Source: a virus (lineage: Duplodnaviria; Caudoviricetes). From it: a DNA stretch of 64,000 bases. The notes beneath the pieces were generated by a model. The model searched no databases. It was given only the letters and a program-made list of their open reading frames with translations, and had not been told where the DNA came from. The position numbers and the translations under genes were made by a program. Position 1 is the first letter of the stretch; each line of letters starts with the position of its first letter. Shown here piece after piece: positions 1 through 64,000 of this stretch. The stretch lies in the IMG/VR virus record IMGVR_UViG_3300013947_000019, positions 160,001 to 224,000 of that record; one strand, 5' to 3'.

Positions 1-1
1 T

Positions 2-118
2 GGTGATATGAATGGTGATGGTATTGTTACGGATGATGAAGATGAACTAACTGATGAAGAGAAAGAGTTCCTTCCTGGGGAGGAAGATAACTCTGATATG
101 GAAGACATTGAACTCTAA
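2..118 (+). CDS. 3' end of an acidic protein truncated by the window edge
   Basis: Open frame GDMNGDGIVTDDEDELTDEEKEFLPGEEDNSDMEDIEL* ending TAA 116-118, followed by a hairpin and T-run. Confidence 0.6.
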   Translation, partial: GDMNGDGIVTDDEDELTDEEKEFLPGEEDNSDMEDIEL

Positions 119-186
119 ATAAATAGACACGAGGGTCTTTCATTAGATCCTCGTGCTTCTATTTTATAACTGAAAGGAGCATCTAA

Positions 187-933
187 ATGAATTCTCCGCA
201 TATTCCTATTCAAAGTTTTTATGCATATGAAACTACACGGCTCAGAGATGTATTAATACCTTCCAGTGCATTTATTTCAATGGTTAATTATATGGAAGAC
301 ATTGATTTGGATATTGAATTTGCAGCAACTGATAAAGATGGTAATAAAGATAAAGTTTGGATGGCTCCCTACATGTTTGTAGATCCCGCTAAGAATCTGA
401 TTACTACTCAAGGAAATTCATTGGAGGATCAACTACAATTCAAACGTGCACAATATCAGATTGTATTAAATCGCATTGAAATGTGCAAATATAACGCAAT
501 TGCTGAAGCAACTATGAATTATATTGACTCCGATCCTGATAGTCGTGCTATCATACATCTATCTTCTGGTAGAGTAATACCGTTTAAAAATAGTTGTGTA
601 GAGGATCTGACTATTATAAATCTAAAGAATAGATTACCCAATATTATTGAAGACTTAAAATCACAAAATAATGAAGATAGTGATGATGAAACAGAAAATT
701 ATGCACTTGCTACATTTAAACACAAGAAGCTCCAATTCAATATAACTGAAGATCAATATCGATTGATGTATTGTTTCAAATACATAAAAGAAGATCCATA
801 TAACCCCAAGGGATTAGGTTTGGTATCAAGTCATCATCAGCAAGCACCATATGAGTTGACTACAGGTATAGATATAGCTACGTATGTCTTAGATCGATTT
901 AAGAAAGGCGCAAAAATTATTTGCGTTACTTAA
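187..933 (+). CDS. Hypothetical phage protein (248 aa)
   Basis: ORF with AAAGGAG RBS; no recognised motif. Confidence 0.7.
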   Translation: MNSPHIPIQSFYAYETTRLRDVLIPSSAFISMVNYMEDIDLDIEFAATDKDGNKDKVWMAPYMFVDPAKNLITTQGNSLEDQLQFKRAQYQIVLNRIEMCKYNAIAEATMNYIDSDPDSRAIIHLSSGRVIPFKNSCVEDLTIINLKNRLPNIIEDLKSQNNEDSDDETENYALATFKHKKLQFNITEDQYRLMYCFKYIKEDPYNPKGLGLVSSHHQQAPYELTTGIDIATYVLDRFKKGAKIICVT

Positions 934-971
934 AAAGAATATGGGAGGGCAAATCACCCTCCCATTCTTTA

Positions 972-1778
972 TTACTCAGTCTTGGGCTCCTCAGTAGTAG
1001 GAGTCTCAGGAACTTCAGGAGTAGGCTCCACAACGGGCTCCTCTTCCTCACCAGGCTTAGTACCCTCAACAGGTTCACCAACATTTTCAATATCTTCGAT
1101 CAACTTGCCATTGACATACAGGATAGGATAGTTGGTCTGCCAATTGAACTTAGTATCACCAGTAGGATTGGTGAAGATGCAAACCAGCTTGTCATCAGCC
1201 AGAGCAGTCTTCGTATTATCAACGTTTACAGTAACACCATTGAAGGAACTAGTCTGATTACCATAAGGTTGGATAACGATCAGATTAAGCCAATCGGGAT
1301 CAGGATTATCATTGAGGTTATACTCATTACTCTTGAAGTTGATCGTAACATCCTTAGCGGCACCCTTAGTACCAATACGGATAGATCCAATATAGTTATT
1401 ATTGACGTTAACAGTAGCGCCATCAACCACATTGTAGATATTCACTTCATTATGAGAGCAGCATCCCCAAACGAAATAGTTACGGGAGATAGAAGATCCA
1501 TCAGCCAGCTTACCATTCATTTCGAAGAAGTTATACAGCTTTTCACCATTCAGACCAAAGAAACAACCTTCAACAGTCAGCTTCATATCATTGGCATTGA
1601 TAACAACACCCATGGATTTCTTAGTAGGGGCCAAACCATAGAAACGACAATTCTTAATGGTAACGGACTTAGCAGCAGTGATCGTAATCAATGCATCCTT
1701 GGTAAAATCAACACCATTGAAGACAACGTCCTTCTCAGGGGCGTTGATGACTACGGGCTTAGTAAACACAGTACTCAT
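972..1778 (-). CDS. Right-handed beta-helix (pectin-lyase-like) protein with Pro/Glu-rich tail
   Basis: Repeats such as VTIKNCRF, LTVEGCFF, SISRNYF, VNVNNNYI; GGAGGTG RBS. Confidence 0.65.
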   Translation of the reverse strand: MSTVFTKPVVINAPEKDVVFNGVDFTKDALITITAAKSVTIKNCRFYGLAPTKKSMGVVINANDMKLTVEGCFFGLNGEKLYNFFEMNGKLADGSSISRNYFVWGCCSHNEVNIYNVVDGATVNVNNNYIGSIRIGTKGAAKDVTINFKSNEYNLNDNPDPDWLNLIVIQPYGNQTSSFNGVTVNVDNTKTALADDKLVCIFTNPTGDTKFNWQTNYPILYVNGKLIEDIENVGEPVEGTKPGEEEEPVVEPTPEVPETPTTEEPKTE

Positions 1779-1780
1779 AA

Positions 1781-2353
1781 TTACACCTCCTGATAGAAGT
1801 TCTGGGCAACATTAGCATTCGCACCAGCAATCGTCACATTCTTTTCGACAGTAAGCTCTTCCTCAACTTCTGCAGCAGGGAGAACAATAGTCACAGGGGT
1901 ATCACCCTCAGCAGTAGCTTCTGCCACCACGTCTGCGATCTTCTTCTCAGTAGGATCCACAGTGATCGTCTGAGAGCCATCCGGAGCTACAAAAGAGCCA
2001 CCAATAGAAACAATCTTAGCAACCGGAATACGAGCTTCAAACTCTTCATCCTCTTCTGTATACTTCACAGAAATAGCATTAACATCCAGCATCTTGGAAG
2101 CATCAAACAGATTGGCAACGCCATCCGTAATATAACCATTACAAGGGACGTTATCATAGATACGACCATTGGGATTATAAACTTCACGGCGCTTCAGTTC
2201 AATACCAATCAGCTCAGCATTGGAAATGGTCTTATTCTCATAAGGTCCAGCAACCACAATAGATTCGAGAGTGGAACCCATTTCCAGATAGTACTCAGCA
2301 CCATTGCCTAACAGAGTAGCAGCAACAGTGATCTTACTGGTAAAACTATCCAT
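1781..2353 (-). CDS. Hypothetical late protein, co-transcribed with the beta-helix gene
   Basis: AAAGGTGG RBS; late promoter motif at 2419-2432. Confidence 0.75.
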   Translation of the reverse strand: MDSFTSKITVAATLLGNGAEYYLEMGSTLESIVVAGPYENKTISNAELIGIELKRREVYNPNGRIYDNVPCNGYITDGVANLFDASKMLDVNAISVKYTEEDEEFEARIPVAKIVSIGGSFVAPDGSQTITVDPTEKKIADVVAEATAEGDTPVTIVLPAAEVEEELTVEKNVTIAGANANVAQNFYQEV

Positions 2354-2490
2354 AACAAATAACCACCTTTCTTAATTAATATATGGTATGATCTACTTTC
2401 ATTAATAGATCATAGATCATTATAATAATGTCAAAAAATTAATATAAAAGATGAAATGGGAGGGGAAACAACCCCTCCCATCTCTAATTA

Positions 2491-3705
2491 TCAAATAATA
2501 ACAATTGTCTTCATAGGTCTCTGAGAATCTAACTTACTCTCATCTATATCTGGTATACGAGGATCTTTATCCAATAGTACGACGGCTTGATCTACACCAG
2601 AATTTTTATTATGACAATTGTAAGACTGACCTTCACCAAATACATACATTTTAGATGTAGTTTCTTTTGGTGGTCTGCCAACTCGTTTACCATTCTTAGA
2701 TAACGTAGGTTTCTTTGGTTCTGACCTACGTATTAATTCAGTTGGCATATCTGTTCTATCATAGATAGATAGAGGAGGCATATTAAATTTTTCTCTAAAT
2801 TCTTTCTGCCTTTTATAGAGCATAGCTCTCTGTAGTGCTTCTTCTTCCTCTTTGGATAGCTCAGGTTTTTCTTCTCTTTCTTTCCTGTGACGTTCTCTGA
2901 GTTTACGTTCTTTTTCTGGATTATTTAATACATATTGATTATAGAAACCGATACCTTGTTCCAAACGTTCATTATCGAAAGTAATACCTTCAAAGTACTC
3001 TTTATCCAACATCAAATCTTCCAATCGTTCTGGATCCATTTCTCCAAATCGCTGATTTAGTTCATTGATTCTTCGATAGAAAGTTCTGTTAGACATACCA
3101 TATGCTTCATGACAAAATCTAAAAAGATCAGCTGTTGAGAACTCTTTCTTTTTCCACATGATAAAGATCTCCCAGAAATCATATGGCATTGGAATTTTCG
3201 GACGACCAATAGATACGATACGTTTTCTGCGTGCGGCATCAATTCCTTCTCGTTGTCTAGAGATCGTATTTTCACGCTCATTCTGTGCAACAAAAGATAA
3301 TACTTGAAGCATCATATCTGTAATAAATTTAGATATCAAATCTTCTGGATCACCAGTTGTATTCAACAATGGCATATCAATTACATAGATCCCACATCCA
3401 AGATCTTGTGTAATCATTCTCCATTGATCAATAATCTCTTGATAATTACGACCAAGTCTATCGATTGATTTGATTACGATAATATCCCCTTTGCGTAATA
3501 TTCGTATTAATTTCTTATAGGCTGGTCGGTTAAATGATTTGCCTGATTGTTTGTCTATGAAGATCTTGGTAGAACGTACACCATATTCCTCCATAGCAAT
3601 TTCTTGTCGATCTGTTTTCTGTTGTGTTGTAGAAACTCGACAATAGCCCCATACTTCACCCATGTCATTAATGAGATAGCCATCGTCACCCTTTTTAATA
3701 GCCAT
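2491..3705 (-). CDS. Serine recombinase (resolvase/invertase family) with HTH and long C-terminal extension
   Basis: Catalytic motifs GYCRVST..Q...RQ, DKQSGKSFNRP, IKSIDRLGRN, ER..I..RQREGI..A, GRP; HTH-like GMSNRTFYRRI; AT-hook-like KRVGRPPK. Confidence 0.93.
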   Translation of the reverse strand: MAIKKGDDGYLINDMGEVWGYCRVSTTQQKTDRQEIAMEEYGVRSTKIFIDKQSGKSFNRPAYKKLIRILRKGDIIVIKSIDRLGRNYQEIIDQWRMITQDLGCGIYVIDMPLLNTTGDPEDLISKFITDMMLQVLSFVAQNERENTISRQREGIDAARRKRIVSIGRPKIPMPYDFWEIFIMWKKKEFSTADLFRFCHEAYGMSNRTFYRRINELNQRFGEMDPERLEDLMLDKEYFEGITFDNERLEQGIGFYNQYVLNNPEKERKLRERHRKEREEKPELSKEEEEALQRAMLYKRQKEFREKFNMPPLSIYDRTDMPTELIRRSEPKKPTLSKNGKRVGRPPKETTSKMYVFGEGQSYNCHNKNSGVDQAVVLLDKDPRIPDIDESKLDSQRPMKTIVII

Positions 3706-3765
3706 GTCTCTTCACTCCCTTTATTCATATTATTTGATAGACATACCCTTCTATTCTATCATAAT

Positions 3766-3775
3766 TATAATATAT
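3766..3775 (-). promoter_or_regulatory. Putative early phage promoter ATATATTATA
   Basis: Identical 10-mer upstream of three non-structural minus-strand blocks (also 10522-10531 and 29437-29446). Confidence 0.5.
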
Positions 3776-4097
3776 GGATGAATTTTGTTTGCTCGGAGTT
3801 AACATAATAATACAATCGATTATGCCACTATTTTGAGAAATGGGTTGTTTTATTATACAACAAAACTGAATACAGTTCAAAAGTAAAGAAAAGTAGAAAG
3901 TTACAAAGATTGGTAATTGACAAATCGATGCGAAATTCTATATGAGTACAACTTAATATTTATTCTGGTAACTTTCAAGTGGCATAATCGTTTTATATAA
4001 TAAGAAGGATCCCCGGGACAACCCGGGGATTCCTTCCTTTTTAGATAATAGCTATACTTGTCTGGACACAAGACTTGAAAATACATTACCATGAATT

Positions 4098-4574
4098 TTA
4101 CTTACTGACACCATCCGATTTCGCATCAGTAAATACGCCGTGAAGCATTGCATTAGATGTATCAGATTCATACTTTCTGTACTTTTCAACAGCTTTCGTA
4201 ATATTACCGTCTAAATGTTGATCACGTAAACCTTCAGCAAGAACCATAACAACACTAGCAAGCTCAGAAAGTTTTGTACTGGTAATCTCTCCAGCATTTG
4301 CCAAAGCATTGATTTTCTTCATCGTATCAAGATCAACTTGATGATACTGAGCCATATCTTTCTTCAGATCAGATATATCACCAATCAGATCATCGATCTT
4401 TTTGGTTTGATTATCAAGCTGTTCTTTACGTGCTTTTTCCTTATCATCGGCAGTTCTTTTATTGTCTTCTTCACGTTTGTCACGTTTACGAGTTGCTGAT
4501 GTATACATCCAACCCATGACTAGTAATAAAAATGGGGTAGCTGCTGAAATGACTTTCATTATGTTTTCGAACAC
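4098..4574 (-). CDS. Membrane-anchored coiled-coil protein (holin/lysis-accessory-like)
   Basis: Single N-terminal hydrophobic segment (AATPFLLLVMGWMY) followed by a charged coiled coil; late promoter motif at 4604-4617. Confidence 0.55.
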   Translation of the reverse strand: MFENIMKVISAATPFLLLVMGWMYTSATRKRDKREEDNKRTADDKEKARKEQLDNQTKKIDDLIGDISDLKKDMAQYHQVDLDTMKKINALANAGEITSTKLSELASVVMVLAEGLRDQHLDGNITKAVEKYRKYESDTSNAMLHGVFTDAKSDGVSK

Positions 4575-4663
4575 CTGTACTTCACCCCCTTCATGGTATA
4601 GTATTTATATAGATGTTTTATGGAAAAAAGAAAAGGGTGGGGAATATCCCCACCCATAATCTT

Positions 4664-5398
4664 TTAAATATCCCAAGGAATGATAAATCGTTCCATTGTA
4701 GAAGGCCAGGCGACTCTGTCCGGGCTTTCAATGTAATCATGATCAACAAGATAGTCTCGCTGATATTTATCATTCATGAGAGGGATAAAGATGACATGAT
4801 CATCCTCTGCTACATACTTAGTAGAATTTTCTGTAACAGAGATGATTCGATATGTCAGGCAGGAATCTTCTGCACTGTTATTTGCTGGATCAGTTTTCTG
4901 TTCATTCTTAGCAATGTCCAGAATAGATACTGTCAAGAACTCAATCCCTTTTCTCGTAGTACTAGTACCAGTTAGCACTTCATATGCGATAACAAGACGA
5001 AGCTCCATCTGCATCTTTTCTTCCAGGATACTTTCTGCATACAGCAGTTTGCGAAGTTCATCCATAGTCATATAAATACCAGCAGATAAACCATCCATCA
5101 TATAAGGATATCCATCCATAGGAAGATAATCCTTAGGTTTTGAATGGAATAGTGATCCAGTAGTATTCTCATAATAAGAGCCAACAGATACAGATACCTG
5201 TAATGCTTCTTTATGAAGAATACGTGCCTTCAGTTGTTCCATGATCCCATCATAGGCTTTTTCATCTTTTGACGTGTGAGCCATATTCAGATCAAGTGCG
5301 ATATCGCCCAGATCAGTCATAGGACCAGGAGAAGCCACTGCGAAGAATGCAGTGGCTCTCATAGGTTTATTATTCGGCTGCTTCAGAACAACTTTCAT
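4664..5398 (-). CDS. Hypothetical protein; real start probably MKVVLKQ at ~5398 rather than 5512
   Basis: CAGGAGGG RBS precedes this ATG; the longer start would overlap the upstream gene by ~140 nt. Confidence 0.6.
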   Translation of the reverse strand: MKVVLKQPNNKPMRATAFFAVASPGPMTDLGDIALDLNMAHTSKDEKAYDGIMEQLKARILHKEALQVSVSVGSYYENTTGSLFHSKPKDYLPMDGYPYMMDGLSAGIYMTMDELRKLLYAESILEEKMQMELRLVIAYEVLTGTSTTRKGIEFLTVSILDIAKNEQKTDPANNSAEDSCLTYRIISVTENSTKYVAEDDHVIFIPLMNDKYQRDYLVDHDYIESPDRVAWPSTMERFIIPWDI

Positions 5399-6035
5399 TG
5401 TTGCCCTCCTGTTCTTTCTTGACTCGCTCTTCCAACTCAGCATTGGTAAAGAGACGAATATGCATCTTGGGCTCTTCAGCCAAAGCACCGATGATATTCT
5501 TCGGAACATCATAGATCATGGGATACATAACGATACCAGACTTACGATTGCTTAAATCAACATCCTTGATATATTCAGGGATATTGATGCACATCATTCC
5601 AAAGTTTTCATCAGGGTGTTCGCCGATACCAAAGATAATGACCAACAGATCATCAGACATACTCAGGGTATCATGTGTGAAGATTGTCAAGAAAGGTACG
5701 AATGTACCCTTGGAGCACAGTTCAAGAAGCTCCTTCTTAATTGCTTCGTTATTAAGTTCTTCAGGTTTAAACTCCGCAATATCGACACCATGACACTCAC
5801 CGCAGTACTGATGAACTGTACCAGCAACCTGATTGGGAATGGTATCGATCAGTTCTCTGGTACCTTCTTTGGTATACAGATGGCCAATACGATGAACTGC
5901 CAGAGATTCCAGAACAGAGTAATTATACTCCAGCATCTCAGGAGTATTCTCTGCATTGCTGGTCTTAGATTGACTCTTCGCAGTAAATGCGCCATAGATC
6001 TTACTGATGATATCAGAATGATACAGAATCTGCAT
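5370..6035 (-). CDS. Hypothetical protein (221 aa)
   Basis: ORF in a tightly packed operon; AAAGGAGGAG RBS nearby. Confidence 0.7.
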   Translation of the reverse strand: MQILYHSDIISKIYGAFTAKSQSKTSNAENTPEMLEYNYSVLESLAVHRIGHLYTKEGTRELIDTIPNQVAGTVHQYCGECHGVDIAEFKPEELNNEAIKKELLELCSKGTFVPFLTIFTHDTLSMSDDLLVIIFGIGEHPDENFGMMCINIPEYIKDVDLSNRKSGIVMYPMIYDVPKNIIGALAEEPKMHIRLFTNAELEERVKKEQEGNNESCSEAAE

Positions 6036-6085
6036 TGTATTGCATCTCCTCCTTTATATTAATTATAGGTTTGTTTTGATGTTTT

Positions 6086-6943
6086 TCAAAGAGTAAAATC
6101 ACCCAAAGACTGATATTCGTCAGGAACATGCTCTGGCTCTGGCATATCATCATCAGTCAATACAGCATTCTTATCCAGAGTGGGAGCAGTATTGAGATAC
6201 TCGATAAACTTCTCCTCTTCTTCAGTTACATCCAATACATAGGTATTAATAATATCCTTTATTTTCTGGATACTAAACCCGTATATCGACGCATTTGTAG
6301 AAGCACACAGAATAGTGCTGCACATCTTTTTGCTTACATTCGACAGAAGTATCGCTTTGGAAGATTTAATAAAGTCTTCTTCATCGATATAACTGTCAAA
6401 ATAGTCAAAATCATCTTTTGCTATCTTTACAAATACGCCATCATATGTAAGATCAAAAGCAGAAGAATCCTTGTCATACATATTACTAAGCCAATCAATA
6501 AGCTTAACTGCATTTTTGATATCTTTCTTATCCAGATCATCCTTAGAAGGAATAGATTCTGTTAAAGGATATACATTGATAGTCATATCAATATAGTGAT
6601 CATGAAATTCGTATTCTCCTTTAAAAGTATGCGTAGGATATTTTGCATTAAGATTACTAATAATCCCATATGCAAGCTTCATACCCTTTGCAATATTGAG
6701 TTCCCAAGGCAACTCATTGCTTTTAAATATGATTTTTGTGTATAGAGTAAGTTTATCATATCCATTAAACTTACTCGTACTATATCTGCGAAGCATTGTA
6801 ATACGCGCATACTTATCGTAGTATTTATCACGGTTATATCCATGCTTCACAGTTTCGCCATATACCATGCTAATGGTATTATATACCTGACCGAATATTT
6901 TCGATTCAGTTGTTTCAATTGGTCTTGTAGCTTTACTACGCAT
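6086..6943 (-). CDS. Hypothetical protein (285 aa)
   Basis: ORF with AAAGGA RBS. Confidence 0.7.
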   Translation of the reverse strand: MRSKATRPIETTESKIFGQVYNTISMVYGETVKHGYNRDKYYDKYARITMLRRYSTSKFNGYDKLTLYTKIIFKSNELPWELNIAKGMKLAYGIISNLNAKYPTHTFKGEYEFHDHYIDMTINVYPLTESIPSKDDLDKKDIKNAVKLIDWLSNMYDKDSSAFDLTYDGVFVKIAKDDFDYFDSYIDEEDFIKSSKAILLSNVSKKMCSTILCASTNASIYGFSIQKIKDIINTYVLDVTEEEEKFIEYLNTAPTLDKNAVLTDDDMPEPEHVPDEYQSLGDFTL

Positions 6944-6984
6944 TTTATATTCCTTTCATAATAAAGAAAGAAAAGGGACTGGAA

Positions 6985-8946
6985 TTACTCCAGTCCCATC
7001 TCTTTTGCTTCTTCCATGAACCAATCTTGTGCAGTGAAAATATCCTTTTTCTTGTCAGGTTCTTTTACCATCTCATATTTATAATTAGGAAGAATCTTTC
7101 TCAGATTCGTATTATCCTTCATATAAATTTTCAGATGTTTCATCAACCTTTCACGGATTTCTTCATCTTCCACAAGAATTAAGAGTTCATGTCTTCTGTT
7201 CAAATTCCGGCCCATCAGATCAGCAGAACCAATATAGATTCTTGCATTCTTCCCAGTTCCGAATTGATAGACTCTAGAATGCTCCAAGAATCTGCCAACC
7301 AGACTGTAGATCTTGATATTCTTCATAGGCTCAATAACACAAGCACCACGAACAAGCATCGTGATCTTTACTCCAGCTTTAGCAGCATCTTGAATAGCTT
7401 CAGCAATCTCCACATCAGTGAAACCATTGCACTTGATGAAGATATAACCATCCTTTCCAGATTTAGCTCGTTTGATTTCTGTCTTGATTTCATCTTTGAT
7501 CGTATCTTTCATATTATAAGGAGCATAAACCACCTTACGAGATTTAAATACTCCCTGATCAGAAGTCATTAAATCAAAGAATCGAGTCAGGTCAAAACAC
7601 ATATCCTGATCAGCAGTGAAATAACTATAATCAGTATACTGTTTGGCATTAGACTCACTATAGTTACCAGTACCTATCTGGGCATATGTTTTCAGACCCT
7701 TCTTCTCTTTCCGAGTAATCAGACATAGCTTAGCATGTGTCTTCATATCCGGAGAAGTAAAAGCGATCCGAACACCACCTTCTCTCAAGATTGTAGAGAT
7801 CTCAATATTGTGGTGCTCATCAAAACGTGCTTTCAGTTCAATCAGAACTGTTACAGACTTTCCTTTATCAGCTGCCTTCAGTAAGGCCTGGACAATCTTA
7901 CTATTATTAGCAACACGATATAGACTGATCTTGATTGATACCACATTGGGATCATCAGCAGCTTCTTCCAAGAATCTGACCATAGTTTGATCATATGATT
8001 CATATGGGTGGAAAGCCAACCGATCCTTCTGTTTAATATAATCAAAGATCGAAGACTTCGGGAAAGTCTTAACTGGTTTCATCTTTCGACACTTATCTTT
8101 TTCAGCAAAGATTTCACCAGGAAGAGACTTCAAACTAGAGAGACCAATCTCTTTACTGGCGAAAATGATTGTGTCAGACCGCAAGGGAAGTAGGTTACGG
8201 AGAAGTTTGATGTCAGATTTCTCTGTTGATCCAATTTCGAGAGTAGTTATCCAGGAACGCTCTCTTTCCTTCAAAGTCTTAACAATCTGCTGATAAGCAT
8301 CAAGCTGCTCTCGATCAATCTGATCGAATACCTGAGCCGATCTGAGAATTGTAAATGGGAAAGAAGAAATAATCTTTCGATCCTTAAACATGAATTCCAG
8401 ATTATCCTGAATCAAATCAAGAATTGAAACACAATACTTCTTTCCAGGAACGGCAATATACCGATCGATTCCTTTCGGAATTTCAATATATTGCAACTTC
8501 TCAGAGTCAGACTTAGATTTCCGAGTACGCACCAATAGATACGTACCTGGATGAAGATTGAGTGTCTTAGATTTATCAACGTTCATAGGCTGAAGTACAG
8601 GGAATACTTCAGACTTAAATGTCTGCTCTACCCACTTAGCAGAGTTCTTCTTCAGATCATCAACAGGAACTACCAACTGATAATTCTTGTTGAACTTATG
8701 CCATCGCTTAACCATCTTTTGATAGAAGGATGCGATAGCATCTTTGAACTCATCCAGAGTATCATCATCCAAACCGAATGTAAGTTCGATCGGATAACGG
8801 ACCTGCATAAATTCAGTCAGGTTAGAAGCAACGATTCCGAAGAACATTGCTCTCTCACCCAAAGGGATAGATTTCCTGTCAGTCTCATCAAGACAACGCT
8901 GATTGAAACTGATCCAGGAAATATCTCTGTTTAGAATTTTGCCCAA
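6985..8946 (-). CDS. ppk1: Polyphosphate kinase 1
   Basis: LNRDISWISFNQRCL, HPYESY, SIKISLYRVA, IELKARFDE, KTHAK, IGTGNY, VGRFLEHSR, IGSADLMGRNLNRRHE all match PPK1 motifs. Confidence 0.95.
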   Translation of the reverse strand: MGKILNRDISWISFNQRCLDETDRKSIPLGERAMFFGIVASNLTEFMQVRYPIELTFGLDDDTLDEFKDAIASFYQKMVKRWHKFNKNYQLVVPVDDLKKNSAKWVEQTFKSEVFPVLQPMNVDKSKTLNLHPGTYLLVRTRKSKSDSEKLQYIEIPKGIDRYIAVPGKKYCVSILDLIQDNLEFMFKDRKIISSFPFTILRSAQVFDQIDREQLDAYQQIVKTLKERERSWITTLEIGSTEKSDIKLLRNLLPLRSDTIIFASKEIGLSSLKSLPGEIFAEKDKCRKMKPVKTFPKSSIFDYIKQKDRLAFHPYESYDQTMVRFLEEAADDPNVVSIKISLYRVANNSKIVQALLKAADKGKSVTVLIELKARFDEHHNIEISTILREGGVRIAFTSPDMKTHAKLCLITRKEKKGLKTYAQIGTGNYSESNAKQYTDYSYFTADQDMCFDLTRFFDLMTSDQGVFKSRKVVYAPYNMKDTIKDEIKTEIKRAKSGKDGYIFIKCNGFTDVEIAEAIQDAAKAGVKITMLVRGACVIEPMKNIKIYSLVGRFLEHSRVYQFGTGKNARIYIGSADLMGRNLNRRHELLILVEDEEIRERLMKHLKIYMKDNTNLRKILPNYKYEMVKEPDKKKDIFTAQDWFMEEAKEMGLE

Positions 8947-8952
8947 TTGGCA

Positions 8953-9225
8953 TCACTCCTTTTCAGTACGAAGTTCAGGATGCGTAGCCCAGAACTGTTC
9001 ATATCTCTCCTGAAGAGATTTCTGAGCTCGCTTGACCAGAGTATTCAACTCTTCAGCAGTCGCTGCGCGGAGAATCGACTCAAGCTGATAGTTCTCAGAG
9101 ATCAGCTCATTGATCGATACATCCTTCTCTGCAACCTTCTTATGGAGAGCTTCGATCTGCTTCTTCAGATTTTCATTCTCCTCCAACTGGATCAGATACA
9201 TCTGATAGGAATTAACCTCACTCAT
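8953..9225 (-). CDS. Small coiled-coil protein
   Basis: ORF in operon, heptad pattern. Confidence 0.7.
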   Translation of the reverse strand: MSEVNSYQMYLIQLEENENLKKQIEALHKKVAEKDVSINELISENYQLESILRAATAEELNTLVKRAQKSLQERYEQFWATHPELRTEKE

Positions 9226-9547
9226 CTTTATTATCCTCCTTTTTGTATTCGTCTACATAGTAGATGTAATGCTTCAGTAAACCTTTACCTTCCAGGTAAT
9301 CACGGATTGCGAGTCCAGATTCATCCAGAAGACAAAGAATCCCAATGCAGTCCTCCAGATCGACAACTGCTTCATCGATCAACATCTCATAGATCTCCGT
9401 TTTCTTATCTTGAGCTTTGATCTTAATGCGGAGATTGGCATTTTCGAGAGTAAGTCGCTCAATCTCTTTTTTCTGCTCATAAAGCTTGCGCTTAACAACA
9501 TCTTCATGTTGTTTATACGTAAGCTCACCTTTACCACGACGACCCAT
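9218..9547 (-). CDS. Small coiled-coil protein
   Basis: AAGGAGGTG RBS. Confidence 0.75.
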   Translation of the reverse strand: MGRRGKGELTYKQHEDVVKRKLYEQKKEIERLTLENANLRIKIKAQDKKTEIYEMLIDEAVVDLEDCIGILCLLDESGLAIRDYLEGKGLLKHYIYYVDEYKKEDNKDE

Positions 9548-9559
9548 ATGGACACCTCC

Positions 9560-9844
9560 TTAGTATAGATCTTCAGAGAAGAGTTCAGTGCTTGCATGTT
9601 TATTTGCTAAAGTAGTAGCAGACAGCTGTCCACATTTCTTAGCAATAATATAAGCATCTTCTCTGGAATAGAACTTTCCTTCATGATCCAGAAATCCTTG
9701 TTCAACATCTCTCTTATCAATAAAGGTTCCAAACTTGCGAATAATATTGAGTTGAGCTAGACCATCGGCATGCCGGATGCAGCCAATAATAAGTTCAGTA
9801 TTCAGTATATGATTATGCCACTTAACTGCAGCACATACTATCAT
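9560..9844 (-). CDS. Phage hypothetical protein (IVCAA..RH..EQGF..F..R..A type)
   Basis: Motif pattern commonly seen in small phage proteins; AAGGAG RBS. Confidence 0.7.
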   Translation of the reverse strand: MIVCAAVKWHNHILNTELIIGCIRHADGLAQLNIIRKFGTFIDKRDVEQGFLDHEGKFYSREDAYIIAKKCGQLSATTLANKHASTELFSEDLY

Positions 9845-9846
9845 AA

Positions 9847-10305
9847 CTACTCCTTTCCATTCTGAGAAATCAAATTCGCAGCCTCAAAGAAAGGCTGCGT
9901 GATTTCATCAGCAATAACAAATTTTTTCTTAACCATCATAGAGATGATTTTCTCCCGACTCATATAGGGAACCATATCCCACATGATGATTGGTGTATTC
10001 TTTGTGATATTCCACACAAAGGTGCGTTTGATTTGTTCAGTCTTCGCAGATTGAAGTACAATTTTGATCAGCTTTTCAGCTTTATCAAAATGATCAGTCT
10101 GACCATCCGTGATCTTCTGAATATACATAGCACACATTTTGTAGAAGTCTCTTGGTCTGAGCACATTCCAAATATACCACTTAGAGATAAAGTACTTCTT
10201 ATATTCAGGAAGATCCAAAATATCATTAAGAAGCTTTTCAAACTCCTCATACTTACAGGAGTTCATTACTTGAATGATTCTCCTGTTCATTTTGATGATA
10301 CTCAT
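9847..10305 (-). CDS. Hypothetical protein (152 aa)
   Basis: GGAGG RBS; start overlaps the stop of the upstream small ORF. Confidence 0.7.
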   Translation of the reverse strand: MSIIKMNRRIIQVMNSCKYEEFEKLLNDILDLPEYKKYFISKWYIWNVLRPRDFYKMCAMYIQKITDGQTDHFDKAEKLIKIVLQSAKTEQIKRTFVWNITKNTPIIMWDMVPYMSREKIISMMVKKKFVIADEITQPFFEAANLISQNGKE

Positions 10306-10466
10306 ACTGGAACCTCCATAGGCATCCTCTCACCCACATAAGTAAACGTATCTTCCGGATGTGCTTTCTGATACTCATGTAATTCTGTCTTGGGAACACT
10401 CATCGTTTTCCCAAACTCCGAGATCATATAAAATCTCAGATTCTTCCCATATACATACCATTTCAT
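10302..10466 (-). CDS. Small 54-aa protein absent from the ORF track (MKWYVYGKNLRFY...MEVPV)
   Basis: AAGGAGG RBS; ATGA overlap with the next gene; first gene after the promoter motif at 10522. Confidence 0.7.
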   Translation of the reverse strand: MKWYVYGKNLRFYMISEFGKTMSVPKTELHEYQKAHPEDTFTYVGERMPMEVPV

Positions 10467-10521
10467 ATTGGTACCTCCTTATAAAATATGATAGAAAGTT
10501 TTCATTTACTTTCTTCACTTA

Positions 10522-10531
10522 TATAATATAT
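10522..10531 (-). promoter_or_regulatory. Putative early promoter ATATATTATA
   Basis: Repeated motif heading the operon that includes ppk1. Confidence 0.5.
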
Positions 10532-10608
10532 ACTTCAAATATAATTGCTTATCGGAACTAAAAGAGGAGACCTTTTCAGGCCTCCTCATATTTAGTGTTA
10601 ATTAGATA

Positions 10609-11847
10609 TTAGATTTTAACAAGTTTCTCCCAAGTAGCGGGATTTACTGTACCACGAGTAAAAACAGTACCAATTCTGAAGTCAGACTGGAATCTCTTCA
10701 GAGCTGCCATCATATTAGGACCAAATACACCATCCAATGTGCTAACATCATAGCCATTTGCGACAAGTAAACCCTGTGCAAGCATCGTCAATTTACCGCT
10801 GCATCCATAATGAAGAGTATCACAAGCAGCCTTTGTCTTCGGGCCCCAGATACCATCTACAGACAACTTAGCATTTACCTGACGATTTAATTCGGTCTGC
10901 AGTGCTTTAATAGTTCCCTTACGAGAAGCAGGGCCCCAGATACCATCAACAACAAGACCCGTCTTATATCCATTATTCAGCCAAGTCTGGAATTGTTTTA
11001 ACAAACGAATCTTAGTAGGTTGACAAACTTCTTCGGTAGGATCTTCTTTTTCATCTGTAGTAGGAGTAGTAGGTGTCGTCGGCTGAGTAGGAGTTACAAC
11101 AACAGGAGTAACCTTCTTCTTATGAGATTCCTGCAGAACCTTAATAGTAGCAGCACCAATAATACCATCAGCTTCCAACTTATTAGCAGTCTGGAACTGT
11201 TTCGTAGCATTCATAGAAGCAGGACCAAAAGCTCCATCAATACTGATATCATACTTCTGGATTAGCTTTAATTCAAACTGAGCCCAATATGCAGCAGTGC
11301 CAGTAGTACCATTCTTTACCAATGTAGGAACAGGGAAGGGATTATCCAAAGTCTCAATAGACTCATAAGGAAGAGCACCATAACCAGCAATGTAAGCGCT
11401 GGTAGTAGAATAGCTCTTATGGCGTACAGTACTATTGGTGGAGTTACCTTCAATCGTATATACAGTATTACCAACAACCTTCTCTACAAATCCTACATGA
11501 TGGAAAGTTCCATTACGTTGACCATTCCAATTAAAGAAGATCAGATCTGCAGGCTTAGGAGTATATGCAGTAGGACTCTTTCCAAACTTTGTAGGAATCA
11601 AGAACTCACGGTTTACAGTAGTACAACCAGCAAAGTTCGGGCAAACCCAAGTAGGAACATTGTTTGTACGCAGATGATAGGTAACAAAAATTGCACAATA
11701 TGGAGTACTTGACAAAGAGAAGTTCGTTCCACAAAGATTATTGTAATAACGAATAAACTCGTCATCACCAGTACCAGTACCACCAACAAGTCCAACACAC
11801 TTCATTGCAGCAGCGACAATTGTATCACGAATAGCAGCATAAGCCAT
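10609..11847 (-). CDS. Endolysin: CHAP domain plus peptidoglycan-binding repeats
   Basis: PYCAIFV (Cys), HHVGFV (His), TIEGNS; PG_binding_1-like DGAFGP/DGIWGP/DGVFGP repeats; PT-rich linker. Confidence 0.9.
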   Translation of the reverse strand: MAYAAIRDTIVAAAMKCVGLVGGTGTGDDEFIRYYNNLCGTNFSLSSTPYCAIFVTYHLRTNNVPTWVCPNFAGCTTVNREFLIPTKFGKSPTAYTPKPADLIFFNWNGQRNGTFHHVGFVEKVVGNTVYTIEGNSTNSTVRHKSYSTTSAYIAGYGALPYESIETLDNPFPVPTLVKNGTTGTAAYWAQFELKLIQKYDISIDGAFGPASMNATKQFQTANKLEADGIIGAATIKVLQESHKKKVTPVVVTPTQPTTPTTPTTDEKEDPTEEVCQPTKIRLLKQFQTWLNNGYKTGLVVDGIWGPASRKGTIKALQTELNRQVNAKLSVDGIWGPKTKAACDTLHYGCSGKLTMLAQGLLVANGYDVSTLDGVFGPNMMAALKRFQSDFRIGTVFTRGTVNPATWEKLVKI

Positions 11848-11895
11848 ATAAATGGCCTCCTTTCTATTTAATATACATATTAAAATATGGGAGGA

Positions 11896-12046
11896 ATAGC
11901 AGTCACCAGAATGTCATCTATATCACTTTTACAAGGAGGTAAAATGGCAAGACAAGCTTTCAAACGGTTCAGAGGAAAAGGAACAGAAAGGATGACAATA
12001 ACCTATAATATTCACTCATACTTATAGGGTTTCTGATGACTGCTAT
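11896..12046. ncRNA. Candidate structured RNA or regulatory leader
   Basis: 15/16-bp closing inverted repeat (11896-11911 / 12031-12046), nested TGTCATC/GATGACA, internal hairpins. Confidence 0.35.
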
Positions 12047-12072
12047 ATAGTAATGTCAAGCCGAAATAGCAC

Positions 12073-12086
12073 AACAATAGTATAAT
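12073..12086 (+). promoter_or_regulatory. Putative late promoter (ACA-N4-TATAA)
   Basis: AACAATAGTATAAT; the motif recurs about 13 times upstream of structural and lysis genes. Confidence 0.6.
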
Positions 12087-12116
12087 GACAACTAACGGAA
12101 GGAGGGACTTCTGATC

Positions 12117-12797
12117 ATGGGAATGAATCCAAGTACCTATAAACAAGTAGTAGAAAATATGGAAAAAGTTGCTCAGCTGGTTGATGAATTGAAAACATTA
12201 ACTGGTAAAGTTGATACTGATGAAGAGTCTATTAAAAGTCTTTCTGATAAGATCGATGCAATGTCCAAAGAACTTGGCGATCTGACTGATCTTCCGATGA
12301 CTGTGAAAGAGATGTATGATGTCATTAAGGAAGTTGAAGATAAAGTTCTGAATCCTGATCCTACTACGAACACTGGTGATATTGTCAGCACGGATGATGG
12401 AGTGAAGGTAGTTGGTGTTCATACGAATACCACTAATAAAGATTCTGACACTGCTCCTAATAGCTATAAGCAAGGCTTGACCCTTGAGTTGAAGAAAGCT
12501 GAAGTGATTGGACTGAAAGGACAGGATGGTATCACGAAGGATTATATCTTTGTGATTACGCTCAATCAAGATACTGCAATTGCCGGTGAAACCGCAGTTG
12601 CCAGTGGTAAGTATTCCATCCAGCAGATTGCTTACGGAGATACTGCTGGTATTGAATATTCTCGTGTGAGCACCAGTGATACAAAGTGGGGCGATTGGTC
12701 TAAGATGTCAGGTGAAGGCGGCAATCAGTTTGTACAATCTGATACTGAACCTACTGACCAAAAGGCTGGGGATTATTGGTGTGAGCCTATTAAGTGA
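12117..12797 (+). CDS. Putative virion/tail-fibre-associated protein
   Basis: Coiled-coil N-terminus, KWGDWSK motif, C-terminal DTEPTDQKAGDYW shared with the next gene. Confidence 0.65.
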   Translation: MGMNPSTYKQVVENMEKVAQLVDELKTLTGKVDTDEESIKSLSDKIDAMSKELGDLTDLPMTVKEMYDVIKEVEDKVLNPDPTTNTGDIVSTDDGVKVVGVHTNTTNKDSDTAPNSYKQGLTLELKKAEVIGLKGQDGITKDYIFVITLNQDTAIAGETAVASGKYSIQQIAYGDTAGIEYSRVSTSDTKWGDWSKMSGEGGNQFVQSDTEPTDQKAGDYWCEPIK

Positions 12798-12888
12798 TAA
12801 CTATAGAATCACTTAATATAAATTTAAGTTTCTGTTATGTACAATCACTCATGGGGTGACAATCTATGTAAAAAATTATGATTAAGGA

Positions 12889-14154
12889 GTGAATATTAAA
12901 ATGGCCAAGTATATTACTTATCGTTTTAAATCTTTCAATGGTACGGATTATGATACCTATCATCTGGAATCTCGTTCCAGCATGATCCTGCGTTTCAATT
13001 CTGATGGTGCTCAGCAGACTGGCGATAAGGCCACTGTTGAGTCTTCTCTGGCTGCTCTGGAGAGCACTGTTGCTGGTATTGTTTCTACTGGCGGCGAGAA
13101 AAATAAGATTAATGCTATCACTGCTAATGGTACCGCATGTACAATTACGGATACGACTGCTACGATTCCTGCTGCTACTGCTTCTGCTTGGGGTGTTGTT
13201 AAGGTTGATACTGCGCTGAATGCATCTTCTACCAACCCTGTTCAGAATAAGGCTATTAATACTGCACTGGGTCTCAAAGCTGATAAGACCACTCTGAATA
13301 GTTATATTCCCACTTCTAAGATGGGTATTGCCAGCGGTGTTGCTACTTTGGATACTACTGGTAAAGTTCCTTCTGCCCAGCTGCCTTCTTATGTTGATGA
13401 TGTTCTGGAATATGATAAGTTAGCTTCTTTCCCTGAAACTGGTGAGACTGGTAAGATTTACATTGCTAAGGATACCAACGTAACATATCGTTGGGGTGGT
13501 ACTGGGTATGTTGAGATCTCTGCTTCTCTGGCTCTGGGTACGACTTCTTCTACTGCTTACTATGGTGATAAGGGTAAGGTTGCTTATGAGCATTCCCAGT
13601 CTGCACATGCTCGTACAGATGCTACTGCTACTGCAGCTTCTACTAACAATGGTAAGATTAAGATTAATGGTAGTGATGTAACTGTTTATACGCATCCTGG
13701 CTATACTGCTAAGACTTCTGCTCTGTATAAGATCACGGTTGATGCGCTGGGTCATGTTTCTGCTACCGCTGCTGTTGCCAAGGGTGATCTGACTGGTATT
13801 ATTGGTAACTTTGGCGCTGCTTCTTCTTCTGCTGCTGGTTCTACCGGTCTGGTTCCTGCTCCTGCTAAGGGTGATCAGAGTAAGTTCCTGCGTGCTGATG
13901 GTACCTGGGTTGTTCCCACTGATACCAATACGGATACCAAGAATACTGCTGGTTCTACTAATGATGCAGCTAAGCTGTTCCTGGTTGGTGCTAAGAGTCA
14001 GGCGGCTAACCCGCAGACATTCTCTAACAGCAGTGTCTATGCTACTGCTGGTCGTATCTATAGTAATAATCGTATGGTTATTGATGTTCAGACCGGTAGC
14101 ACCCAGCCTACTAATCAGTCCGCTGGTGATCTGTGGTTTGAGACCGTTTCCTGA
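12889..14154 (+). CDS. Tail fibre-like structural protein (proximal fibre)
   Basis: GVATLD.TGKVPSAQLPSYVDDVLEY, STNPVQNK and KFLRADGTW modules typical of Firmicutes phage fibres; strongly biased codons; probable start ATG 12901. Confidence 0.75.
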   Translation: MNIKMAKYITYRFKSFNGTDYDTYHLESRSSMILRFNSDGAQQTGDKATVESSLAALESTVAGIVSTGGEKNKINAITANGTACTITDTTATIPAATASAWGVVKVDTALNASSTNPVQNKAINTALGLKADKTTLNSYIPTSKMGIASGVATLDTTGKVPSAQLPSYVDDVLEYDKLASFPETGETGKIYIAKDTNVTYRWGGTGYVEISASLALGTTSSTAYYGDKGKVAYEHSQSAHARTDATATAASTNNGKIKINGSDVTVYTHPGYTAKTSALYKITVDALGHVSATAAVAKGDLTGIIGNFGAASSSAAGSTGLVPAPAKGDQSKFLRADGTWVVPTDTNTDTKNTAGSTNDAAKLFLVGAKSQAANPQTFSNSSVYATAGRIYSNNRMVIDVQTGSTQPTNQSAGDLWFETVS

Positions 14155-14171
14155 TTTATTTCGAGTTTATA

Positions 14172-14196
14172 TAGGGGACTCGTTTTGAGTCCCCTA
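14172..14196 (+). terminator. Intrinsic terminator
   Basis: TAGGGGACTC / GAGTCCCCTA stem. Confidence 0.65.
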
Positions 14197-14215
14197 ATCG
14201 AAAAAGAATAACATA

Positions 14216-14229
14216 AACGTTTTTATAAT
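14216..14229 (+). promoter_or_regulatory. Late-promoter variant upstream of the fibre expression locus
   Basis: AACG-TTTT-TATAAT, one mismatch to ACA-N4-TATAA. Confidence 0.45.
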
Positions 14230-14253
14230 ACAATAAATTTATAAAAGGAGTGA

Positions 14254-15462
14254 ATGCACATGGCGACGTTAAAGCAGCGGCTGAATCGCAAGAACTCCAG
14301 TGGAACGTATGATACCGTTTATCTGGAGACTTCTTCCGAAGTCGTTAAAAGACCGTCTGGTACGACGGTTGAAAGTGATTTAACCAATTATCTGCCAAAA
14401 GTCCAAGACTCGGATTCTGTGCCAGAAAGCCTAACGCACGGCCAGCTCTGTACTGGCCTAAATAAGGGTTTCTTGAGACTTAATAATTCTACAATACAAT
14501 TAGCGAGTCAATCTAGTATAGATACTCTTAGTGGTAATATATCTACAATAAACAATGAAATATCAAGTTTAAAATCCTCTGTCAGTAATGGCAAAAGTTT
14601 AATTGCCGCAGCGGTAACTGACAAGGGAGTACCAACCGCTGCATCTGATAGTTTTACTACTATGAGTAATAATATCAGAAAGATTAATGATCCAGTACCA
14701 GTTCAATCTCTTCCTGAAGGATATACCCAGGTTAATTATATATTAACAGATGGAAAAGCTTATATTGATAGCGGAATATCTAACTTTTTGATACGTTCAT
14801 TAATAACTAATACAAACTGGTATCAGCATTTTTCGCTTAGGTATATATTTTCTATACCAAACGCAGATACTATACCAGATGTATCTCTTGTTACAGATGC
14901 TTTTAGAATATTTGGTAATACTGTATTTAATATTAGTTGTTACAAAAATACAACTGGATACAGCAATAATAGTATATCTAAATGCGATGAAAATGATAAT
15001 AAACGATTTACAATACGATTATATCCAATTGCGACAGATTCATATGTAATCAATACTCTTATAACAACACTAAGTGATACTATAATTGATTATAAACTTA
15101 TGTCAAGTGTAGGATATGGTGGAGGAAACTATTATTGTAATATGCAAAATTATATAGGTAATACAAGCACAGGATCCAATATAGAAACGAAAAGAATGGG
15201 TAATGATTCTAATTCTTTCTATCTTGGACGAGGATTAGTATCAAGAATGCCCGAATCTATACCATCTAAAATTTATCTATTTAATTTATCATATTGTCCT
15301 AGAGATATTACTCCTCAAAACTATAATCCAGCAACTGATATTATAGAATATTCTAATATGATACCTTGCATTAATCCTTCTGGTGAAGTCGGAATGTATG
15401 ACACGGTAAGACAACGATTCTTTGGTAATGCTAACACTGAAGGTAGTTTTACTTATGGATAA
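14254..15462 (+). CDS. Tail fibre/receptor-binding protein at the expression locus (constant ~62-aa N-terminus plus variable cassette)
   Basis: AAAGGAG RBS; N-terminus LKQRLNRKNSSGTYDTVYLET; from G63 (GQLCTGLNKG) nearly identical at DNA level to the start of cassette 52519..54021. Confidence 0.85.
   Translation: MHMATLKQRLNRKNSSGTYDTVYLETSSEVVKRPSGTTVESDLTNYLPKVQDSDSVPESLTHGQLCTGLNKGFLRLNNSTIQLASQSSIDTLSGNISTINNEISSLKSSVSNGKSLIAAAVTDKGVPTAASDSFTTMSNNIRKINDPVPVQSLPEGYTQVNYILTDGKAYIDSGISNFLIRSLITNTNWYQHFSLRYIFSIPNADTIPDVSLVTDAFRIFGNTVFNISCYKNTTGYSNNSISKCDENDNKRFTIRLYPIATDSYVINTLITTLSDTIIDYKLMSSVGYGGGNYYCNMQNYIGNTSTGSNIETKRMGNDSNSFYLGRGLVSRMPESIPSKIYLFNLSYCPRDITPQNYNPATDIIEYSNMIPCINPSGEVGMYDTVRQRFFGNANTEGSFTYG
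14422..14445 (+). repeat. Putative recombination site in the expression locus
   Basis: CCAGAAAGCCT-AACGCAC-GGCCAG, same register as the cassette sites (CCRGA-N4-CT-N7-GGC). Confidence 0.7.
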
Positions 15463-15466
15463 GAAA

Positions 15467-15489
15467 TCCCCTCCCAAATTGGGAGGGGA
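15467..15489. terminator. Bidirectional terminator between convergent fibre genes
   Basis: TCCCCTCCC / GGGAGGGGA stem. Confidence 0.75.
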
Positions 15490-15499
15490 AATCTTTTTG

Positions 15500-15796
15500 T
15501 TAGCTTTGTTTAGTAGCATTGGCTTTTAGCCATGTGAAAAACACATCAGAACAAGTTGCACCTTCAGAGAATGTAATAGTGTGATCAGAACCATTCCATC
15601 TCTTAGTATCAAAGTAATACAATGTTTTTCCACCAACCCCAGCATTTAAACTTACATCTCTGTTTGAAACTGGATCAATAACTATGCTTGTATATTTGGA
15701 GCCAGCATGTGTTACATCTATCTTCTCAGTGAGTTTAGCCTCAGTAGGATATAATGTATCATTTAACAGCCAAGTACCAGCTAATGTTACAGTCTC
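15500..15796 (-). pseudogene. Start-less 98-codon continuation of the 669-aa fibre in the -1 frame (ETVTLAGTWLLN...FFTWLKANATKQS)
   Basis: Fills the gap to the terminator; joins 15787..17796 if one extra G is added at GGG 15796-15798. Confidence 0.65.
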
Positions 15797-17796
15797 CCGC
15801 TAAGAGAAATATCAATACAAATATGAGGTCTGAATCCTAAGGTTACGCTATAATGATTACTACTAATAGCGCCATCACTATCAACTGAATCATTATACCC
15901 AGATGAAGATGAAGTAAGAGCCCACCAATAAGAAGCTTCTCCCTTGTATCTACAAATACGATTAGCATTATTTTTATAATAACTAAATCCGCTATTTAAT
16001 TGTGTTCTTGATGGTAAAAATACCTTTCCAGTATAGCTATCTATAGTTTGAGCTACCATATAATTTTGAGCAGTACTAGAGAAATTAGAAAGATATTCTG
16101 TACATTTAGTAGTTAATACTGTAGATGTACATTCTTCAACGATAGTACTATTAGCCAAATACCATTTCGTTCCCTCATTATGAACTACTAAGAAGCTCTT
16201 ATCATCAAACGTTACGGTATTACCAACAACAAGATCACCAGTCAGAGGAATATTAGTAGATTGAGGCTTTGCTTTTCGAATACAAACAATACCTGAACCA
16301 CCTTTGCCGCCAGAAGAATAACTTGCTGAATTAGTACCTTGACCGCCGCCACCACCACCACCAGTATTAGCCATTCCTGCACCTGCTGGATATTTATAGT
16401 TTCCTCCATTACCTCCTCCACCTTTACCACCAGAACCTGCACCACCATTTACATCATAATCAGCGATATTAGTAGAGTTGCATCCTCCACCACCTCCGCC
16501 TGCGTACAGCTTACCGGAAGATTCTCCAAATTCTCTAGTGGTAGTACCTTGACCAGATCCAGCAGAAGTACTTGCACCATCAGAACCACCTTTACCACCA
16601 GTATATGCACCACCATCACCACCAGCAGAGCCTCCATCAGCAGTAGTAGAATTAGTTCTTCCTCCCTTACCACCATTAGCTGAAAGAATATTACCAAAAC
16701 TTGTAGTTTCTCCATTAGATCCAGTAGAACCATTAGCTCCACCATTACCAATTGTGACATCAATTCTTGTATTTGCTGTAATTTTATTATTAAGACGTGT
16801 AGCAGTATATCCTCCTCCTCCACCAGAAGATCCGGAAGTACTAGAGCGATTTCCGCCTCCTCCACCGCCACCAACACAGAAAATATCAATATTATTATCA
16901 TCTAATAATTTAAACTCACCAGAACTTAATAACTCAACAACACCATCTTCAAATCGAATTCGATAATCACCAGTATAAGTAAAATCAAGCCCAGAGTTAT
17001 TGATATTAATTACAATATGCGGACGGAAGCCATTCCCTAATGTTGGAGTAGAACTTCCAGTTATTTCACCAGATGCATATACATAACGCATACCATTAGA
17101 AGATGTCCCATATCTATCTGACATCCACCAAGCTCTAGCTGAATCATTATAATTACAAATACGGTTTGTATTGCTATTATAATACTCAAATCCTCCATTA
17201 CACTGATCATATGTAGGAACAAATACCTTAGCAGTAACATATTCCACAGTTACATCTAAGCAGTATTCCTTAGCAATAGTACTTAGCTGCTCACTCTCAT
17301 ATGTACTAGCAACATTAGCAAGTGTAGAATTTTTATATGCTAAGTTTCCAGTGCTAAAAGAAGTTATACTATAGATATCTTTTGCGGCTAAATACCAATG
17401 TGTACCTTCCTGATGAACAACTCTCCAAGATTTATTGTCAAAGGTGACCAAGTTGCCAACTGCCAAGTCACCAACCAAAGGGATAAAGTCATTACGGAAG
17501 TCAACAAAGTAGTCGACTGTACCACTCTTGATAGTCACTGTCTTGCTGACAGTCTTTCCACCAACGGTACCGGTAATAGACCATTCTCCTTCAGGGTTAT
17601 CTTCAGGAAGTGTGATCTTTGCTGCACCAATAGAACTGATATATTTACTATCTACAGATACACCATCTTTTACTGCAGTAAAAGTAGTAGTTGTAGCTAC
17701 TGTAGGAATAGTTAACCAAATTGAATACGTACCACCAACAGTTGAACCAGAGGTGGCATATCCAATCGATATAGCATTACCATATATGATAGCCAT
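15787..17796 (-). CDS. Receptor-binding/fibre protein: two DUF6273/C-type-lectin-like repeats flanking a glycine-rich domain
   Basis: Duplicated IPL.GDL.VGN.VTFD.KS..VVH.EGT.WYLA...WW...GFRPHI; Gly-rich VGGGGGGG...TTREFGESSGKLYAGGGGG...GSGIVCIR. Confidence 0.75.
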   Translation of the reverse strand: MAIIYGNAISIGYATSGSTVGGTYSIWLTIPTVATTTTFTAVKDGVSVDSKYISSIGAAKITLPEDNPEGEWSITGTVGGKTVSKTVTIKSGTVDYFVDFRNDFIPLVGDLAVGNLVTFDNKSWRVVHQEGTHWYLAAKDIYSITSFSTGNLAYKNSTLANVASTYESEQLSTIAKEYCLDVTVEYVTAKVFVPTYDQCNGGFEYYNSNTNRICNYNDSARAWWMSDRYGTSSNGMRYVYASGEITGSSTPTLGNGFRPHIVININNSGLDFTYTGDYRIRFEDGVVELLSSGEFKLLDDNNIDIFCVGGGGGGGNRSSTSGSSGGGGGYTATRLNNKITANTRIDVTIGNGGANGSTGSNGETTSFGNILSANGGKGGRTNSTTADGGSAGGDGGAYTGGKGGSDGASTSAGSGQGTTTREFGESSGKLYAGGGGGGCNSTNIADYDVNGGAGSGGKGGGGNGGNYKYPAGAGMANTGGGGGGGQGTNSASYSSGGKGGSGIVCIRKAKPQSTNIPLTGDLVVGNTVTFDDKSFLVVHNEGTKWYLANSTIVEECTSTVLTTKCTEYLSNFSSTAQNYMVAQTIDSYTGKVFLPSRTQLNSGFSYYKNNANRICRYKGEASYWWALTSSSSGYNDSVDSDGAISSNHYSVTLGFRPHICIDISLSGRL

Positions 17797-17867
17797 ATAA
17801 AATGGACCTCCTTTTTATATATTAAAATAGATAGGGTAGTGCTGGATGCACTACCCCACTTTTATAT

Positions 17868-19223
17868 TTAAATAGTAACCCAAGTTTCAGATGAGTCATT
17901 ATATAATTTAGCTTCCTGGGGTTGCGCTAAACCATTCTCATCACCAATATATACTGCATCTATACCCAATTCTAATTGTGTATCTGAATTATTAATAGCT
18001 TTCCACATATTAGTACTTGAATTACTTTTAATTAATAGATGATTATATTTAAGTGGAGGATTTATTGTAAAAGATGAATAAAATCCTGCAGATCTAACAC
18101 CGTGTAACAACATAACACCATTTCTAACATTCATACTATTTTCATAATCACAAATATATGGTATAGTAAGAGTTAATTTCTCAAATGTGTTATTAGTTGT
18201 ATTAAATTTATAACAGTAATCACAAGTATTTATGCCTGCTCCACCCATATCATAAAAATTCGTCATAGACTTAAAATAATATATATAATCGCCCATTACA
18301 TACACTTTACCAAATGCTACACTCTCTGGTATAGTAGCAACAACTGATATACTATTAGATGTTAAATCATACATACGTACTGAATTTACAGAATAATCAT
18401 AGTCTTGGCGATATCCAGTTGTTCCACCAAACATATACAAATATCTATTATCTTTTATACAAACTGCTTGACCACAGTATCTATAAGTAGATGTATCATA
18501 CCTAATACGCGTAAAAGTGTCTGTTGTTGTATCAAATTTATTTATATTACCATTCGTATAATTATAATCAGAACCTTCATAACCTCCAACCAAATAGATA
18601 TCTGTACCATTTCTACAACAACCCATAAGAGCAGAACTAGATAAAAATGTACTATTATCTACTTTAGTTAATGTTGGAGAATCAGTATTTGTGCCATCTA
18701 TTTTAATATATGATCTAAATGAAGCTTGTGAATAACCATTTATACCACCAAAGGAATATAATTTATGACCAACTCCTACTAGACTTACACCCCAAGAATA
18801 CGGAATTCCATAAGTGGTTAATGATGATCCATTATCTGAAATAGCCACATAAAATGTTAATTCTCCAGTATTAATATTTAATTTACAAATATTTACACCA
18901 GAATATGTAGTGCTATTTTTTGAATATTGATAATAAACATAACAAAATACACCATCATCATTATCAGCAATAGATATTATCTGATAAGAAGTAGGCGTAT
19001 TTGAAAATCCAGTAGAATTTAGTGTATATTTAAATTGCTTAATAGTATTATTGCTTAAATCAACATTGGGGGTAATTTGTATATTTATTGGATTAATACC
19101 ACTGCACCATAGTTTACTCGTATCACTCGGAGGAGTAGAACCATAATCAATATTCAATTGCACTCCTTTATTAGCACGGCTACCACCACGAATAGTAACA
19201 CCATTACCCATGATAGTTCCCAT
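17868..19223 (-). CDS. Kelch/beta-propeller receptor-binding protein
   Basis: Kelch-type LYSFGG, IYLVGG and LYMFGG repeats. Confidence 0.75.
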   Translation of the reverse strand: MGTIMGNGVTIRGGSRANKGVQLNIDYGSTPPSDTSKLWCSGINPINIQITPNVDLSNNTIKQFKYTLNSTGFSNTPTSYQIISIADNDDGVFCYVYYQYSKNSTTYSGVNICKLNINTGELTFYVAISDNGSSLTTYGIPYSWGVSLVGVGHKLYSFGGINGYSQASFRSYIKIDGTNTDSPTLTKVDNSTFLSSSALMGCCRNGTDIYLVGGYEGSDYNYTNGNINKFDTTTDTFTRIRYDTSTYRYCGQAVCIKDNRYLYMFGGTTGYRQDYDYSVNSVRMYDLTSNSISVVATIPESVAFGKVYVMGDYIYYFKSMTNFYDMGGAGINTCDYCYKFNTTNNTFEKLTLTIPYICDYENSMNVRNGVMLLHGVRSAGFYSSFTINPPLKYNHLLIKSNSSTNMWKAINNSDTQLELGIDAVYIGDENGLAQPQEAKLYNDSSETWVTI

Positions 19224-19224
19224 C

Positions 19225-19671
19225 TTACTTCACCTCCGAAACAGTAACTAAAACTGTTACATCAGTTTCAGGAACAGCATCCATACATTCAGCATGAATA
19301 GTACCATCCACATTCAAGAACTGCAGAAAGCTACTACCAGCATCCAAGAATGCGCCATATGCAACCGTGTTCAGAGTAGGATCAATCTTACTCTTAGCAG
19401 TAGTACCAGCAATGGTAACATTCTGACTATATACGACTTGATTACCACTATCAGTTCCTTCTGTCCAACTATCAGCTTTTAATACAACTTCGATATATGG
19501 ATCCTTTGTTGCATCCTTTGTAGCAAAGGTTTCAAGCTTTTGACTGACCGTTGTATTATCTGTTTCTGACATGATAACTGCATCGGCTGTAGTCTCTAAA
19601 CGGACGACATCATAACTGCCCTCCGCGTTCCTTCTGTGTAATCTCTGTTTTAGAACGGCCATTTTCACCAC
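19225..19671 (-). CDS. Fibre adaptor; paralogue of the expression-locus N-terminus
   Basis: MAVLKQRLHRRNAEGSYDVVRLET; own AAAGGAAAG RBS. Confidence 0.75.
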   Translation of the reverse strand: MVKMAVLKQRLHRRNAEGSYDVVRLETTADAVIMSETDNTTVSQKLETFATKDATKDPYIEVVLKADSWTEGTDSGNQVVYSQNVTIAGTTAKSKIDPTLNTVAYGAFLDAGSSFLQFLNVDGTIHAECMDAVPETDVTVLVTVSEVK

Positions 19672-19729
19672 TTTCCTTTCTAAAACCCCTTCAGAGGGTA
19701 GTTTAGAGCAAAATGCACTTTTGGACTTT

Positions 19730-19753
19730 ATCTGCCAAAAACTAGAAAATCGG
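19730..19753 (-). repeat. Degenerate cassette site G
   Basis: CCGATTTTCT-AGTTTTT-GGCAGA, same spacing as site D. Confidence 0.55.
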
Positions 19754-19767
19754 ATCGATTAAGATAT

Positions 19768-20403
19768 TTACCATGCATAACAATTAAATCCAATAGTTGC
19801 TAATTCATTTTTAATAGCTGATGTCATACCACCGGTTATTAATAAATATCGAGAATAATTAGCATTAAAATTACCACTAGGATATCCACCAATAAAATAA
19901 TTTATAGTTTCACCAGATTCTAATTTTAGTGTAATATAATTCCAATATGGGTCATATACTGTCATACTAGTAAATTTAGTAAGAGGAGATATGTATGTGT
20001 TATTGCTTCCTAAATATACTGAATATGTTGCAGTTAAATATCCTGATATAGTATATGTTTTATCTAAATGATTAGAAGGCATACTACGAGTATATAACTC
20101 TCCAATATATTGAATGACTAATCCTTGATTTATATTCCTGATATTACTAGCCATTTGCGAGAAGGCAGTAGAAGCTGCTGTGCTAACACCTTTGTCAGTA
20201 ATCGCACTCGCAATCTGCGCCTTCCCGCTACTGACAGATGTTTTTAGTTCGTTATATTGAGCTACTGTAACATATGTACCATTGTGGTTATGATTCGCTG
20301 CTGCATAATTGCCCTTAGGCTGGTAGTTTTCTGGTTTAATGATCCGGCCAGTACCATCATATCCTTTGTATATCAATCCGGTTTGACCTGTCACAAGCTG
20401 GCC
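19768..20403 (-). CDS. Silent fibre C-terminal cassette A (GQLVTGQTGLIYKG...)
   Basis: No RBS; in-frame TGA 15 nt upstream of the GGC codon; carries the SVSSGK..IASAITDKGV repeat. Confidence 0.75.
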   Translation of the reverse strand, partial: GQLVTGQTGLIYKGYDGTGRIIKPENYQPKGNYAAANHNHNGTYVTVAQYNELKTSVSSGKAQIASAITDKGVSTAASTAFSQMASNIRNINQGLVIQYIGELYTRSMPSNHLDKTYTISGYLTATYSVYLGSNNTYISPLTKFTSMTVYDPYWNYITLKLESGETINYFIGGYPSGNFNANYSRYLLITGGMTSAIKNELATIGFNCYAW

Positions 20404-20421
20404 GGATTTCAGAAATCACGG
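20398..20421 (-). repeat. Cassette site A
   Basis: CCGTGATTTCT-GAAATCC-GGCCAG. Confidence 0.8.
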
Positions 20422-20431
20422 CAAGAGAAGA

Positions 20432-20454
20432 ACCTCCCCTATTTTAGGGGAGGT
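20432..20454 (-). terminator. Terminator immediately upstream of site A
   Basis: ACCTCCCCT / AGGGGAGGT stem followed by TTCTTCTCTT on the minus strand. Confidence 0.75.
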
Positions 20455-20461
20455 GTTCTTT

Positions 20462-20629
20462 TTAACCAGCTATATTTTCAGGGTACTTCTCATCCAGTAG
20501 ATCACAAAGTTCACTATACTGATCTTCAGTAAGTCTCTTCTTAGCATAAAACATATCCAGACGTTCCTGTGCTTCTTCTCGAGTTTTATAGAAATGACGA
20601 TTAATTAAAATCTTCATAGATCTATACAT
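20462..20629 (-). CDS. Small 55-aa XkdX-like fibre-associated protein absent from the ORF track
   Basis: MYRSMKILINRHFYKTREEAQERLDMFYAKKRLTEDQYSELCDLL...; GGGGAGG RBS; typical position after a fibre chaperone. Confidence 0.65.
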   Translation of the reverse strand: MYRSMKILINRHFYKTREEAQERLDMFYAKKRLTEDQYSELCDLLDEKYPENIAG

Positions 20630-20632
20630 AAA

Positions 20633-20944
20633 TTATTCCTCCCCTAAGTCAGTAATATCTTCTTGATATACAGATTCAACTGTTTCAGCAAGAGATTGTT
20701 CGAGTTCTGTAGCATCATCGATAGCCTTCTGCTCAGCAGTTTTTACCTCAACACCATCTCGATAAAATTTATTTTCATTAAGATTATATTGATCACCCAC
20801 TGCAGCAGGAATTGATCCAAGACATTTACAATTTGGAAACTCGGGAGCATTTTCATCCGCCATCCAAATAATGTTAGTGACAATATTATTCTCATCTAAT
20901 AAAGCATAATTCTGTACTAGATTATGATTTTCAACTGCATACAT
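20633..20944 (-). CDS. Tail fibre assembly/chaperone-like protein
   Basis: YALLDENNIVTNII...AAVGDQY..F motif; follows a Gly-rich fibre gene. Confidence 0.6.
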   Translation of the reverse strand: MYAVENHNLVQNYALLDENNIVTNIIWMADENAPEFPNCKCLGSIPAAVGDQYNLNENKFYRDGVEVKTAEQKAIDDATELEQSLAETVESVYQEDITDLGEE

Positions 20945-20971
20945 TAAAATATTACTCCTTTCTTATTTTAA

Positions 20972-22027
20972 TTAACGCGCATTACGGATACAAACTATAC
21001 CTGAACCACCAGCACCACTATTGCGCCTAATTAATTGATTTTCAGGATTACTTCTAAAGTATCCTCCACCGCCACCACCAGATCCAGTATTGATAGTGCC
21101 ACCAGTTACATCTCTAATTAATCCTCCAGTATCTTTATGTCCCTCGTATACCTGAAGACCCTGTCCACCGCCACCATTTCCAGGAAAAGTATCACGTAAA
21201 TGCATAGCTGCACCACCTCCACCAGCATATAACTTACCTGTAGCTTCTCCAAATTCTCTGGTGGTGGTACCTTGACTTGTACCAAAATACTTTTTACCTA
21301 GTGTTCCTGTATATGGTGCAGCAGATCCTTCACTAGGATTACTATATGATAATCCACCATCAGACCCGCCATACATTGTAAATATACGTTGAGATAATGT
21401 ACTACCCGTTACACTTGGAGCACCAGATGATCCGCCATTAGATGCAGTGGTATTTGCCATTGTTAAATTCTTAGCAGTTGCAGCGGTTCCACCGTTTACA
21501 CTATATGATCCAAATGATGTCATTCCTCCATTATTTCCAGGTGTGTAATCGCTAGCATCATTATCAGTATTATATGCAGCAGATTCACCACCTGCACCAA
21601 TTATAATTTTAAAAGTATTACCTTTAGTTATAGATAATGATCTAACAGTTTTAGTATAACCAGAGCCGCCACCATGTCCACCCATACCATTAGAACTGCC
21701 CATAGCATAACCAACACCACCAGAAGCTCCACCACCAACCATAAATACATCAATCTTACTAGCAGTATTTCCAAGATCACCTATAGTTAACGTTCCACTA
21801 GTTTTGAAACGAATGACAAAATTTCCTTCTAAGTTTCCTTCAGTAGCATAACTGCCAGTATAAGTAAAAGCAAACGGTGTGCTAGCAGAGTAAAATAATC
21901 TGGCTTTTCCACCTACACCAATATATGCTTTCTGCACCTTTCTTGCCTTACCATTTACACCAATATAGATATTCTTTACTAATCGTGCCTTACTGCTCAC
22001 ACCAATATATAAATTAGCCATCTCCAA
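20972..22027 (-). CDS. Glycine-rich receptor-binding/adhesin protein
   Basis: Triple YIGV.GKAR N-terminal repeat; Gly-rich domain IDVFMVGGG...TTREFGE.TGKLYAGGGG...GSGIVCIR. Confidence 0.75.
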   Translation of the reverse strand: MEMANLYIGVSSKARLVKNIYIGVNGKARKVQKAYIGVGGKARLFYSASTPFAFTYTGSYATEGNLEGNFVIRFKTSGTLTIGDLGNTASKIDVFMVGGGASGGVGYAMGSSNGMGGHGGGSGYTKTVRSLSITKGNTFKIIIGAGGESAAYNTDNDASDYTPGNNGGMTSFGSYSVNGGTAATAKNLTMANTTASNGGSSGAPSVTGSTLSQRIFTMYGGSDGGLSYSNPSEGSAAPYTGTLGKKYFGTSQGTTTREFGEATGKLYAGGGGAAMHLRDTFPGNGGGGQGLQVYEGHKDTGGLIRDVTGGTINTGSGGGGGGYFRSNPENQLIRRNSGAGGSGIVCIRNAR

Positions 22028-22042
22028 TACACCTCCAATAAT

Positions 22043-22417
22043 TTAGCTATACTGAAGATAGATTCTACCGGTAGTAAGAGCTGTTGTTCCAGAAGTCATT
22101 GCACTTGTTCCTGCATAAATTGCTCTAGCAGAAGCTGTACCAACAGCTGTATCTAAAGTTGTCTGACCTGTACCACCTCTTGCTACTGCTAATGTACCAC
22201 TGGTAATATTAGCAGCTGAATGATTGTGAGAAGCTGCTGCATAGCTACCAGCTGGCTGTTTTCCATTAATAGCAGTATCCATGCTAGCAATTTTTGAACT
22301 AAGCAAAGTATTGTCTGTATCTGACATCTTGATCACAGTGGCAATAGTTTCAAGATATATGATATCATAGGTACCGCTATCATTTTTCCTATTTAATCTT
22401 TGTTTCAAGATAGCCAT
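22043..22417 (-). CDS. Fibre adaptor; paralogue of the expression-locus N-terminus
   Basis: MAILKQRLNRKNDSGTYDIIYLET; H-N-H and GTLAVARGGTG fibre motifs; AAAGGAG RBS. Confidence 0.8.
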   Translation of the reverse strand: MAILKQRLNRKNDSGTYDIIYLETIATVIKMSDTDNTLLSSKIASMDTAINGKQPAGSYAAASHNHSAANITSGTLAVARGGTGQTTLDTAVGTASARAIYAGTSAMTSGTTALTTGRIYLQYS

Positions 22418-22455
22418 AGTTGGGCTCCTTTCTAGAAATGAATGCTTCCACCAGA

Positions 22456-22479
22456 TTGGCCCAACTTCAGAAAATCCGG
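22456..22479 (-). repeat. Cassette site B
   Basis: CCGGATTTTCT-GAAGTTG-GGCCAA; 23 bp identical to site F. Confidence 0.8.
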
Positions 22480-22504
22480 TCTATGGTGAATAAAAGAAAA
22501 AGAA

Positions 22505-22530
22505 TACCCCTGGGAATATTCCCAGGGGTA
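22505..22530 (-). terminator. Terminator upstream of site B
   Basis: 12-bp perfect stem TACCCCTGGGAA / TTCCCAGGGGTA plus U-tract. Confidence 0.8.
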
Positions 22531-22539
22531 ATTCTATCA

Positions 22540-23802
22540 TTACTTAAACATCAACTTATACGTACGGTTACTGTTTGCATCCGTAGCACGTGCTTTATTT
22601 AAATCAAATCTCATACGAGTCTTCTTTTTCTTAGGTAAGATCTCTTTATAGTCATCACCATTCAGAATCTTACCATTCTTGGTACTGACAGCAACAAACT
22701 TCCAATCGCCAGTAGGATCAAGAGGATCACATAACACCTGTACATTATATGTACCTTCTAACTGTACATTGCGTTCCCATGGTGTCAATTTAATCTTATC
22801 TTTATTCTCCATCAGTGTCTTGGCAAATTCACCAGCTAATATTTTCTGATCAGCATCACTCATACTGCTTTTCTTCTGACGTTCAATTTTTCCATATGGA
22901 GAATCATCATCGTCATCATCGTCCAGCATATTACGACTAATTCCTCTGACCATTGTCAGGCTTTTCTTACCACCGCCATCTTTATCCTTCTTGCCTTTTT
23001 TACCTTTCTTCCCACTTCCAGTATCAATATCATCCATACCACCACGCAGAATACGAGCAGCCATATTGGCGACAGCTTTACTGCTATCAGAACCTTCAGT
23101 TTCTTTCTTATCTTTCTCTTTCTTATATTCCAGATCAGAAATAACCTTAGCAATACTACCAAGTTCTTTAACAGCACTGAGCTTTGAATTCTTTGCACTG
23201 ATCATATTACCAATCTGACTAGAACGATACATTGTCTTCGCATTATTTCGACTATTATTCAGATCCGCTTCAATATCAGCAGCAATCTTATCAAACTCAA
23301 AGATAGTATCTTGCAGCATACTGACAACAGGAGCAAAACGTTTACCATAAGTAGTATCAAGAGTAGTCATATTTGCTTTGCGAGCTTTCGCTTTACTCTT
23401 ACGACTATCCTTATAGCCATCATTCTCCTCATCATCTTCATCAATATCATCTTCATCGGTCTGATCATCAAACATATGATCAGCATTATTGAAGACCATA
23501 TTTAGCAGATTCTCTTTCTTCTTTTTCAGTTTCTTCTTGGACTGAGATTTCTTGCTATCACGATAATCCTCAGTCTTCTGATAAGCAGTAACTTTCTGTT
23601 TTTCTTCTTTATATTTCTGAAGTTTAGCTTCAAGAGAAGAAATATCAGCAGTCAGTGCTGCCTTCTTCTGATCAGTATGAGATGCAGTTGGTTTTAATAC
23701 AATAAAACCATCTTTATCTCGATCCATATCATTTAAACCAGAAGCATCTCGATATCGTTCTTTACCCATTTCAAGAATATCTAAATCAATATGATTCGGC
23801 AT
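22540..23802 (-). CDS. Charged hypothetical protein (420 aa) with its own late promoter
   Basis: AAAGGAG RBS; GACA-TACC-TATAAT at 23844-23857. Confidence 0.75.
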   Translation of the reverse strand: MPNHIDLDILEMGKERYRDASGLNDMDRDKDGFIVLKPTASHTDQKKAALTADISSLEAKLQKYKEEKQKVTAYQKTEDYRDSKKSQSKKKLKKKKENLLNMVFNNADHMFDDQTDEDDIDEDDEENDGYKDSRKSKAKARKANMTTLDTTYGKRFAPVVSMLQDTIFEFDKIAADIEADLNNSRNNAKTMYRSSQIGNMISAKNSKLSAVKELGSIAKVISDLEYKKEKDKKETEGSDSSKAVANMAARILRGGMDDIDTGSGKKGKKGKKDKDGGGKKSLTMVRGISRNMLDDDDDDDSPYGKIERQKKSSMSDADQKILAGEFAKTLMENKDKIKLTPWERNVQLEGTYNVQVLCDPLDPTGDWKFVAVSTKNGKILNGDDYKEILPKKKKTRMRFDLNKARATDANSNRTYKLMFK

Positions 23803-23933
23803 ATCTATAACTCTCCTTTCGAGATAATACTATTAGGAAGTCTATTATAGGTATGTCAAAATCATGTTTTTGTACAAAAATGTTATATTTAATAGAAACC
23901 CCCTCTCCAATAATTGGAGAGGGGTGATTAATT

Positions 23934-24167
23934 TTATTCAGTAGGATTGTTCAAATAATCCAGATATGCAGCGAGTGCTTCTTCAGGAGTATTGAACTCT
24001 TTATTCAGAGTATCTTCAATAACCAATACTCTATCAATATTGGTGATATATCCGCGACGACCAGTGCAGATAACATCCTCATTCTCGTAGTTAAAATTCT
24101 TAATACCAAGAGCTATACGTGCATCAGGAGCAGTCTCCCCAGCTTTAACAACATAACCAGTATACAT
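23934..24167 (-). CDS. Small cassette-linked protein, probable fibre chaperone; paralogue of 52271..52504
   Basis: GYV.K.GETA.D.RIAL.IKNF.YEN.DVIC.G.RGYIT shared with its paralogue; AAGGAGG RBS. Confidence 0.75.
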   Translation of the reverse strand: MYTGYVVKAGETAPDARIALGIKNFNYENEDVICTGRRGYITNIDRVLVIEDTLNKEFNTPEEALAAYLDYLNNPTE

Positions 24168-24192
24168 AGTATTTATTCCTCCTTGATAAAAA

Positions 24193-25800
24193 TTAGTTAA
24201 TATTAGTAACTACACCATTTTTAATAACAGCTGCTAGTTGGATCGAGAATCCATCGGCAGACTGATAATAAACTTGATTTACACCAAAGTTAAGTTTCGT
24301 CTTTCCATCATTATACATCTCAGTAGAATTGAAATAAGAAGAAGGATCACAGACTATAGTTCCAGGTTCTAAGTCAGTACTATTAATAGCAAATTTAGCA
24401 ATAGTATGATACCATTTACGATTAGCGTAGTTTGATCCACTACCGTGGTAATATCCACCAATAAGATATACATTTCCTTTATAGTAACCATAGTAATAAA
24501 TATAACCATTACCATATTGTTGTGGCAATATACTATCAAGACCTGACGTGATTCCTGTTTTTATGTTATAAATACTAACACTTTGACATGCAATAACATC
24601 AGTATCTGCTGTTCCAGTTGACATTGCGCCGAATGTATATAATAAATCACCAATCTGAATACAGCTTCCACCAGTTCTATATGTGGCAGAACTACTAGAA
24701 CCAGTATAATGATAAATAATTTTAAGTTCAGATAATGCATATTTTGTAATAAGATTTGTTGCTAAATCTATTTTTCCGTTTAAACCACAGTTAGAAGTTC
24801 CACTAATTCCACCAAAGAATTCTAGTGCATTATCATTTAAAACAAAAGGACCGTTATAAATAAAACTCATATCTCTAATATCAGCTAGCATTGTTATAGT
24901 ATTAGTATCTAAATCAATTACATGTATTGAATGATATGATCCAGAATTAGCTACCATAATATATAATTTATTTCCAATGATTTTAGTAGAATTAATACTC
25001 TGAACTGAACCATATCCAGATTGCACTAAGTCATATCTTGTTGTAACTGCAGTTTTAGTATTATAAACCCACATATATACTACTAAATTAGCATTGTTAC
25101 TGCCGCCAATATATCCCAAAGCATATATATTATCATTATATGTTAGATTAGTATTGCTGAAATTTGTTGCATCTAATCTTCCATTTGCTTCATACGATGG
25201 TTTAGATGGTAGATATGGTACTACCGTATAAATATCAGTATCAATATCATATGCATAACTGTAATTATTAACAGTATTTGATATTACTGCAGTTCCAGGA
25301 CCATCATTACCGGTGGTACCACTAATTCTATATCCACCTAAACAATATAAAACACTACCAATTAAACCAGACCAACCACCACATAAACAATATTCTGTTT
25401 CTGTTTTAATATTATTAGCCGTTCCATCTGCTGTATAAATACCACTTTTAATCTGAATATCATTTATCTCAGAAGAGGCGCGTTTAACCCATAGACCATT
25501 TTGTGCAGTAGGTTGAGTAGTTTGACAAAAGATATTTAATGAACTATCACCACTATATGAATTGATGGATCGAATATTAGTTGCCATCTGATCAAACATT
25601 TCAGTAGAAGCAGTAGGTACACCTTTTTCAGTGATAGCTTCAGATATTTTTTCTTTACCATACTTTACAAGTTCATCATTCATTTCACCTACTACTCCTT
25701 CCACTTCAGATTTTAAAGCATAATCATCTGGTGTAATAATCCGGCCAGTACCATCACTACCTTTATATATAAGACCTGTACTACCTGTCACAAGCTGGCC
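24193..25800 (-). CDS. Silent fibre cassette C, Kelch/beta-propeller (GQLVTGSTGLIYKG...)
   Basis: Begins at site C with no RBS; QPTAQNGLW joint; LYCLGG and VYLIGG repeats. Confidence 0.75.
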   Translation of the reverse strand, partial: GQLVTGSTGLIYKGSDGTGRIITPDDYALKSEVEGVVGEMNDELVKYGKEKISEAITEKGVPTASTEMFDQMATNIRSINSYSGDSSLNIFCQTTQPTAQNGLWVKRASSEINDIQIKSGIYTADGTANNIKTETEYCLCGGWSGLIGSVLYCLGGYRISGTTGNDGPGTAVISNTVNNYSYAYDIDTDIYTVVPYLPSKPSYEANGRLDATNFSNTNLTYNDNIYALGYIGGSNNANLVVYMWVYNTKTAVTTRYDLVQSGYGSVQSINSTKIIGNKLYIMVANSGSYHSIHVIDLDTNTITMLADIRDMSFIYNGPFVLNDNALEFFGGISGTSNCGLNGKIDLATNLITKYALSELKIIYHYTGSSSSATYRTGGSCIQIGDLLYTFGAMSTGTADTDVIACQSVSIYNIKTGITSGLDSILPQQYGNGYIYYYGYYKGNVYLIGGYYHGSGSNYANRKWYHTIAKFAINSTDLEPGTIVCDPSSYFNSTEMYNDGKTKLNFGVNQVYYQSADGFSIQLAAVIKNGVVTNIN

Positions 25801-25817
25801 GGAACTCAGAAATCCGG
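25795..25817 (-). repeat. Cassette site C
   Basis: CCGGATTTCT-GAGTTCC-GGCCAG. Confidence 0.8.
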
Positions 25818-25852
25818 GTCTAGGTCAAATAAAGAAAAAAAAAGAAAATATA

Positions 25853-25874
25853 GGGAGGAGCCGAAGCCCCTCCC
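25853..25874 (-). terminator. Terminator upstream of site C
   Basis: GGGAGG.GC-TTCG-GC.CCTCCC hairpin with a long T-tract on the minus strand. Confidence 0.75.
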
Positions 25875-25884
25875 CAGTTATTTT

Positions 25885-26046
25885 CTACCCCCGAACATTT
25901 CGGAAAGTCAATGCCGTATATAGTAACATTGCACCAAGCCACTGTAAGCTAGTAGGCCAATCGCCTTTCTGAATAATATTGACAACTAAACTACCAAGTG
26001 CTCCTACTACCATCATGATCGGGAAAATGATACGTAACAGATCCAT
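25885..26046 (-). CDS. Small 53-aa two-TM membrane protein absent from the ORF track
   Basis: MDLLRIIFPIMMVVGALGSLVVNII...WLGAMLLYTALTF; AAGGAG RBS. Confidence 0.55.
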   Translation of the reverse strand: MDLLRIIFPIMMVVGALGSLVVNIIQKGDWPTSLQWLGAMLLYTALTFRNVRG

Positions 26047-26098
26047 ACTTAACTTTTCTCCTTCTTACTAGTATTGTACAGATATGTTACTTATATCA

Positions 26099-26632
26099 TT
26101 ATTTTACTTCTTTTCCAGTAAACGGCACATTATCATAGAGATCTCTTCTACGAGAATTATACTTGGGGATTTCTACACGAACATGCAGAGAAAGATGCAT
26201 TTCACTATCTGTGATCTCACATGTAGTCTTACCTCGTCTGAAGATAACTTCTTTGAAAGCATTACTGGATGCATCATACTCATACAGATGTGCACCTTCA
26301 TTGATCATGTCACTCATATATGCCGGAATTGCATAATATATAGCTTTCATATCAATTTCAGCTGCCTCTTCTGTTGGATGTCTATTAAAACCAAGCAATT
26401 CGCAGGTAGCTTTATCAAGCTTACTGAAATCCAACTTAGAGCATGTTGACTGATAATACTGATCACCAATGGTATCAAGAATACCATTGATACAATACAT
26501 CAGACCAGTAGCACTTTCAATAAGATTTCGATCCTTTGATACACTAATATTCTTCAGATTATTAACTGCATTAGTCAGAATCTGAATAATTGTAGTGATA
26601 GTAGGATCTATAGTTGTATTAGGAATGATCAT
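26099..26632 (-). CDS. Hypothetical protein
   Basis: ORF in operon. Confidence 0.65.
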   Translation of the reverse strand: MIIPNTTIDPTITTIIQILTNAVNNLKNISVSKDRNLIESATGLMYCINGILDTIGDQYYQSTCSKLDFSKLDKATCELLGFNRHPTEEAAEIDMKAIYYAIPAYMSDMINEGAHLYEYDASSNAFKEVIFRRGKTTCEITDSEMHLSLHVRVEIPKYNSRRRDLYDNVPFTGKEVK

Positions 26633-26652
26633 AACAATATCAATACCCTTTC

Positions 26653-27042
26653 TTATATTTTGAGTTTCCTTCGATGAGGAAGAGTGAGAAAGACTTCTCT
26701 ATAGGTATCTGCGACTCTACAATAGATCTCATATTGATAATCTTTCGGTACTAATGATGAACTTATAAGCAACCTACCAGTTTTAGATTCCATGATACTA
26801 TAACTATCTAAACAATGCTTAGCCATCTTTCGGATTTTCTTTTCTATCTTGTGTTTTGGTAGATAAGAATATCTTGTGAGTAAACCATTGTAGAAGCTAT
26901 AATACATTCGATATAGATACAATACAGATGTTCTGTATCGAATCCACTCCATGTCATAATCATATGCAGCAAGTTCAGCTATACTATTCAGTTCTTCACT
27001 AGCTAAACGTGGAGTGCTTCTGATAAAATCGTCAATGATCAT
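26653..27042 (-). CDS. Hypothetical protein
   Basis: ATGA overlap with the upstream gene. Confidence 0.65.
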   Translation of the reverse strand: MIIDDFIRSTPRLASEELNSIAELAAYDYDMEWIRYRTSVLYLYRMYYSFYNGLLTRYSYLPKHKIEKKIRKMAKHCLDSYSIMESKTGRLLISSSLVPKDYQYEIYCRVADTYREVFLTLPHRRKLKI

Positions 27043-27464
27043 ATCTTTACTCCAGGTCGTCTCTTCAGAAGAATAAACCCATCCTTCGTAGTAAACCCAG
27101 CTTCACGCTTTTCAACAATTCCTTCAGCTTGTCCAAAGATCTCATTGAAATCTACTGGTTTCTTTTTGGGAGGACTTGTTGAAGCTGGAGAAGGTGAGTC
27201 ATCGTCCTCATCATCTTCCAGAATATCATCCAAGATATCCCGAAGAGATGCAACTTCCTCTCGGCTCAGACTAATACCTTTACCGAGTTTGATCTCTCCA
27301 TCCTTTTCATAACAAGCACGGATATCATACTTAGGATCCTTGTCATTCCAAGAGATCTTAGCTACGATCTTATTGTGCTTATCGCTCAGAAAACCATACT
27401 CCTTATGAATCTCATAAGAGAAATCATTGGAATCCTTTTTCTTATTCATATGAACTTTCGCCAT
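27039..27464 (-). CDS. PC4/YdbC-family ssDNA-binding protein
   Basis: FSYEI....G.LS......ISWN...PKYDIR......KLGKGISLS.EE..SL signature. Confidence 0.85.
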   Translation of the reverse strand: MAKVHMNKKKDSNDFSYEIHKEYGFLSDKHNKIVAKISWNDKDPKYDIRACYEKDGEIKLGKGISLSREEVASLRDILDDILEDDEDDDSPSPASTSPPKKKPVDFNEIFGQAEGIVEKREAGFTTKDGFILLKRRPGVKI

Positions 27465-27479
27465 ATTTGATACACTCCT

Positions 27480-27968
27480 TTATCTCTTCTCATTCAGAAC
27501 CTTCAGATAATCATCATAGAATCCTTCTGCCATATCATCCAACTGTTCCTTGGTGAGATCTTCGAACTTCACATACCCACCATCATAGAAAAGAATGGCA
27601 GCAGTGACGACACCACAAGAGAAATAATCAGGCTCCGGTTCAGGGACGAGTCTCTTAACAGTCTCATAAAAAGCCTGTGCAGATTCTGCATTCTTGAATT
27701 CAATTGCTTTACCATCATATGTCAGAGGATGACCATTATCACGGAAGATATAATACTCCATCTTCTTGGTCTTATAGAGCTCATCGCCAGGAGTATCATT
27801 CAGCATGATACTCATCCCGTTGGTTGCAACATGGGCCCATACAGTATCATCTCCAAACAGAGAGATACTAGCATTGGGATGCATTCCAGACAGAACCTTA
27901 ATCAGATCACCAACGGTCTTGCCTGTTAGATCTGTGCGCTTATTGATATCATAGAAAGGCTTATCCAT
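27480..27968 (-). CDS. Hypothetical protein
   Basis: GGAGG RBS. Confidence 0.7.
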   Translation of the reverse strand: MDKPFYDINKRTDLTGKTVGDLIKVLSGMHPNASISLFGDDTVWAHVATNGMSIMLNDTPGDELYKTKKMEYYIFRDNGHPLTYDGKAIEFKNAESAQAFYETVKRLVPEPEPDYFSCGVVTAAILFYDGGYVKFEDLTKEQLDDMAEGFYDDYLKVLNEKR

Positions 27969-27974
27969 TTTTGT

Positions 27975-28196
27975 TCAGTCCTCCAATGTCTTCTCGATTT
28001 TCTTCTTGATCCACTTTCTGAAGATCTTCTCACAAGCCTCCATCATCTCATTGATGACTTTATCCAACTTACTTCCTTCCATCGATTTCGGTACTACGAT
28101 ATTGATACTGATACTCATCTTTGCATCAGTCTGTTTATTAGTACCACTAATCGAAGGAGGAAGCTGGAAATAACAGTTAGTTCTCCTGTTTACCAT
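27975..28196 (-). CDS. Hypothetical protein
   Basis: ORF in operon. Confidence 0.55.
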   Translation of the reverse strand: MVNRRTNCYFQLPPSISGTNKQTDAKMSISINIVVPKSMEGSKLDKVINEMMEACEKIFRKWIKKKIEKTLED

Positions 28197-28467
28197 CTTC
28201 CGTATTCTCCTTATCTACCAGTTTGATTGTGATATCAGGCATCGATTTCACATCTGCACTGATATACAACCATACACGATCAGGTTCACCATTAGCAATA
28301 TCATCTTTATCGCTGAAATGAAGAACTATCTCATTATTAATATAGTCTTCATTACCTACCAGCTGTTCATGGATAGATTTTGCGACCCGAAAAGTTTCCT
28401 CCGGATTTTCACAACTGATAGTTACAACCTTACCAGGATGATATTCTCTGGAAGTATTAGTACTCAT
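28177..28467 (-). CDS. Hypothetical protein
   Basis: AAGGAG RBS. Confidence 0.7.
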   Translation of the reverse strand: MSTNTSREYHPGKVVTISCENPEETFRVAKSIHEQLVGNEDYINNEIVLHFSDKDDIANGEPDRVWLYISADVKSMPDITIKLVDKENTEDGKQEN

Positions 28468-28490
28468 TGCTTATACTCCTTCTTAGTTAC

Positions 28491-29375
28491 TTAGCGGAAC
28501 TTAGCCCAATTACCAGTCTTTTTCTTTTCCTCCTTGGCAACATCCTTCGCTTTCTCAGTCACTTTATCTGCCAGCTTCTTCTTAGTAGACTTAGCATCCT
28601 GAGCTTTCTTCATACGGCTGACCAAATAAGGGATTGCATCATCGGGATCATATACTTCTGCGTTATAGCTGTACTCAAACTTCACACGAACAGGGAACTC
28701 CTGATAAGCACCAGCATTGATCATGACAACAACGTCATCATCCTTCTTCTTGGTCTTACCAACAGTTTCCACTTCTACCTTGAAGTTTTCGTCCCACAGA
28801 GATACATTATACGCAGCGGCCAGAACCATTGCCAGGTTACAATGCATCACGACAACCTCTGCATCCTCCTGAACCTTCTTCTTACCATCCTTGATACGAA
28901 TAGCCAGCTGATCACGATTATCCCGCTCAATCTCATATATAGGAATTGTCATTGTCTCAAAAGAGATTGCCTTATCCAGATCACCTACAAACATGTATCC
29001 ATTGAACACATTCAATGCAGGATGAGGAACAATGCGACCATTCCCATTCACAGCATTGCCCACAGTGCTGGTAGCCAGCTCCGGAGCAAAATATACTTTA
29101 ACCTGAATCTGGCCATTACAATAGCTGACCAGATTCATATGCAGATACCCCAGCTCAGCCAGAGTATACTTACCATTCTTTTTAATAATACGGTCCATCA
29201 GATCCGTAATCGTCTGCTTCAACAGATGTCCTCCAGGGCATCCAGCAGGCTGATACGTAAGTCGATTGATCGGCTTACCCTCTTCATTCATAATTGTCTG
29301 ATTAATCATCGTGGAATTTTCCATGTTTGCAGTATCCTCCTTCTTGTTCAGAATCTTGCTGTTGTCGATGATCAT
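28491..29375 (-). CDS. Probably abundant hypothetical protein with a basic C-terminus
   Basis: AAGGAGG RBS, strong codon bias, first gene after the promoter motif at 29437. Confidence 0.75.
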   Translation of the reverse strand: MIIDNSKILNKKEDTANMENSTMINQTIMNEEGKPINRLTYQPAGCPGGHLLKQTITDLMDRIIKKNGKYTLAELGYLHMNLVSYCNGQIQVKVYFAPELATSTVGNAVNGNGRIVPHPALNVFNGYMFVGDLDKAISFETMTIPIYEIERDNRDQLAIRIKDGKKKVQEDAEVVVMHCNLAMVLAAAYNVSLWDENFKVEVETVGKTKKKDDDVVVMINAGAYQEFPVRVKFEYSYNAEVYDPDDAIPYLVSRMKKAQDAKSTKKKLADKVTEKAKDVAKEEKKKTGNWAKFR

Positions 29376-29436
29376 TTTTCATTTCCTCCTTAATTTAATT
29401 ACTCTTTCGAGTTATTTCTTTCTTGATCACTATATG

Positions 29437-29446
29437 TATAATATAT
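29437..29446 (-). promoter_or_regulatory. Putative early promoter ATATATTATA
   Basis: Third copy of the motif. Confidence 0.5.
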
Positions 29447-29524
29447 ATCTGAAAACAAATTGAGAAAAGAAGGGAGCCCAGGGTTAATCCCCTGGACTCT
29501 CCTTTCTTGCTAACAAGATATCAG

Positions 29525-32500
29525 TTATAATAAAGTCATTATAACTCGTCCAATAGAAGTTAATACTTCTTTTGGAACAGTAATCTTATCTGAATAGATA
29601 GAAGCATCATATGCAGCCTGGAAATTAAATTGTGGATCACGTGCAGTTACCCAAGATAAATACTGCTGGTACACATTAATCATTACAGACCGCAAATCGA
29701 TTAATTGCTTCTTCAAGTCCGCCTTTACTGTAGTGTTCTGTTTGGTTGTAGAAATTAAATAGTATTTATTGATCAATTTGATCATATAATGAATACGACA
29801 TAATTGATCAATAACTCCTTGTTTATTTCCTGCCTTCATATTCACTTTCAGTAATTGATTTGCTTCTCGGAAATATTTATCCAGTTGATCAACTTCTCGA
29901 CGATGGATAATAATATTACCATCCTTATCAAGTTTGATCTTAAAACTGTGTAAATACTTCTTGAAATTCTGATAAGCAGATTCATCCATAGTAGCCATCT
30001 GGTAATTGAAAATTGCTTCACCCAATGGATCATATGGATTTAAATCTAACACTGCAGACTCTGTTACAGGAATATTTGTGCTCTGAACTGCCCTCTGTTG
30101 GGCTCTCCGAATACTTTCAATTCGTAGAAGCTTCTTTGTAACCTTATCTACGAGTATCTGGTCATACTCTTTGATTAAACCGCTTGTAACGTACAAAGCG
30201 AAGTTTGTATACAAGAAATCTTCAGGTCTCGTTAAAGACGGTTCACGAATCATTGGCTTCTGTCCAGGTTCAGTACCAGCATTAATAATATCTGCAACAA
30301 AGCGACTGCAGAACCAACGCTGCTCCGGATTATCTGCAATACCAAAGAAGTTCTTGAATAATCCAGCAAAGTCGTATCTGAATTTTGTCTTATTCTTAAC
30401 AAAATACTCCAGACGTTTCTTCATAGCAGCAAGCTGACTAGCAGTTACAGGGATACAATATAATGCATAGGTAACATCTTCATTCGTATAGGGAGAATTA
30501 TGAATGCTCTCCTTCACAAATGACCCATTAGATAGTTCAGTTAACTTTGTCTTTCGTCCAAAAGAATACATATTCTTTAGACTTGAATCGAAACTGATTG
30601 TACAATGAGAGAAATGTGATCCAGTGGCTTTCTTAATTGCATTTGCAAGAAGTGTGCCAGTATGAACACAAAGAACATAAACAGGATATAAAGTTCGATC
30701 ATCCGTAGATTCATTGATTGGATCAAAGAATTTAACTTTATCCAACATTTCAAACTTATAACCAGTTTCATTTACAAAATCACCATTAGATATACCAGGA
30801 GTATTATCAAAGAAATTACGTGAACCATCATTGTATGGAATATCAGAAATATCAACTTCCTCATTCTTTTTATTGAACTTAGATTTGAATTCTTCTCTCC
30901 TCCGTTCTTGCTCACGTTTCTTTGCATACTTCTTCTTAGCTTTACGAGCTTTAGCTAACTGTCTATCCTTCTGTTTCTTTTTAAATTGTTCTTTGCGTTC
31001 TCTTTCTGCTTTCTCTCGTTCTTCTCGATACTTAATCTCTTCTTCAGTTTCATGACCAACTGCACGGATACCATACTTCTTAGATATCACATCCTGTTGG
31101 TCTCGATCAATCCCCTGAAGTTGATAAGCATCTTCATTAATTGGTTTATCAAGAGGTATAATCTGGAATCCTTGATTCACTTGATATACATTAATTGTAC
31201 CGCAGCAACTATCATATTTATAATAATTAGAAATAGATCCAATACATTCATCTAAAGTATTATATACAACTCCATATATGAATGGATTACTAGGAGTATA
31301 TGAGATTGTTGGTATCTTAGATTGTTGATCACAAGTCCAGCAATACCCAGTTTCATTCATCGTATTATGATAGATTTTATCCATTATCATAAAAATAGTT
31401 TTACAAGATTCTAAGAAAAACAGATATCTATCAATAATATTATTGAATTCATATACATACTTTATATAATCTTTCTTCTTATCAAAATGAACCAAAGAAC
31501 TATCTACCTGATTATCATGTAAATATAATCCAGGATATTCACGAACAGGATAAACAATATAGTTTTTCTGGTCAAAATATGTATTGATTCGTCTTGATAA
31601 TTTCTTTAACATCTTTTGCCTACTGTTCATTATGGTAAGTTTGTCTCTAATCATCGATGATCCATTCATCTTTGATTTCGGATTAGCGCTTTCCATAATT
31701 GTAGTTGTAGCACTATAAGTTACATTATCATATGCTGGGATTATAGAACCATCTGTATTACAGATCAATAAAAGAAGTTTATTATACTTTCCATATTTTT
31801 CAGCAATTAAATTTACTGAGGTATATGTTTTTCCATTGATTGTAATAGGTTCGCATTCCCAATTATCTTTAGTAGAATATCTAGATCGATGCACAATAAT
31901 GATCATGTCATATCTAGTGGCTCTACCAAATAATCTATCAGGGCTAATTATATTACCAGCACTATGATATACATTAGATTGAATATACACTACACCAGGA
32001 ATAGAATCATATGTATATTTTACTGTACCATTTTCTTCACTGATAGTGTAGTCTTTCATCATCTTTTTAATTTTCTTGATTTGTTCAGGAGCCATATCAG
32101 GGTTATCCAAAATATTTTTAATTTCTGCTTCAGATACTTTAATATTCTTCAAGTGTTCAATTAATTCCATCCTGAAAAATACTTCAATAGTTTGAAGTTC
32201 ATTAAATCGTTTGGACATATATTCAGCAAATTCATTTTCAGAAAGACCCTCAGGGACGAAGTCTTTCATATAATTTGCTTTAGATAAATTATTTACTAAA
32301 TATTCAAGTATGACTGCTGATCCAAGATAATCATCTGAAACAGGATCTGCAAAACTACTCAATCTATCAGTAAAATATTTTGCTAGTTCTTCAGAATTCT
32401 TGATACGACCCAATAATACCTTATCAACATTTTCAGGATTTATGACGATATTAGCATCTAATATATCATCTACTAATGATGTATATTTATGATCTTCATC

Positions 32501-34543
32501 AAGTCCTAAACTTTTGATAATTCTATCAATTTTCTTCTGATCTGTAATATTAGCATCTTTGATATATTGATCAAAATTATAGACAGATTCAGCCATTACA
32601 TCTTGATCATCCGTAGAAAGTTTCACTTTATATGGTTTCTGAGATTTCTCTCCTACATCATCGTCAGCTAAGAACAAATGAGCATCCTCTGGTTCCATCA
32701 AAATTTCATTCAGATCATCAGATTTCTTATCAGAAAATTTGCCCTCATTTAAGCTGAGTAGATTCTCGTATTGATTCATAGCAGATTCATTGTTTACATC
32801 ACAAGCAATCATACTATTCTTCAATGCACTACTGATCAAAATTTTAGGATCTACTTCTTTATTCCAGAAAAGATCTCTGACCAATAAATCTACAGCAGTA
32901 TCATTGATAGTTCTTTGATAGCATTGAAACATATTAAACCATTTTTGAACTTCTTTAGAAGGATGCATATATTCTTCAGGAAATTCAAATAATTGATCAT
33001 AATATGGTTGGCTATACCAATATGCAATTGCTGCACATAAAGCATTCGGACAACCTGTTTCAATGGTTCTTTGATTAGAAGTTGTAACCATAATATCGAA
33101 TATGCATACAAACTTCATCAATGAGAACTTATCAATATTCTCTGGAACCATATCAAGACGAATTACATAGGAATCATCAACTCCTCTACCACCAAGGGGA
33201 GAAGAATCTTGTTCAGTGATTGCCCACAGGTTACGAATTCGATCAGTAGTCTTGATATGAATTAACTGATTACCGAGCTGTACATTATCACAGAACCAAT
33301 CAATACAACTGACTAATCCATCATCACCATAATCTTGATCATCGACTTTAATGCAAGAATGAGGCAAACCATTAATTGCAAATGACTCATTCACTAAACC
33401 ATCTTCCCCAAAGATATCTTTCAGAATATCCTGTGGATCTCTACCAGGTTTCAGATAAGCAGGATTCACTGAATGGAAGATTGTTTCAGTGTACTTATTA
33501 GATTCGATCTGGTCTCGATACAGATTCAGAATTTCAGTTTTCATATCATTCACATCTTTAAACTCATGAATACCTACATTCTTCCTCCAAGAAGCTTCAA
33601 ACCAAGTTGCACTATCATCTAGATCAACCCAATAGTTAAACATATGGACAAATCCAGGTTTAGGGTTTGTAGGTTCATATGCAACAAAGATCATCAATCG
33701 AGGGTTGTGTCCTAATTTTCTTAATCGAGGATTCACAAAGAGTGCAATATCAAAATCAGAAGCAGTTCGAGACCGAGCCATTTCAATATCAGTCTTCACT
33801 TTCCCCATAGGACCAATATGTAAATTCTGCTTGATCCATCTAAGGAGTTTCTCTTCTGTATCTACAGTAGATAAGCTCATCAGATATGTAGTAGAAACTT
33901 CGTCTTCTCCCACTACAGATTCATCAACCGGTTTTAACATATCTTCTTCAAAGATATCAGTCAGATATAAAACTCTTGAAGCATCATACACTTTACCTGT
34001 TTTAGCATCAGAGAGTTCAACGGCAGTATGAACAACTCTATCTTTCAGATAAGTATTATATGCATCCTGAATTAATTCACTGATCTCAATTGGATGTTTA
34101 TAATAATCTTCTCGGTAAGCATTGATGTGATTTGCATCATTTACATCAGATCTCTTTTCAGAATGTAAATGACCGTGTATATTAATCATATCAGGTTCTA
34201 CTTTAAGAGGGAAGTGAGAAAATGCTACCTGATTGATTACACATATATCACATACTTCATCAAAACCAATATCTCGATAGAAATAATCAGTTTCAGTATC
34301 ATGATTACCTTTTACCAGAATCTTATATCCCGGTATATTTTGGACAAGACGTTTCAGTTCATTCAGATCAGTTACCGCTGGATCGCAAAGATCACCCAGG
34401 TAAATGAATACGTCATCTACCTGGATGTCATTTGCATAAGAATCGGATAACTGTCTGATGTTACTAACAGACTGATATGGGTGATGAGGAGTATGTCCAG
34501 CACTCCATACATGCCAGTCTGTACCAACCCAGACATTTTTCAT
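29525..34543 (-). CDS. 1672-aa multidomain protein: N-terminal calcineurin-like metallophosphoesterase, C-terminal permuted papain-like (NlpC/P60, YiiX-type) domain; probable virion polyprotein
   Basis: DWH, LGDL, GNHD, SHFP, NIHGHLH; later FSHCTISFD...RYDF...WFCSRFVA; many (V/I/L/M)xE-S/T/A linkers. Confidence 0.8.
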   Translation of the reverse strand: MKNVWVGTDWHVWSAGHTPHHPYQSVSNIRQLSDSYANDIQVDDVFIYLGDLCDPAVTDLNELKRLVQNIPGYKILVKGNHDTETDYFYRDIGFDEVCDICVINQVAFSHFPLKVEPDMINIHGHLHSEKRSDVNDANHINAYREDYYKHPIEISELIQDAYNTYLKDRVVHTAVELSDAKTGKVYDASRVLYLTDIFEEDMLKPVDESVVGEDEVSTTYLMSLSTVDTEEKLLRWIKQNLHIGPMGKVKTDIEMARSRTASDFDIALFVNPRLRKLGHNPRLMIFVAYEPTNPKPGFVHMFNYWVDLDDSATWFEASWRKNVGIHEFKDVNDMKTEILNLYRDQIESNKYTETIFHSVNPAYLKPGRDPQDILKDIFGEDGLVNESFAINGLPHSCIKVDDQDYGDDGLVSCIDWFCDNVQLGNQLIHIKTTDRIRNLWAITEQDSSPLGGRGVDDSYVIRLDMVPENIDKFSLMKFVCIFDIMVTTSNQRTIETGCPNALCAAIAYWYSQPYYDQLFEFPEEYMHPSKEVQKWFNMFQCYQRTINDTAVDLLVRDLFWNKEVDPKILISSALKNSMIACDVNNESAMNQYENLLSLNEGKFSDKKSDDLNEILMEPEDAHLFLADDDVGEKSQKPYKVKLSTDDQDVMAESVYNFDQYIKDANITDQKKIDRIIKSLGLDEDHKYTSLVDDILDANIVINPENVDKVLLGRIKNSEELAKYFTDRLSSFADPVSDDYLGSAVILEYLVNNLSKANYMKDFVPEGLSENEFAEYMSKRFNELQTIEVFFRMELIEHLKNIKVSEAEIKNILDNPDMAPEQIKKIKKMMKDYTISEENGTVKYTYDSIPGVVYIQSNVYHSAGNIISPDRLFGRATRYDMIIIVHRSRYSTKDNWECEPITINGKTYTSVNLIAEKYGKYNKLLLLICNTDGSIIPAYDNVTYSATTTIMESANPKSKMNGSSMIRDKLTIMNSRQKMLKKLSRRINTYFDQKNYIVYPVREYPGLYLHDNQVDSSLVHFDKKKDYIKYVYEFNNIIDRYLFFLESCKTIFMIMDKIYHNTMNETGYCWTCDQQSKIPTISYTPSNPFIYGVVYNTLDECIGSISNYYKYDSCCGTINVYQVNQGFQIIPLDKPINEDAYQLQGIDRDQQDVISKKYGIRAVGHETEEEIKYREEREKAERERKEQFKKKQKDRQLAKARKAKKKYAKKREQERRREEFKSKFNKKNEEVDISDIPYNDGSRNFFDNTPGISNGDFVNETGYKFEMLDKVKFFDPINESTDDRTLYPVYVLCVHTGTLLANAIKKATGSHFSHCTISFDSSLKNMYSFGRKTKLTELSNGSFVKESIHNSPYTNEDVTYALYCIPVTASQLAAMKKRLEYFVKNKTKFRYDFAGLFKNFFGIADNPEQRWFCSRFVADIINAGTEPGQKPMIREPSLTRPEDFLYTNFALYVTSGLIKEYDQILVDKVTKKLLRIESIRRAQQRAVQSTNIPVTESAVLDLNPYDPLGEAIFNYQMATMDESAYQNFKKYLHSFKIKLDKDGNIIIHRREVDQLDKYFREANQLLKVNMKAGNKQGVIDQLCRIHYMIKLINKYYLISTTKQNTTVKADLKKQLIDLRSVMINVYQQYLSWVTARDPQFNFQAAYDASIYSDKITVPKEVLTSIGRVIMTLL

Positions 34544-34555
34544 AGTTACTATCCC

Positions 34556-34822
34556 TCACTCTATGACTTCTTCATATCGATCCAGGAAAACAGAGGCATC
34601 CGTTGCTATGAATAATCGGTATCCAACTCGTAGTATATACTGATTCGGTTTTACATGAGTTTCTCCAAATCGTGTATTTAGAGTGAATAGCCGGACTCCC
34701 TTATCGATATAAAATGGTTTATATGCATTACCGTGACAGAACGATGCAACTTCGTCATAGTTTGTTCCATCATATAGGATAGCCTCTATGGTATTGTTCC
34801 GTAAACGATACTTTTTTACCAT
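34556..34822 (-). CDS. Small phage hypothetical protein (KYR....IEAI.YDG.N type)
   Basis: Motif commonly seen in phage proteins. Confidence 0.7.
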   Translation of the reverse strand: MVKKYRLRNNTIEAILYDGTNYDEVASFCHGNAYKPFYIDKGVRLFTLNTRFGETHVKPNQYILRVGYRLFIATDASVFLDRYEEVIE

Positions 34823-34840
34823 AGCTATTCACCTACACTT

Positions 34841-36364
34841 TTATTCTTCAAGTAAAAACTCTGCAGATTCAGCTAAAAGAATATCAAGATCAGTTTCAAC
34901 TGACTCATTCTGAGATTTCTTAGTATTTTTCAGCTTATAATACCCATTGTAGATAGGCTCGATCCGAATATAAATATATTCATTATCGCCAACACTCACC
35001 TTAATATCAGGATATTTAGTTGATTTCCCATCATCATTAAATCCCAGTTTCTTAATAGCTTCTTTAATTATCTTTTTCGATTCATAATATGCATTATCAA
35101 AAGCTTTTTCATATGCCTCATCATCATTAGGAGATTTAGCATTTTTAGCAATGAGATCTGCATATATATCAGGATTAGGATCACTGATATTTACAAAGGT
35201 AGAAGAAAAAACTGGTTTAACATACTTACCTGCAGAAAAATCACGTTTAAAATTTGATGCTTTTTCGTGAATTTCTGGAGTTTTATAATATCTGTTATTA
35301 TAACATGGCTCAAAAATAATTTTCCACCACTTAGTAGTTTTCAGCTTGCTAATAATAATAACATTGATACTGATCATATCATTGATCAGCTTATCGAATT
35401 CAGCTTTTGTTACTTCTTTAGCATTCTTTTCTTTCTTTGATTTAATACCCAAAAAAGATTCATCCATAGCTGCATCAATCTCACGAAGAGTATTTGCATC
35501 AATGGGATCATCCTCATCTAAATCAAGATCATTATCATTCTCTAAATCATCCAGATCAGCAGTAGTGACTCCAGCCAGAGCCATCAGTTCCTCCATCTCA
35601 GGATCATTAGAAATTTCAGAATGGTCTTCATTCATAGGATCTTTAGTAACGGTCTCATTCTGAGTTTTATTAAACTCTTTCTTTTTAGCCTGAAGTCCCT
35701 TGATGTAATTAGCTTTAAACCATTCGATATGCTTCTCAACCTTCTCGGGAGTAACTCCATTATCCAACCACTTCTGGACAACCTTGACATTCACATACTT
35801 ATTGGGATTACCATCTCGAACAGATTTCAGGTTCTGAATCAGCTTCTTATCATGTGCAACTGACAGATAAGCATCCTTCAACAGATAGTCACAATCTCGT
35901 GCTGATTTACAACATTCAATAGCTCCCATCAGCCATTTCTGATTCGGTTTGAAGTCACCATTGGTATAACCATTCTTACGAGGATATGGAGTCTTCTTAA
36001 TTCTCATAGTGAGCTTCATATCATCCCACCACTGAGACTTATCATATGGTTCATTACCACCCTTCTTGAACTCCTCAGAGTCAGTATCAAACATAGCGTT
36101 GACACCCTGATCAACTTTCTGCTCGACATGCTTTTTGATAGCATTCTCTAAGAGTTCAGTCTCACGAATGGTAAATCGGTAACCAGTAGCAAGTGTATCC
36201 GCAGGAATATAGGATTCATTCTTTACTTCTGCTTCCCACTCAGAGATATCTTCTTTAGCTTCTTTGTGTGTATCATATTCAGCTAACTTTTCACCATTAT
36301 CGGCGAACACTGCATAGTGACCATTATAACCATTTATATAACAACCTTCATATTTATCTTTCAT
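34841..36364 (-). CDS. Putative internal head protein
   Basis: KNES, QNET, MDES, QNES and LAES motifs separating domains. Confidence 0.6.
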   Translation of the reverse strand: MKDKYEGCYINGYNGHYAVFADNGEKLAEYDTHKEAKEDISEWEAEVKNESYIPADTLATGYRFTIRETELLENAIKKHVEQKVDQGVNAMFDTDSEEFKKGGNEPYDKSQWWDDMKLTMRIKKTPYPRKNGYTNGDFKPNQKWLMGAIECCKSARDCDYLLKDAYLSVAHDKKLIQNLKSVRDGNPNKYVNVKVVQKWLDNGVTPEKVEKHIEWFKANYIKGLQAKKKEFNKTQNETVTKDPMNEDHSEISNDPEMEELMALAGVTTADLDDLENDNDLDLDEDDPIDANTLREIDAAMDESFLGIKSKKEKNAKEVTKAEFDKLINDMISINVIIISKLKTTKWWKIIFEPCYNNRYYKTPEIHEKASNFKRDFSAGKYVKPVFSSTFVNISDPNPDIYADLIAKNAKSPNDDEAYEKAFDNAYYESKKIIKEAIKKLGFNDDGKSTKYPDIKVSVGDNEYIYIRIEPIYNGYYKLKNTKKSQNESVETDLDILLAESAEFLLEE

Positions 36365-36390
36365 ATGGAGTTTTCCTCCCTCTATGTTTT

Positions 36391-38607
36391 TTACCAGAGC
36401 ATATTCACAAGAGTATCCATACTACCAATAGACTCATTGACAGCTTTCTTGGATTGCTGATCAGCATATTTCTCAGCTTCTTGCATACCCTTGATAGATT
36501 CTTGTTCATATTTCTTAATTATCTCTGCAAGTTTTTCACATGCATCAATAACTTCTTTCTTAAGCTGTTCATATGAATCTATTTGAACTTCTTTGACTTC
36601 ATTTTCTTTAACGATACCAACTTTAACTTTCTTTACAAACTTACCTTTGTTCATACGTTTTTCAAAGAAAACTTTAATCTTTTCGATAGCAGATTTGAAC
36701 GTAGCAATAACTTTCTTAAAGAAATTAACTACTACACCAATAATCTTCTTTATCCATCCAACTAAAGTATTCCATGCTTTAGATATTGCACCTTCAGTAA
36801 GAGAAATATTATTAATATTATATGATGTATCATCAAAACAATAAGTTTCTGATAATATATCTAATTCATTGGTAGTTTCATCGAGAATAGAAAAAGTTCT
36901 ATCAAAAGAAGAATCATCGACAGTCTCTGAAAATGTACTATTTACAGAATGCCGAATCTTGACGCCTTTAGTATCAAGAATATCCTTAGCTAACTCATGG
37001 TTACCAGGATTACAAGAGATAATGTAAATATTCTTAAATCCTTCTTTGATCAGTTGACGAACAAGATCATTCATATCCGTATATGGACCACCATTAAGCG
37101 TTTTAATAGGTTGAACTTCCCAATAAGTCATATCTTTATGATCTTTTAAGAATTTATTCCATTTATCAAGAATTCTATTCTGTTCTTTCATCTGATCTAA
37201 TTGAACATAAATACATTCTTTATAAATTCTAGTAACCTGTGCTTCAGTAGAATCATCTTTAGTAGCTTTATTAACCTTCTCAGTAAGATCATCCAACTTT
37301 TTAATATATCTATCAACAACGGGTTCAATTCGTTCTAGTTCATCTTTGATTTCAGCAACAGTCTTACTATCATTATTCTTTGCAGCTTTCTTTGCAATGT
37401 CAGTTAATTCACCTATACGTTTCTTAATATCAGTAAGATTCTGCATAGTGAATTTTAATTTCTTTTCATTTTTATATTGTTCAGCTGCTTCAAATGCTTT
37501 ATTTGTATCATTAAGAGGTGTTAATACCTTAGTTAATGCTTGTTCTTTTTCGGCGAGTTCAGTAAGCTTACTAGTAGCTTTCATCTCATTCTCAGTAGTT
37601 GCATCAACAAGTTCATCGATTGCAGCTTCTGCTTCTTTTGCAGTCATATCCTTGAGAGAATTGCCACCATGACCAATAACAACAGCATCATATTGGAAAG
37701 CATACTGAAGCAAACGCTTAGCAGTTGTATCATTCTCAATAACACCTAAATCATAACTAGTATAAAAAAGACAACCACCACCGATAGATCTAAAGTCATA
37801 ATAATCGTCTTTCTTAAATTTAGTATCTTTAATTAAATCGATATCATTTTTAATATCCTTTATTGCTTTTTGACGTTCTTCTTGATCATTGCTATCTAAT
37901 GATTCAATATACATTTTAGCCATCATATCAGAATAACCAAGAGTAGCATAATTCTCTTGAACCATTTTCTTAAGGATAGCAATCATTGTATTATTGTATT
38001 GAATCCTAGCATTAATAATATCTTTAATTTGATTAGGATCATCTGTGATACAGAATGCATTTTCAAGAATAGCTCTCTTACAATCAGAATCAGATAAATC
38101 GTACTCATCCTTCAAATCATCTAAAGCGTTTTCCATTCCACCAATTACACGTACAAGATTACCTACTTCTTTACCTTCTGTATCATAAGGTGTACCTGGA
38201 GCAATTTCACCTTTTTTCAACTTTTCTTCAAGTTCAGCGAATAACGCTTTAGCTTTGTCGAACTGAAGTTCACATGCCTCATGATACGCTTTTACGATGT
38301 CTTTAGAAACAAGTATACGTTCATCTCTTGCTTTATCATATACTTCCAATTCATGTCGAATCATTCCATCGATAATATCCATACCATCAATAGAATATTG
38401 TTTTTCGGTTCCTCCACTATTTAATATAGTCATGAGAGAAATGTTAGAAGTAATAAGTTTGATATCATCTTCAGATTTGCCACGACTTTTAAGTTTTGCT
38501 TTGATTTTATCTTGAAGGTCTTTTGGAAGCCTGCTAAAACTATTACCAATAGATCCACCATGTGTAATCTCTGCTTCATTTAAAACAGGAAAATCGGTTA
38601 TATACAT
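36391..38607 (-). CDS. Putative internal head protein with a clan-CD-like His/Cys domain interrupted by a coiled coil
   Basis: Probable start MYITDF after the AGGAGG RBS; AVVIGHGG ... IYIISCN; LNEA, LTEG and VNES motifs. Confidence 0.6.
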   Translation of the reverse strand: MYITDFPVLNEAEITHGGSIGNSFSRLPKDLQDKIKAKLKSRGKSEDDIKLITSNISLMTILNSGGTEKQYSIDGMDIIDGMIRHELEVYDKARDERILVSKDIVKAYHEACELQFDKAKALFAELEEKLKKGEIAPGTPYDTEGKEVGNLVRVIGGMENALDDLKDEYDLSDSDCKRAILENAFCITDDPNQIKDIINARIQYNNTMIAILKKMVQENYATLGYSDMMAKMYIESLDSNDQEERQKAIKDIKNDIDLIKDTKFKKDDYYDFRSIGGGCLFYTSYDLGVIENDTTAKRLLQYAFQYDAVVIGHGGNSLKDMTAKEAEAAIDELVDATTENEMKATSKLTELAEKEQALTKVLTPLNDTNKAFEAAEQYKNEKKLKFTMQNLTDIKKRIGELTDIAKKAAKNNDSKTVAEIKDELERIEPVVDRYIKKLDDLTEKVNKATKDDSTEAQVTRIYKECIYVQLDQMKEQNRILDKWNKFLKDHKDMTYWEVQPIKTLNGGPYTDMNDLVRQLIKEGFKNIYIISCNPGNHELAKDILDTKGVKIRHSVNSTFSETVDDSSFDRTFSILDETTNELDILSETYCFDDTSYNINNISLTEGAISKAWNTLVGWIKKIIGVVVNFFKKVIATFKSAIEKIKVFFEKRMNKGKFVKKVKVGIVKENEVKEVQIDSYEQLKKEVIDACEKLAEIIKKYEQESIKGMQEAEKYADQQSKKAVNESIGSMDTLVNMLW

Positions 38608-38620
38608 AAAGCATAACCTC

Positions 38621-40546
38621 CTAGTTAATAATTGGTTCCGTAGAATCAATTGTCAAATTTACATTCTTCTTATCATTCGGTCCAAGTTCTTTATTCTGTA
38701 ATAAGTTTTGACCAACGTTTCCATTCACATCACTGCGGACATACCATGGAGCTTGATCAGGACTAGGACCAGCATCACTGGTCCCCTGATCATCTACTAC
38801 AGTATCACCCTCAGAGAGAACTCGAGTCATATGATCAATAATATTTTGATCTGCATATTCAGCATAAGGATGGTCGACACTAATACTAAAAGTACAACCA
38901 AATTCCTTATACTTCTTATTCAACATCCGAGCATATTTAGCTCGATCAGATTCATCCACTTCTTTAATCATATCCATAGCCATCCGAATACTATCTTGAT
39001 TCAGAATTGGATATTCCATTTTGTCGGGAAGTAGATAGATATTATCTATAACTTCTGGATCTAGTTGATTGATCACATAAGAATTGCACTTATCTTTATT
39101 CAGTAGGTCTCCACCAGCTTCATTAAGATCAGTATTCATCTTTTGTGAAACCATAGTAGAAGCAAAATTAATGATATTACGAGTAATTACTGCTTCATCC
39201 ATCGGATTATCAGTTGGATTCCAACACAGATCATACAAGTATTGTCTATGATAAAAAGCTTCAGCAGAAGAATCATCACATTCAGATAATTCATCATACT
39301 CAGCCTGCACGTGATTGATCCAATCTGCTAAAACACCCATCCAATAATCATCTAAGTTATCTATACTAAATTCAGGATTCAGTAAGATCATTCCCAGTAC
39401 ACTGTATAAGCTTAAGCAATATTCAATATGAATATTATCTTCCGCTTTACCTTCGTGATACCAGTTAGCTTGCTTTCTGAACCAAGGAATTACTTTATCT
39501 TCAAACTCCTCAGTAGTCAACTTATTAGGATGAGTTAACTGTTGTGTATAATCTTTACAAAGAGGAGGTCTGAGTCCATATAACTTCCATATTGTATCAT
39601 TGGTAGCCAATCCACCAAGACAAGTTAACAGTCTGATAGAGAAGGCATTAGATTTTACATCTGGATAGAAATACTCTAAGAAAGAATACTCTTTCAGATT
39701 AGCAATAGCTTTACCAAGAGCAGGCTGGAAATTCAAAATATTTGCGGTACGTGCTGCAATCTGCAGGTTTCGAATCTGTCTCTCTTTCTCAGTACCTTTA
39801 TTGAACTGCTCTTCAGAAACAACACCAGGAATATCTGCACTCAATGTAGCAAAACTTTCCTGTAATGATTTTGGAGCATATTCATATAAAGGATTACCCT
39901 TACCGATCTTAACATCCATATCAAACTCTTTGACTTTAGCAAAGATACGTTTTGCTAATTCTGCACGGTCTTTAGGATCTTTACAATGACCAAACATCCG
40001 AATAGCAAATTTCACATGTTTCTTATCATTGAGCGGATATTTTCTCAGTCTAGGTAAACCAAATTCCGAATCATCAAGAGCATTGCGTTCTGCAGCTTTC
40101 ATTGCAGATTCGTTATAATATGACTCATACATAGAAGTATAAGACTGATTAATATCACCAAATACTTCTTTAGGAGTATAATTCATCTGGTCAGTATCTG
40201 GATCAAGAAGATCTACCTGCTCAGTATCATCTTCATCGCTCAAAAGAGAAGGCTCATCTCCATCTACTTTCCAAGTAGTTACATCATGAGACTTATATAA
40301 CTTAGAGAAGGGAAGATCTACACTTTCCATCATTTGTGCTCTGACGATATCTGCACCAGTATAATCCTGTGCATTTGGATCCATCAGCTTCTCTCCCTGA
40401 TCATCATTATTCACAGTCTCTTCATTACCATCTACATCTGGATCAAGTAATGAACGATTCTGAATAGGATCTTCGATATTAACCAGGATCTCTTTGCGGA
40501 TACTGGCAACATCAGGAGTTGACATAGGAATATAATTCAGACTCAA
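38621..40546 (-). CDS. Putative head protein with two DUF6582-like repeats
   Basis: LDDSEFGLPRLRKYPLNDKKHVKFAI and YLLPDKMEYPILNQDSIRMAM. Confidence 0.6.
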   Translation of the reverse strand: MSLNYIPMSTPDVASIRKEILVNIEDPIQNRSLLDPDVDGNEETVNNDDQGEKLMDPNAQDYTGADIVRAQMMESVDLPFSKLYKSHDVTTWKVDGDEPSLLSDEDDTEQVDLLDPDTDQMNYTPKEVFGDINQSYTSMYESYYNESAMKAAERNALDDSEFGLPRLRKYPLNDKKHVKFAIRMFGHCKDPKDRAELAKRIFAKVKEFDMDVKIGKGNPLYEYAPKSLQESFATLSADIPGVVSEEQFNKGTEKERQIRNLQIAARTANILNFQPALGKAIANLKEYSFLEYFYPDVKSNAFSIRLLTCLGGLATNDTIWKLYGLRPPLCKDYTQQLTHPNKLTTEEFEDKVIPWFRKQANWYHEGKAEDNIHIEYCLSLYSVLGMILLNPEFSIDNLDDYWMGVLADWINHVQAEYDELSECDDSSAEAFYHRQYLYDLCWNPTDNPMDEAVITRNIINFASTMVSQKMNTDLNEAGGDLLNKDKCNSYVINQLDPEVIDNIYLLPDKMEYPILNQDSIRMAMDMIKEVDESDRAKYARMLNKKYKEFGCTFSISVDHPYAEYADQNIIDHMTRVLSEGDTVVDDQGTSDAGPSPDQAPWYVRSDVNGNVGQNLLQNKELGPNDKKNVNLTIDSTEPIIN

Positions 40547-49983: not shown

Positions 49984-51555
49984 TTAAATATCTGTAACTA
50001 CACCATCTTTAATGATAGCAGCATCTTGCTTATGAAAACCATCTGCAGCTTGATAATATACATCATCAATACCATAATTTAGAGTAACCAGATCACTAGA
50101 GTACATATTGGTAATATGATTACCAGTTGTTGTAGGTTGACAAATAATAGTACCAGTATTATAGGTATTAGATTGGATAGTATATTTAGAAACTGCCATT
50201 TTATATCTACTAGAACTACTATCATAAGCACCTAATATATAAAAAATATTATCCTTTTGACAATATCCAAAACTAAAATTCAATTTAATAAAAGGATATG
50301 TAATATTGGTATCAATAACATTTTTAATTACTGATGACGTACTAGTAGGAATATCATATACTACGATATCAGTAAGATTACTTTTGTCTTCAGTATTAGC
50401 TGTTGTACCAATATAAAATACTTTACCATTAAAATTACATACCGCTATTGGACATTGTGCTATAGTATATTCCTTAGGATATATAGTATAATCAGGAATA
50501 GTATAATTTTTATTAGTAATATCATACGTAAATAATAATTTCTCTTTAACGAAATAGTATAAAGTATTATTATAATAAACAAGTTTAGCTACTCTTGTAT
50601 TATAAGAAAAACTATCTGAACTTAAACTTAGTGGATAATTCAAAATATCAACACTTATTAATTGTGTCATCCACATTGTTGAAGCCGTAGTATCGGTAGT
50701 TAATGTTGTCAAATCTAAAGAATATATACGAATTTGTTTAATTGATGTTGAATATTCATAAATAGCACTTACATAAAGAATATTATTAATTACAGTACTA
50801 GCAATATAACGTAAAGAACCATTACTAAAACTAACTCGTGGATTACTATATTTTGGTAAACCAGTGTTAATATTTATATTTGTATATATAAGACTATTAT
50901 CAGTAGCTGTATATTTAGCAAAGAATAGTGTATCATCATATATAAATGATGTATTAGAACTAAAATCTGCATTATAATATTTAGTCGTACTAGTGGTATC
51001 TATAGTAGCAGTATTGGTATCAGTATCTATACAATATAACCATGGTGCAGACCCATTACTGGTATTACCAACTCGCCAACAATATAGTTTACCATCTGAG
51101 GATACGCCGGTAATATAGTTTGAATAACTGGATTCAACTGTTTTATCATATGTTATTGGTAGACGTGATACAATACCATCTTCTAAATAATAATCTTCTT
51201 TAATTAAAATATTACTAACTTCACTTCTATTCCTTTTAATCCATAATCCATTCTGAGCAGTTGGTTGAGATATAGAACAGTAGATATTCATTTCACCCAC
51301 TGTACCACTGGCTTGTGTATTAATATTACGGATATTAGTTGCCATATCATCAAAGCTATCTGTAGAAGCAGTGGACACACCCTTATCTGTAATAGCTTCT
51401 GATATAATTTCCTTACCATATTTTACTAACTCATTATTCATATCACTATAATCTCCTACGTCTGATTTAAGAGCATAGTTATCTGGATCAATTGTACGAC
51501 TTGTTCCATCAGTTCCTTTATATAAAAGCTTTGTACTACCTGTCACAAGCTGGCC
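49984..51555 (-). CDS. Silent fibre cassette E, beta-propeller (GQLVTGSTKLLYKG...)
   Basis: Begins at site E; shares MN.ELVKYGKE.ISEAIT.KGV and QPTAQNGLW with cassette C. Confidence 0.75.
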   Translation of the reverse strand, partial: GQLVTGSTKLLYKGTDGTSRTIDPDNYALKSDVGDYSDMNNELVKYGKEIISEAITDKGVSTASTDSFDDMATNIRNINTQASGTVGEMNIYCSISQPTAQNGLWIKRNRSEVSNILIKEDYYLEDGIVSRLPITYDKTVESSYSNYITGVSSDGKLYCWRVGNTSNGSAPWLYCIDTDTNTATIDTTSTTKYYNADFSSNTSFIYDDTLFFAKYTATDNSLIYTNININTGLPKYSNPRVSFSNGSLRYIASTVINNILYVSAIYEYSTSIKQIRIYSLDLTTLTTDTTASTMWMTQLISVDILNYPLSLSSDSFSYNTRVAKLVYYNNTLYYFVKEKLLFTYDITNKNYTIPDYTIYPKEYTIAQCPIAVCNFNGKVFYIGTTANTEDKSNLTDIVVYDIPTSTSSVIKNVIDTNITYPFIKLNFSFGYCQKDNIFYILGAYDSSSSRYKMAVSKYTIQSNTYNTGTIICQPTTTGNHITNMYSSDLVTLNYGIDDVYYQAADGFHKQDAAIIKDGVVTDI

Positions 51556-51573
51556 GGAACTCAGAAAATCCGA
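51550..51573 (-). repeat. Cassette site E
   Basis: TCGGATTTTCT-GAGTTCC-GGCCAG. Confidence 0.8.
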
Positions 51574-51589
51574 CCATTTAGAAAAATAC

Positions 51590-51615
51590 ATCTCCTCCCT
51601 TATTTGGGAGGAGAT
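51590..51615 (-). terminator. Terminator upstream of site E
   Basis: ATCTCCTCCC / GGGAGGAGAT stem. Confidence 0.7.
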
Positions 51616-51621
51616 TAATCT

Positions 51622-51885
51622 TTATTTCTTTGTAAAACTATATGGATACTTACCTGAATGATCTTTAGTATAATCATTTGTATCAGGATCCAAAACATAA
51701 ATATCATAGAACCAATACATTTTATCATTTACAGCTTTCTTTGCTGTATGGATGGAATACTTCTTAATTCCATCTTTTGTTACTTCTGCTTTATAACGCT
51801 TTTTACCATCAACCTTGACAAACTCAAAGCCTGGTTCAGCATCAGCAAGCATAGCCTGCATCTTCTTCACCGGGAATAAGAACAT
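51622..51885 (-). CDS. Small hypothetical late protein
   Basis: AAAGGAG RBS; late motif at 51923-51936. Confidence 0.7.
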   Translation of the reverse strand: MFLFPVKKMQAMLADAEPGFEFVKVDGKKRYKAEVTKDGIKKYSIHTAKKAVNDKMYWFYDIYVLDPDTNDYTKDHSGKYPYSFTKK

Positions 51886-51983
51886 ATCTCAATCTCCTTT
51901 CATTCAGTATTGGTACACTAACTCTATATAAATGTTCTACATAAATATAATACCCAGATATATGAAGGGAGTGTTTATATAAT

Positions 51984-52223
51984 ATGAGTGCTAATGCCGA
52001 ATTGGTCGAGATTGGGAATTGTCCTCCTGGTGCTCGTGGTAGTTTAACAGAAGATGCGATCAAATGGATGAAAGATAACGGACATTGGCCTGAAGATGAT
52101 CCTGGAACAGGTGGTACTGGAGGCGGAAGTGGCGAAGGTTCTGGTGGTAGTAACAGCAATCATGTATGTGAACCCGATTATGAACTGAAGCATCCGAAAA
52201 AAAATTTCCCTTTTTGGATTTGA
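51984..52223 (+). CDS. Small Gly-rich hypothetical protein
   Basis: AAGGGAG upstream; terminator hairpin downstream. Confidence 0.55.
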   Translation: MSANAELVEIGNCPPGARGSLTEDAIKWMKDNGHWPEDDPGTGGTGGGSGEGSGGSNSNHVCEPDYELKHPKKNFPFWI

Positions 52224-52270
52224 TTCAACCAATAGAAATCCCCACCCTATAATGGGTGGGGACTATTTCT

Positions 52271-52504
52271 TTATTCTGAAACAGAATTTAACTTAGCAAG
52301 ATATGCTTCTAAGCACTCCTCTGGAGTATCAAATTCTTTTTCTAGCATATCTTCGATAGTCATAACTTTATTAATTTCAGTAATATAACCACGCTTTCCT
52401 ATGCAAATAACATCATCATTTTCATAATGAAAATTCTTAATGGCTAAAGCAATTCTTTCATCAGAAGCAGTCTCTCCAACCTTAATAACATAGCCCATAA
52501 ACAT
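52271..52504 (-). CDS. Cassette-linked small protein; paralogue of 23934..24167
   Basis: Same length (77 aa) and shared motifs; GGGAGG RBS. Confidence 0.75.
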   Translation of the reverse strand: MFMGYVIKVGETASDERIALAIKNFHYENDDVICIGKRGYITEINKVMTIEDMLEKEFDTPEECLEAYLAKLNSVSE

Positions 52505-52518
52505 AATTCAATTCCTCC

Positions 52519-54021
52519 CTAAATATCTTTAATAATATTACCATTTTTAATGATTGCACCAGATATTTTCTTAAATCCATCATTAGATTGATAATATATA
52601 TCACTAATTCCAAGATTTAAACTAGCTGCAGAATCATTATATACCTCAGTGTTATCATATATTGTTGGCATACAATATACATTATTATTATCATATAAAT
52701 GTGTGTCTAAATGATATTCAGTTATATATTTAACACCTGTATAGCTACTTTGGCTATTTACATATGCTCCACCACCAATATATAATACCCCATCTACATA
52801 ACTATTTACAGCACCATATGCTTGACTTCTTGCTTGTGAACTTGGAAGTGTTAGATTAGAATATGTATATATTTCAGTATTCAAATCAAATATACTAATT
52901 CGTTTAGCCTCGTTATAAAAAGCATTCGTGGTATCAGCAGAGCTCTTTGTTCCTATATTATATATATAATTAAATAATTTAAACCAACATACCGAACTAT
53001 AACTGTATTTATCAGATAATGGTATTACTGGACTACAAAGTGTTATTATTTTTGATGATATATCTATCTTTCCAAAAATGTAAATTGAATCTTTTAATAA
53101 ATATATTTTATTATCATATATAAATAATGATGTTGGTGTTGTAGCATCTCGGCAATTTACACTAATAAAATTAGTATATGTATCACTGATTAAATCGTAT
53201 TTATCAATCACTATTTTATTATTACTACTACCAGAACTATTATAAATATAATCTTTACTATATACAAAGTTGCCTTCTTTCCAAGTCCCTTGTATATCAT
53301 TTCCTCTAGCAGTTGAAAATTGTTTAGTAGTATATGTATTTGTATTAGGATCCAATATAATAAAATCATTCTTATGATAATATGTATATTCATTATTACA
53401 TACAGTAACATGCTGATATAACTTATTATCATATACAAAAGATGGATTATTATTGTTACCTACTGTGCGAAAGTTTCCAGGTGAAATATTATTAACTGTA
53501 GTAATTATTTTTGTTTTTGTATCATATATAAATCCAGTATTTCTAGTAGTAAATCCATATGAACTCCCTAGATATCCTGAATTTACATAAAATAATCCAT
53601 TAATATAACCACCCCAACAACCCATACAATTCTCTGGTAATAGATTATTAATGGCTTCAATCGTTCCATCAGGAATATAATAATCAGGTTGAATATTGAT
53701 CTTATTTACTTCAGCTGAATTCTTTTTAATCCATATACCATTTTGTATATTAGGTTGAGAGTCAGAACAAACAATATTCAAAATACCACCTATTTCAATT
53801 TTTCTGATATTATTACTCATAGTAGTAAAACTATCAGATGCAGCGGTTGGAACTCCCTTGTCAGTTACCGCTGCGGCAATTAAACTTTTGCCATTACTGA
53901 CAGAGGATTTTAAATTATTTATTTCAGTATTAAGAGTATCTATACTATCTTGGCTAGCTAATTGTATTGTAGAACTATTAAGTCTCAGGAAACCCTTATT
54001 TAGGCCAGTACAGAGCTGGCC
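52519..54021 (-). CDS. Silent fibre cassette F, beta-propeller (GQLCTGLNKGFLRL...)
   Basis: Begins at site F; first ~220 nt nearly identical to the expression gene from 14440. Confidence 0.78.
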   Translation of the reverse strand, partial: GQLCTGLNKGFLRLNSSTIQLASQDSIDTLNTEINNLKSSVSNGKSLIAAAVTDKGVPTAASDSFTTMSNNIRKIEIGGILNIVCSDSQPNIQNGIWIKKNSAEVNKINIQPDYYIPDGTIEAINNLLPENCMGCWGGYINGLFYVNSGYLGSSYGFTTRNTGFIYDTKTKIITTVNNISPGNFRTVGNNNNPSFVYDNKLYQHVTVCNNEYTYYHKNDFIILDPNTNTYTTKQFSTARGNDIQGTWKEGNFVYSKDYIYNSSGSSNNKIVIDKYDLISDTYTNFISVNCRDATTPTSLFIYDNKIYLLKDSIYIFGKIDISSKIITLCSPVIPLSDKYSYSSVCWFKLFNYIYNIGTKSSADTTNAFYNEAKRISIFDLNTEIYTYSNLTLPSSQARSQAYGAVNSYVDGVLYIGGGAYVNSQSSYTGVKYITEYHLDTHLYDNNNVYCMPTIYDNTEVYNDSAASLNLGISDIYYQSNDGFKKISGAIIKNGNIIKDI

Positions 54022-54039
54022 CAACTTCAGAAAATCCGG
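54016..54039 (-). repeat. Cassette site F
   Basis: CCGGATTTTCT-GAAGTTG-GGCCAG. Confidence 0.8.
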
Positions 54040-54067
54040 CCTAGGGTAAAATATTAAAAAGACAAAA

Positions 54068-54093
54068 ATTCCCTCCCAATTAAGGGAGGGAAT
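54068..54093 (-). terminator. Terminator upstream of site F
   Basis: ATTCCCTCCC / GGGAGGGAAT plus T-tract. Confidence 0.75.
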
Positions 54094-54099
54094 ATATTT

Positions 54100-54180
54100 T
54101 TACTCTTTATTTGAAGATAACAGAGCAGCAGTAAAGAAACCTACAATACCACCGATAATCATACCAATGATAAAATTCAT
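54100..54180 (-). CDS. 26-aa hydrophobic mini-protein (MNFIIGMIIGGIVGFFTAALLSSNKE)
   Basis: Directly follows the Dps-like gene and ends just before the terminator. Confidence 0.4.
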   Translation of the reverse strand: MNFIIGMIIGGIVGFFTAALLSSNKE

Positions 54181-54181
54181 A

Positions 54182-54874
54182 TTACTCATCCTCCATTGGT
54201 TCAATCATGGAAGGTTCAGCTTCACTATCTTCCATTTTCTCACCACCATTATCCAGAGGCTCAGCATCAGAATCATCTGTATCATATGCGACATCAGCAT
54301 CAGTGGGCTGCTCTTCATTCAGAAGCTTATTTTCTACATTATGATCCTGAGCAATTACCGGATTCTCTGCAGGAGGGATTACTTCTACGTCCTCAGTCTG
54401 ACTATTAGCTTCAGCCGTAGCTTCAGGAGAACTAACTCCAACAGTACGACCAAGTTTATACAAACCTTCAATACGGAACCACTTTGCATGACCCATGAAG
54501 ATATCCTGTACATCTGTAGGAAGTGAAGCATCTACTGCAAGATGAGCAGCAAAATCATACAGTTCCTTAAACATCTTGTAAGTAGTATCATCTGCAATCT
54601 TACTGGTATAGTCCAGTTCCGGATTCATGATAGTAGCATTAACACCAGTATCCTTACCAAGATGCATCAGAGTATTGCTGATATTCATAGGAATATGACC
54701 CATGGTAATCATAATCTCAGCAGTCTCATCCATCATCTTACTAATCTTCTCATAATACATAGCATAACGAGGATGAACTACATCAAAATCATTGCCCTTC
54801 AGCTTCCAATGAATAACTCGCATATTGTTCTCTGTCAACGTTAACAGAGCATGATATGTTTCAAACGTAGCCAT
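54182..54874 (-). CDS. Dps/ferritin-like protein with acidic tail
   Basis: HWKLKGNDFDVVH...Y.....DE.AE matches the Dps HWN..G..F...H...E.....D..AER signature. Confidence 0.75.
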   Translation of the reverse strand: MATFETYHALLTLTENNMRVIHWKLKGNDFDVVHPRYAMYYEKISKMMDETAEIMITMGHIPMNISNTLMHLGKDTGVNATIMNPELDYTSKIADDTTYKMFKELYDFAAHLAVDASLPTDVQDIFMGHAKWFRIEGLYKLGRTVGVSSPEATAEANSQTEDVEVIPPAENPVIAQDHNVENKLLNEEQPTDADVAYDTDDSDAEPLDNGGEKMEDSEAEPSMIEPMEDE

Positions 54875-55060
54875 AATTTATATTCTCCTTTCAAATATAA
54901 AAGTCCTACATTATACCTATGTCAAACTTATTATTTTATACATAAAAAGAAGAATATAAAGGAGACCCGAGTATGTACCCGGGTCTCCATATATTACAGA
55001 TATTCTACAACACTATATTGTTCTGAACACCCTTATTTAATAGGTTTAAACTATTAAATA

Positions 55061-55951
55061 TTAATAGGCGTTACCAGTAACCTGCCAGGTAGGAGTACCA
55101 ATCTCCTTATCTGTCATGTCCTTAAATCTCTTGTAATACTGCATACGCTGACCCAGCAGCTGCTTAGCCTTATAGACAACAGAAGCATTATTGGAGTCGG
55201 GCATATACACACCAGAGAACTGGACAGTCTTGGGCTCGGCAATATTGATATCACCATTGGTCCAATCCAGATCACTACGAGAAACGCTGGTAGCAATACA
55301 GGAGTTCCACAGAGAGATATCCTGAATACGCAGCATCGTCTGGTCAGTCTGGACAACCATAATAGCGAACGTATAGTTCGGCAGAGAAGGATCCATCAGG
55401 GAACCATCAGCATTCAGTGCACCATGCAGCATAGTAGCCTTAACATTGGCATCGCTGATACCATTGATATAGTACTCCAGAGCACGACGCAGGGGCTCAC
55501 CACGAGTCTCCAAGCAGTTGATCTGGAACGTCGTAGCCTCGTAAGCAGAGGTCAGAGGAGCAGCATAGTTGCGCTCAGCAAAACCAGTGTTCACGTTGGT
55601 CGTGTTCAGCTCCAGGTCAGGCGTACCACTATAAGAAGTAGAGCCCAGCTCCAGCAGAGCCTTCAGGTTCTTGCAGTGCATCTGAGCAACAGCAACAGAA
55701 TCAGAGTCATAACCAGAGATAACGTTACCATTAGCAATAGCCGTCATGAAGGCAGGCATACGCAGCACAAAGATGTGCGAATAGCCGGTGTAAGACGGAT
55801 CAAGCTCACGCAGACGATCCTTGGAGAAGGACATCGTACCACGAATCAGCTGGGACTCGGCATCATAGGGCATAGACTGAGAGATACGACTACCCAGACT
55901 CAGAGCACCATTATTATCCAGCGCATACAGCGGATTGGGATTCATTTCCAT
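55061..55951 (-). CDS. Tail tube protein (putative)
   Basis: Directly downstream of the sheath gene, ~300 aa, strong codon bias. Confidence 0.65.
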   Translation of the reverse strand: MEMNPNPLYALDNNGALSLGSRISQSMPYDAESQLIRGTMSFSKDRLRELDPSYTGYSHIFVLRMPAFMTAIANGNVISGYDSDSVAVAQMHCKNLKALLELGSTSYSGTPDLELNTTNVNTGFAERNYAAPLTSAYEATTFQINCLETRGEPLRRALEYYINGISDANVKATMLHGALNADGSLMDPSLPNYTFAIMVVQTDQTMLRIQDISLWNSCIATSVSRSDLDWTNGDINIAEPKTVQFSGVYMPDSNNASVVYKAKQLLGQRMQYYKRFKDMTDKEIGTPTWQVTGNAY

Positions 55952-55968
55952 ATTCTTACACCTCCTTC

Positions 55969-57864
55969 TTACTCATCCGTCAGGACGATCTCGACATCAG
56001 TGTACTTGCTGATATCCTTCAGATCAACCGTGACCTTGATGATATTTCTAGACTTAGCGAAGCCAATCGTACCACTACGATACACCTCGACATCCAGAGA
56101 AGCACTGTAAGGTGCATACTTCTGATTAATGATGTCATTGACATTCTCGTTGAAGATACGGACTTCCTCAGCCTCATTGAACTTAAAGTGCTGACGATGA
56201 ACCAGAGCCACCAGATCATACAGCATGGAGGAGATCAGGAAAGCATTGTTCAGCTCCGTCTGATCAGAGGTCAGAACAGTATTCATCTCCTGGTCAGCCA
56301 GATAAGCACCAGCCTCACTATCCTTCATAACCACATTGATGCGGCTCATATACAGAGACTGCAGGAACTGAGCATCATTGGCAGGATAAGTCATGGTATC
56401 CTCGATAAAGCCAGTCCAACGGCACAGAGCACCGGCAAACGGCTGGAAAGGATTACCCCACTTATACATATGATCCAACACAGCAATCAGATCGAAGTAA
56501 CCAGCAGGAACCGTGACAGTACGACGAACAAACTCGTTGAACATCATTGGGCTCTGGCACTTAGCAATCAGAGAAATGTTGGGCATATTCTCATAGTAAT
56601 TGGACTGATGATCCACAATAGCAGATTCAAAGGTCTCATTACCAACCATCAGACGAGCAGTGGTCATACGATTGCGCAGCTTGACCAGGTTGACAATCTC
56701 CTTCTTCGTATCTTCATCATAACCCAGATCAGGGATATAGGTGACACGATAACGCAGAACAGAAGAAATGTCCTCCAGAATCTTACCAGCAAAGAAATCC
56801 TTGAACAGCTCGTCAGGAGTCTCATCACCATCAGAACCACCCTGCAGAGTGATAGCATTAGCAGCCTGCATATCCAGAGAATCCTCGTCAGTCACGAAGG
56901 CAAACTCATTAGCAGCAAACATGTCAACTGCAGCAAACGTCTTATTGGGATTAGCCTGAGTACCAGCAATATACTCATCCAGAGTATACAGATACGGATT
57001 AATCAGGTCATAGACATCCTGGATAGACTCAGCGGTCATCATACGCAGAGTAGGATACTCAGCATTGAACTGCGTCTCGATGAAGTAAGAATCATTATAC
57101 TTCTTACCAGAATCGACATCCATACTCATATAACGAGAAGACTCGACAGAGTTGATACCATCAAACACCGTAGCAGTGTAATACACATTACCATCATACT
57201 CGGCAATCTTGGGAGCCAGGCTCATATAGACATTATTACCGAAGACAGAAGCGCCACGATACATGACAGCCATGATGGGCATGCTCTGGTAACCACCCTC
57301 ATCGGGAGTCGTAGAAACCAGGCTGTTCATCTTCTTATACAGATCAACCCACTTCTTGCAGTTAGCAACATACTGCAGCTCAAACTTGGCATGCAGAACG
57401 TCACGAACAACAGGCTTACCAGCCGTAGGAGAAGTAGTCAGCTGACCATTTTCATCATAGTAATAGGGAGCACCCTTCATATCAGTATAAGGAACATCCT
57501 TCTCAACCTTATACTTCATCACTACCACTGCATTTGCAAAGGTAGCAGATGCACCACGGACGTTGATCGTATACACACCAACGTCAGCTCCGCTCGCCAG
57601 AGCGGCATAGATCGCATCGGCACCAAAGCCATTCTTCAGGCAGTTCGGGGTCCCATGCGCATTCAGATAACGATTAACTTCACCAGGATAATACAGCTCC
57701 AGGGAGTTGGTCGTACCAACAGGAACGTGAATAGGAATCAGGACATTAAAGTCCGGGGTTTCCTGCGTCGTGGTGGTAGTCTCATCTCGCAGGACCGTGT
57801 TATCGGTGATCTTGACAGTCATATTAGAAAATGAATAAGACTTGTCTTGATCTAATACGAGCAT
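55969..57864 (-). CDS. Contractile tail sheath protein
   Basis: YRGASVFGN, LQGGSDG, PFAG, INVV..D...YL..Q, FKFN sheath-type motifs; late motif at 57923-57936. Confidence 0.8.
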   Translation of the reverse strand: MLVLDQDKSYSFSNMTVKITDNTVLRDETTTTTQETPDFNVLIPIHVPVGTTNSLELYYPGEVNRYLNAHGTPNCLKNGFGADAIYAALASGADVGVYTINVRGASATFANAVVVMKYKVEKDVPYTDMKGAPYYYDENGQLTTSPTAGKPVVRDVLHAKFELQYVANCKKWVDLYKKMNSLVSTTPDEGGYQSMPIMAVMYRGASVFGNNVYMSLAPKIAEYDGNVYYTATVFDGINSVESSRYMSMDVDSGKKYNDSYFIETQFNAEYPTLRMMTAESIQDVYDLINPYLYTLDEYIAGTQANPNKTFAAVDMFAANEFAFVTDEDSLDMQAANAITLQGGSDGDETPDELFKDFFAGKILEDISSVLRYRVTYIPDLGYDEDTKKEIVNLVKLRNRMTTARLMVGNETFESAIVDHQSNYYENMPNISLIAKCQSPMMFNEFVRRTVTVPAGYFDLIAVLDHMYKWGNPFQPFAGALCRWTGFIEDTMTYPANDAQFLQSLYMSRINVVMKDSEAGAYLADQEMNTVLTSDQTELNNAFLISSMLYDLVALVHRQHFKFNEAEEVRIFNENVNDIINQKYAPYSASLDVEVYRSGTIGFAKSRNIIKVTVDLKDISKYTDVEIVLTDE

Positions 57865-58043
57865 AGAACTTTACCTCCTTTAGCTAAAGGTTTTTGATAC
57901 AATTTTGCTGTAATATAATACCCTTATATTACTGTTTAGACTCTTCTTTAACCAATAAAAAGAAAAGAAACATCCCCTCCTTTTCAGGAGGGGAATATTT
58001 CATACTATGATACCTTACATCAACTATAATGACTATAATAATG

Positions 58044-58841
58044 TTATGTATTTTCTTTCTGAATACGCTTATCACGTTCAGCAATTAGATCAGATACATC
58101 CATACCACGGACAATACGTTCCATAATTGTAGGATCATCCACAATACCATCTCTCTTACGATTAACAGAAGAGATCAGAGAAGTATTAATATCTTCATTA
58201 GAGAATGCCTGATAGGTAGAGCCAGCCATACCTTCCTGTCTCATGTTCAAAGAAGTAATATCATCCATGTTTTCTGGACTACCCATACGAGCACGTTTCA
58301 TAGATCCAGCCATACGATAACGTTCAGCAATCATCATCTCTTCTTCCTCAGAAGGAATCTTCAGCTTCAACTTATTCATACGCTGACAATCCTGTAACAT
58401 TTCAGCAGCTTCATCAGGTAAAACATGATCCAACTTACCACCTTCAATACGACTCAGCATAATCATAACATTGGCATTAGATTGAATCACATTCAAATTC
58501 TCAATAAATAAATCGTCTTGATAGAAAGTCAAAACGATACATCTACGAGAACGACCACCTTTAATGAAAACAACATCTCGTACATCGATTTCAGTAGGTA
58601 CAGAAGTAATAATGACTGGTAAACCAAGTGTATATACTTTAACGGAAGTTGGATTCGTCATCTCCTTCTCAGATTGAAAGAATCGCATATTACCAACACC
58701 AAAATATCTGACACGAGTACCAGCAACCTCATAGTAGTTCTGTCCTCGATAAGCTTTCTCGCCATAATCAGCAGGAATATACACTTCCATACAGTAACAA
58801 CCTACATAGGCATTGTTATCTTTAATGATAATATTTTTCAT
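58044..58841 (-). CDS. Possible RNAP beta' C-terminal fragment (split subunit)
   Basis: E.MIAERYR...STYQAFSNEDINTSL...D.PTIMERIVRG resembles the beta' region H pattern S....SFE....L......D.L....E.II.G. Confidence 0.5.
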   Translation of the reverse strand: MKNIIIKDNNAYVGCYCMEVYIPADYGEKAYRGQNYYEVAGTRVRYFGVGNMRFFQSEKEMTNPTSVKVYTLGLPVIITSVPTEIDVRDVVFIKGGRSRRCIVLTFYQDDLFIENLNVIQSNANVMIMLSRIEGGKLDHVLPDEAAEMLQDCQRMNKLKLKIPSEEEEMMIAERYRMAGSMKRARMGSPENMDDITSLNMRQEGMAGSTYQAFSNEDINTSLISSVNRKRDGIVDDPTIMERIVRGMDVSDLIAERDKRIQKENT

Positions 58842-59125
58842 ACAATCACCTCACTATTTATATAGGTGTTCCAAATACTGAGCTGATCAGCATAAATACA
58901 ATATACACAAAAGATCAAACCGATGCAGGCTATCCAAAAAATGACAAGTGTGGCAAGTAGATTTATCATATACCATTTACGGGTATATACAAGCTCTATA
59001 TAAGGAGTGGATACATGAAAGTACCCACTCCAAATAGTCAGAGCCCAGATCATACAAAGTACTAAAAATATTTGCACATAGATAAGAAGTGCAATACCCC
59101 CAATACTTAGAAGTCTGTAGATCAC
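58838..59125 (-). CDS. Two-TM membrane protein
   Basis: Two hydrophobic segments; overlaps both neighbours by 4 nt. Confidence 0.6.
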   Translation of the reverse strand: MIYRLLSIGGIALLIYVQIFLVLCMIWALTIWSGYFHVSTPYIELVYTRKWYMINLLATLVIFWIACIGLIFCVYCIYADQLSIWNTYINSEVIV

Positions 59126-60768
59126 TTATTACCACCACCCGGCTTCTTTTTCTGAGCATTCTTCTCAGGAATATACCAGGTCTGCAGTGTATAACCAGTC
59201 AGATTATACATCATCTTCCAAATATCATTCATCAGATACAGATCAGCACCCATGCGATTGAAGATAAAGAAATATGCATCCAGAATGATAGCATCATACT
59301 TAGTAGCATCATTACGAGTACACTTCTTCAGAATACGACCCATCATGATAACCATAAGCAGAGCATAAATCATATGAGTATCATTATCTTCATACCCAGG
59401 AATAGTGATCTTACTAATATCCTTTGTATTCTCATCAGTTGCATCTTCACGAGACTTAACCTTATCAACAGCCTCATTATACTTACGAATTGCTACAGGA
59501 AATGCAACTAAATAATTGGCAAGAAGCTGATCCACTTTTCTTTCAGTGCCCTTGAAACCAGGGAAGGGAAGATTCTGCTTACAACGCTTGATAGATTCAA
59601 TAGCACGTTCAGCTTCCATAGTCAGATACTTCATATCGATCTTCTTATTTACCTTAAATCGATCAATCAGAATCTGCAGAAGTTCTTTGAAGAGATCCAG
59701 ATTACAGACAGACATATAGACTTCCATCTTCTGATCACACTCATCAATCTCCTGCTGAATAATTGCACGAGCTCGATTAATAAATCTGATATCAGCCTCA
59801 GTGCCATCCTCAGGAATAGGATAATCCTGCATCAGCTCTTCATATGCTTTCTTATAGTGATCATAGATTACATACCGCTGAGCAAATTCATTATGTACAC
59901 GGTTCGGCATCTTAATTTCCTTAGCCCAGATAGAAGTATCTTCAGGTACATAACGATATGTTTCAGCGACTAATTCGGAGATCTTCTTCTCATCCTTCAG
60001 CATCTCAGCAAACTCAACCTGGCACTGCATGAGTCTCTTCGATACCATCATGAGTTTATTCTCTTCTTCAATATACTCATTCAAATAATCAAACTCAGGA
60101 CCAGTTGTAGTCAGATAAGCGATCGTAGCAATCAGACGATCTTTTGCTGCAGGGTTCCGAAGCTTCATCTCATTATTCGTGATATATACACTCCAGAAAT
60201 CCTCAGGGAGAATTGCACAAATCTGATCCAGAGGCATCTTACGAAGATTCTTAGTCAACTCATCTGCATTAAGTCGCTCCATCTGGAAATGATCCTGCAG
60301 AGCTGTCAATGCTTTAGTGTTCAGATCGATAATCTCATCATCAGTCAGAGAATTATTCTTATCGTTGGATACAGCAAGAGTACGGAAAGCTTCCAGGGTA
60401 CGAGCACGAGCTTCTTCCTTGATATTATCCATATTCTTCTTAATATCACCAGAGTTGACAGTCTTGATCAACTTATCCATCTCATCTGATGCATCTTCTA
60501 CTGAAACAGGAGTCATCTTCTTATCAAGAGATTTGATGTAATCTTTTGCTGGAATCTGAGTAGTATTACCATTAGCATCTACGTCATTGACAACCAGAAT
60601 CGGCTTTTCTCCATACTTAGCTTCCAGTTCCTTCAGAGTTTCCTTTTCAGCATCAGTTAACTCTTCTTTTTCATTAACTCCAAAGTTATCAACATTTGCT
60701 TCTGCATCTTCAATTTTCTGTCCTTCTACCTGCTGCTGCAGATTGGTCAGTTCTTCCATAGTAGACAT
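59122..60768 (-). CDS. Hypothetical alpha-helical protein (548 aa)
   Basis: AAAGGAG RBS. Confidence 0.75.
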   Translation of the reverse strand: MSTMEELTNLQQQVEGQKIEDAEANVDNFGVNEKEELTDAEKETLKELEAKYGEKPILVVNDVDANGNTTQIPAKDYIKSLDKKMTPVSVEDASDEMDKLIKTVNSGDIKKNMDNIKEEARARTLEAFRTLAVSNDKNNSLTDDEIIDLNTKALTALQDHFQMERLNADELTKNLRKMPLDQICAILPEDFWSVYITNNEMKLRNPAAKDRLIATIAYLTTTGPEFDYLNEYIEEENKLMMVSKRLMQCQVEFAEMLKDEKKISELVAETYRYVPEDTSIWAKEIKMPNRVHNEFAQRYVIYDHYKKAYEELMQDYPIPEDGTEADIRFINRARAIIQQEIDECDQKMEVYMSVCNLDLFKELLQILIDRFKVNKKIDMKYLTMEAERAIESIKRCKQNLPFPGFKGTERKVDQLLANYLVAFPVAIRKYNEAVDKVKSREDATDENTKDISKITIPGYEDNDTHMIYALLMVIMMGRILKKCTRNDATKYDAIILDAYFFIFNRMGADLYLMNDIWKMMYNLTGYTLQTWYIPEKNAQKKKPGGGNK

Positions 60769-60790
60769 GTATTACTTCTCCTTTATGTAA

Positions 60791-61582
60791 TTAATCATCA
60801 TCTTCTTCATCCAGATTCTCCTCCTCAGGTTCCGGTTCAATAGGAGGATTACGAAGCTCCATCAGATTATTCTCTTCCATGTAGGGAATGATCATATTAT
60901 TCGTAATATCGATCTGAATCTTACAAATCGTCTGATCATATCGATCGGACTTTCTGAATAGATTATAGATATTATTTACAACACCATGATCGATGATAAT
61001 ACCACGATCTAACAGATCCTTAATTACACTGAAATACATAGGAGACATACCAGATCTCTCTACACATTCAATGAACTTATCCAGTCGAAGTTCAGAATCA
61101 AAGATATCCTCAATAATAGCAGGAAGCTTTGTCATCAGGATATAGAACTCCTTCTTACCATACTGCTCCTTCGGGTAATTAGGAAGTTTTGCATTCATAT
61201 ACTCTGCAGTCAGAACCTTACGATTCTTTGCATTATGAATATATTCTTTCAGGAATACGATAATCAGATCCTGAATCTTACGAATAAAGAATTTATATAC
61301 AGCATTGAAAGCACTGATAATATCTGCATCTTCATCATCACTGAAATCAAATGCGATAGCAGGATACATATTTTCAATTTGCTCAAAAAGATCCAGACAG
61401 ATCTCCTTTAATTCAGAAGTCTTAACAGAATTCTTTAACTTCTTAAAATAGTTTGAAGACCCACCATCGAATGGGTTCTTGATCTGCTCACTGATAAATT
61501 CAATCTGTTCATCAACTGTAGTATTGGACATTAACAGCTCTCGGTTAATCGTATTCATAATGTCCTGTGGACTCATAGGCAT
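60791..61582 (-). CDS. Hypothetical protein (263 aa)
   Basis: GGGGAGG RBS. Confidence 0.75.
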   Translation of the reverse strand: MPMSPQDIMNTINRELLMSNTTVDEQIEFISEQIKNPFDGGSSNYFKKLKNSVKTSELKEICLDLFEQIENMYPAIAFDFSDDEDADIISAFNAVYKFFIRKIQDLIIVFLKEYIHNAKNRKVLTAEYMNAKLPNYPKEQYGKKEFYILMTKLPAIIEDIFDSELRLDKFIECVERSGMSPMYFSVIKDLLDRGIIIDHGVVNNIYNLFRKSDRYDQTICKIQIDITNNMIIPYMEENNLMELRNPPIEPEPEEENLDEEDDD

Positions 61583-61584
61583 AA

Positions 61585-62253
61585 TTATTCATCCTCCCCA
61601 TCTTTCTTATTATTACAATACATATTATAAAAATTATTTTTCAGTTTTACAAGATCATTAATACGATCTTGTAAATAAGTATAATCGTCAATAAATTTAG
61701 CTAAGACATCTTCAAGCCGATATGATGTTGTTCTTAAAGGAATCTTATACACATTATGACCATAAAAGCTTGTATCAGTTACATCTCTTTTATCTAGATC
61801 AGTAATCCATTCGTCATAATGTGCTTTTACACCTTTAAGTGCTGCTTCATTTTTATCGGCTTCTTCAGGAATTAATGTACACGAAAGATCATACCGACTC
61901 TGAAGACGATCGATCCATTTATCTTTTAAATTAATAGAAGGGTATACAAATACGATAGGAATATTATCTAATGTAAAATCACATTGTTTGCGAGTAATGA
62001 TTTCTGTAATTACTGCAGGATGATTGGAAACAAATACATACTTACCATGCTTAGCAAGATGGTAAGCTACTGTAATATAGAATTTTTCCCAATCTTTACA
62101 TTTTTCTACTTTATTAGTAGTAGGATTTGTTAGATTAAAACAAGAACTTTCTAGATCTACATATTGAGCATATGCATTATTTTCAGATGATTTAGATGCT
62201 ACACTAGATTTACCGATTCCCGGGAATCCAATGATAATCATACCGGTATCCAT
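61585..62253 (-). CDS. P-loop NTPase/nucleotide-kinase-like protein
   Basis: IIIGFPGIGKS Walker A; DLESS. Confidence 0.75.
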   Translation of the reverse strand: MDTGMIIIGFPGIGKSSVASKSSENNAYAQYVDLESSCFNLTNPTTNKVEKCKDWEKFYITVAYHLAKHGKYVFVSNHPAVITEIITRKQCDFTLDNIPIVFVYPSINLKDKWIDRLQSRYDLSCTLIPEEADKNEAALKGVKAHYDEWITDLDKRDVTDTSFYGHNVYKIPLRTTSYRLEDVLAKFIDDYTYLQDRINDLVKLKNNFYNMYCNNKKDGEDE

Positions 62254-62402
62254 AATATACCTCCTATATCATATTCTTTATATTCAAGTTTTTCAAAACG
62301 TAGAAAAATAATAAATCTCCTCCAAAAAGAAGACCGAAACATTGATATAATTAGTACAGAATTCATCTGTATATTTATTCAAAGAAATGGAGGAAATTTA
62401 TT

Positions 62403-63191
62403 ATGGCTTTTAAGGTTTATCTGTCCCCTTCTAATCAGATTGGCAATAAGTATGCTTATGGTAATACTTCTGAGGCCGATCAGTGTGAGCAGATTGCTGC
62501 ATATTGTGCTACTGCTCTGAAGCGTTGTGGCATCCAGGTTATGGTTTCTGAGCGTAATCAGACTATGGCTACTCGTGTAGCTAATTCCAAGACCTTTGGT
62601 GCTGATCTGCATGTTCCCATTCATACGAATGCCTATAATGGTGTCGTGATGGGTACGCGTGTCTTCTACTATAGCTCTACTTCCAAGGGCTTCAAGGCTG
62701 CTCAGGCTGTGTACAATGTCCTGGCTCCTCTGTCTCCTGGTAAGTCTGATGCTATGAAGCCGTATCCTGCACTGTATGAGATCAAGAACAGTGATGCTCC
62801 TGCTGTGTATTGTGAGTGCGAGTTCCATGATGCAGTCGAGGGTGCTAAGTGGATCATTGCCAATAAGCAGAATATTGCTGAGGCTATCTGCAAGGGTCTG
62901 TGCAACTATTTTGGTGTTACTTATGTTGCTCCTGTGACTCCGAAGCCCACTCCCACTACGACCTATGTAACTGTCAGCCTGCCCATGGTTCAGTCTGGTT
63001 CTCAGGATGATGCTACTCTGGCTGTTCAGCAGCTGCTAAATGCTAAGGGTTACAATTGTGGTACCGCTGATGGCGAGTATGGTCCTAATACTGCTAATGG
63101 TATCAAGAAGTTCCAGACTGCTAAGAAGCTGTCTGCTGATGGTATTGTTGGTAAGGATACTTGGAATGCCATGCTTGGTGGTAAGAAGTAA
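62403..63191 (+). CDS. N-acetylmuramoyl-L-alanine amidase (Amidase_3) plus PG-binding domain
   Basis: VYLSPSNQ, E, ADLHVPIHTNA, PAVYCECEFHD; DGEYGP and DGIVG repeats; late motif at 62338-62351. Confidence 0.9.
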   Translation: MAFKVYLSPSNQIGNKYAYGNTSEADQCEQIAAYCATALKRCGIQVMVSERNQTMATRVANSKTFGADLHVPIHTNAYNGVVMGTRVFYYSSTSKGFKAAQAVYNVLAPLSPGKSDAMKPYPALYEIKNSDAPAVYCECEFHDAVEGAKWIIANKQNIAEAICKGLCNYFGVTYVAPVTPKPTPTTTYVTVSLPMVQSGSQDDATLAVQQLLNAKGYNCGTADGEYGPNTANGIKKFQTAKKLSADGIVGKDTWNAMLGGKK

Positions 63192-63241
63192 AAAGAATTC
63201 ATAGAAGAATAATCCCCTCCCAACCCGGGAGGGGACTTCTT

Positions 63242-64000
63242 TTATGTCATTGTGCGATCCCTCTGAATAGTACCGAGATATTCAGTTGCTTTCCCTTCTC
63301 GGATTAAATTCATCACTTCATGATTCACATACAGTAGAACTGTATAGATTTTATCAAAGATTGGGTTAGTTAATGTCAATATACCCTCATTAGTTACAGT
63401 ATAAGCAGCTTCAGACATAGAGCCATTTGGATATACTTTTACCATCATCAGATCAGATAGTTTACCACCACGAGCAATAAACTCATCTAATTCTTTTTGG
63501 AATTTTGTATCATACTGATAAATCATATGAGAGAAGTCTAACGATGGATCATCTCCTTCATGGACCACTACGTCAAACTTATTAGTAGCTTTATATCCAT
63601 TGATTTCCAGAGGCCAATCCATATCAGCATATACAGGAGAGATTACAGAGATATCATCTGGAGTTTCAGGAATATACTCTTTTAATGGAGTATAGTATTT
63701 TTCAGGTACCGTCAGAATAAATTCAGAAGGCATATCTACATTCAGTGTAAATTCATCTGTAATGCGAGCACCCCATTCAATTGCATTTGATGTCTCTGGA
63801 CTATCCTTAGAAGGCAGATTAGGAACATCGAATCGAATATTCATCTCCAATAATAATTGGAAGACTAACTGGTCTCGCATATTCACTACTTTCGTAATAG
63901 GATATCGAGAAATAGAATTCAAAAACTTTAAGAACTCTTCAGAACGATAATCATATCCATGAATTTGTGCAATCAGCTGAATCTGCTTATCTGGCAAATA
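63242..64000 (-). CDS. Hypothetical protein, 5' end probably outside the window
   Basis: Frame open to the window edge. Confidence 0.65.
   Translation of the reverse strand, partial: YLPDKQIQLIAQIHGYDYRSEEFLKFLNSISRYPITKVVNMRDQLVFQLLLEMNIRFDVPNLPSKDSPETSNAIEWGARITDEFTLNVDMPSEFILTVPEKYYTPLKEYIPETPDDISVISPVYADMDWPLEINGYKATNKFDVVVHEGDDPSLDFSHMIYQYDTKFQKELDEFIARGGKLSDLMMVKVYPNGSMSEAAYTVTNEGILTLTNPIFDKIYTVLLYVNHEVMNLIREGKATEYLGTIQRDRTMT

What the first reader, a model, noticed from the sequence alone, without database searches (positions are those of the whole stretch)
14254..54093. Dispersed tail-fibre cassette-switching system: one expression locus and seven inverted silent sites over 40 kb
Seen: 14254..15462 (+) is the only gene of this family with a late-type promoter, an RBS and the constant N-terminus fused to a cassette. 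At codon 63 it carries CCAGAAAGCCT-AACGCAC-GGCCAG. Seven sites in the same register lie on the opposite strand: G 19730-19753, A 20398-20421, B 22456-22479, C 25795-25817, D 49918-49940, E 51550-51573 and F 54016-54039. Their consensus is CC(G)GATTT(T)CT-N7-GGC, and they are often an imperfect palindrome CCGGATTTC-T-GAAATCCGG. For A, C, D, E and F the GGC is the Gly codon of an in-frame 'GQL/GQI' that opens a 200-540-aa fibre C-terminus (Kelch-like, Gly-rich or short) with no credible RBS/start. A strong terminator sits about 10-35 nt upstream of sites A-F. Established: Mu Gin, P1 Cin and p15B Min fuse a constant fibre N-terminus to alternative C-termini by inversion, but their cassettes are clustered. 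Inference: crossover at GGC between the + site and any - site fuses the 62-aa constant part to a new receptor-binding domain. This would invert 5-40 kb of genome, including the RNAP and head genes. A multi-site host-range switch spread through a jumbo phage genome looks undescribed to me.
Basis: partly seen in the sequence, partly recalled or inferred. Interest (0 to 1): 0.95.

Follow-up and report, generated by a model that had tools for sequence, protein, structure and literature searches.

The report
Genome-wide tail-fibre switch in jumbo phage
A 260-kb gut phage keeps one switched-on tail-fibre gene start and nine stored fibre modules scattered over 66 kb, and related phages show these modules swapped in by flipping 5 to 39 kb of the genome at a 24-base site, a much larger, scattered version of the host-range switch known from phages Mu and P1.

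Summary

**Sites.** The genome is a circular 259,863-bp phage assembly. It has exactly 10 copies of a 24-bp site: 11-nt inverted arms around a central CT. One copy is the expression site on the + strand, inside the fibre gene at window 14431. The other nine lie on the - strand: seven in the window and two just upstream of it.

**Modules.**
- Six silent sites open start-less, in-frame fibre ORFs of 214-538 codons.
- Three precede complete fibre operons. One of these is a diversity-generating retroelement (DGR).

**Evidence from relatives.**
- The same constant N-terminus is joined at the CT to different modules.
- Contigs 99-99.7% identical upstream carry different modules.
- One contig holds both reciprocal junctions of a 5.3-kb inversion.
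- Others show a 19-kb block inverted.

**Enzyme.** A 404-aa serine recombinase, the only one in the genome, is conserved in synteny.

**Not shown.** The enzyme assignment is inferred.

**Novelty.** This scan has found clustered fibre shufflons on other DNA. This dispersed layout is a new variant.

The parts
2491..3705 (-). 404-aa serine recombinase, the candidate invertase. It has a catalytic domain, an E-helix, a helix-turn-helix (HTH) domain and a ~180-aa C-terminal extension.
   Evidence: PF00239 E 3e-29. phrog_125 'DNA invertase' E 8e-50. Best solved relatives are Bin3/Sin, gamma-delta resolvase and Gin. It is the only recombinase found and is syntenic in relatives.
14183..14259 (+). Intergenic leader of the expression locus: a putative promoter (TATAAT-like box) and the Shine-Dalgarno (SD) sequence.
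   Evidence: Sequence, conserved in G001. Promoter function is inferred, not tested.
14260..14430 (+). Constant N-terminal module, 57 codons, starting MATLKQRL.
   Evidence: SD spacing favours ATG 14260. Database proteins start here and share 64-92% identity over this part while their C-termini differ.
14420..14443 (+). Expression-site crossover site S_X. The left arm is coding and constant, the core CT is at 14431-14432, and the right arm travels with the cassette.
   Evidence: Junction alignments across relatives.
14433..15462 (+). Cassette X0, currently expressed. The fused protein is 400 aa.
   Evidence: The same cassette lies in silent context in G001 and L048.
15467..15489 (.). Bidirectional terminator between X0 and the G unit.
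15787..19671 (-). G unit: a 148-aa gene with its own N-terminal module, a 451-aa Kelch-like gene and a 669-aa Gly-rich gene.
   Evidence: A G-type unit, with the same right arm and first ~58 nt, is driven from the expression locus in L048, L042 and L032.
19733..19756 (-). Site G (core 19744-19745), with a divergent right arm.
   Evidence: Its right arm is found at the expression site of relatives.
19768..20412 (-). Cassette A: start-less, 214 codons from the core. No terminator separates it from the G unit.
20400..20423 (-). Site A (core 20411-20412). A terminator lies at 20432-20454.
20633..22417 (-). B unit: a 124-aa gene with its own N-terminal module, a 351-aa Gly-rich gene and a 103-aa gene.
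22458..22481 (-). Site B (core 22469-22470). A terminator lies at 22505-22530.
24193..25809 (-). Cassette C: start-less, 538 codons, Kelch-like.
   Evidence: A C-like cassette is fused to the constant part in P0003/L024. dN/dS is 0.33 against G001.
25797..25820 (-). Site C (core 25808-25809). A terminator lies at 25851-25876.
48667..49932 (-). Cassette D: start-less, 421 codons, with a Gly_rich_2 domain.
49920..49943 (-). Site D (core 49931-49932). A terminator lies at 49953-49977.
49984..51564 (-). Cassette E: 526 codons from the core.
51552..51575 (-). Site E (core 51563-51564). A terminator lies at 51590-51615.
52519..54030 (-). Cassette F: 503 codons. Its 5' part is a paralogue of X0.
54018..54041 (-). 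Site F (core 54029-54030). A terminator lies at 54068-54093.

Best explanation
This is a dispersed multiple-inversion switch for tail-fibre (receptor-binding) modules.

**Layout.** One locus supplies a promoter, a ribosome-binding site and a 57-codon N-terminal module that probably anchors the fibre to the virion. Its 58th codon starts with the CT core of a 24-bp dyad site. Nine further sites lie in the opposite orientation over 66 kb, each just after a terminator.

**Exchange.** Conservative reciprocal exchange at CT between the expression site and any silent site inverts the DNA between them. The segments are 5.3, 6.0, 8.0, 11.4, 35.5, 37.1 or 39.6 kb to the right, and 19.3 or 26.0 kb to the left. 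The old module is parked behind the silent site's terminator.

**Two kinds of outcome.**
- Six modules (H, A, C, D, E, F) are start-less and become translational fusions of 271-595 aa.
- Three (B, G, I) are whole operons whose fibre gene has its own N-terminal module. Here the constant part ends after 5-12 more codons and the locus supplies transcription only. Module I is a complete DGR, so one selectable module is itself hypermutable.

**Status of each step.**
- Shown by comparison of genomes: exchange at CT, reciprocal products, inverted flanks, and different states in near-identical genomes.
- Inferred: the 404-aa serine recombinase is the catalyst, switching goes on within populations, parked modules are silent, and host range changes as a result.
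For: **Sites.**
- Exactly 10 cores are found genome-wide, and the motif is far above chance.
- All nine silent sites are inverted relative to the expression site.
- The 11-2-11 architecture comes from the aligned site sequences.

**Junctions in relatives.**
- At the expression locus the left arm is constant, and the right arm equals the right arms of silent sites.
- L048 carries both reciprocal junctions relative to this genome. One joins the expression left arm, CT and the G right arm with a G-type unit. The other joins a silent left arm, CT and the X0 right arm with X0 inverted, followed by site A's flank.
- L026/L047, L021 and L043 have the N-terminus joined to an H-type cassette, followed by up to 5.9 kb of genome 154439->148491 inverted at 94-96% identity.
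- L024 has the N-terminus joined to a C-like cassette, followed by the terminase block inverted.
- Seven of the 10 sites have left and right flanks that map to different places in G001, with the break at CT.

**Speed of change.** Contigs that encode an identical 226-aa protein 1.6 kb upstream show five or more structures. L047 and L048 differ at 7 of 2300 nt upstream yet carry different modules.

**Modules are functional.**
- The fusion frame is kept in all six start-less modules.
- dN/dS is 0.32-0.33 for modules that are silent in one or both genomes.

**Recombinase and DGR.**
- The catalytic RVS motif is present, the protein is the only recombinase in the genome, and it is syntenic even in a relative whose N-terminal module is 70% identical.
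- The DGR has a reverse transcriptase, Avd, and a template/variable repeat pair (TR/VR) with 15 of 15 mismatches at template adenines.
Against: - All contigs compared come from different samples.
- Identical strains from different samples share the same state: L042 matches L044, and L043 matches L045. Switching is therefore not so fast that every sample is mixed.
- The expression-site left arm matches the silent left arm at only about 5 of 11 positions, so it would be a weak half-site.
- The recombinase is twice the size of Gin/Hin, and its role is untested.
- For the 35-40 kb inversions (D, E, F) the only support is one one-sided junction in the other lineage (L028 against G001).
- Silence of the parked operon-type modules is assumed from terminators alone.
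- I could not derive the G001 order from this genome by a short explicit series of inversions. Some block ends lie at terminators rather than at sites.
Confidence: 0.78

Rival explanations
1. The sites are scars of rare, ancient site-specific exchanges. The cassettes were shuffled over evolutionary time, but each present-day genome is effectively fixed and no phase variation occurs during infection.
For: - Identical strains from different samples share one state.
- Complete genomes assembled through all the sites without breaks.
- No within-sample heterogeneity could be examined.
Against: - States differ between contigs only 0.3-1% apart upstream.
- Six start-less ORFs stay intact and under purifying selection. 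That needs recurrent expression.
- The recombinase and the sites are conserved across lineages about 15% diverged and beyond.
Confidence: 0.13
2. Modules are exchanged by general homologous recombination at a conserved linker, as proposed for promoter/stem-loop linkers in T4-type phages, with no dedicated recombinase.
For: - Cassette 5' ends and terminators are repeated and could pair.
- Some cassettes are mosaics. The L021 and L022 cassettes are 82% alike.
Against: - The expression and silent left arms are not homologous, and the right arms move with the cassette. The two partners therefore share only CT plus one or two bases at the exchange point.
- The site is a dyad with a 2-nt centre, as for serine recombinases.
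- The exchange is reciprocal and precise.
Confidence: 0.05
3. The motif is a promoter or leader element, and each cassette gene is expressed on its own from a non-canonical start.
For: The motif sits between a terminator and an ORF. At sites B, G and I it lies 40-60 nt upstream of a normal SD+ATG.
Against: - At the expression locus of every relative, half of the motif lies inside the coding sequence, at the exact synteny break.
- A and H have an in-frame TGA 3 codons before the core, and no SD or common start codon is shared.
- There are only 10 copies in 260 kb.
Confidence: 0.03

Closest known systems
Min multiple-inversion system of plasmid prophage p15B, and the two-state Gin/G segment of Mu and Cin/C segment of P1 (own knowledge; cited in the reference list seen)
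   Same: A serine-recombinase-type site with a 2-nt core lies inside a tail-fibre gene. A constant N-terminal part is fused in frame to alternative C-terminal parts stored in inverted orientation. There are several crossover sites, as in Min.
   Different: - The sites are spread over 66 kb instead of about 3.5 kb.
- The inverted segments are 5-39 kb and carry essential genes, including the recombinase itself and an RNA polymerase subunit.
- The recombinase is 404 aa rather than about 190 aa.
- From memory, the site sequence is unrelated to gix/cix/mix.
- Only 57 codons are constant.
- Three modules are whole operons joined transcriptionally, and one is a DGR.
Mycoplasma pulmonis vsa and Campylobacter fetus sap surface-protein switches (own knowledge)
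   Same: A single expression site with a promoter and 5' coding end, many promoterless 5'-truncated silent genes, activation by DNA inversion, and nested inversions that reorder the silent genes.
   Different: These are bacterial chromosomes, not a phage. vsa uses a tyrosine recombinase, and sap uses RecA-dependent recombination over about 600 bp of homology. Neither involves fibre genes or a serine recombinase.
Rin/Rci-type shufflons of prophage tail fibres and R64 pilV (PMC6109161; PMC9881135)
   Same: Multi-cassette in-frame swapping of receptor-binding C-termini by inversion.
   Different: Those use a tyrosine recombinase and clustered cassettes. No tyrosine recombinase is encoded here.
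Two-isomer large invertible region of Anabaena cyanophages (bioRxiv 10.64898/2026.02.14.705889)
   Same: A large segment of a phage genome exists in both orientations, and the state does not follow phylogeny.
   Different: That system has two states bounded by long inverted repeats. It has no cassette choice, no fibre fusion and no assigned mechanism.

Membership tests
Serine DNA-invertase fibre switches (Gin/Cin/Min/Pin) | Recombinase with an N-terminal resolvase-type catalytic domain and a nucleophilic serine | tested here: met
   PF00239 E 3e-29. The RVS motif aligns to the catalytic serine region of Bin3.
Serine DNA-invertase fibre switches (Gin/Cin/Min/Pin) | Small (~190 aa) protein ending in a single HTH domain | tested here: not met
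   The protein is 404 aa, with about 180 conserved extra residues after the HTH (low-confidence model).
Serine DNA-invertase fibre switches (Gin/Cin/Min/Pin) | Crossover site made of two imperfect inverted half-sites around a 2-bp asymmetric core | tested here: met
   The site is 24 bp, 11-2-11, with core CT. The exchange point was mapped to CT by reciprocal junctions. The half-sites are 11 nt, not 12.
Serine DNA-invertase fibre switches (Gin/Cin/Min/Pin) | Fis-bound recombinational enhancer in or near the invertase gene | not testable with these tools
   The host is unknown and no enhancer model is available.
Serine DNA-invertase fibre switches (Gin/Cin/Min/Pin) | Cassettes clustered in one short invertible region next to the invertase gene | tested here: not met
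   The sites span genome 148431-214030. The nearest site is 7.3 kb from the recombinase gene.
Serine DNA-invertase fibre switches (Gin/Cin/Min/Pin) | Both orientations coexist in one population | not tested
Tyrosine-recombinase shufflons (Rci/Rin) | Tyrosine recombinase encoded with the cassettes | tested here: not met
   No PF00589 match in the genome, while the control genomes gave matches.
Diversity-generating retroelement (module I only) | Reverse transcriptase, accessory Avd, and a TR/VR pair differing only at template adenines, with the VR at the 3' end of the target gene | tested here: met
   phrog_1423 E 1e-81 and phrog_3206. A 93-nt repeat has 15 of 15 mismatches at TR adenines on the coding strand.

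The most novel reading that the evidence does not exclude
A common, possibly strictly lytic gut jumbo phage runs an active genome-scale shufflon. A single promoter-plus-anchor locus is served by nine or more receptor-binding modules through serine-recombinase inversions that flip up to about 40 kb of essential genome, including the recombinase gene itself. One selectable module is a DGR. The phage would then layer two diversification systems: a coarse choice among fibre folds and fine mutagenesis within one of them.
Probability: 0.6. Interest if true: 0.85.

Novelty: new variant of a known kind. Interest (0 to 1): 0.74.

Why it matters
- **Scale.** Fibre switching by inversion is a textbook device, but only as a compact two- to six-site cassette block in temperate phages and plasmids. 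Here the same logic is stretched across a quarter of a jumbo-phage genome. Choosing a receptor-binding module re-orients tens of kilobases that include replication, lysis and transcription genes.
- **Prevalence.** This clade is very common in human and pig gut metagenomes, with hundreds of recombinase homologues at about 86% identity. Such a switch would shape host range and persistence of a major gut virus.
- **Combined systems.** It would give a natural case of a DGR placed under an on/off inversion switch.
- **Practical effect.** It would be a source of mis-assembly and false structural variants in virome studies.
- **Possible tool.** It offers a new serine recombinase and 24-bp site pair that appears to work over long distances.

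Tried and rejected
- **Deposited phages.** Megablast of the locus against them found nothing.
- **Third complete relative.** ERZ1035027 NODE-2 could not be searched as a whole.
- **G001 contig ends.** I checked whether they duplicate a cassette exactly, which would hint at mixed orientations. The copies are only 87% alike, so they are paralogues and no evidence.
- **Promoters.** The sigma-70 scan is uninformative in this AT-rich DNA: 85 hits against 68 expected. A k-mer search gave a TATATTAT-type word upstream of many genes, but not a clear class for the expression locus. 'Late-type promoter' therefore stays unverified.
- **Recombinase structure.** The AlphaFold model was too weak for a fold search (pLDDT 58).
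- **G001 from this genome.** I tried to explain the G001 order as a short series of site-to-site inversions. A two-step nested model explains the plus-strand silent sites next to its expression locus. The full order also needs block moves whose far ends lie at terminators, so I did not complete it.
- **Literature.** The searches found clustered fibre shufflons, a survey of programmed inversions and a two-isomer cyanophage inversion, but nothing like this layout.
Full report
**What the DNA is.** The window is bases 160001-224000 of a 259,863-bp virus record with 37% G+C. The two contig ends overlap by about 97 nt, so the assembly is circular. The window encodes:
- a phage-type RNA polymerase beta subunit;
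- a CHAP/PG-binding endolysin and a polyphosphate kinase;
- many fibre-like proteins with Gly-rich, Kelch-like or DUF6273 ends.

A large terminase gene lies just left of the window. Relatives come from human (including Hadza) and pig gut metagenomes.

**Observation.**
- A degenerate pattern gives 6 matches in the window against 0.10 expected.
- A stricter pattern finds exactly 10 cores in the whole genome and nothing else. These are the expression site, the seven named sites, and two more just left of the window: H at genome 155155 and I at genome 148431.
- Terminator hairpins lie 8-30 nt upstream of A-F.
- All nine silent sites are on the minus strand, so each is inverted relative to the expression site.

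**Anatomy of the site.** Aligned on their centre, the silent sites read as two 11-nt inverted arms around CT. The consensus is GGCCGGATTTT-CT-GAAATCCGGCC, and the arms match each other at 10 of 11 positions in the best copies. At the expression site:
- CT is the first two bases of codon 58, at window 14431-14432;
- the left arm is coding sequence and keeps only the outer GCC(A/G)GA block;
- the right arm is of the same kind as in silent sites.

**Two classes of module.**
- *Fusion modules.* H, A, C, D, E and F have no SD or start codon, and a stop closes the frame 4-26 codons upstream. All stay open for 214-538 codons in the frame set by CT. The predicted fusions are 271-595 aa.
- *Operon modules.* B, G and I close that frame after 5-12 codons. 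After 40-60 nt comes SD+ATG and a complete fibre gene whose own N-terminus is a paralogue of the constant module, followed by further genes.

No terminator separates cassette A from the G unit, so these two would be transcribed together.

Module I is a DGR. It has a 357-aa target gene, Avd and a reverse transcriptase. Its 93-nt TR/VR pair has 15 mismatches, all at template adenines.

**Recombinase.** The genome has one serine recombinase and no tyrosine recombinase.
- It is 404 aa, with a resolvase catalytic domain (RVS motif).
- Its best PHROG family is annotated 'DNA invertase'. Its best solved relatives are Bin3/Sin, gamma-delta resolvase and Gin.
- A low-confidence model shows a catalytic domain, a long E-helix, a three-helix HTH and then a conserved extension of about 180 residues.
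- It lies inside the 19.3-kb segment bounded by sites H and S_X.
- It keeps this place in every relative examined, including one whose N-terminal module is only 70% identical.

**Comparative evidence.**

1. *A diverged complete genome.* G001 (256 kb, about 85% identical) is collinear except in the fibre region, where homology breaks fall on the site cores. For seven of the 10 sites the left and right flanks map to different places in G001.
   - Cassette X0, expressed here, sits in G001 behind a terminator and a silent left arm. That flank is the homologue of this genome's site-A flank.
   - The G001 expression locus carries the DGR module instead.
2. *Database proteins.* Proteins with the constant N-terminus (64-92% identical) carry many different C-termini. 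Among them are clear homologues of the silent H and C cassettes, joined as ...PESL-KS-GQ....
3. *Junction DNA.* In all expression-locus junctions read in relatives, the left arm is constant and the right arm is one of the types seen at silent sites. The partners therefore share only CT and a base or two at the exchange point. That fits site-specific exchange and not homologous recombination.
4. *Flanks beyond the cassette are inverted.*
   - L026/L047 runs from the backbone into the H cassette at its core and on through genome 154442->149992 in reverse, at 95% identity.
   - L043 does the same for 5.9 kb.
   - L024 runs from a C-like cassette into the terminase block in reverse.
   - These are the products expected if the 19-kb segment carrying the promoter, the N-terminal module and the recombinase flips.
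5. *Both reciprocal junctions on one contig.* L048 has the expression left arm, CT and the G right arm with a G-type unit. About 3.3 kb further on it has X0 inverted, with its own right arm joined at CT to a silent left arm and site A's flank.
6. *Rate.* Contigs encoding an identical 226-aa protein 1.6 kb upstream show at least five structures right of CT. L047 and L048 differ at 7 of 2300 upstream bases but carry different modules. By contrast, L042/L044 and L043/L045 are identical pairs from different samples and share a state.
7. *Selection.* Orthologous cassettes have dN/dS of 0.32-0.33 even where both copies are parked.

**Mechanism.** I conclude that conservative reciprocal recombination at the CT core moves modules to a single expression locus by inversion.
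- In the arrangement of this genome, every silent site is inverted relative to S_X and direct relative to the other silent sites. Every permitted inversion therefore involves the expression site.
- After one inversion the enclosed sites change orientation. Silent-silent inversions then become possible. This explains why G001 and other relatives have sites on both strands and reshuffled flanks.
- Still inferred: that the 404-aa recombinase is the catalyst, that the locus has an active promoter, that parked modules are silent, and that the modules change host range.

**Rivals.**
- A frozen relic is the main rival, because no within-sample test was possible.
- Homologous recombination and a promoter reading are both contradicted by the junction structure.

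**Comparison and novelty.**
- The logic is that of Mu Gin, P1 Cin and especially p15B Min. The single expression site with many silent genes recalls Mycoplasma vsa and Campylobacter sap.
- It fails two membership features of the Gin family: small size and a clustered invertible region. It is not a tyrosine-recombinase shufflon.
- Literature searches found clustered fibre shufflons, a survey of programmed inversions and a two-isomer cyanophage inversion, but no dispersed multi-module system.
- Earlier notes of this scan describe clustered fibre shufflons on other DNA, one in a phage of about 310 kb and one with a two-locus layout.
- I rate it a new variant of a known kind.

Noticed in passing
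L029:2893-6431 (genome 144893-148431, just left of the window): A complete DGR sits behind site I: a 357-aa fibre target, Avd, a reverse transcriptase and a 93-nt TR/VR pair with 15/15 adenine-specific mismatches. In relatives G001 and L027 this unit is the one at the expression locus.
   Followed up: yes
window 6985-8946 (-): A full-length polyphosphate kinase (PPK1, four Pfam domains) is encoded by the phage and conserved in all relatives. It lies inside the 19-kb invertible segment.
   Followed up: no
window 23810-23870 (-) and 54880-54940 (-): Two genes are preceded by the same compact word TTGACATA-NN-TATAAT. This may be a phage-specific promoter type. The parked fibre modules lack it.
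   Followed up: partly
window 45418-47728 (+): An HNH endonuclease gene sits directly upstream of an RNA polymerase beta-subunit gene. Other first-stage notes report group I introns in this RNAP gene and in a polymerase gene elsewhere in the genome.
   Followed up: no
window 29525-34543 (-): A 1672-aa protein has an N-terminal phosphoesterase-like region and a C-terminal enoyl-CoA hydratase-like region. It is otherwise unassigned.
   Followed up: no
window 51616-52236: About 600 nt between the terminator after cassette F and the terminator before site E has no convincing ORF. The only candidate is a low-complexity 105-aa frame.
   Followed up: no
genome ends (1-100 and 259766-259863): The contig ends overlap by about 97 nt, so the 'linear' record is a closed circular assembly.
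   Followed up: partly

Follow-up and report, generated by a model that had tools for sequence, protein, structure and literature searches.

Operons B (22470 to 20462) and G (19745 to 15787) of this 260-kb gut jumbo phage are in all likelihood whole-gene cassettes of a genome-wide tail-fibre inversion switch operated by a serine recombinase. They lie in the window analysed here, a 64,000-nucleotide stretch (positions 160,001 to 224,000) of the Caudoviricetes record IMGVR_UViG_3300013947_000019. The sites and frames are directly readable, and natural genomes carry the exact junctions, with the whole operon moving as a unit.

In the mechanism we propose, the recombinase would pair the single expression site E (CT 14431-32, plus strand) with one of the two minus-strand sites, B or G, whose core is the same, and invert the 8.0 kb (B) or 5.3 kb (G) between them. 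The constant fibre ORF would then stop 12 (B) or 5 (G) codons later, leaving a stub of 62-84 aa, and the cassette genes would come to lie 3' of the promoter-like element at E, to be translated from their own ribosome-binding sites. Both cassettes encode an adaptor that carries an N-terminal anchor copy of its own, and separate genes after it encode the distal proteins, in B a Gly-rich protein plus two small ones and in G a Kelch propeller plus a Gly-rich/DUF6273 protein. A multi-subunit fibre would thus replace the single-chain fusion fibre.

Switch sites and reading frames

The constant part of the expressed fibre gene, MATLK...SVPES, comprises 57 aa from ATG 14260 and is followed by the crossover point.

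14211..14229, plus strand: promoter-like element ACAT-N9-TATAAT, 25 nt 5' of the expression-site gene (late-motif PWM score 10.4)
14260..14430, plus strand: 57-aa constant N-terminal part of expressed fibre gene 14254..15462, the same in natural fused and truncated forms
14431..14432, plus strand: crossover dinucleotide CT of expression site E; natural recombinants change partner within 14431-14433
22456..22482, minus strand: site B (CCGGATTTT CT GAAGTTGGGCCAA), core CT 22470-22469; junction at 22470 in contigs L034, L038, and L039
19732..19757, minus strand: site G (CCGATTTT CT AGTTTTTGGCAGA), core CT 19745-19744, with no preceding terminator

Ten sites share the pattern CCGGATTTT-CT-GAAATCCGGCC and form short imperfect dyads. 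The switch sites lie to the left and right of E, between 148.4 and 214.0 kb of the genome, and all natural junctions fall at the central dinucleotide CT. Two other placements of the exchange were rejected: a crossover at the CT of GATTCTGTG (14417-18) puts the fusions out of frame and does not match the natural junctions at 14431-33, and the same junctions exclude a crossover inside GGCCAG.

In seven translational cassettes, the variable 3' part joins the constant 5' part in frame, whereas in B, G, and a cassette that we refer to as DGR the constant frame stops after the site instead of fusing. An earlier note, made from the sequence of the window, had described such stops, and they are where it saw them: past site B the constant frame runs on as LKLGQSGGSIHF to a stop, and past site G as LVFGR to a stop, matching the terminal GR given in the note.

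Anchor paralogues and cassette genes

Behind both sites, as had been noticed, a ribosome-binding site leads into a gene whose start is again a paralogue of the constant N-terminus. We found this anchor module four times in the 260-kb genome, once at E and three times in genes that start 55-85 nt behind a switch site; because every one of the extra copies starts at this distance, directly behind a site, the adaptor/site layout is not due to chance. The number of whole-gene cassettes is three, not two as first proposed, and the third (DGR) lies outside the window.

22505..22530, minus strand: hairpin (11 pairs, 7 of them G-C) with T-run tail TTCTTTTTCT, a terminator that closes the transcript of a 420-aa gene just 5' of site B
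22043..22417, minus strand: B gene 1, 124-aa adaptor with the N-terminal paralogue and a fibre-shaft piece (weak match to R2-pyocin tail fibre, E 0.0016)
20972..22027, minus strand: B gene 2, 351-aa Gly_rich_2 protein (PF21722, 5e-15)
20462..20944, minus strand: B genes 3 and 4, small accessory proteins of 103 aa and 55 aa (phrog_14370 and phrog_2310, both function-unknown families)
20432..20454, minus strand: bidirectional terminator at the end of the B operon
19768..20417, minus strand: translational cassette c208 (208 aa) with its own site, directly 5' of site G
19225..19662, minus strand: G gene 1, 145-aa adaptor (148 aa from GTG 19671)
17868..19223, minus strand: G gene 2, 451-aa Kelch beta-propeller (PF24681, 1.7e-13)
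15787..17796, minus strand: G gene 3, 669-aa Gly_rich_2 and DUF6273 protein, which moves with G in switched-on contigs (there as a 707-aa allele)

The B adaptor starts at ATG 22417 (MAILKQRLNRKNDSGTYD, 124 aa) with AAAGGAG 8 nt upstream. The 351-aa protein, which has 38% identity with the Gly-rich part of the translational cassette 48667..49944, is the probable distal binding part. The order of 351-, 103-, and 55-aa genes after the adaptor is as the earlier note gave it, and the order of the last two is kept in the B-on relative L038. The note's mention of a chaperone among these genes has no support, as the 103-aa and 55-aa proteins match only PHROGs without assigned function, and a Pfam search of both brought no evidence of such a role either, XkdW/XkdX included.

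For G, a restart gene is present as claimed, but gene callers and alignment prefer ATG 19662 (MAVLKQRLHRRNAEGSYD, 145 aa) over the proposed start at 19671. An AlphaFold2 model of the adaptor (pLDDT 88) predicts an N-terminal hairpin and helix and a C-terminal beta-sandwich; fold searches with this model returned only Foldseek E >= 0.16 and VIA-align Z <= 5.3. The 451-aa Kelch gene, which has four divergent alleles in other strains, had been taken as the end of the cassette; it is a member, and the 669-aa gene, preceded by a hairpin at 17831-17859, also belongs. Since G lies directly behind c208, it is predicted to be co-transcribed also when c208 is at E.

Matches to known fibre proteins are weak: PHROG tail-fibre families score 1e-8 to 4e-3, and PDB sequence searches with the fibre proteins gave weak matches at most. 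The neighbourhood, with endolysin, Gly_rich_2, DUF6273, and Kelch genes, fits a fibre locus.

Promoters and terminators

We derived two phage promoter motifs genome-wide (late and early), and the promoter set consists of these motifs alone. The earlier note had seen no late-promoter motif in front of the operons, and scoring bears this out: the PWM maximum is 6.0 for B and -1.1 for G, compared with a training minimum of 12.6. Upstream of either operon there is likewise no early-type motif. Sigma-70-type matches in the region (78, versus 65 +/- 8 in shuffled sequence) are not above expectation and were disregarded. The highest late-motif score of the region belongs to the 420-aa gene 5' of site B:

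23844..23856, minus strand: late-type promoter motif (ACATACCTATAAT) for the 420-aa gene (PWM score 18.4)

The element at E scores 10.4, below the canonical late promoters (>= 12.6). It is 100% conserved in relatives whose flanks are just 83-85% identical, and only two ACAT-N9-TATAAT elements occur in the genome; the second lies in the leader of DGR, the third whole-gene cassette. The B leader resembles the DGR leader minus the TATAAT part. Terminators lie on both sides of the B operon and ahead of four of the five stored G positions, and G in the window sits behind a cassette that itself follows a terminator. From this layout, with no promoter motif and with terminators before the stored positions, the stored operon copies are predicted to be silent, and expression at E is probably driven by its promoter-like element. 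The earlier note had described recombination as promoter capture; its DNA step stands, as natural G-on and B-on junctions place the gene sets behind E, and so does the stub, while capture in the transcriptional sense is what the layout suggests.

The strongest alternative is that the operons are expressed wherever they are located, from an unrecognised promoter or by read-through, and that recombination only shuts off the fusion fibre, as a null state. Several features agree with it: phage promoters are inferred from motifs only, so that a third promoter class may escape the set; the strong late promoter at 23856 faces B with only the hairpin 22505-22530 between them, and read-through could give some expression of stored B; G in the window has no terminator before it; and the DGR leader retains ACAT-N9-TATAAT, so that self-driven expression of one or more whole-gene cassettes is conceivable. 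Against this, the element is missing from the leaders of B and G, terminator hairpins stand ahead of B and of most stored G positions, and up to four anchors would compete for one docking site in every state. On balance, we regard constitutive expression as unlikely, yet as deserving more weight than any other alternative, and favour switching at E.

Recombinase

2491..3705, minus strand: serine recombinase with N-terminal catalytic domain, 404 aa, presumed invertase (PF00239, 2.7e-29; phrog_125 'DNA invertase', 8e-50)

A genome-wide domain search gave one Resolvase match and no tyrosine recombinases, and this protein is the sole site-specific recombinase of the genome. Its best PDB matches are Sin/Bin3 (7e-26), gamma-delta resolvase (1e-18), and Gin (2e-12); in sequence it is nearer to Sin and the resolvases than to Gin. 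The gene lies 11 kb away from E and is not adjacent to a compact invertible segment. We infer that it encodes the switching enzyme.

Natural genomes carrying flipped states

The whole-gene state, with a truncated constant ORF, is common in nature within this phage family. Ten contigs from at least nine samples have 99.6-99.9% identity to window positions 6260-14433 and, past 14433, continue with 98-99% identity to 19745 through 19107, which is the G-on arrangement. They encode the predicted stub (P0006, 62 aa, ending in SVPESLVFGR), followed by genes of 145, 452, and 707 aa. In near-identical strains, one and the same G adaptor gene, together with its right arm, occurs behind six different left arms, and the break is always at CT. 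These arms are EL (the left arm of E), the arm after c208, and those of s6 (site 54017), c231 (a 231-aa cassette), and the DGR cassette, plus one that is unplaced; the flanks agree at 97-99% with their counterparts in the window genome. The far end of contig L025 bears the left arm of site 54017 rather than that of G, and this contig is therefore not one inversion away from the window.

The B-on state is seen in the ~85%-identical relative L038, in which E is followed by an 84-aa stub and genes of 124, 348, 103, and 55 aa. The junction corresponds to window positions 14432|22470 and recurs in L034 and L039. B is in the stored state in all six contigs that carry the identical 124-aa gene; the exact B-on stub of the window strain was not found among the called proteins, and B-on was seen only in the ~85%-identical relatives. 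A megablast of the window against GenBank phages gave no match, a viral contig search with the 421-aa upstream protein (12889..14154) gave distant relatives only, and a viral contig search with the EL pattern gave no match.

Such arrangements could in principle stem from homologous recombination between terminator-plus-site repeats or cassette paralogues instead of from an invertase. Units of a terminator and a left arm are indeed duplicated, and homologous recombination has evidently swapped Kelch alleles behind one adaptor. The left arm of E (GTGCCAGAAAGC), however, has no homology to the cassette left arms (CCGGATTTT), yet the junctions share the CT; the sites are short imperfect dyads, as a serine recombinase expects, and such an enzyme is present with no other site-specific recombinase encoded. 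We consider this origin highly improbable and retain site-specific inversion as the explanation. Slimmer still are the chances that G, with a decayed relic as its site, is a mere passenger operon of the 208-aa cassette: the right arm of site G (AGTTTTTGGCAGA) is a poor fit to the consensus and there is no terminator ahead of the site, but this arm is joined to six different left arms, E included, in near-identical strains, and right arms of the class L-x-F-G-R/K/T are common at E among relatives, so that the natural G junctions refute decay as the sole explanation.

Translational-fusion and whole-gene cassettes coexist, much as the earlier note had suggested, and dozens more truncated constant peptides occur across the phage family, so the mixture is a regular design. 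Searches returned 43 match clusters, mostly of truncated constant peptides and with further members inside the clusters; some are on contigs of 240-258 kb. L019 and L041 have additional whole-gene cassettes behind sites. A tally of fused versus truncated forms from a search for longer proteins (at least 25 clusters, among the matches listed) was set aside as unreliable because its candidate set was limited.

Comparison with known inversion systems

The fibre switches of Mu, P1, p15B, and Rin are textbook cases in which the C-terminal tip alone is exchanged via in-frame fusion, and in Mu the U/U' accessory genes inside the invertible segment are expressed by transcriptional fusion. The same inversion machinery here would also move complete multi-gene fibre modules with their own anchor, at the cost of a truncated resident ORF, so that one inversion switch could exchange an entire fibre architecture and not just a domain.

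Min (plasmid prophage p15B), Gin/G segment (Mu), and Cin/C segment (P1) are serine-recombinase fibre inversion systems (PMC6109161). The present system resembles them in its serine recombinase, short dyad sites, and 2-bp core, and in that several stored alternatives share a single promoter and a single constant 5' fibre part. In Min, Gin, and Cin, however, translational fusion always produces the main fibre, whereas here three cassettes bring a complete anchor-bearing fibre gene and reduce the constant ORF to a stub. Those systems have one compact segment; here the cassettes are dispersed over ~65 kb around E, the recombinase gene is 11 kb off, and the carrier is a jumbo phage of lytic type (260 kb) that has an RNA polymerase of its own.

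Surface antigens of Mycoplasma are switched by inversion too, among them M. bovis vsp and M. agalactiae vpma. The Mycoplasma systems differ in that they involve bacterial lipoprotein genes and tyrosine-type recombinases, nor has a truncated resident ORF, followed by a full paralogous gene that starts anew, been described for them. In M. pulmonis vsa, a single promoter-bearing expression site is joined by site-specific inversion to promoterless silent genes, as is proposed here, but vsa fuses the promoter together with an N-terminal coding part (PMC4534519).

The Rin shufflon of Bifidobacterium prophages is likewise a multi-cassette receptor-binding-protein switch of gut phages with natural inversion variants, but it has a tyrosine recombinase, an asymmetric 11-bp site, only C-terminal translational cassettes, and a compact locus (Mavrich et al. 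2018, PMC6109161). Milman et al. 2023 (PMC9881135) surveyed gene-altering programmed inversions, with tail fibres among the enriched families; these similarly combine a single upstream part with several downstream versions exchanged at inverted repeats. Their stored copies lack the upstream part, whereas some of those found here retain it in full with their own ribosome-binding site, and the recombination site precedes the gene instead of lying within it.

Possible consequences for the virion

It is conceivable, although we hold it only tentatively, that the virion toggles between a single-chain fusion fibre and a multi-subunit anchored fibre, that some states show two fibre sets, and that the stub affects assembly. 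Two fibre sets from one promoter would arise in some states because whole-gene cassettes follow other cassettes without a terminator, as c208 and G do in the window and a 116/319-aa cassette and B in L041. The 62-84-aa anchor stub of every whole-gene state could act on assembly, e.g., by competing for or capping docking sites. For phage host-range studies, the locus would offer a natural blueprint for swapping differently built receptor-binding modules behind one promoter. The switch would also account for many short 'hypothetical' ORFs beside fibre genes in gut jumbo-phage genomes.

Two stored operons restart with their own N-terminus

The phage genome is a single contig of 259,863 bp with overlapping ends (the window is bases 160001-224000); it encodes pieces of a multisubunit RNA polymerase, and an endolysin gene adjoins the fibre genes.

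Features of the fibre switch
2491..3705, minus: serine recombinase, 404 aa, the sole site-specific recombinase in the genome
14211-14229, plus: ACAT-N9-TATAAT element preceding E, the single expression site
14254..15462, plus: constant fibre gene; its constant N-terminus starts at the ATG at 14260 and spans 57 aa
14431-32, plus: crossover dinucleotide CT of E, then 7 nt, then GGCCAG, matching the cassette sites
near 19745, minus: site G, with an unusual right arm
19662 (ATG, 145 aa) or 19671 (GTG, 148 aa), minus: start of the G adaptor
20403, 22461, 25800, 49923, 51555 and 54021, minus: first G of GGCCAG in the switch sites of pattern CCGGATTT(T)-CT-GA[A/G]nTnnGGCCAG; 22461 is site B
20454-20432, minus: terminator closing the B operon
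22417, minus: start of the B adaptor, 124 aa, behind an RBS
22530-22505, minus: 11-bp hairpin and T-run at the 3' end of a 420-aa gene, directly before site B
23856, minus: top-scoring late motif, upstream of the 420-aa gene

Two further sites lie left of the window. The spacing of CT, 7 nt and GGCCAG is common to E and the cassette sites, so that by our reading exchange at E keeps the frame for headless cassettes. The earlier note held that behind sites B and G the constant frame stops and a gene restarts after an RBS with a paralogue of the anchor; both points are borne out, the frame ending as LKLGQSGGSIHF plus stop after B and as LVFGR plus stop after G. Downstream of the B adaptor are a 351-aa Gly_rich_2 protein and proteins of 103 and 55 aa without assigned function. 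The G adaptor is followed, as described, by a 451-aa gene, a Kelch propeller, but that content was incomplete: the cassette also takes in a 669-aa gene (707-aa counterpart in contigs with G joined to E), before which stands a hairpin (17859-17831) that may attenuate transcription into it.

The anchor module has only four copies in the genome (E, B, G and the DGR cassette, a third whole-gene cassette left of the window), and the three outside E each begin 55-85 nt after a site. Adaptors resemble the constant part only in their first 30-50 residues and do not have the hinge motif seen in fusion cassettes; this gives a reason for these fibres needing their own N-terminus. In a model of the G adaptor (pLDDT 88), the N-terminal part forms a hairpin and a helix and the C-terminal part a beta-sandwich, for which a fold search gave no clear match.

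Translational cassettes of 532 and 501 aa each have a 77-aa gene behind them (23934-24167 and 52271-52504, both minus; 66% identity between the two genes), so fusion cassettes carry passenger genes too. A 99-codon open frame (15500-15799, minus) overlaps the 669-aa gene over that gene's final 13 nt, in a different frame; its first ATG/GTG/TTG is only 40 codons before its end, and a family search found no match. The frame may be an extension reached by frameshifting, or else a gene whose start is unusual.

Natural recombinants carry G and B at the expression site

A search with the truncated constant peptide of L019, a 258-kb relative, matched 43 clusters of 50-116 aa, the majority being constant N-termini that end shortly after ...PES; five (P0039-P0043) are whole adaptors resembling the 124-aa gene of B. 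P0006 (62 aa) matches the predicted G stub exactly and occurs on 10 contigs from at least nine samples, in each case followed by genes of 145 aa, 452 aa (Kelch) and 707 aa (DUF6273/Gly-rich). These contigs are 99.6-99.9% identical to the window over 6260-14433 and then continue at 19745->19107 with 98-99% identity, the junction reading ...GTGCCAGAAAGC-CT-AGTTTTTGGCAGATAAAG.

Looking up the identical 145-aa adaptor across contigs revealed further positions of G: the same operon and right arm are joined to six different left arms, with CT as the breakpoint each time. This shows site G to be active and the operon to travel as a single unit.

Left arms joined to the G operon
1: EL, the left arm of the expression site
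2: arm after c208, a stored translational 208-aa cassette (window arrangement)
3: arm of s6, the site at 54017; flank matches window 56447->54029 at 99.3% identity
4: arm of the site of c231, a 231-aa cassette left of the window
5: arm of the DGR cassette's site
6: an arm absent from this genome

In the strains with G joined to E, the distal end of the inversion (L025:13270-13467) has the s6 left arm and terminator, not G's own, so at least two inversions, or a duplicated arm unit, separate these strains from the window. Behind the identical adaptor we found four Kelch alleles (451, 452, 456 and 390 aa; window 17868-19223 and L022, L044, L045, L047, L049) with mutual identity of only 24-51%. 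Since their flanks are 98-99% conserved, the binding protein is evidently exchanged by ordinary recombination as well.

B-type stubs of 84 aa (P0004 and P0044; ...ESLKLGQSGREAF...) have a frame lengthened by a 2-nt leader difference. On L038, a 21-kb contig with flanks ~85% identical, E leads into genes of 84, 124, 348 (Gly_rich_2), 103 and 55 aa through an exact jump from window 14432 to 22470; after the operon comes a terminator, then the next site. The identical 124-aa gene occurs on six contigs, all with B stored behind the 420-aa gene, so B joined to E is documented in relatives only. In a 248-kb relative (L041, 3860-7480), two whole-gene cassettes lie stored one after the other, both with a site in front: 116 and 319 aa, then site B with 124, 349, 103 and 55 aa, and no terminator between them.

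Motif and terminator layout is consistent with promoter capture

Two promoter-like motif classes were derived genome-wide, ACATnnnTATAAT and TTTGAGATATATAYTATATAAGTGA; 27 of 45 ACATnnnTATAAT matches are intergenic, mostly 20-80 nt upstream of a gene. Examples of the two classes in the window lie at 23844-23856, 12044-12056, 10531 and 29446 (all minus). Neither class was found upstream of B or G, and the maxima of a late-motif PWM there (6.0 and -1.1, where the lowest training score is 12.6) uphold the claim that these operons have no late-promoter motif in front. The motif at 23856 is predicted to drive the 420-aa gene. A hairpin and T-run stand immediately upstream at four of the five stored positions of G. 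This layout fits promoter capture for B and G, an expression logic that we infer from sequence.

The ACAT-N9-TATAAT element before E is unchanged in relatives, though neighbouring DNA is just 83-85% identical. The element has just one further copy in the 260 kb (genome 148411, minus), in the leader of the DGR cassette, which may thus have its own promoter copy; the B leader resembles that leader minus the TATAAT part. Stored c208 and G are adjacent with no terminator between them, so joining c208 to E should co-transcribe G.

Comparison with known switches

Min, Gin, Cin and Rin swap C-terminal parts by fusion (PMC6109161), whereas this switch combines in-frame tips with complete restart operons that leave the resident ORF truncated. 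In surveys of gene-altering inversions, the stored copies are described as missing the upstream part (PMC9881135); B and G, in contrast, keep their own anchor N-terminus. In Mycoplasma systems, silent genes are joined to a promoter site (PMC4534519). Among the published descriptions found, none is of a fibre switch in which in-frame tips occur alongside restart operons and a truncated resident ORF. The switch is a variation on a known type of system, not a separate type.

Arm sequences

The E left arm TGCCAGAAAGC (within 14420-14445) is closer to the reverse complement of the G right arm TGCCAAAAACT (within 19732-19745) than either is to the common arm GGCCGGATTTC, so the expression site with G joined is a near perfect dyad. 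We take this arm type to resemble hix/gix half-sites. A 31.7-kb metagenome contig (L020, Ga0172379_10002542) also has an exact 20-nt copy of EL (3526-3545, minus) inside a long, unrelated ORF (...TDSVPESLYIF...); this copy may be chance or a remnant.
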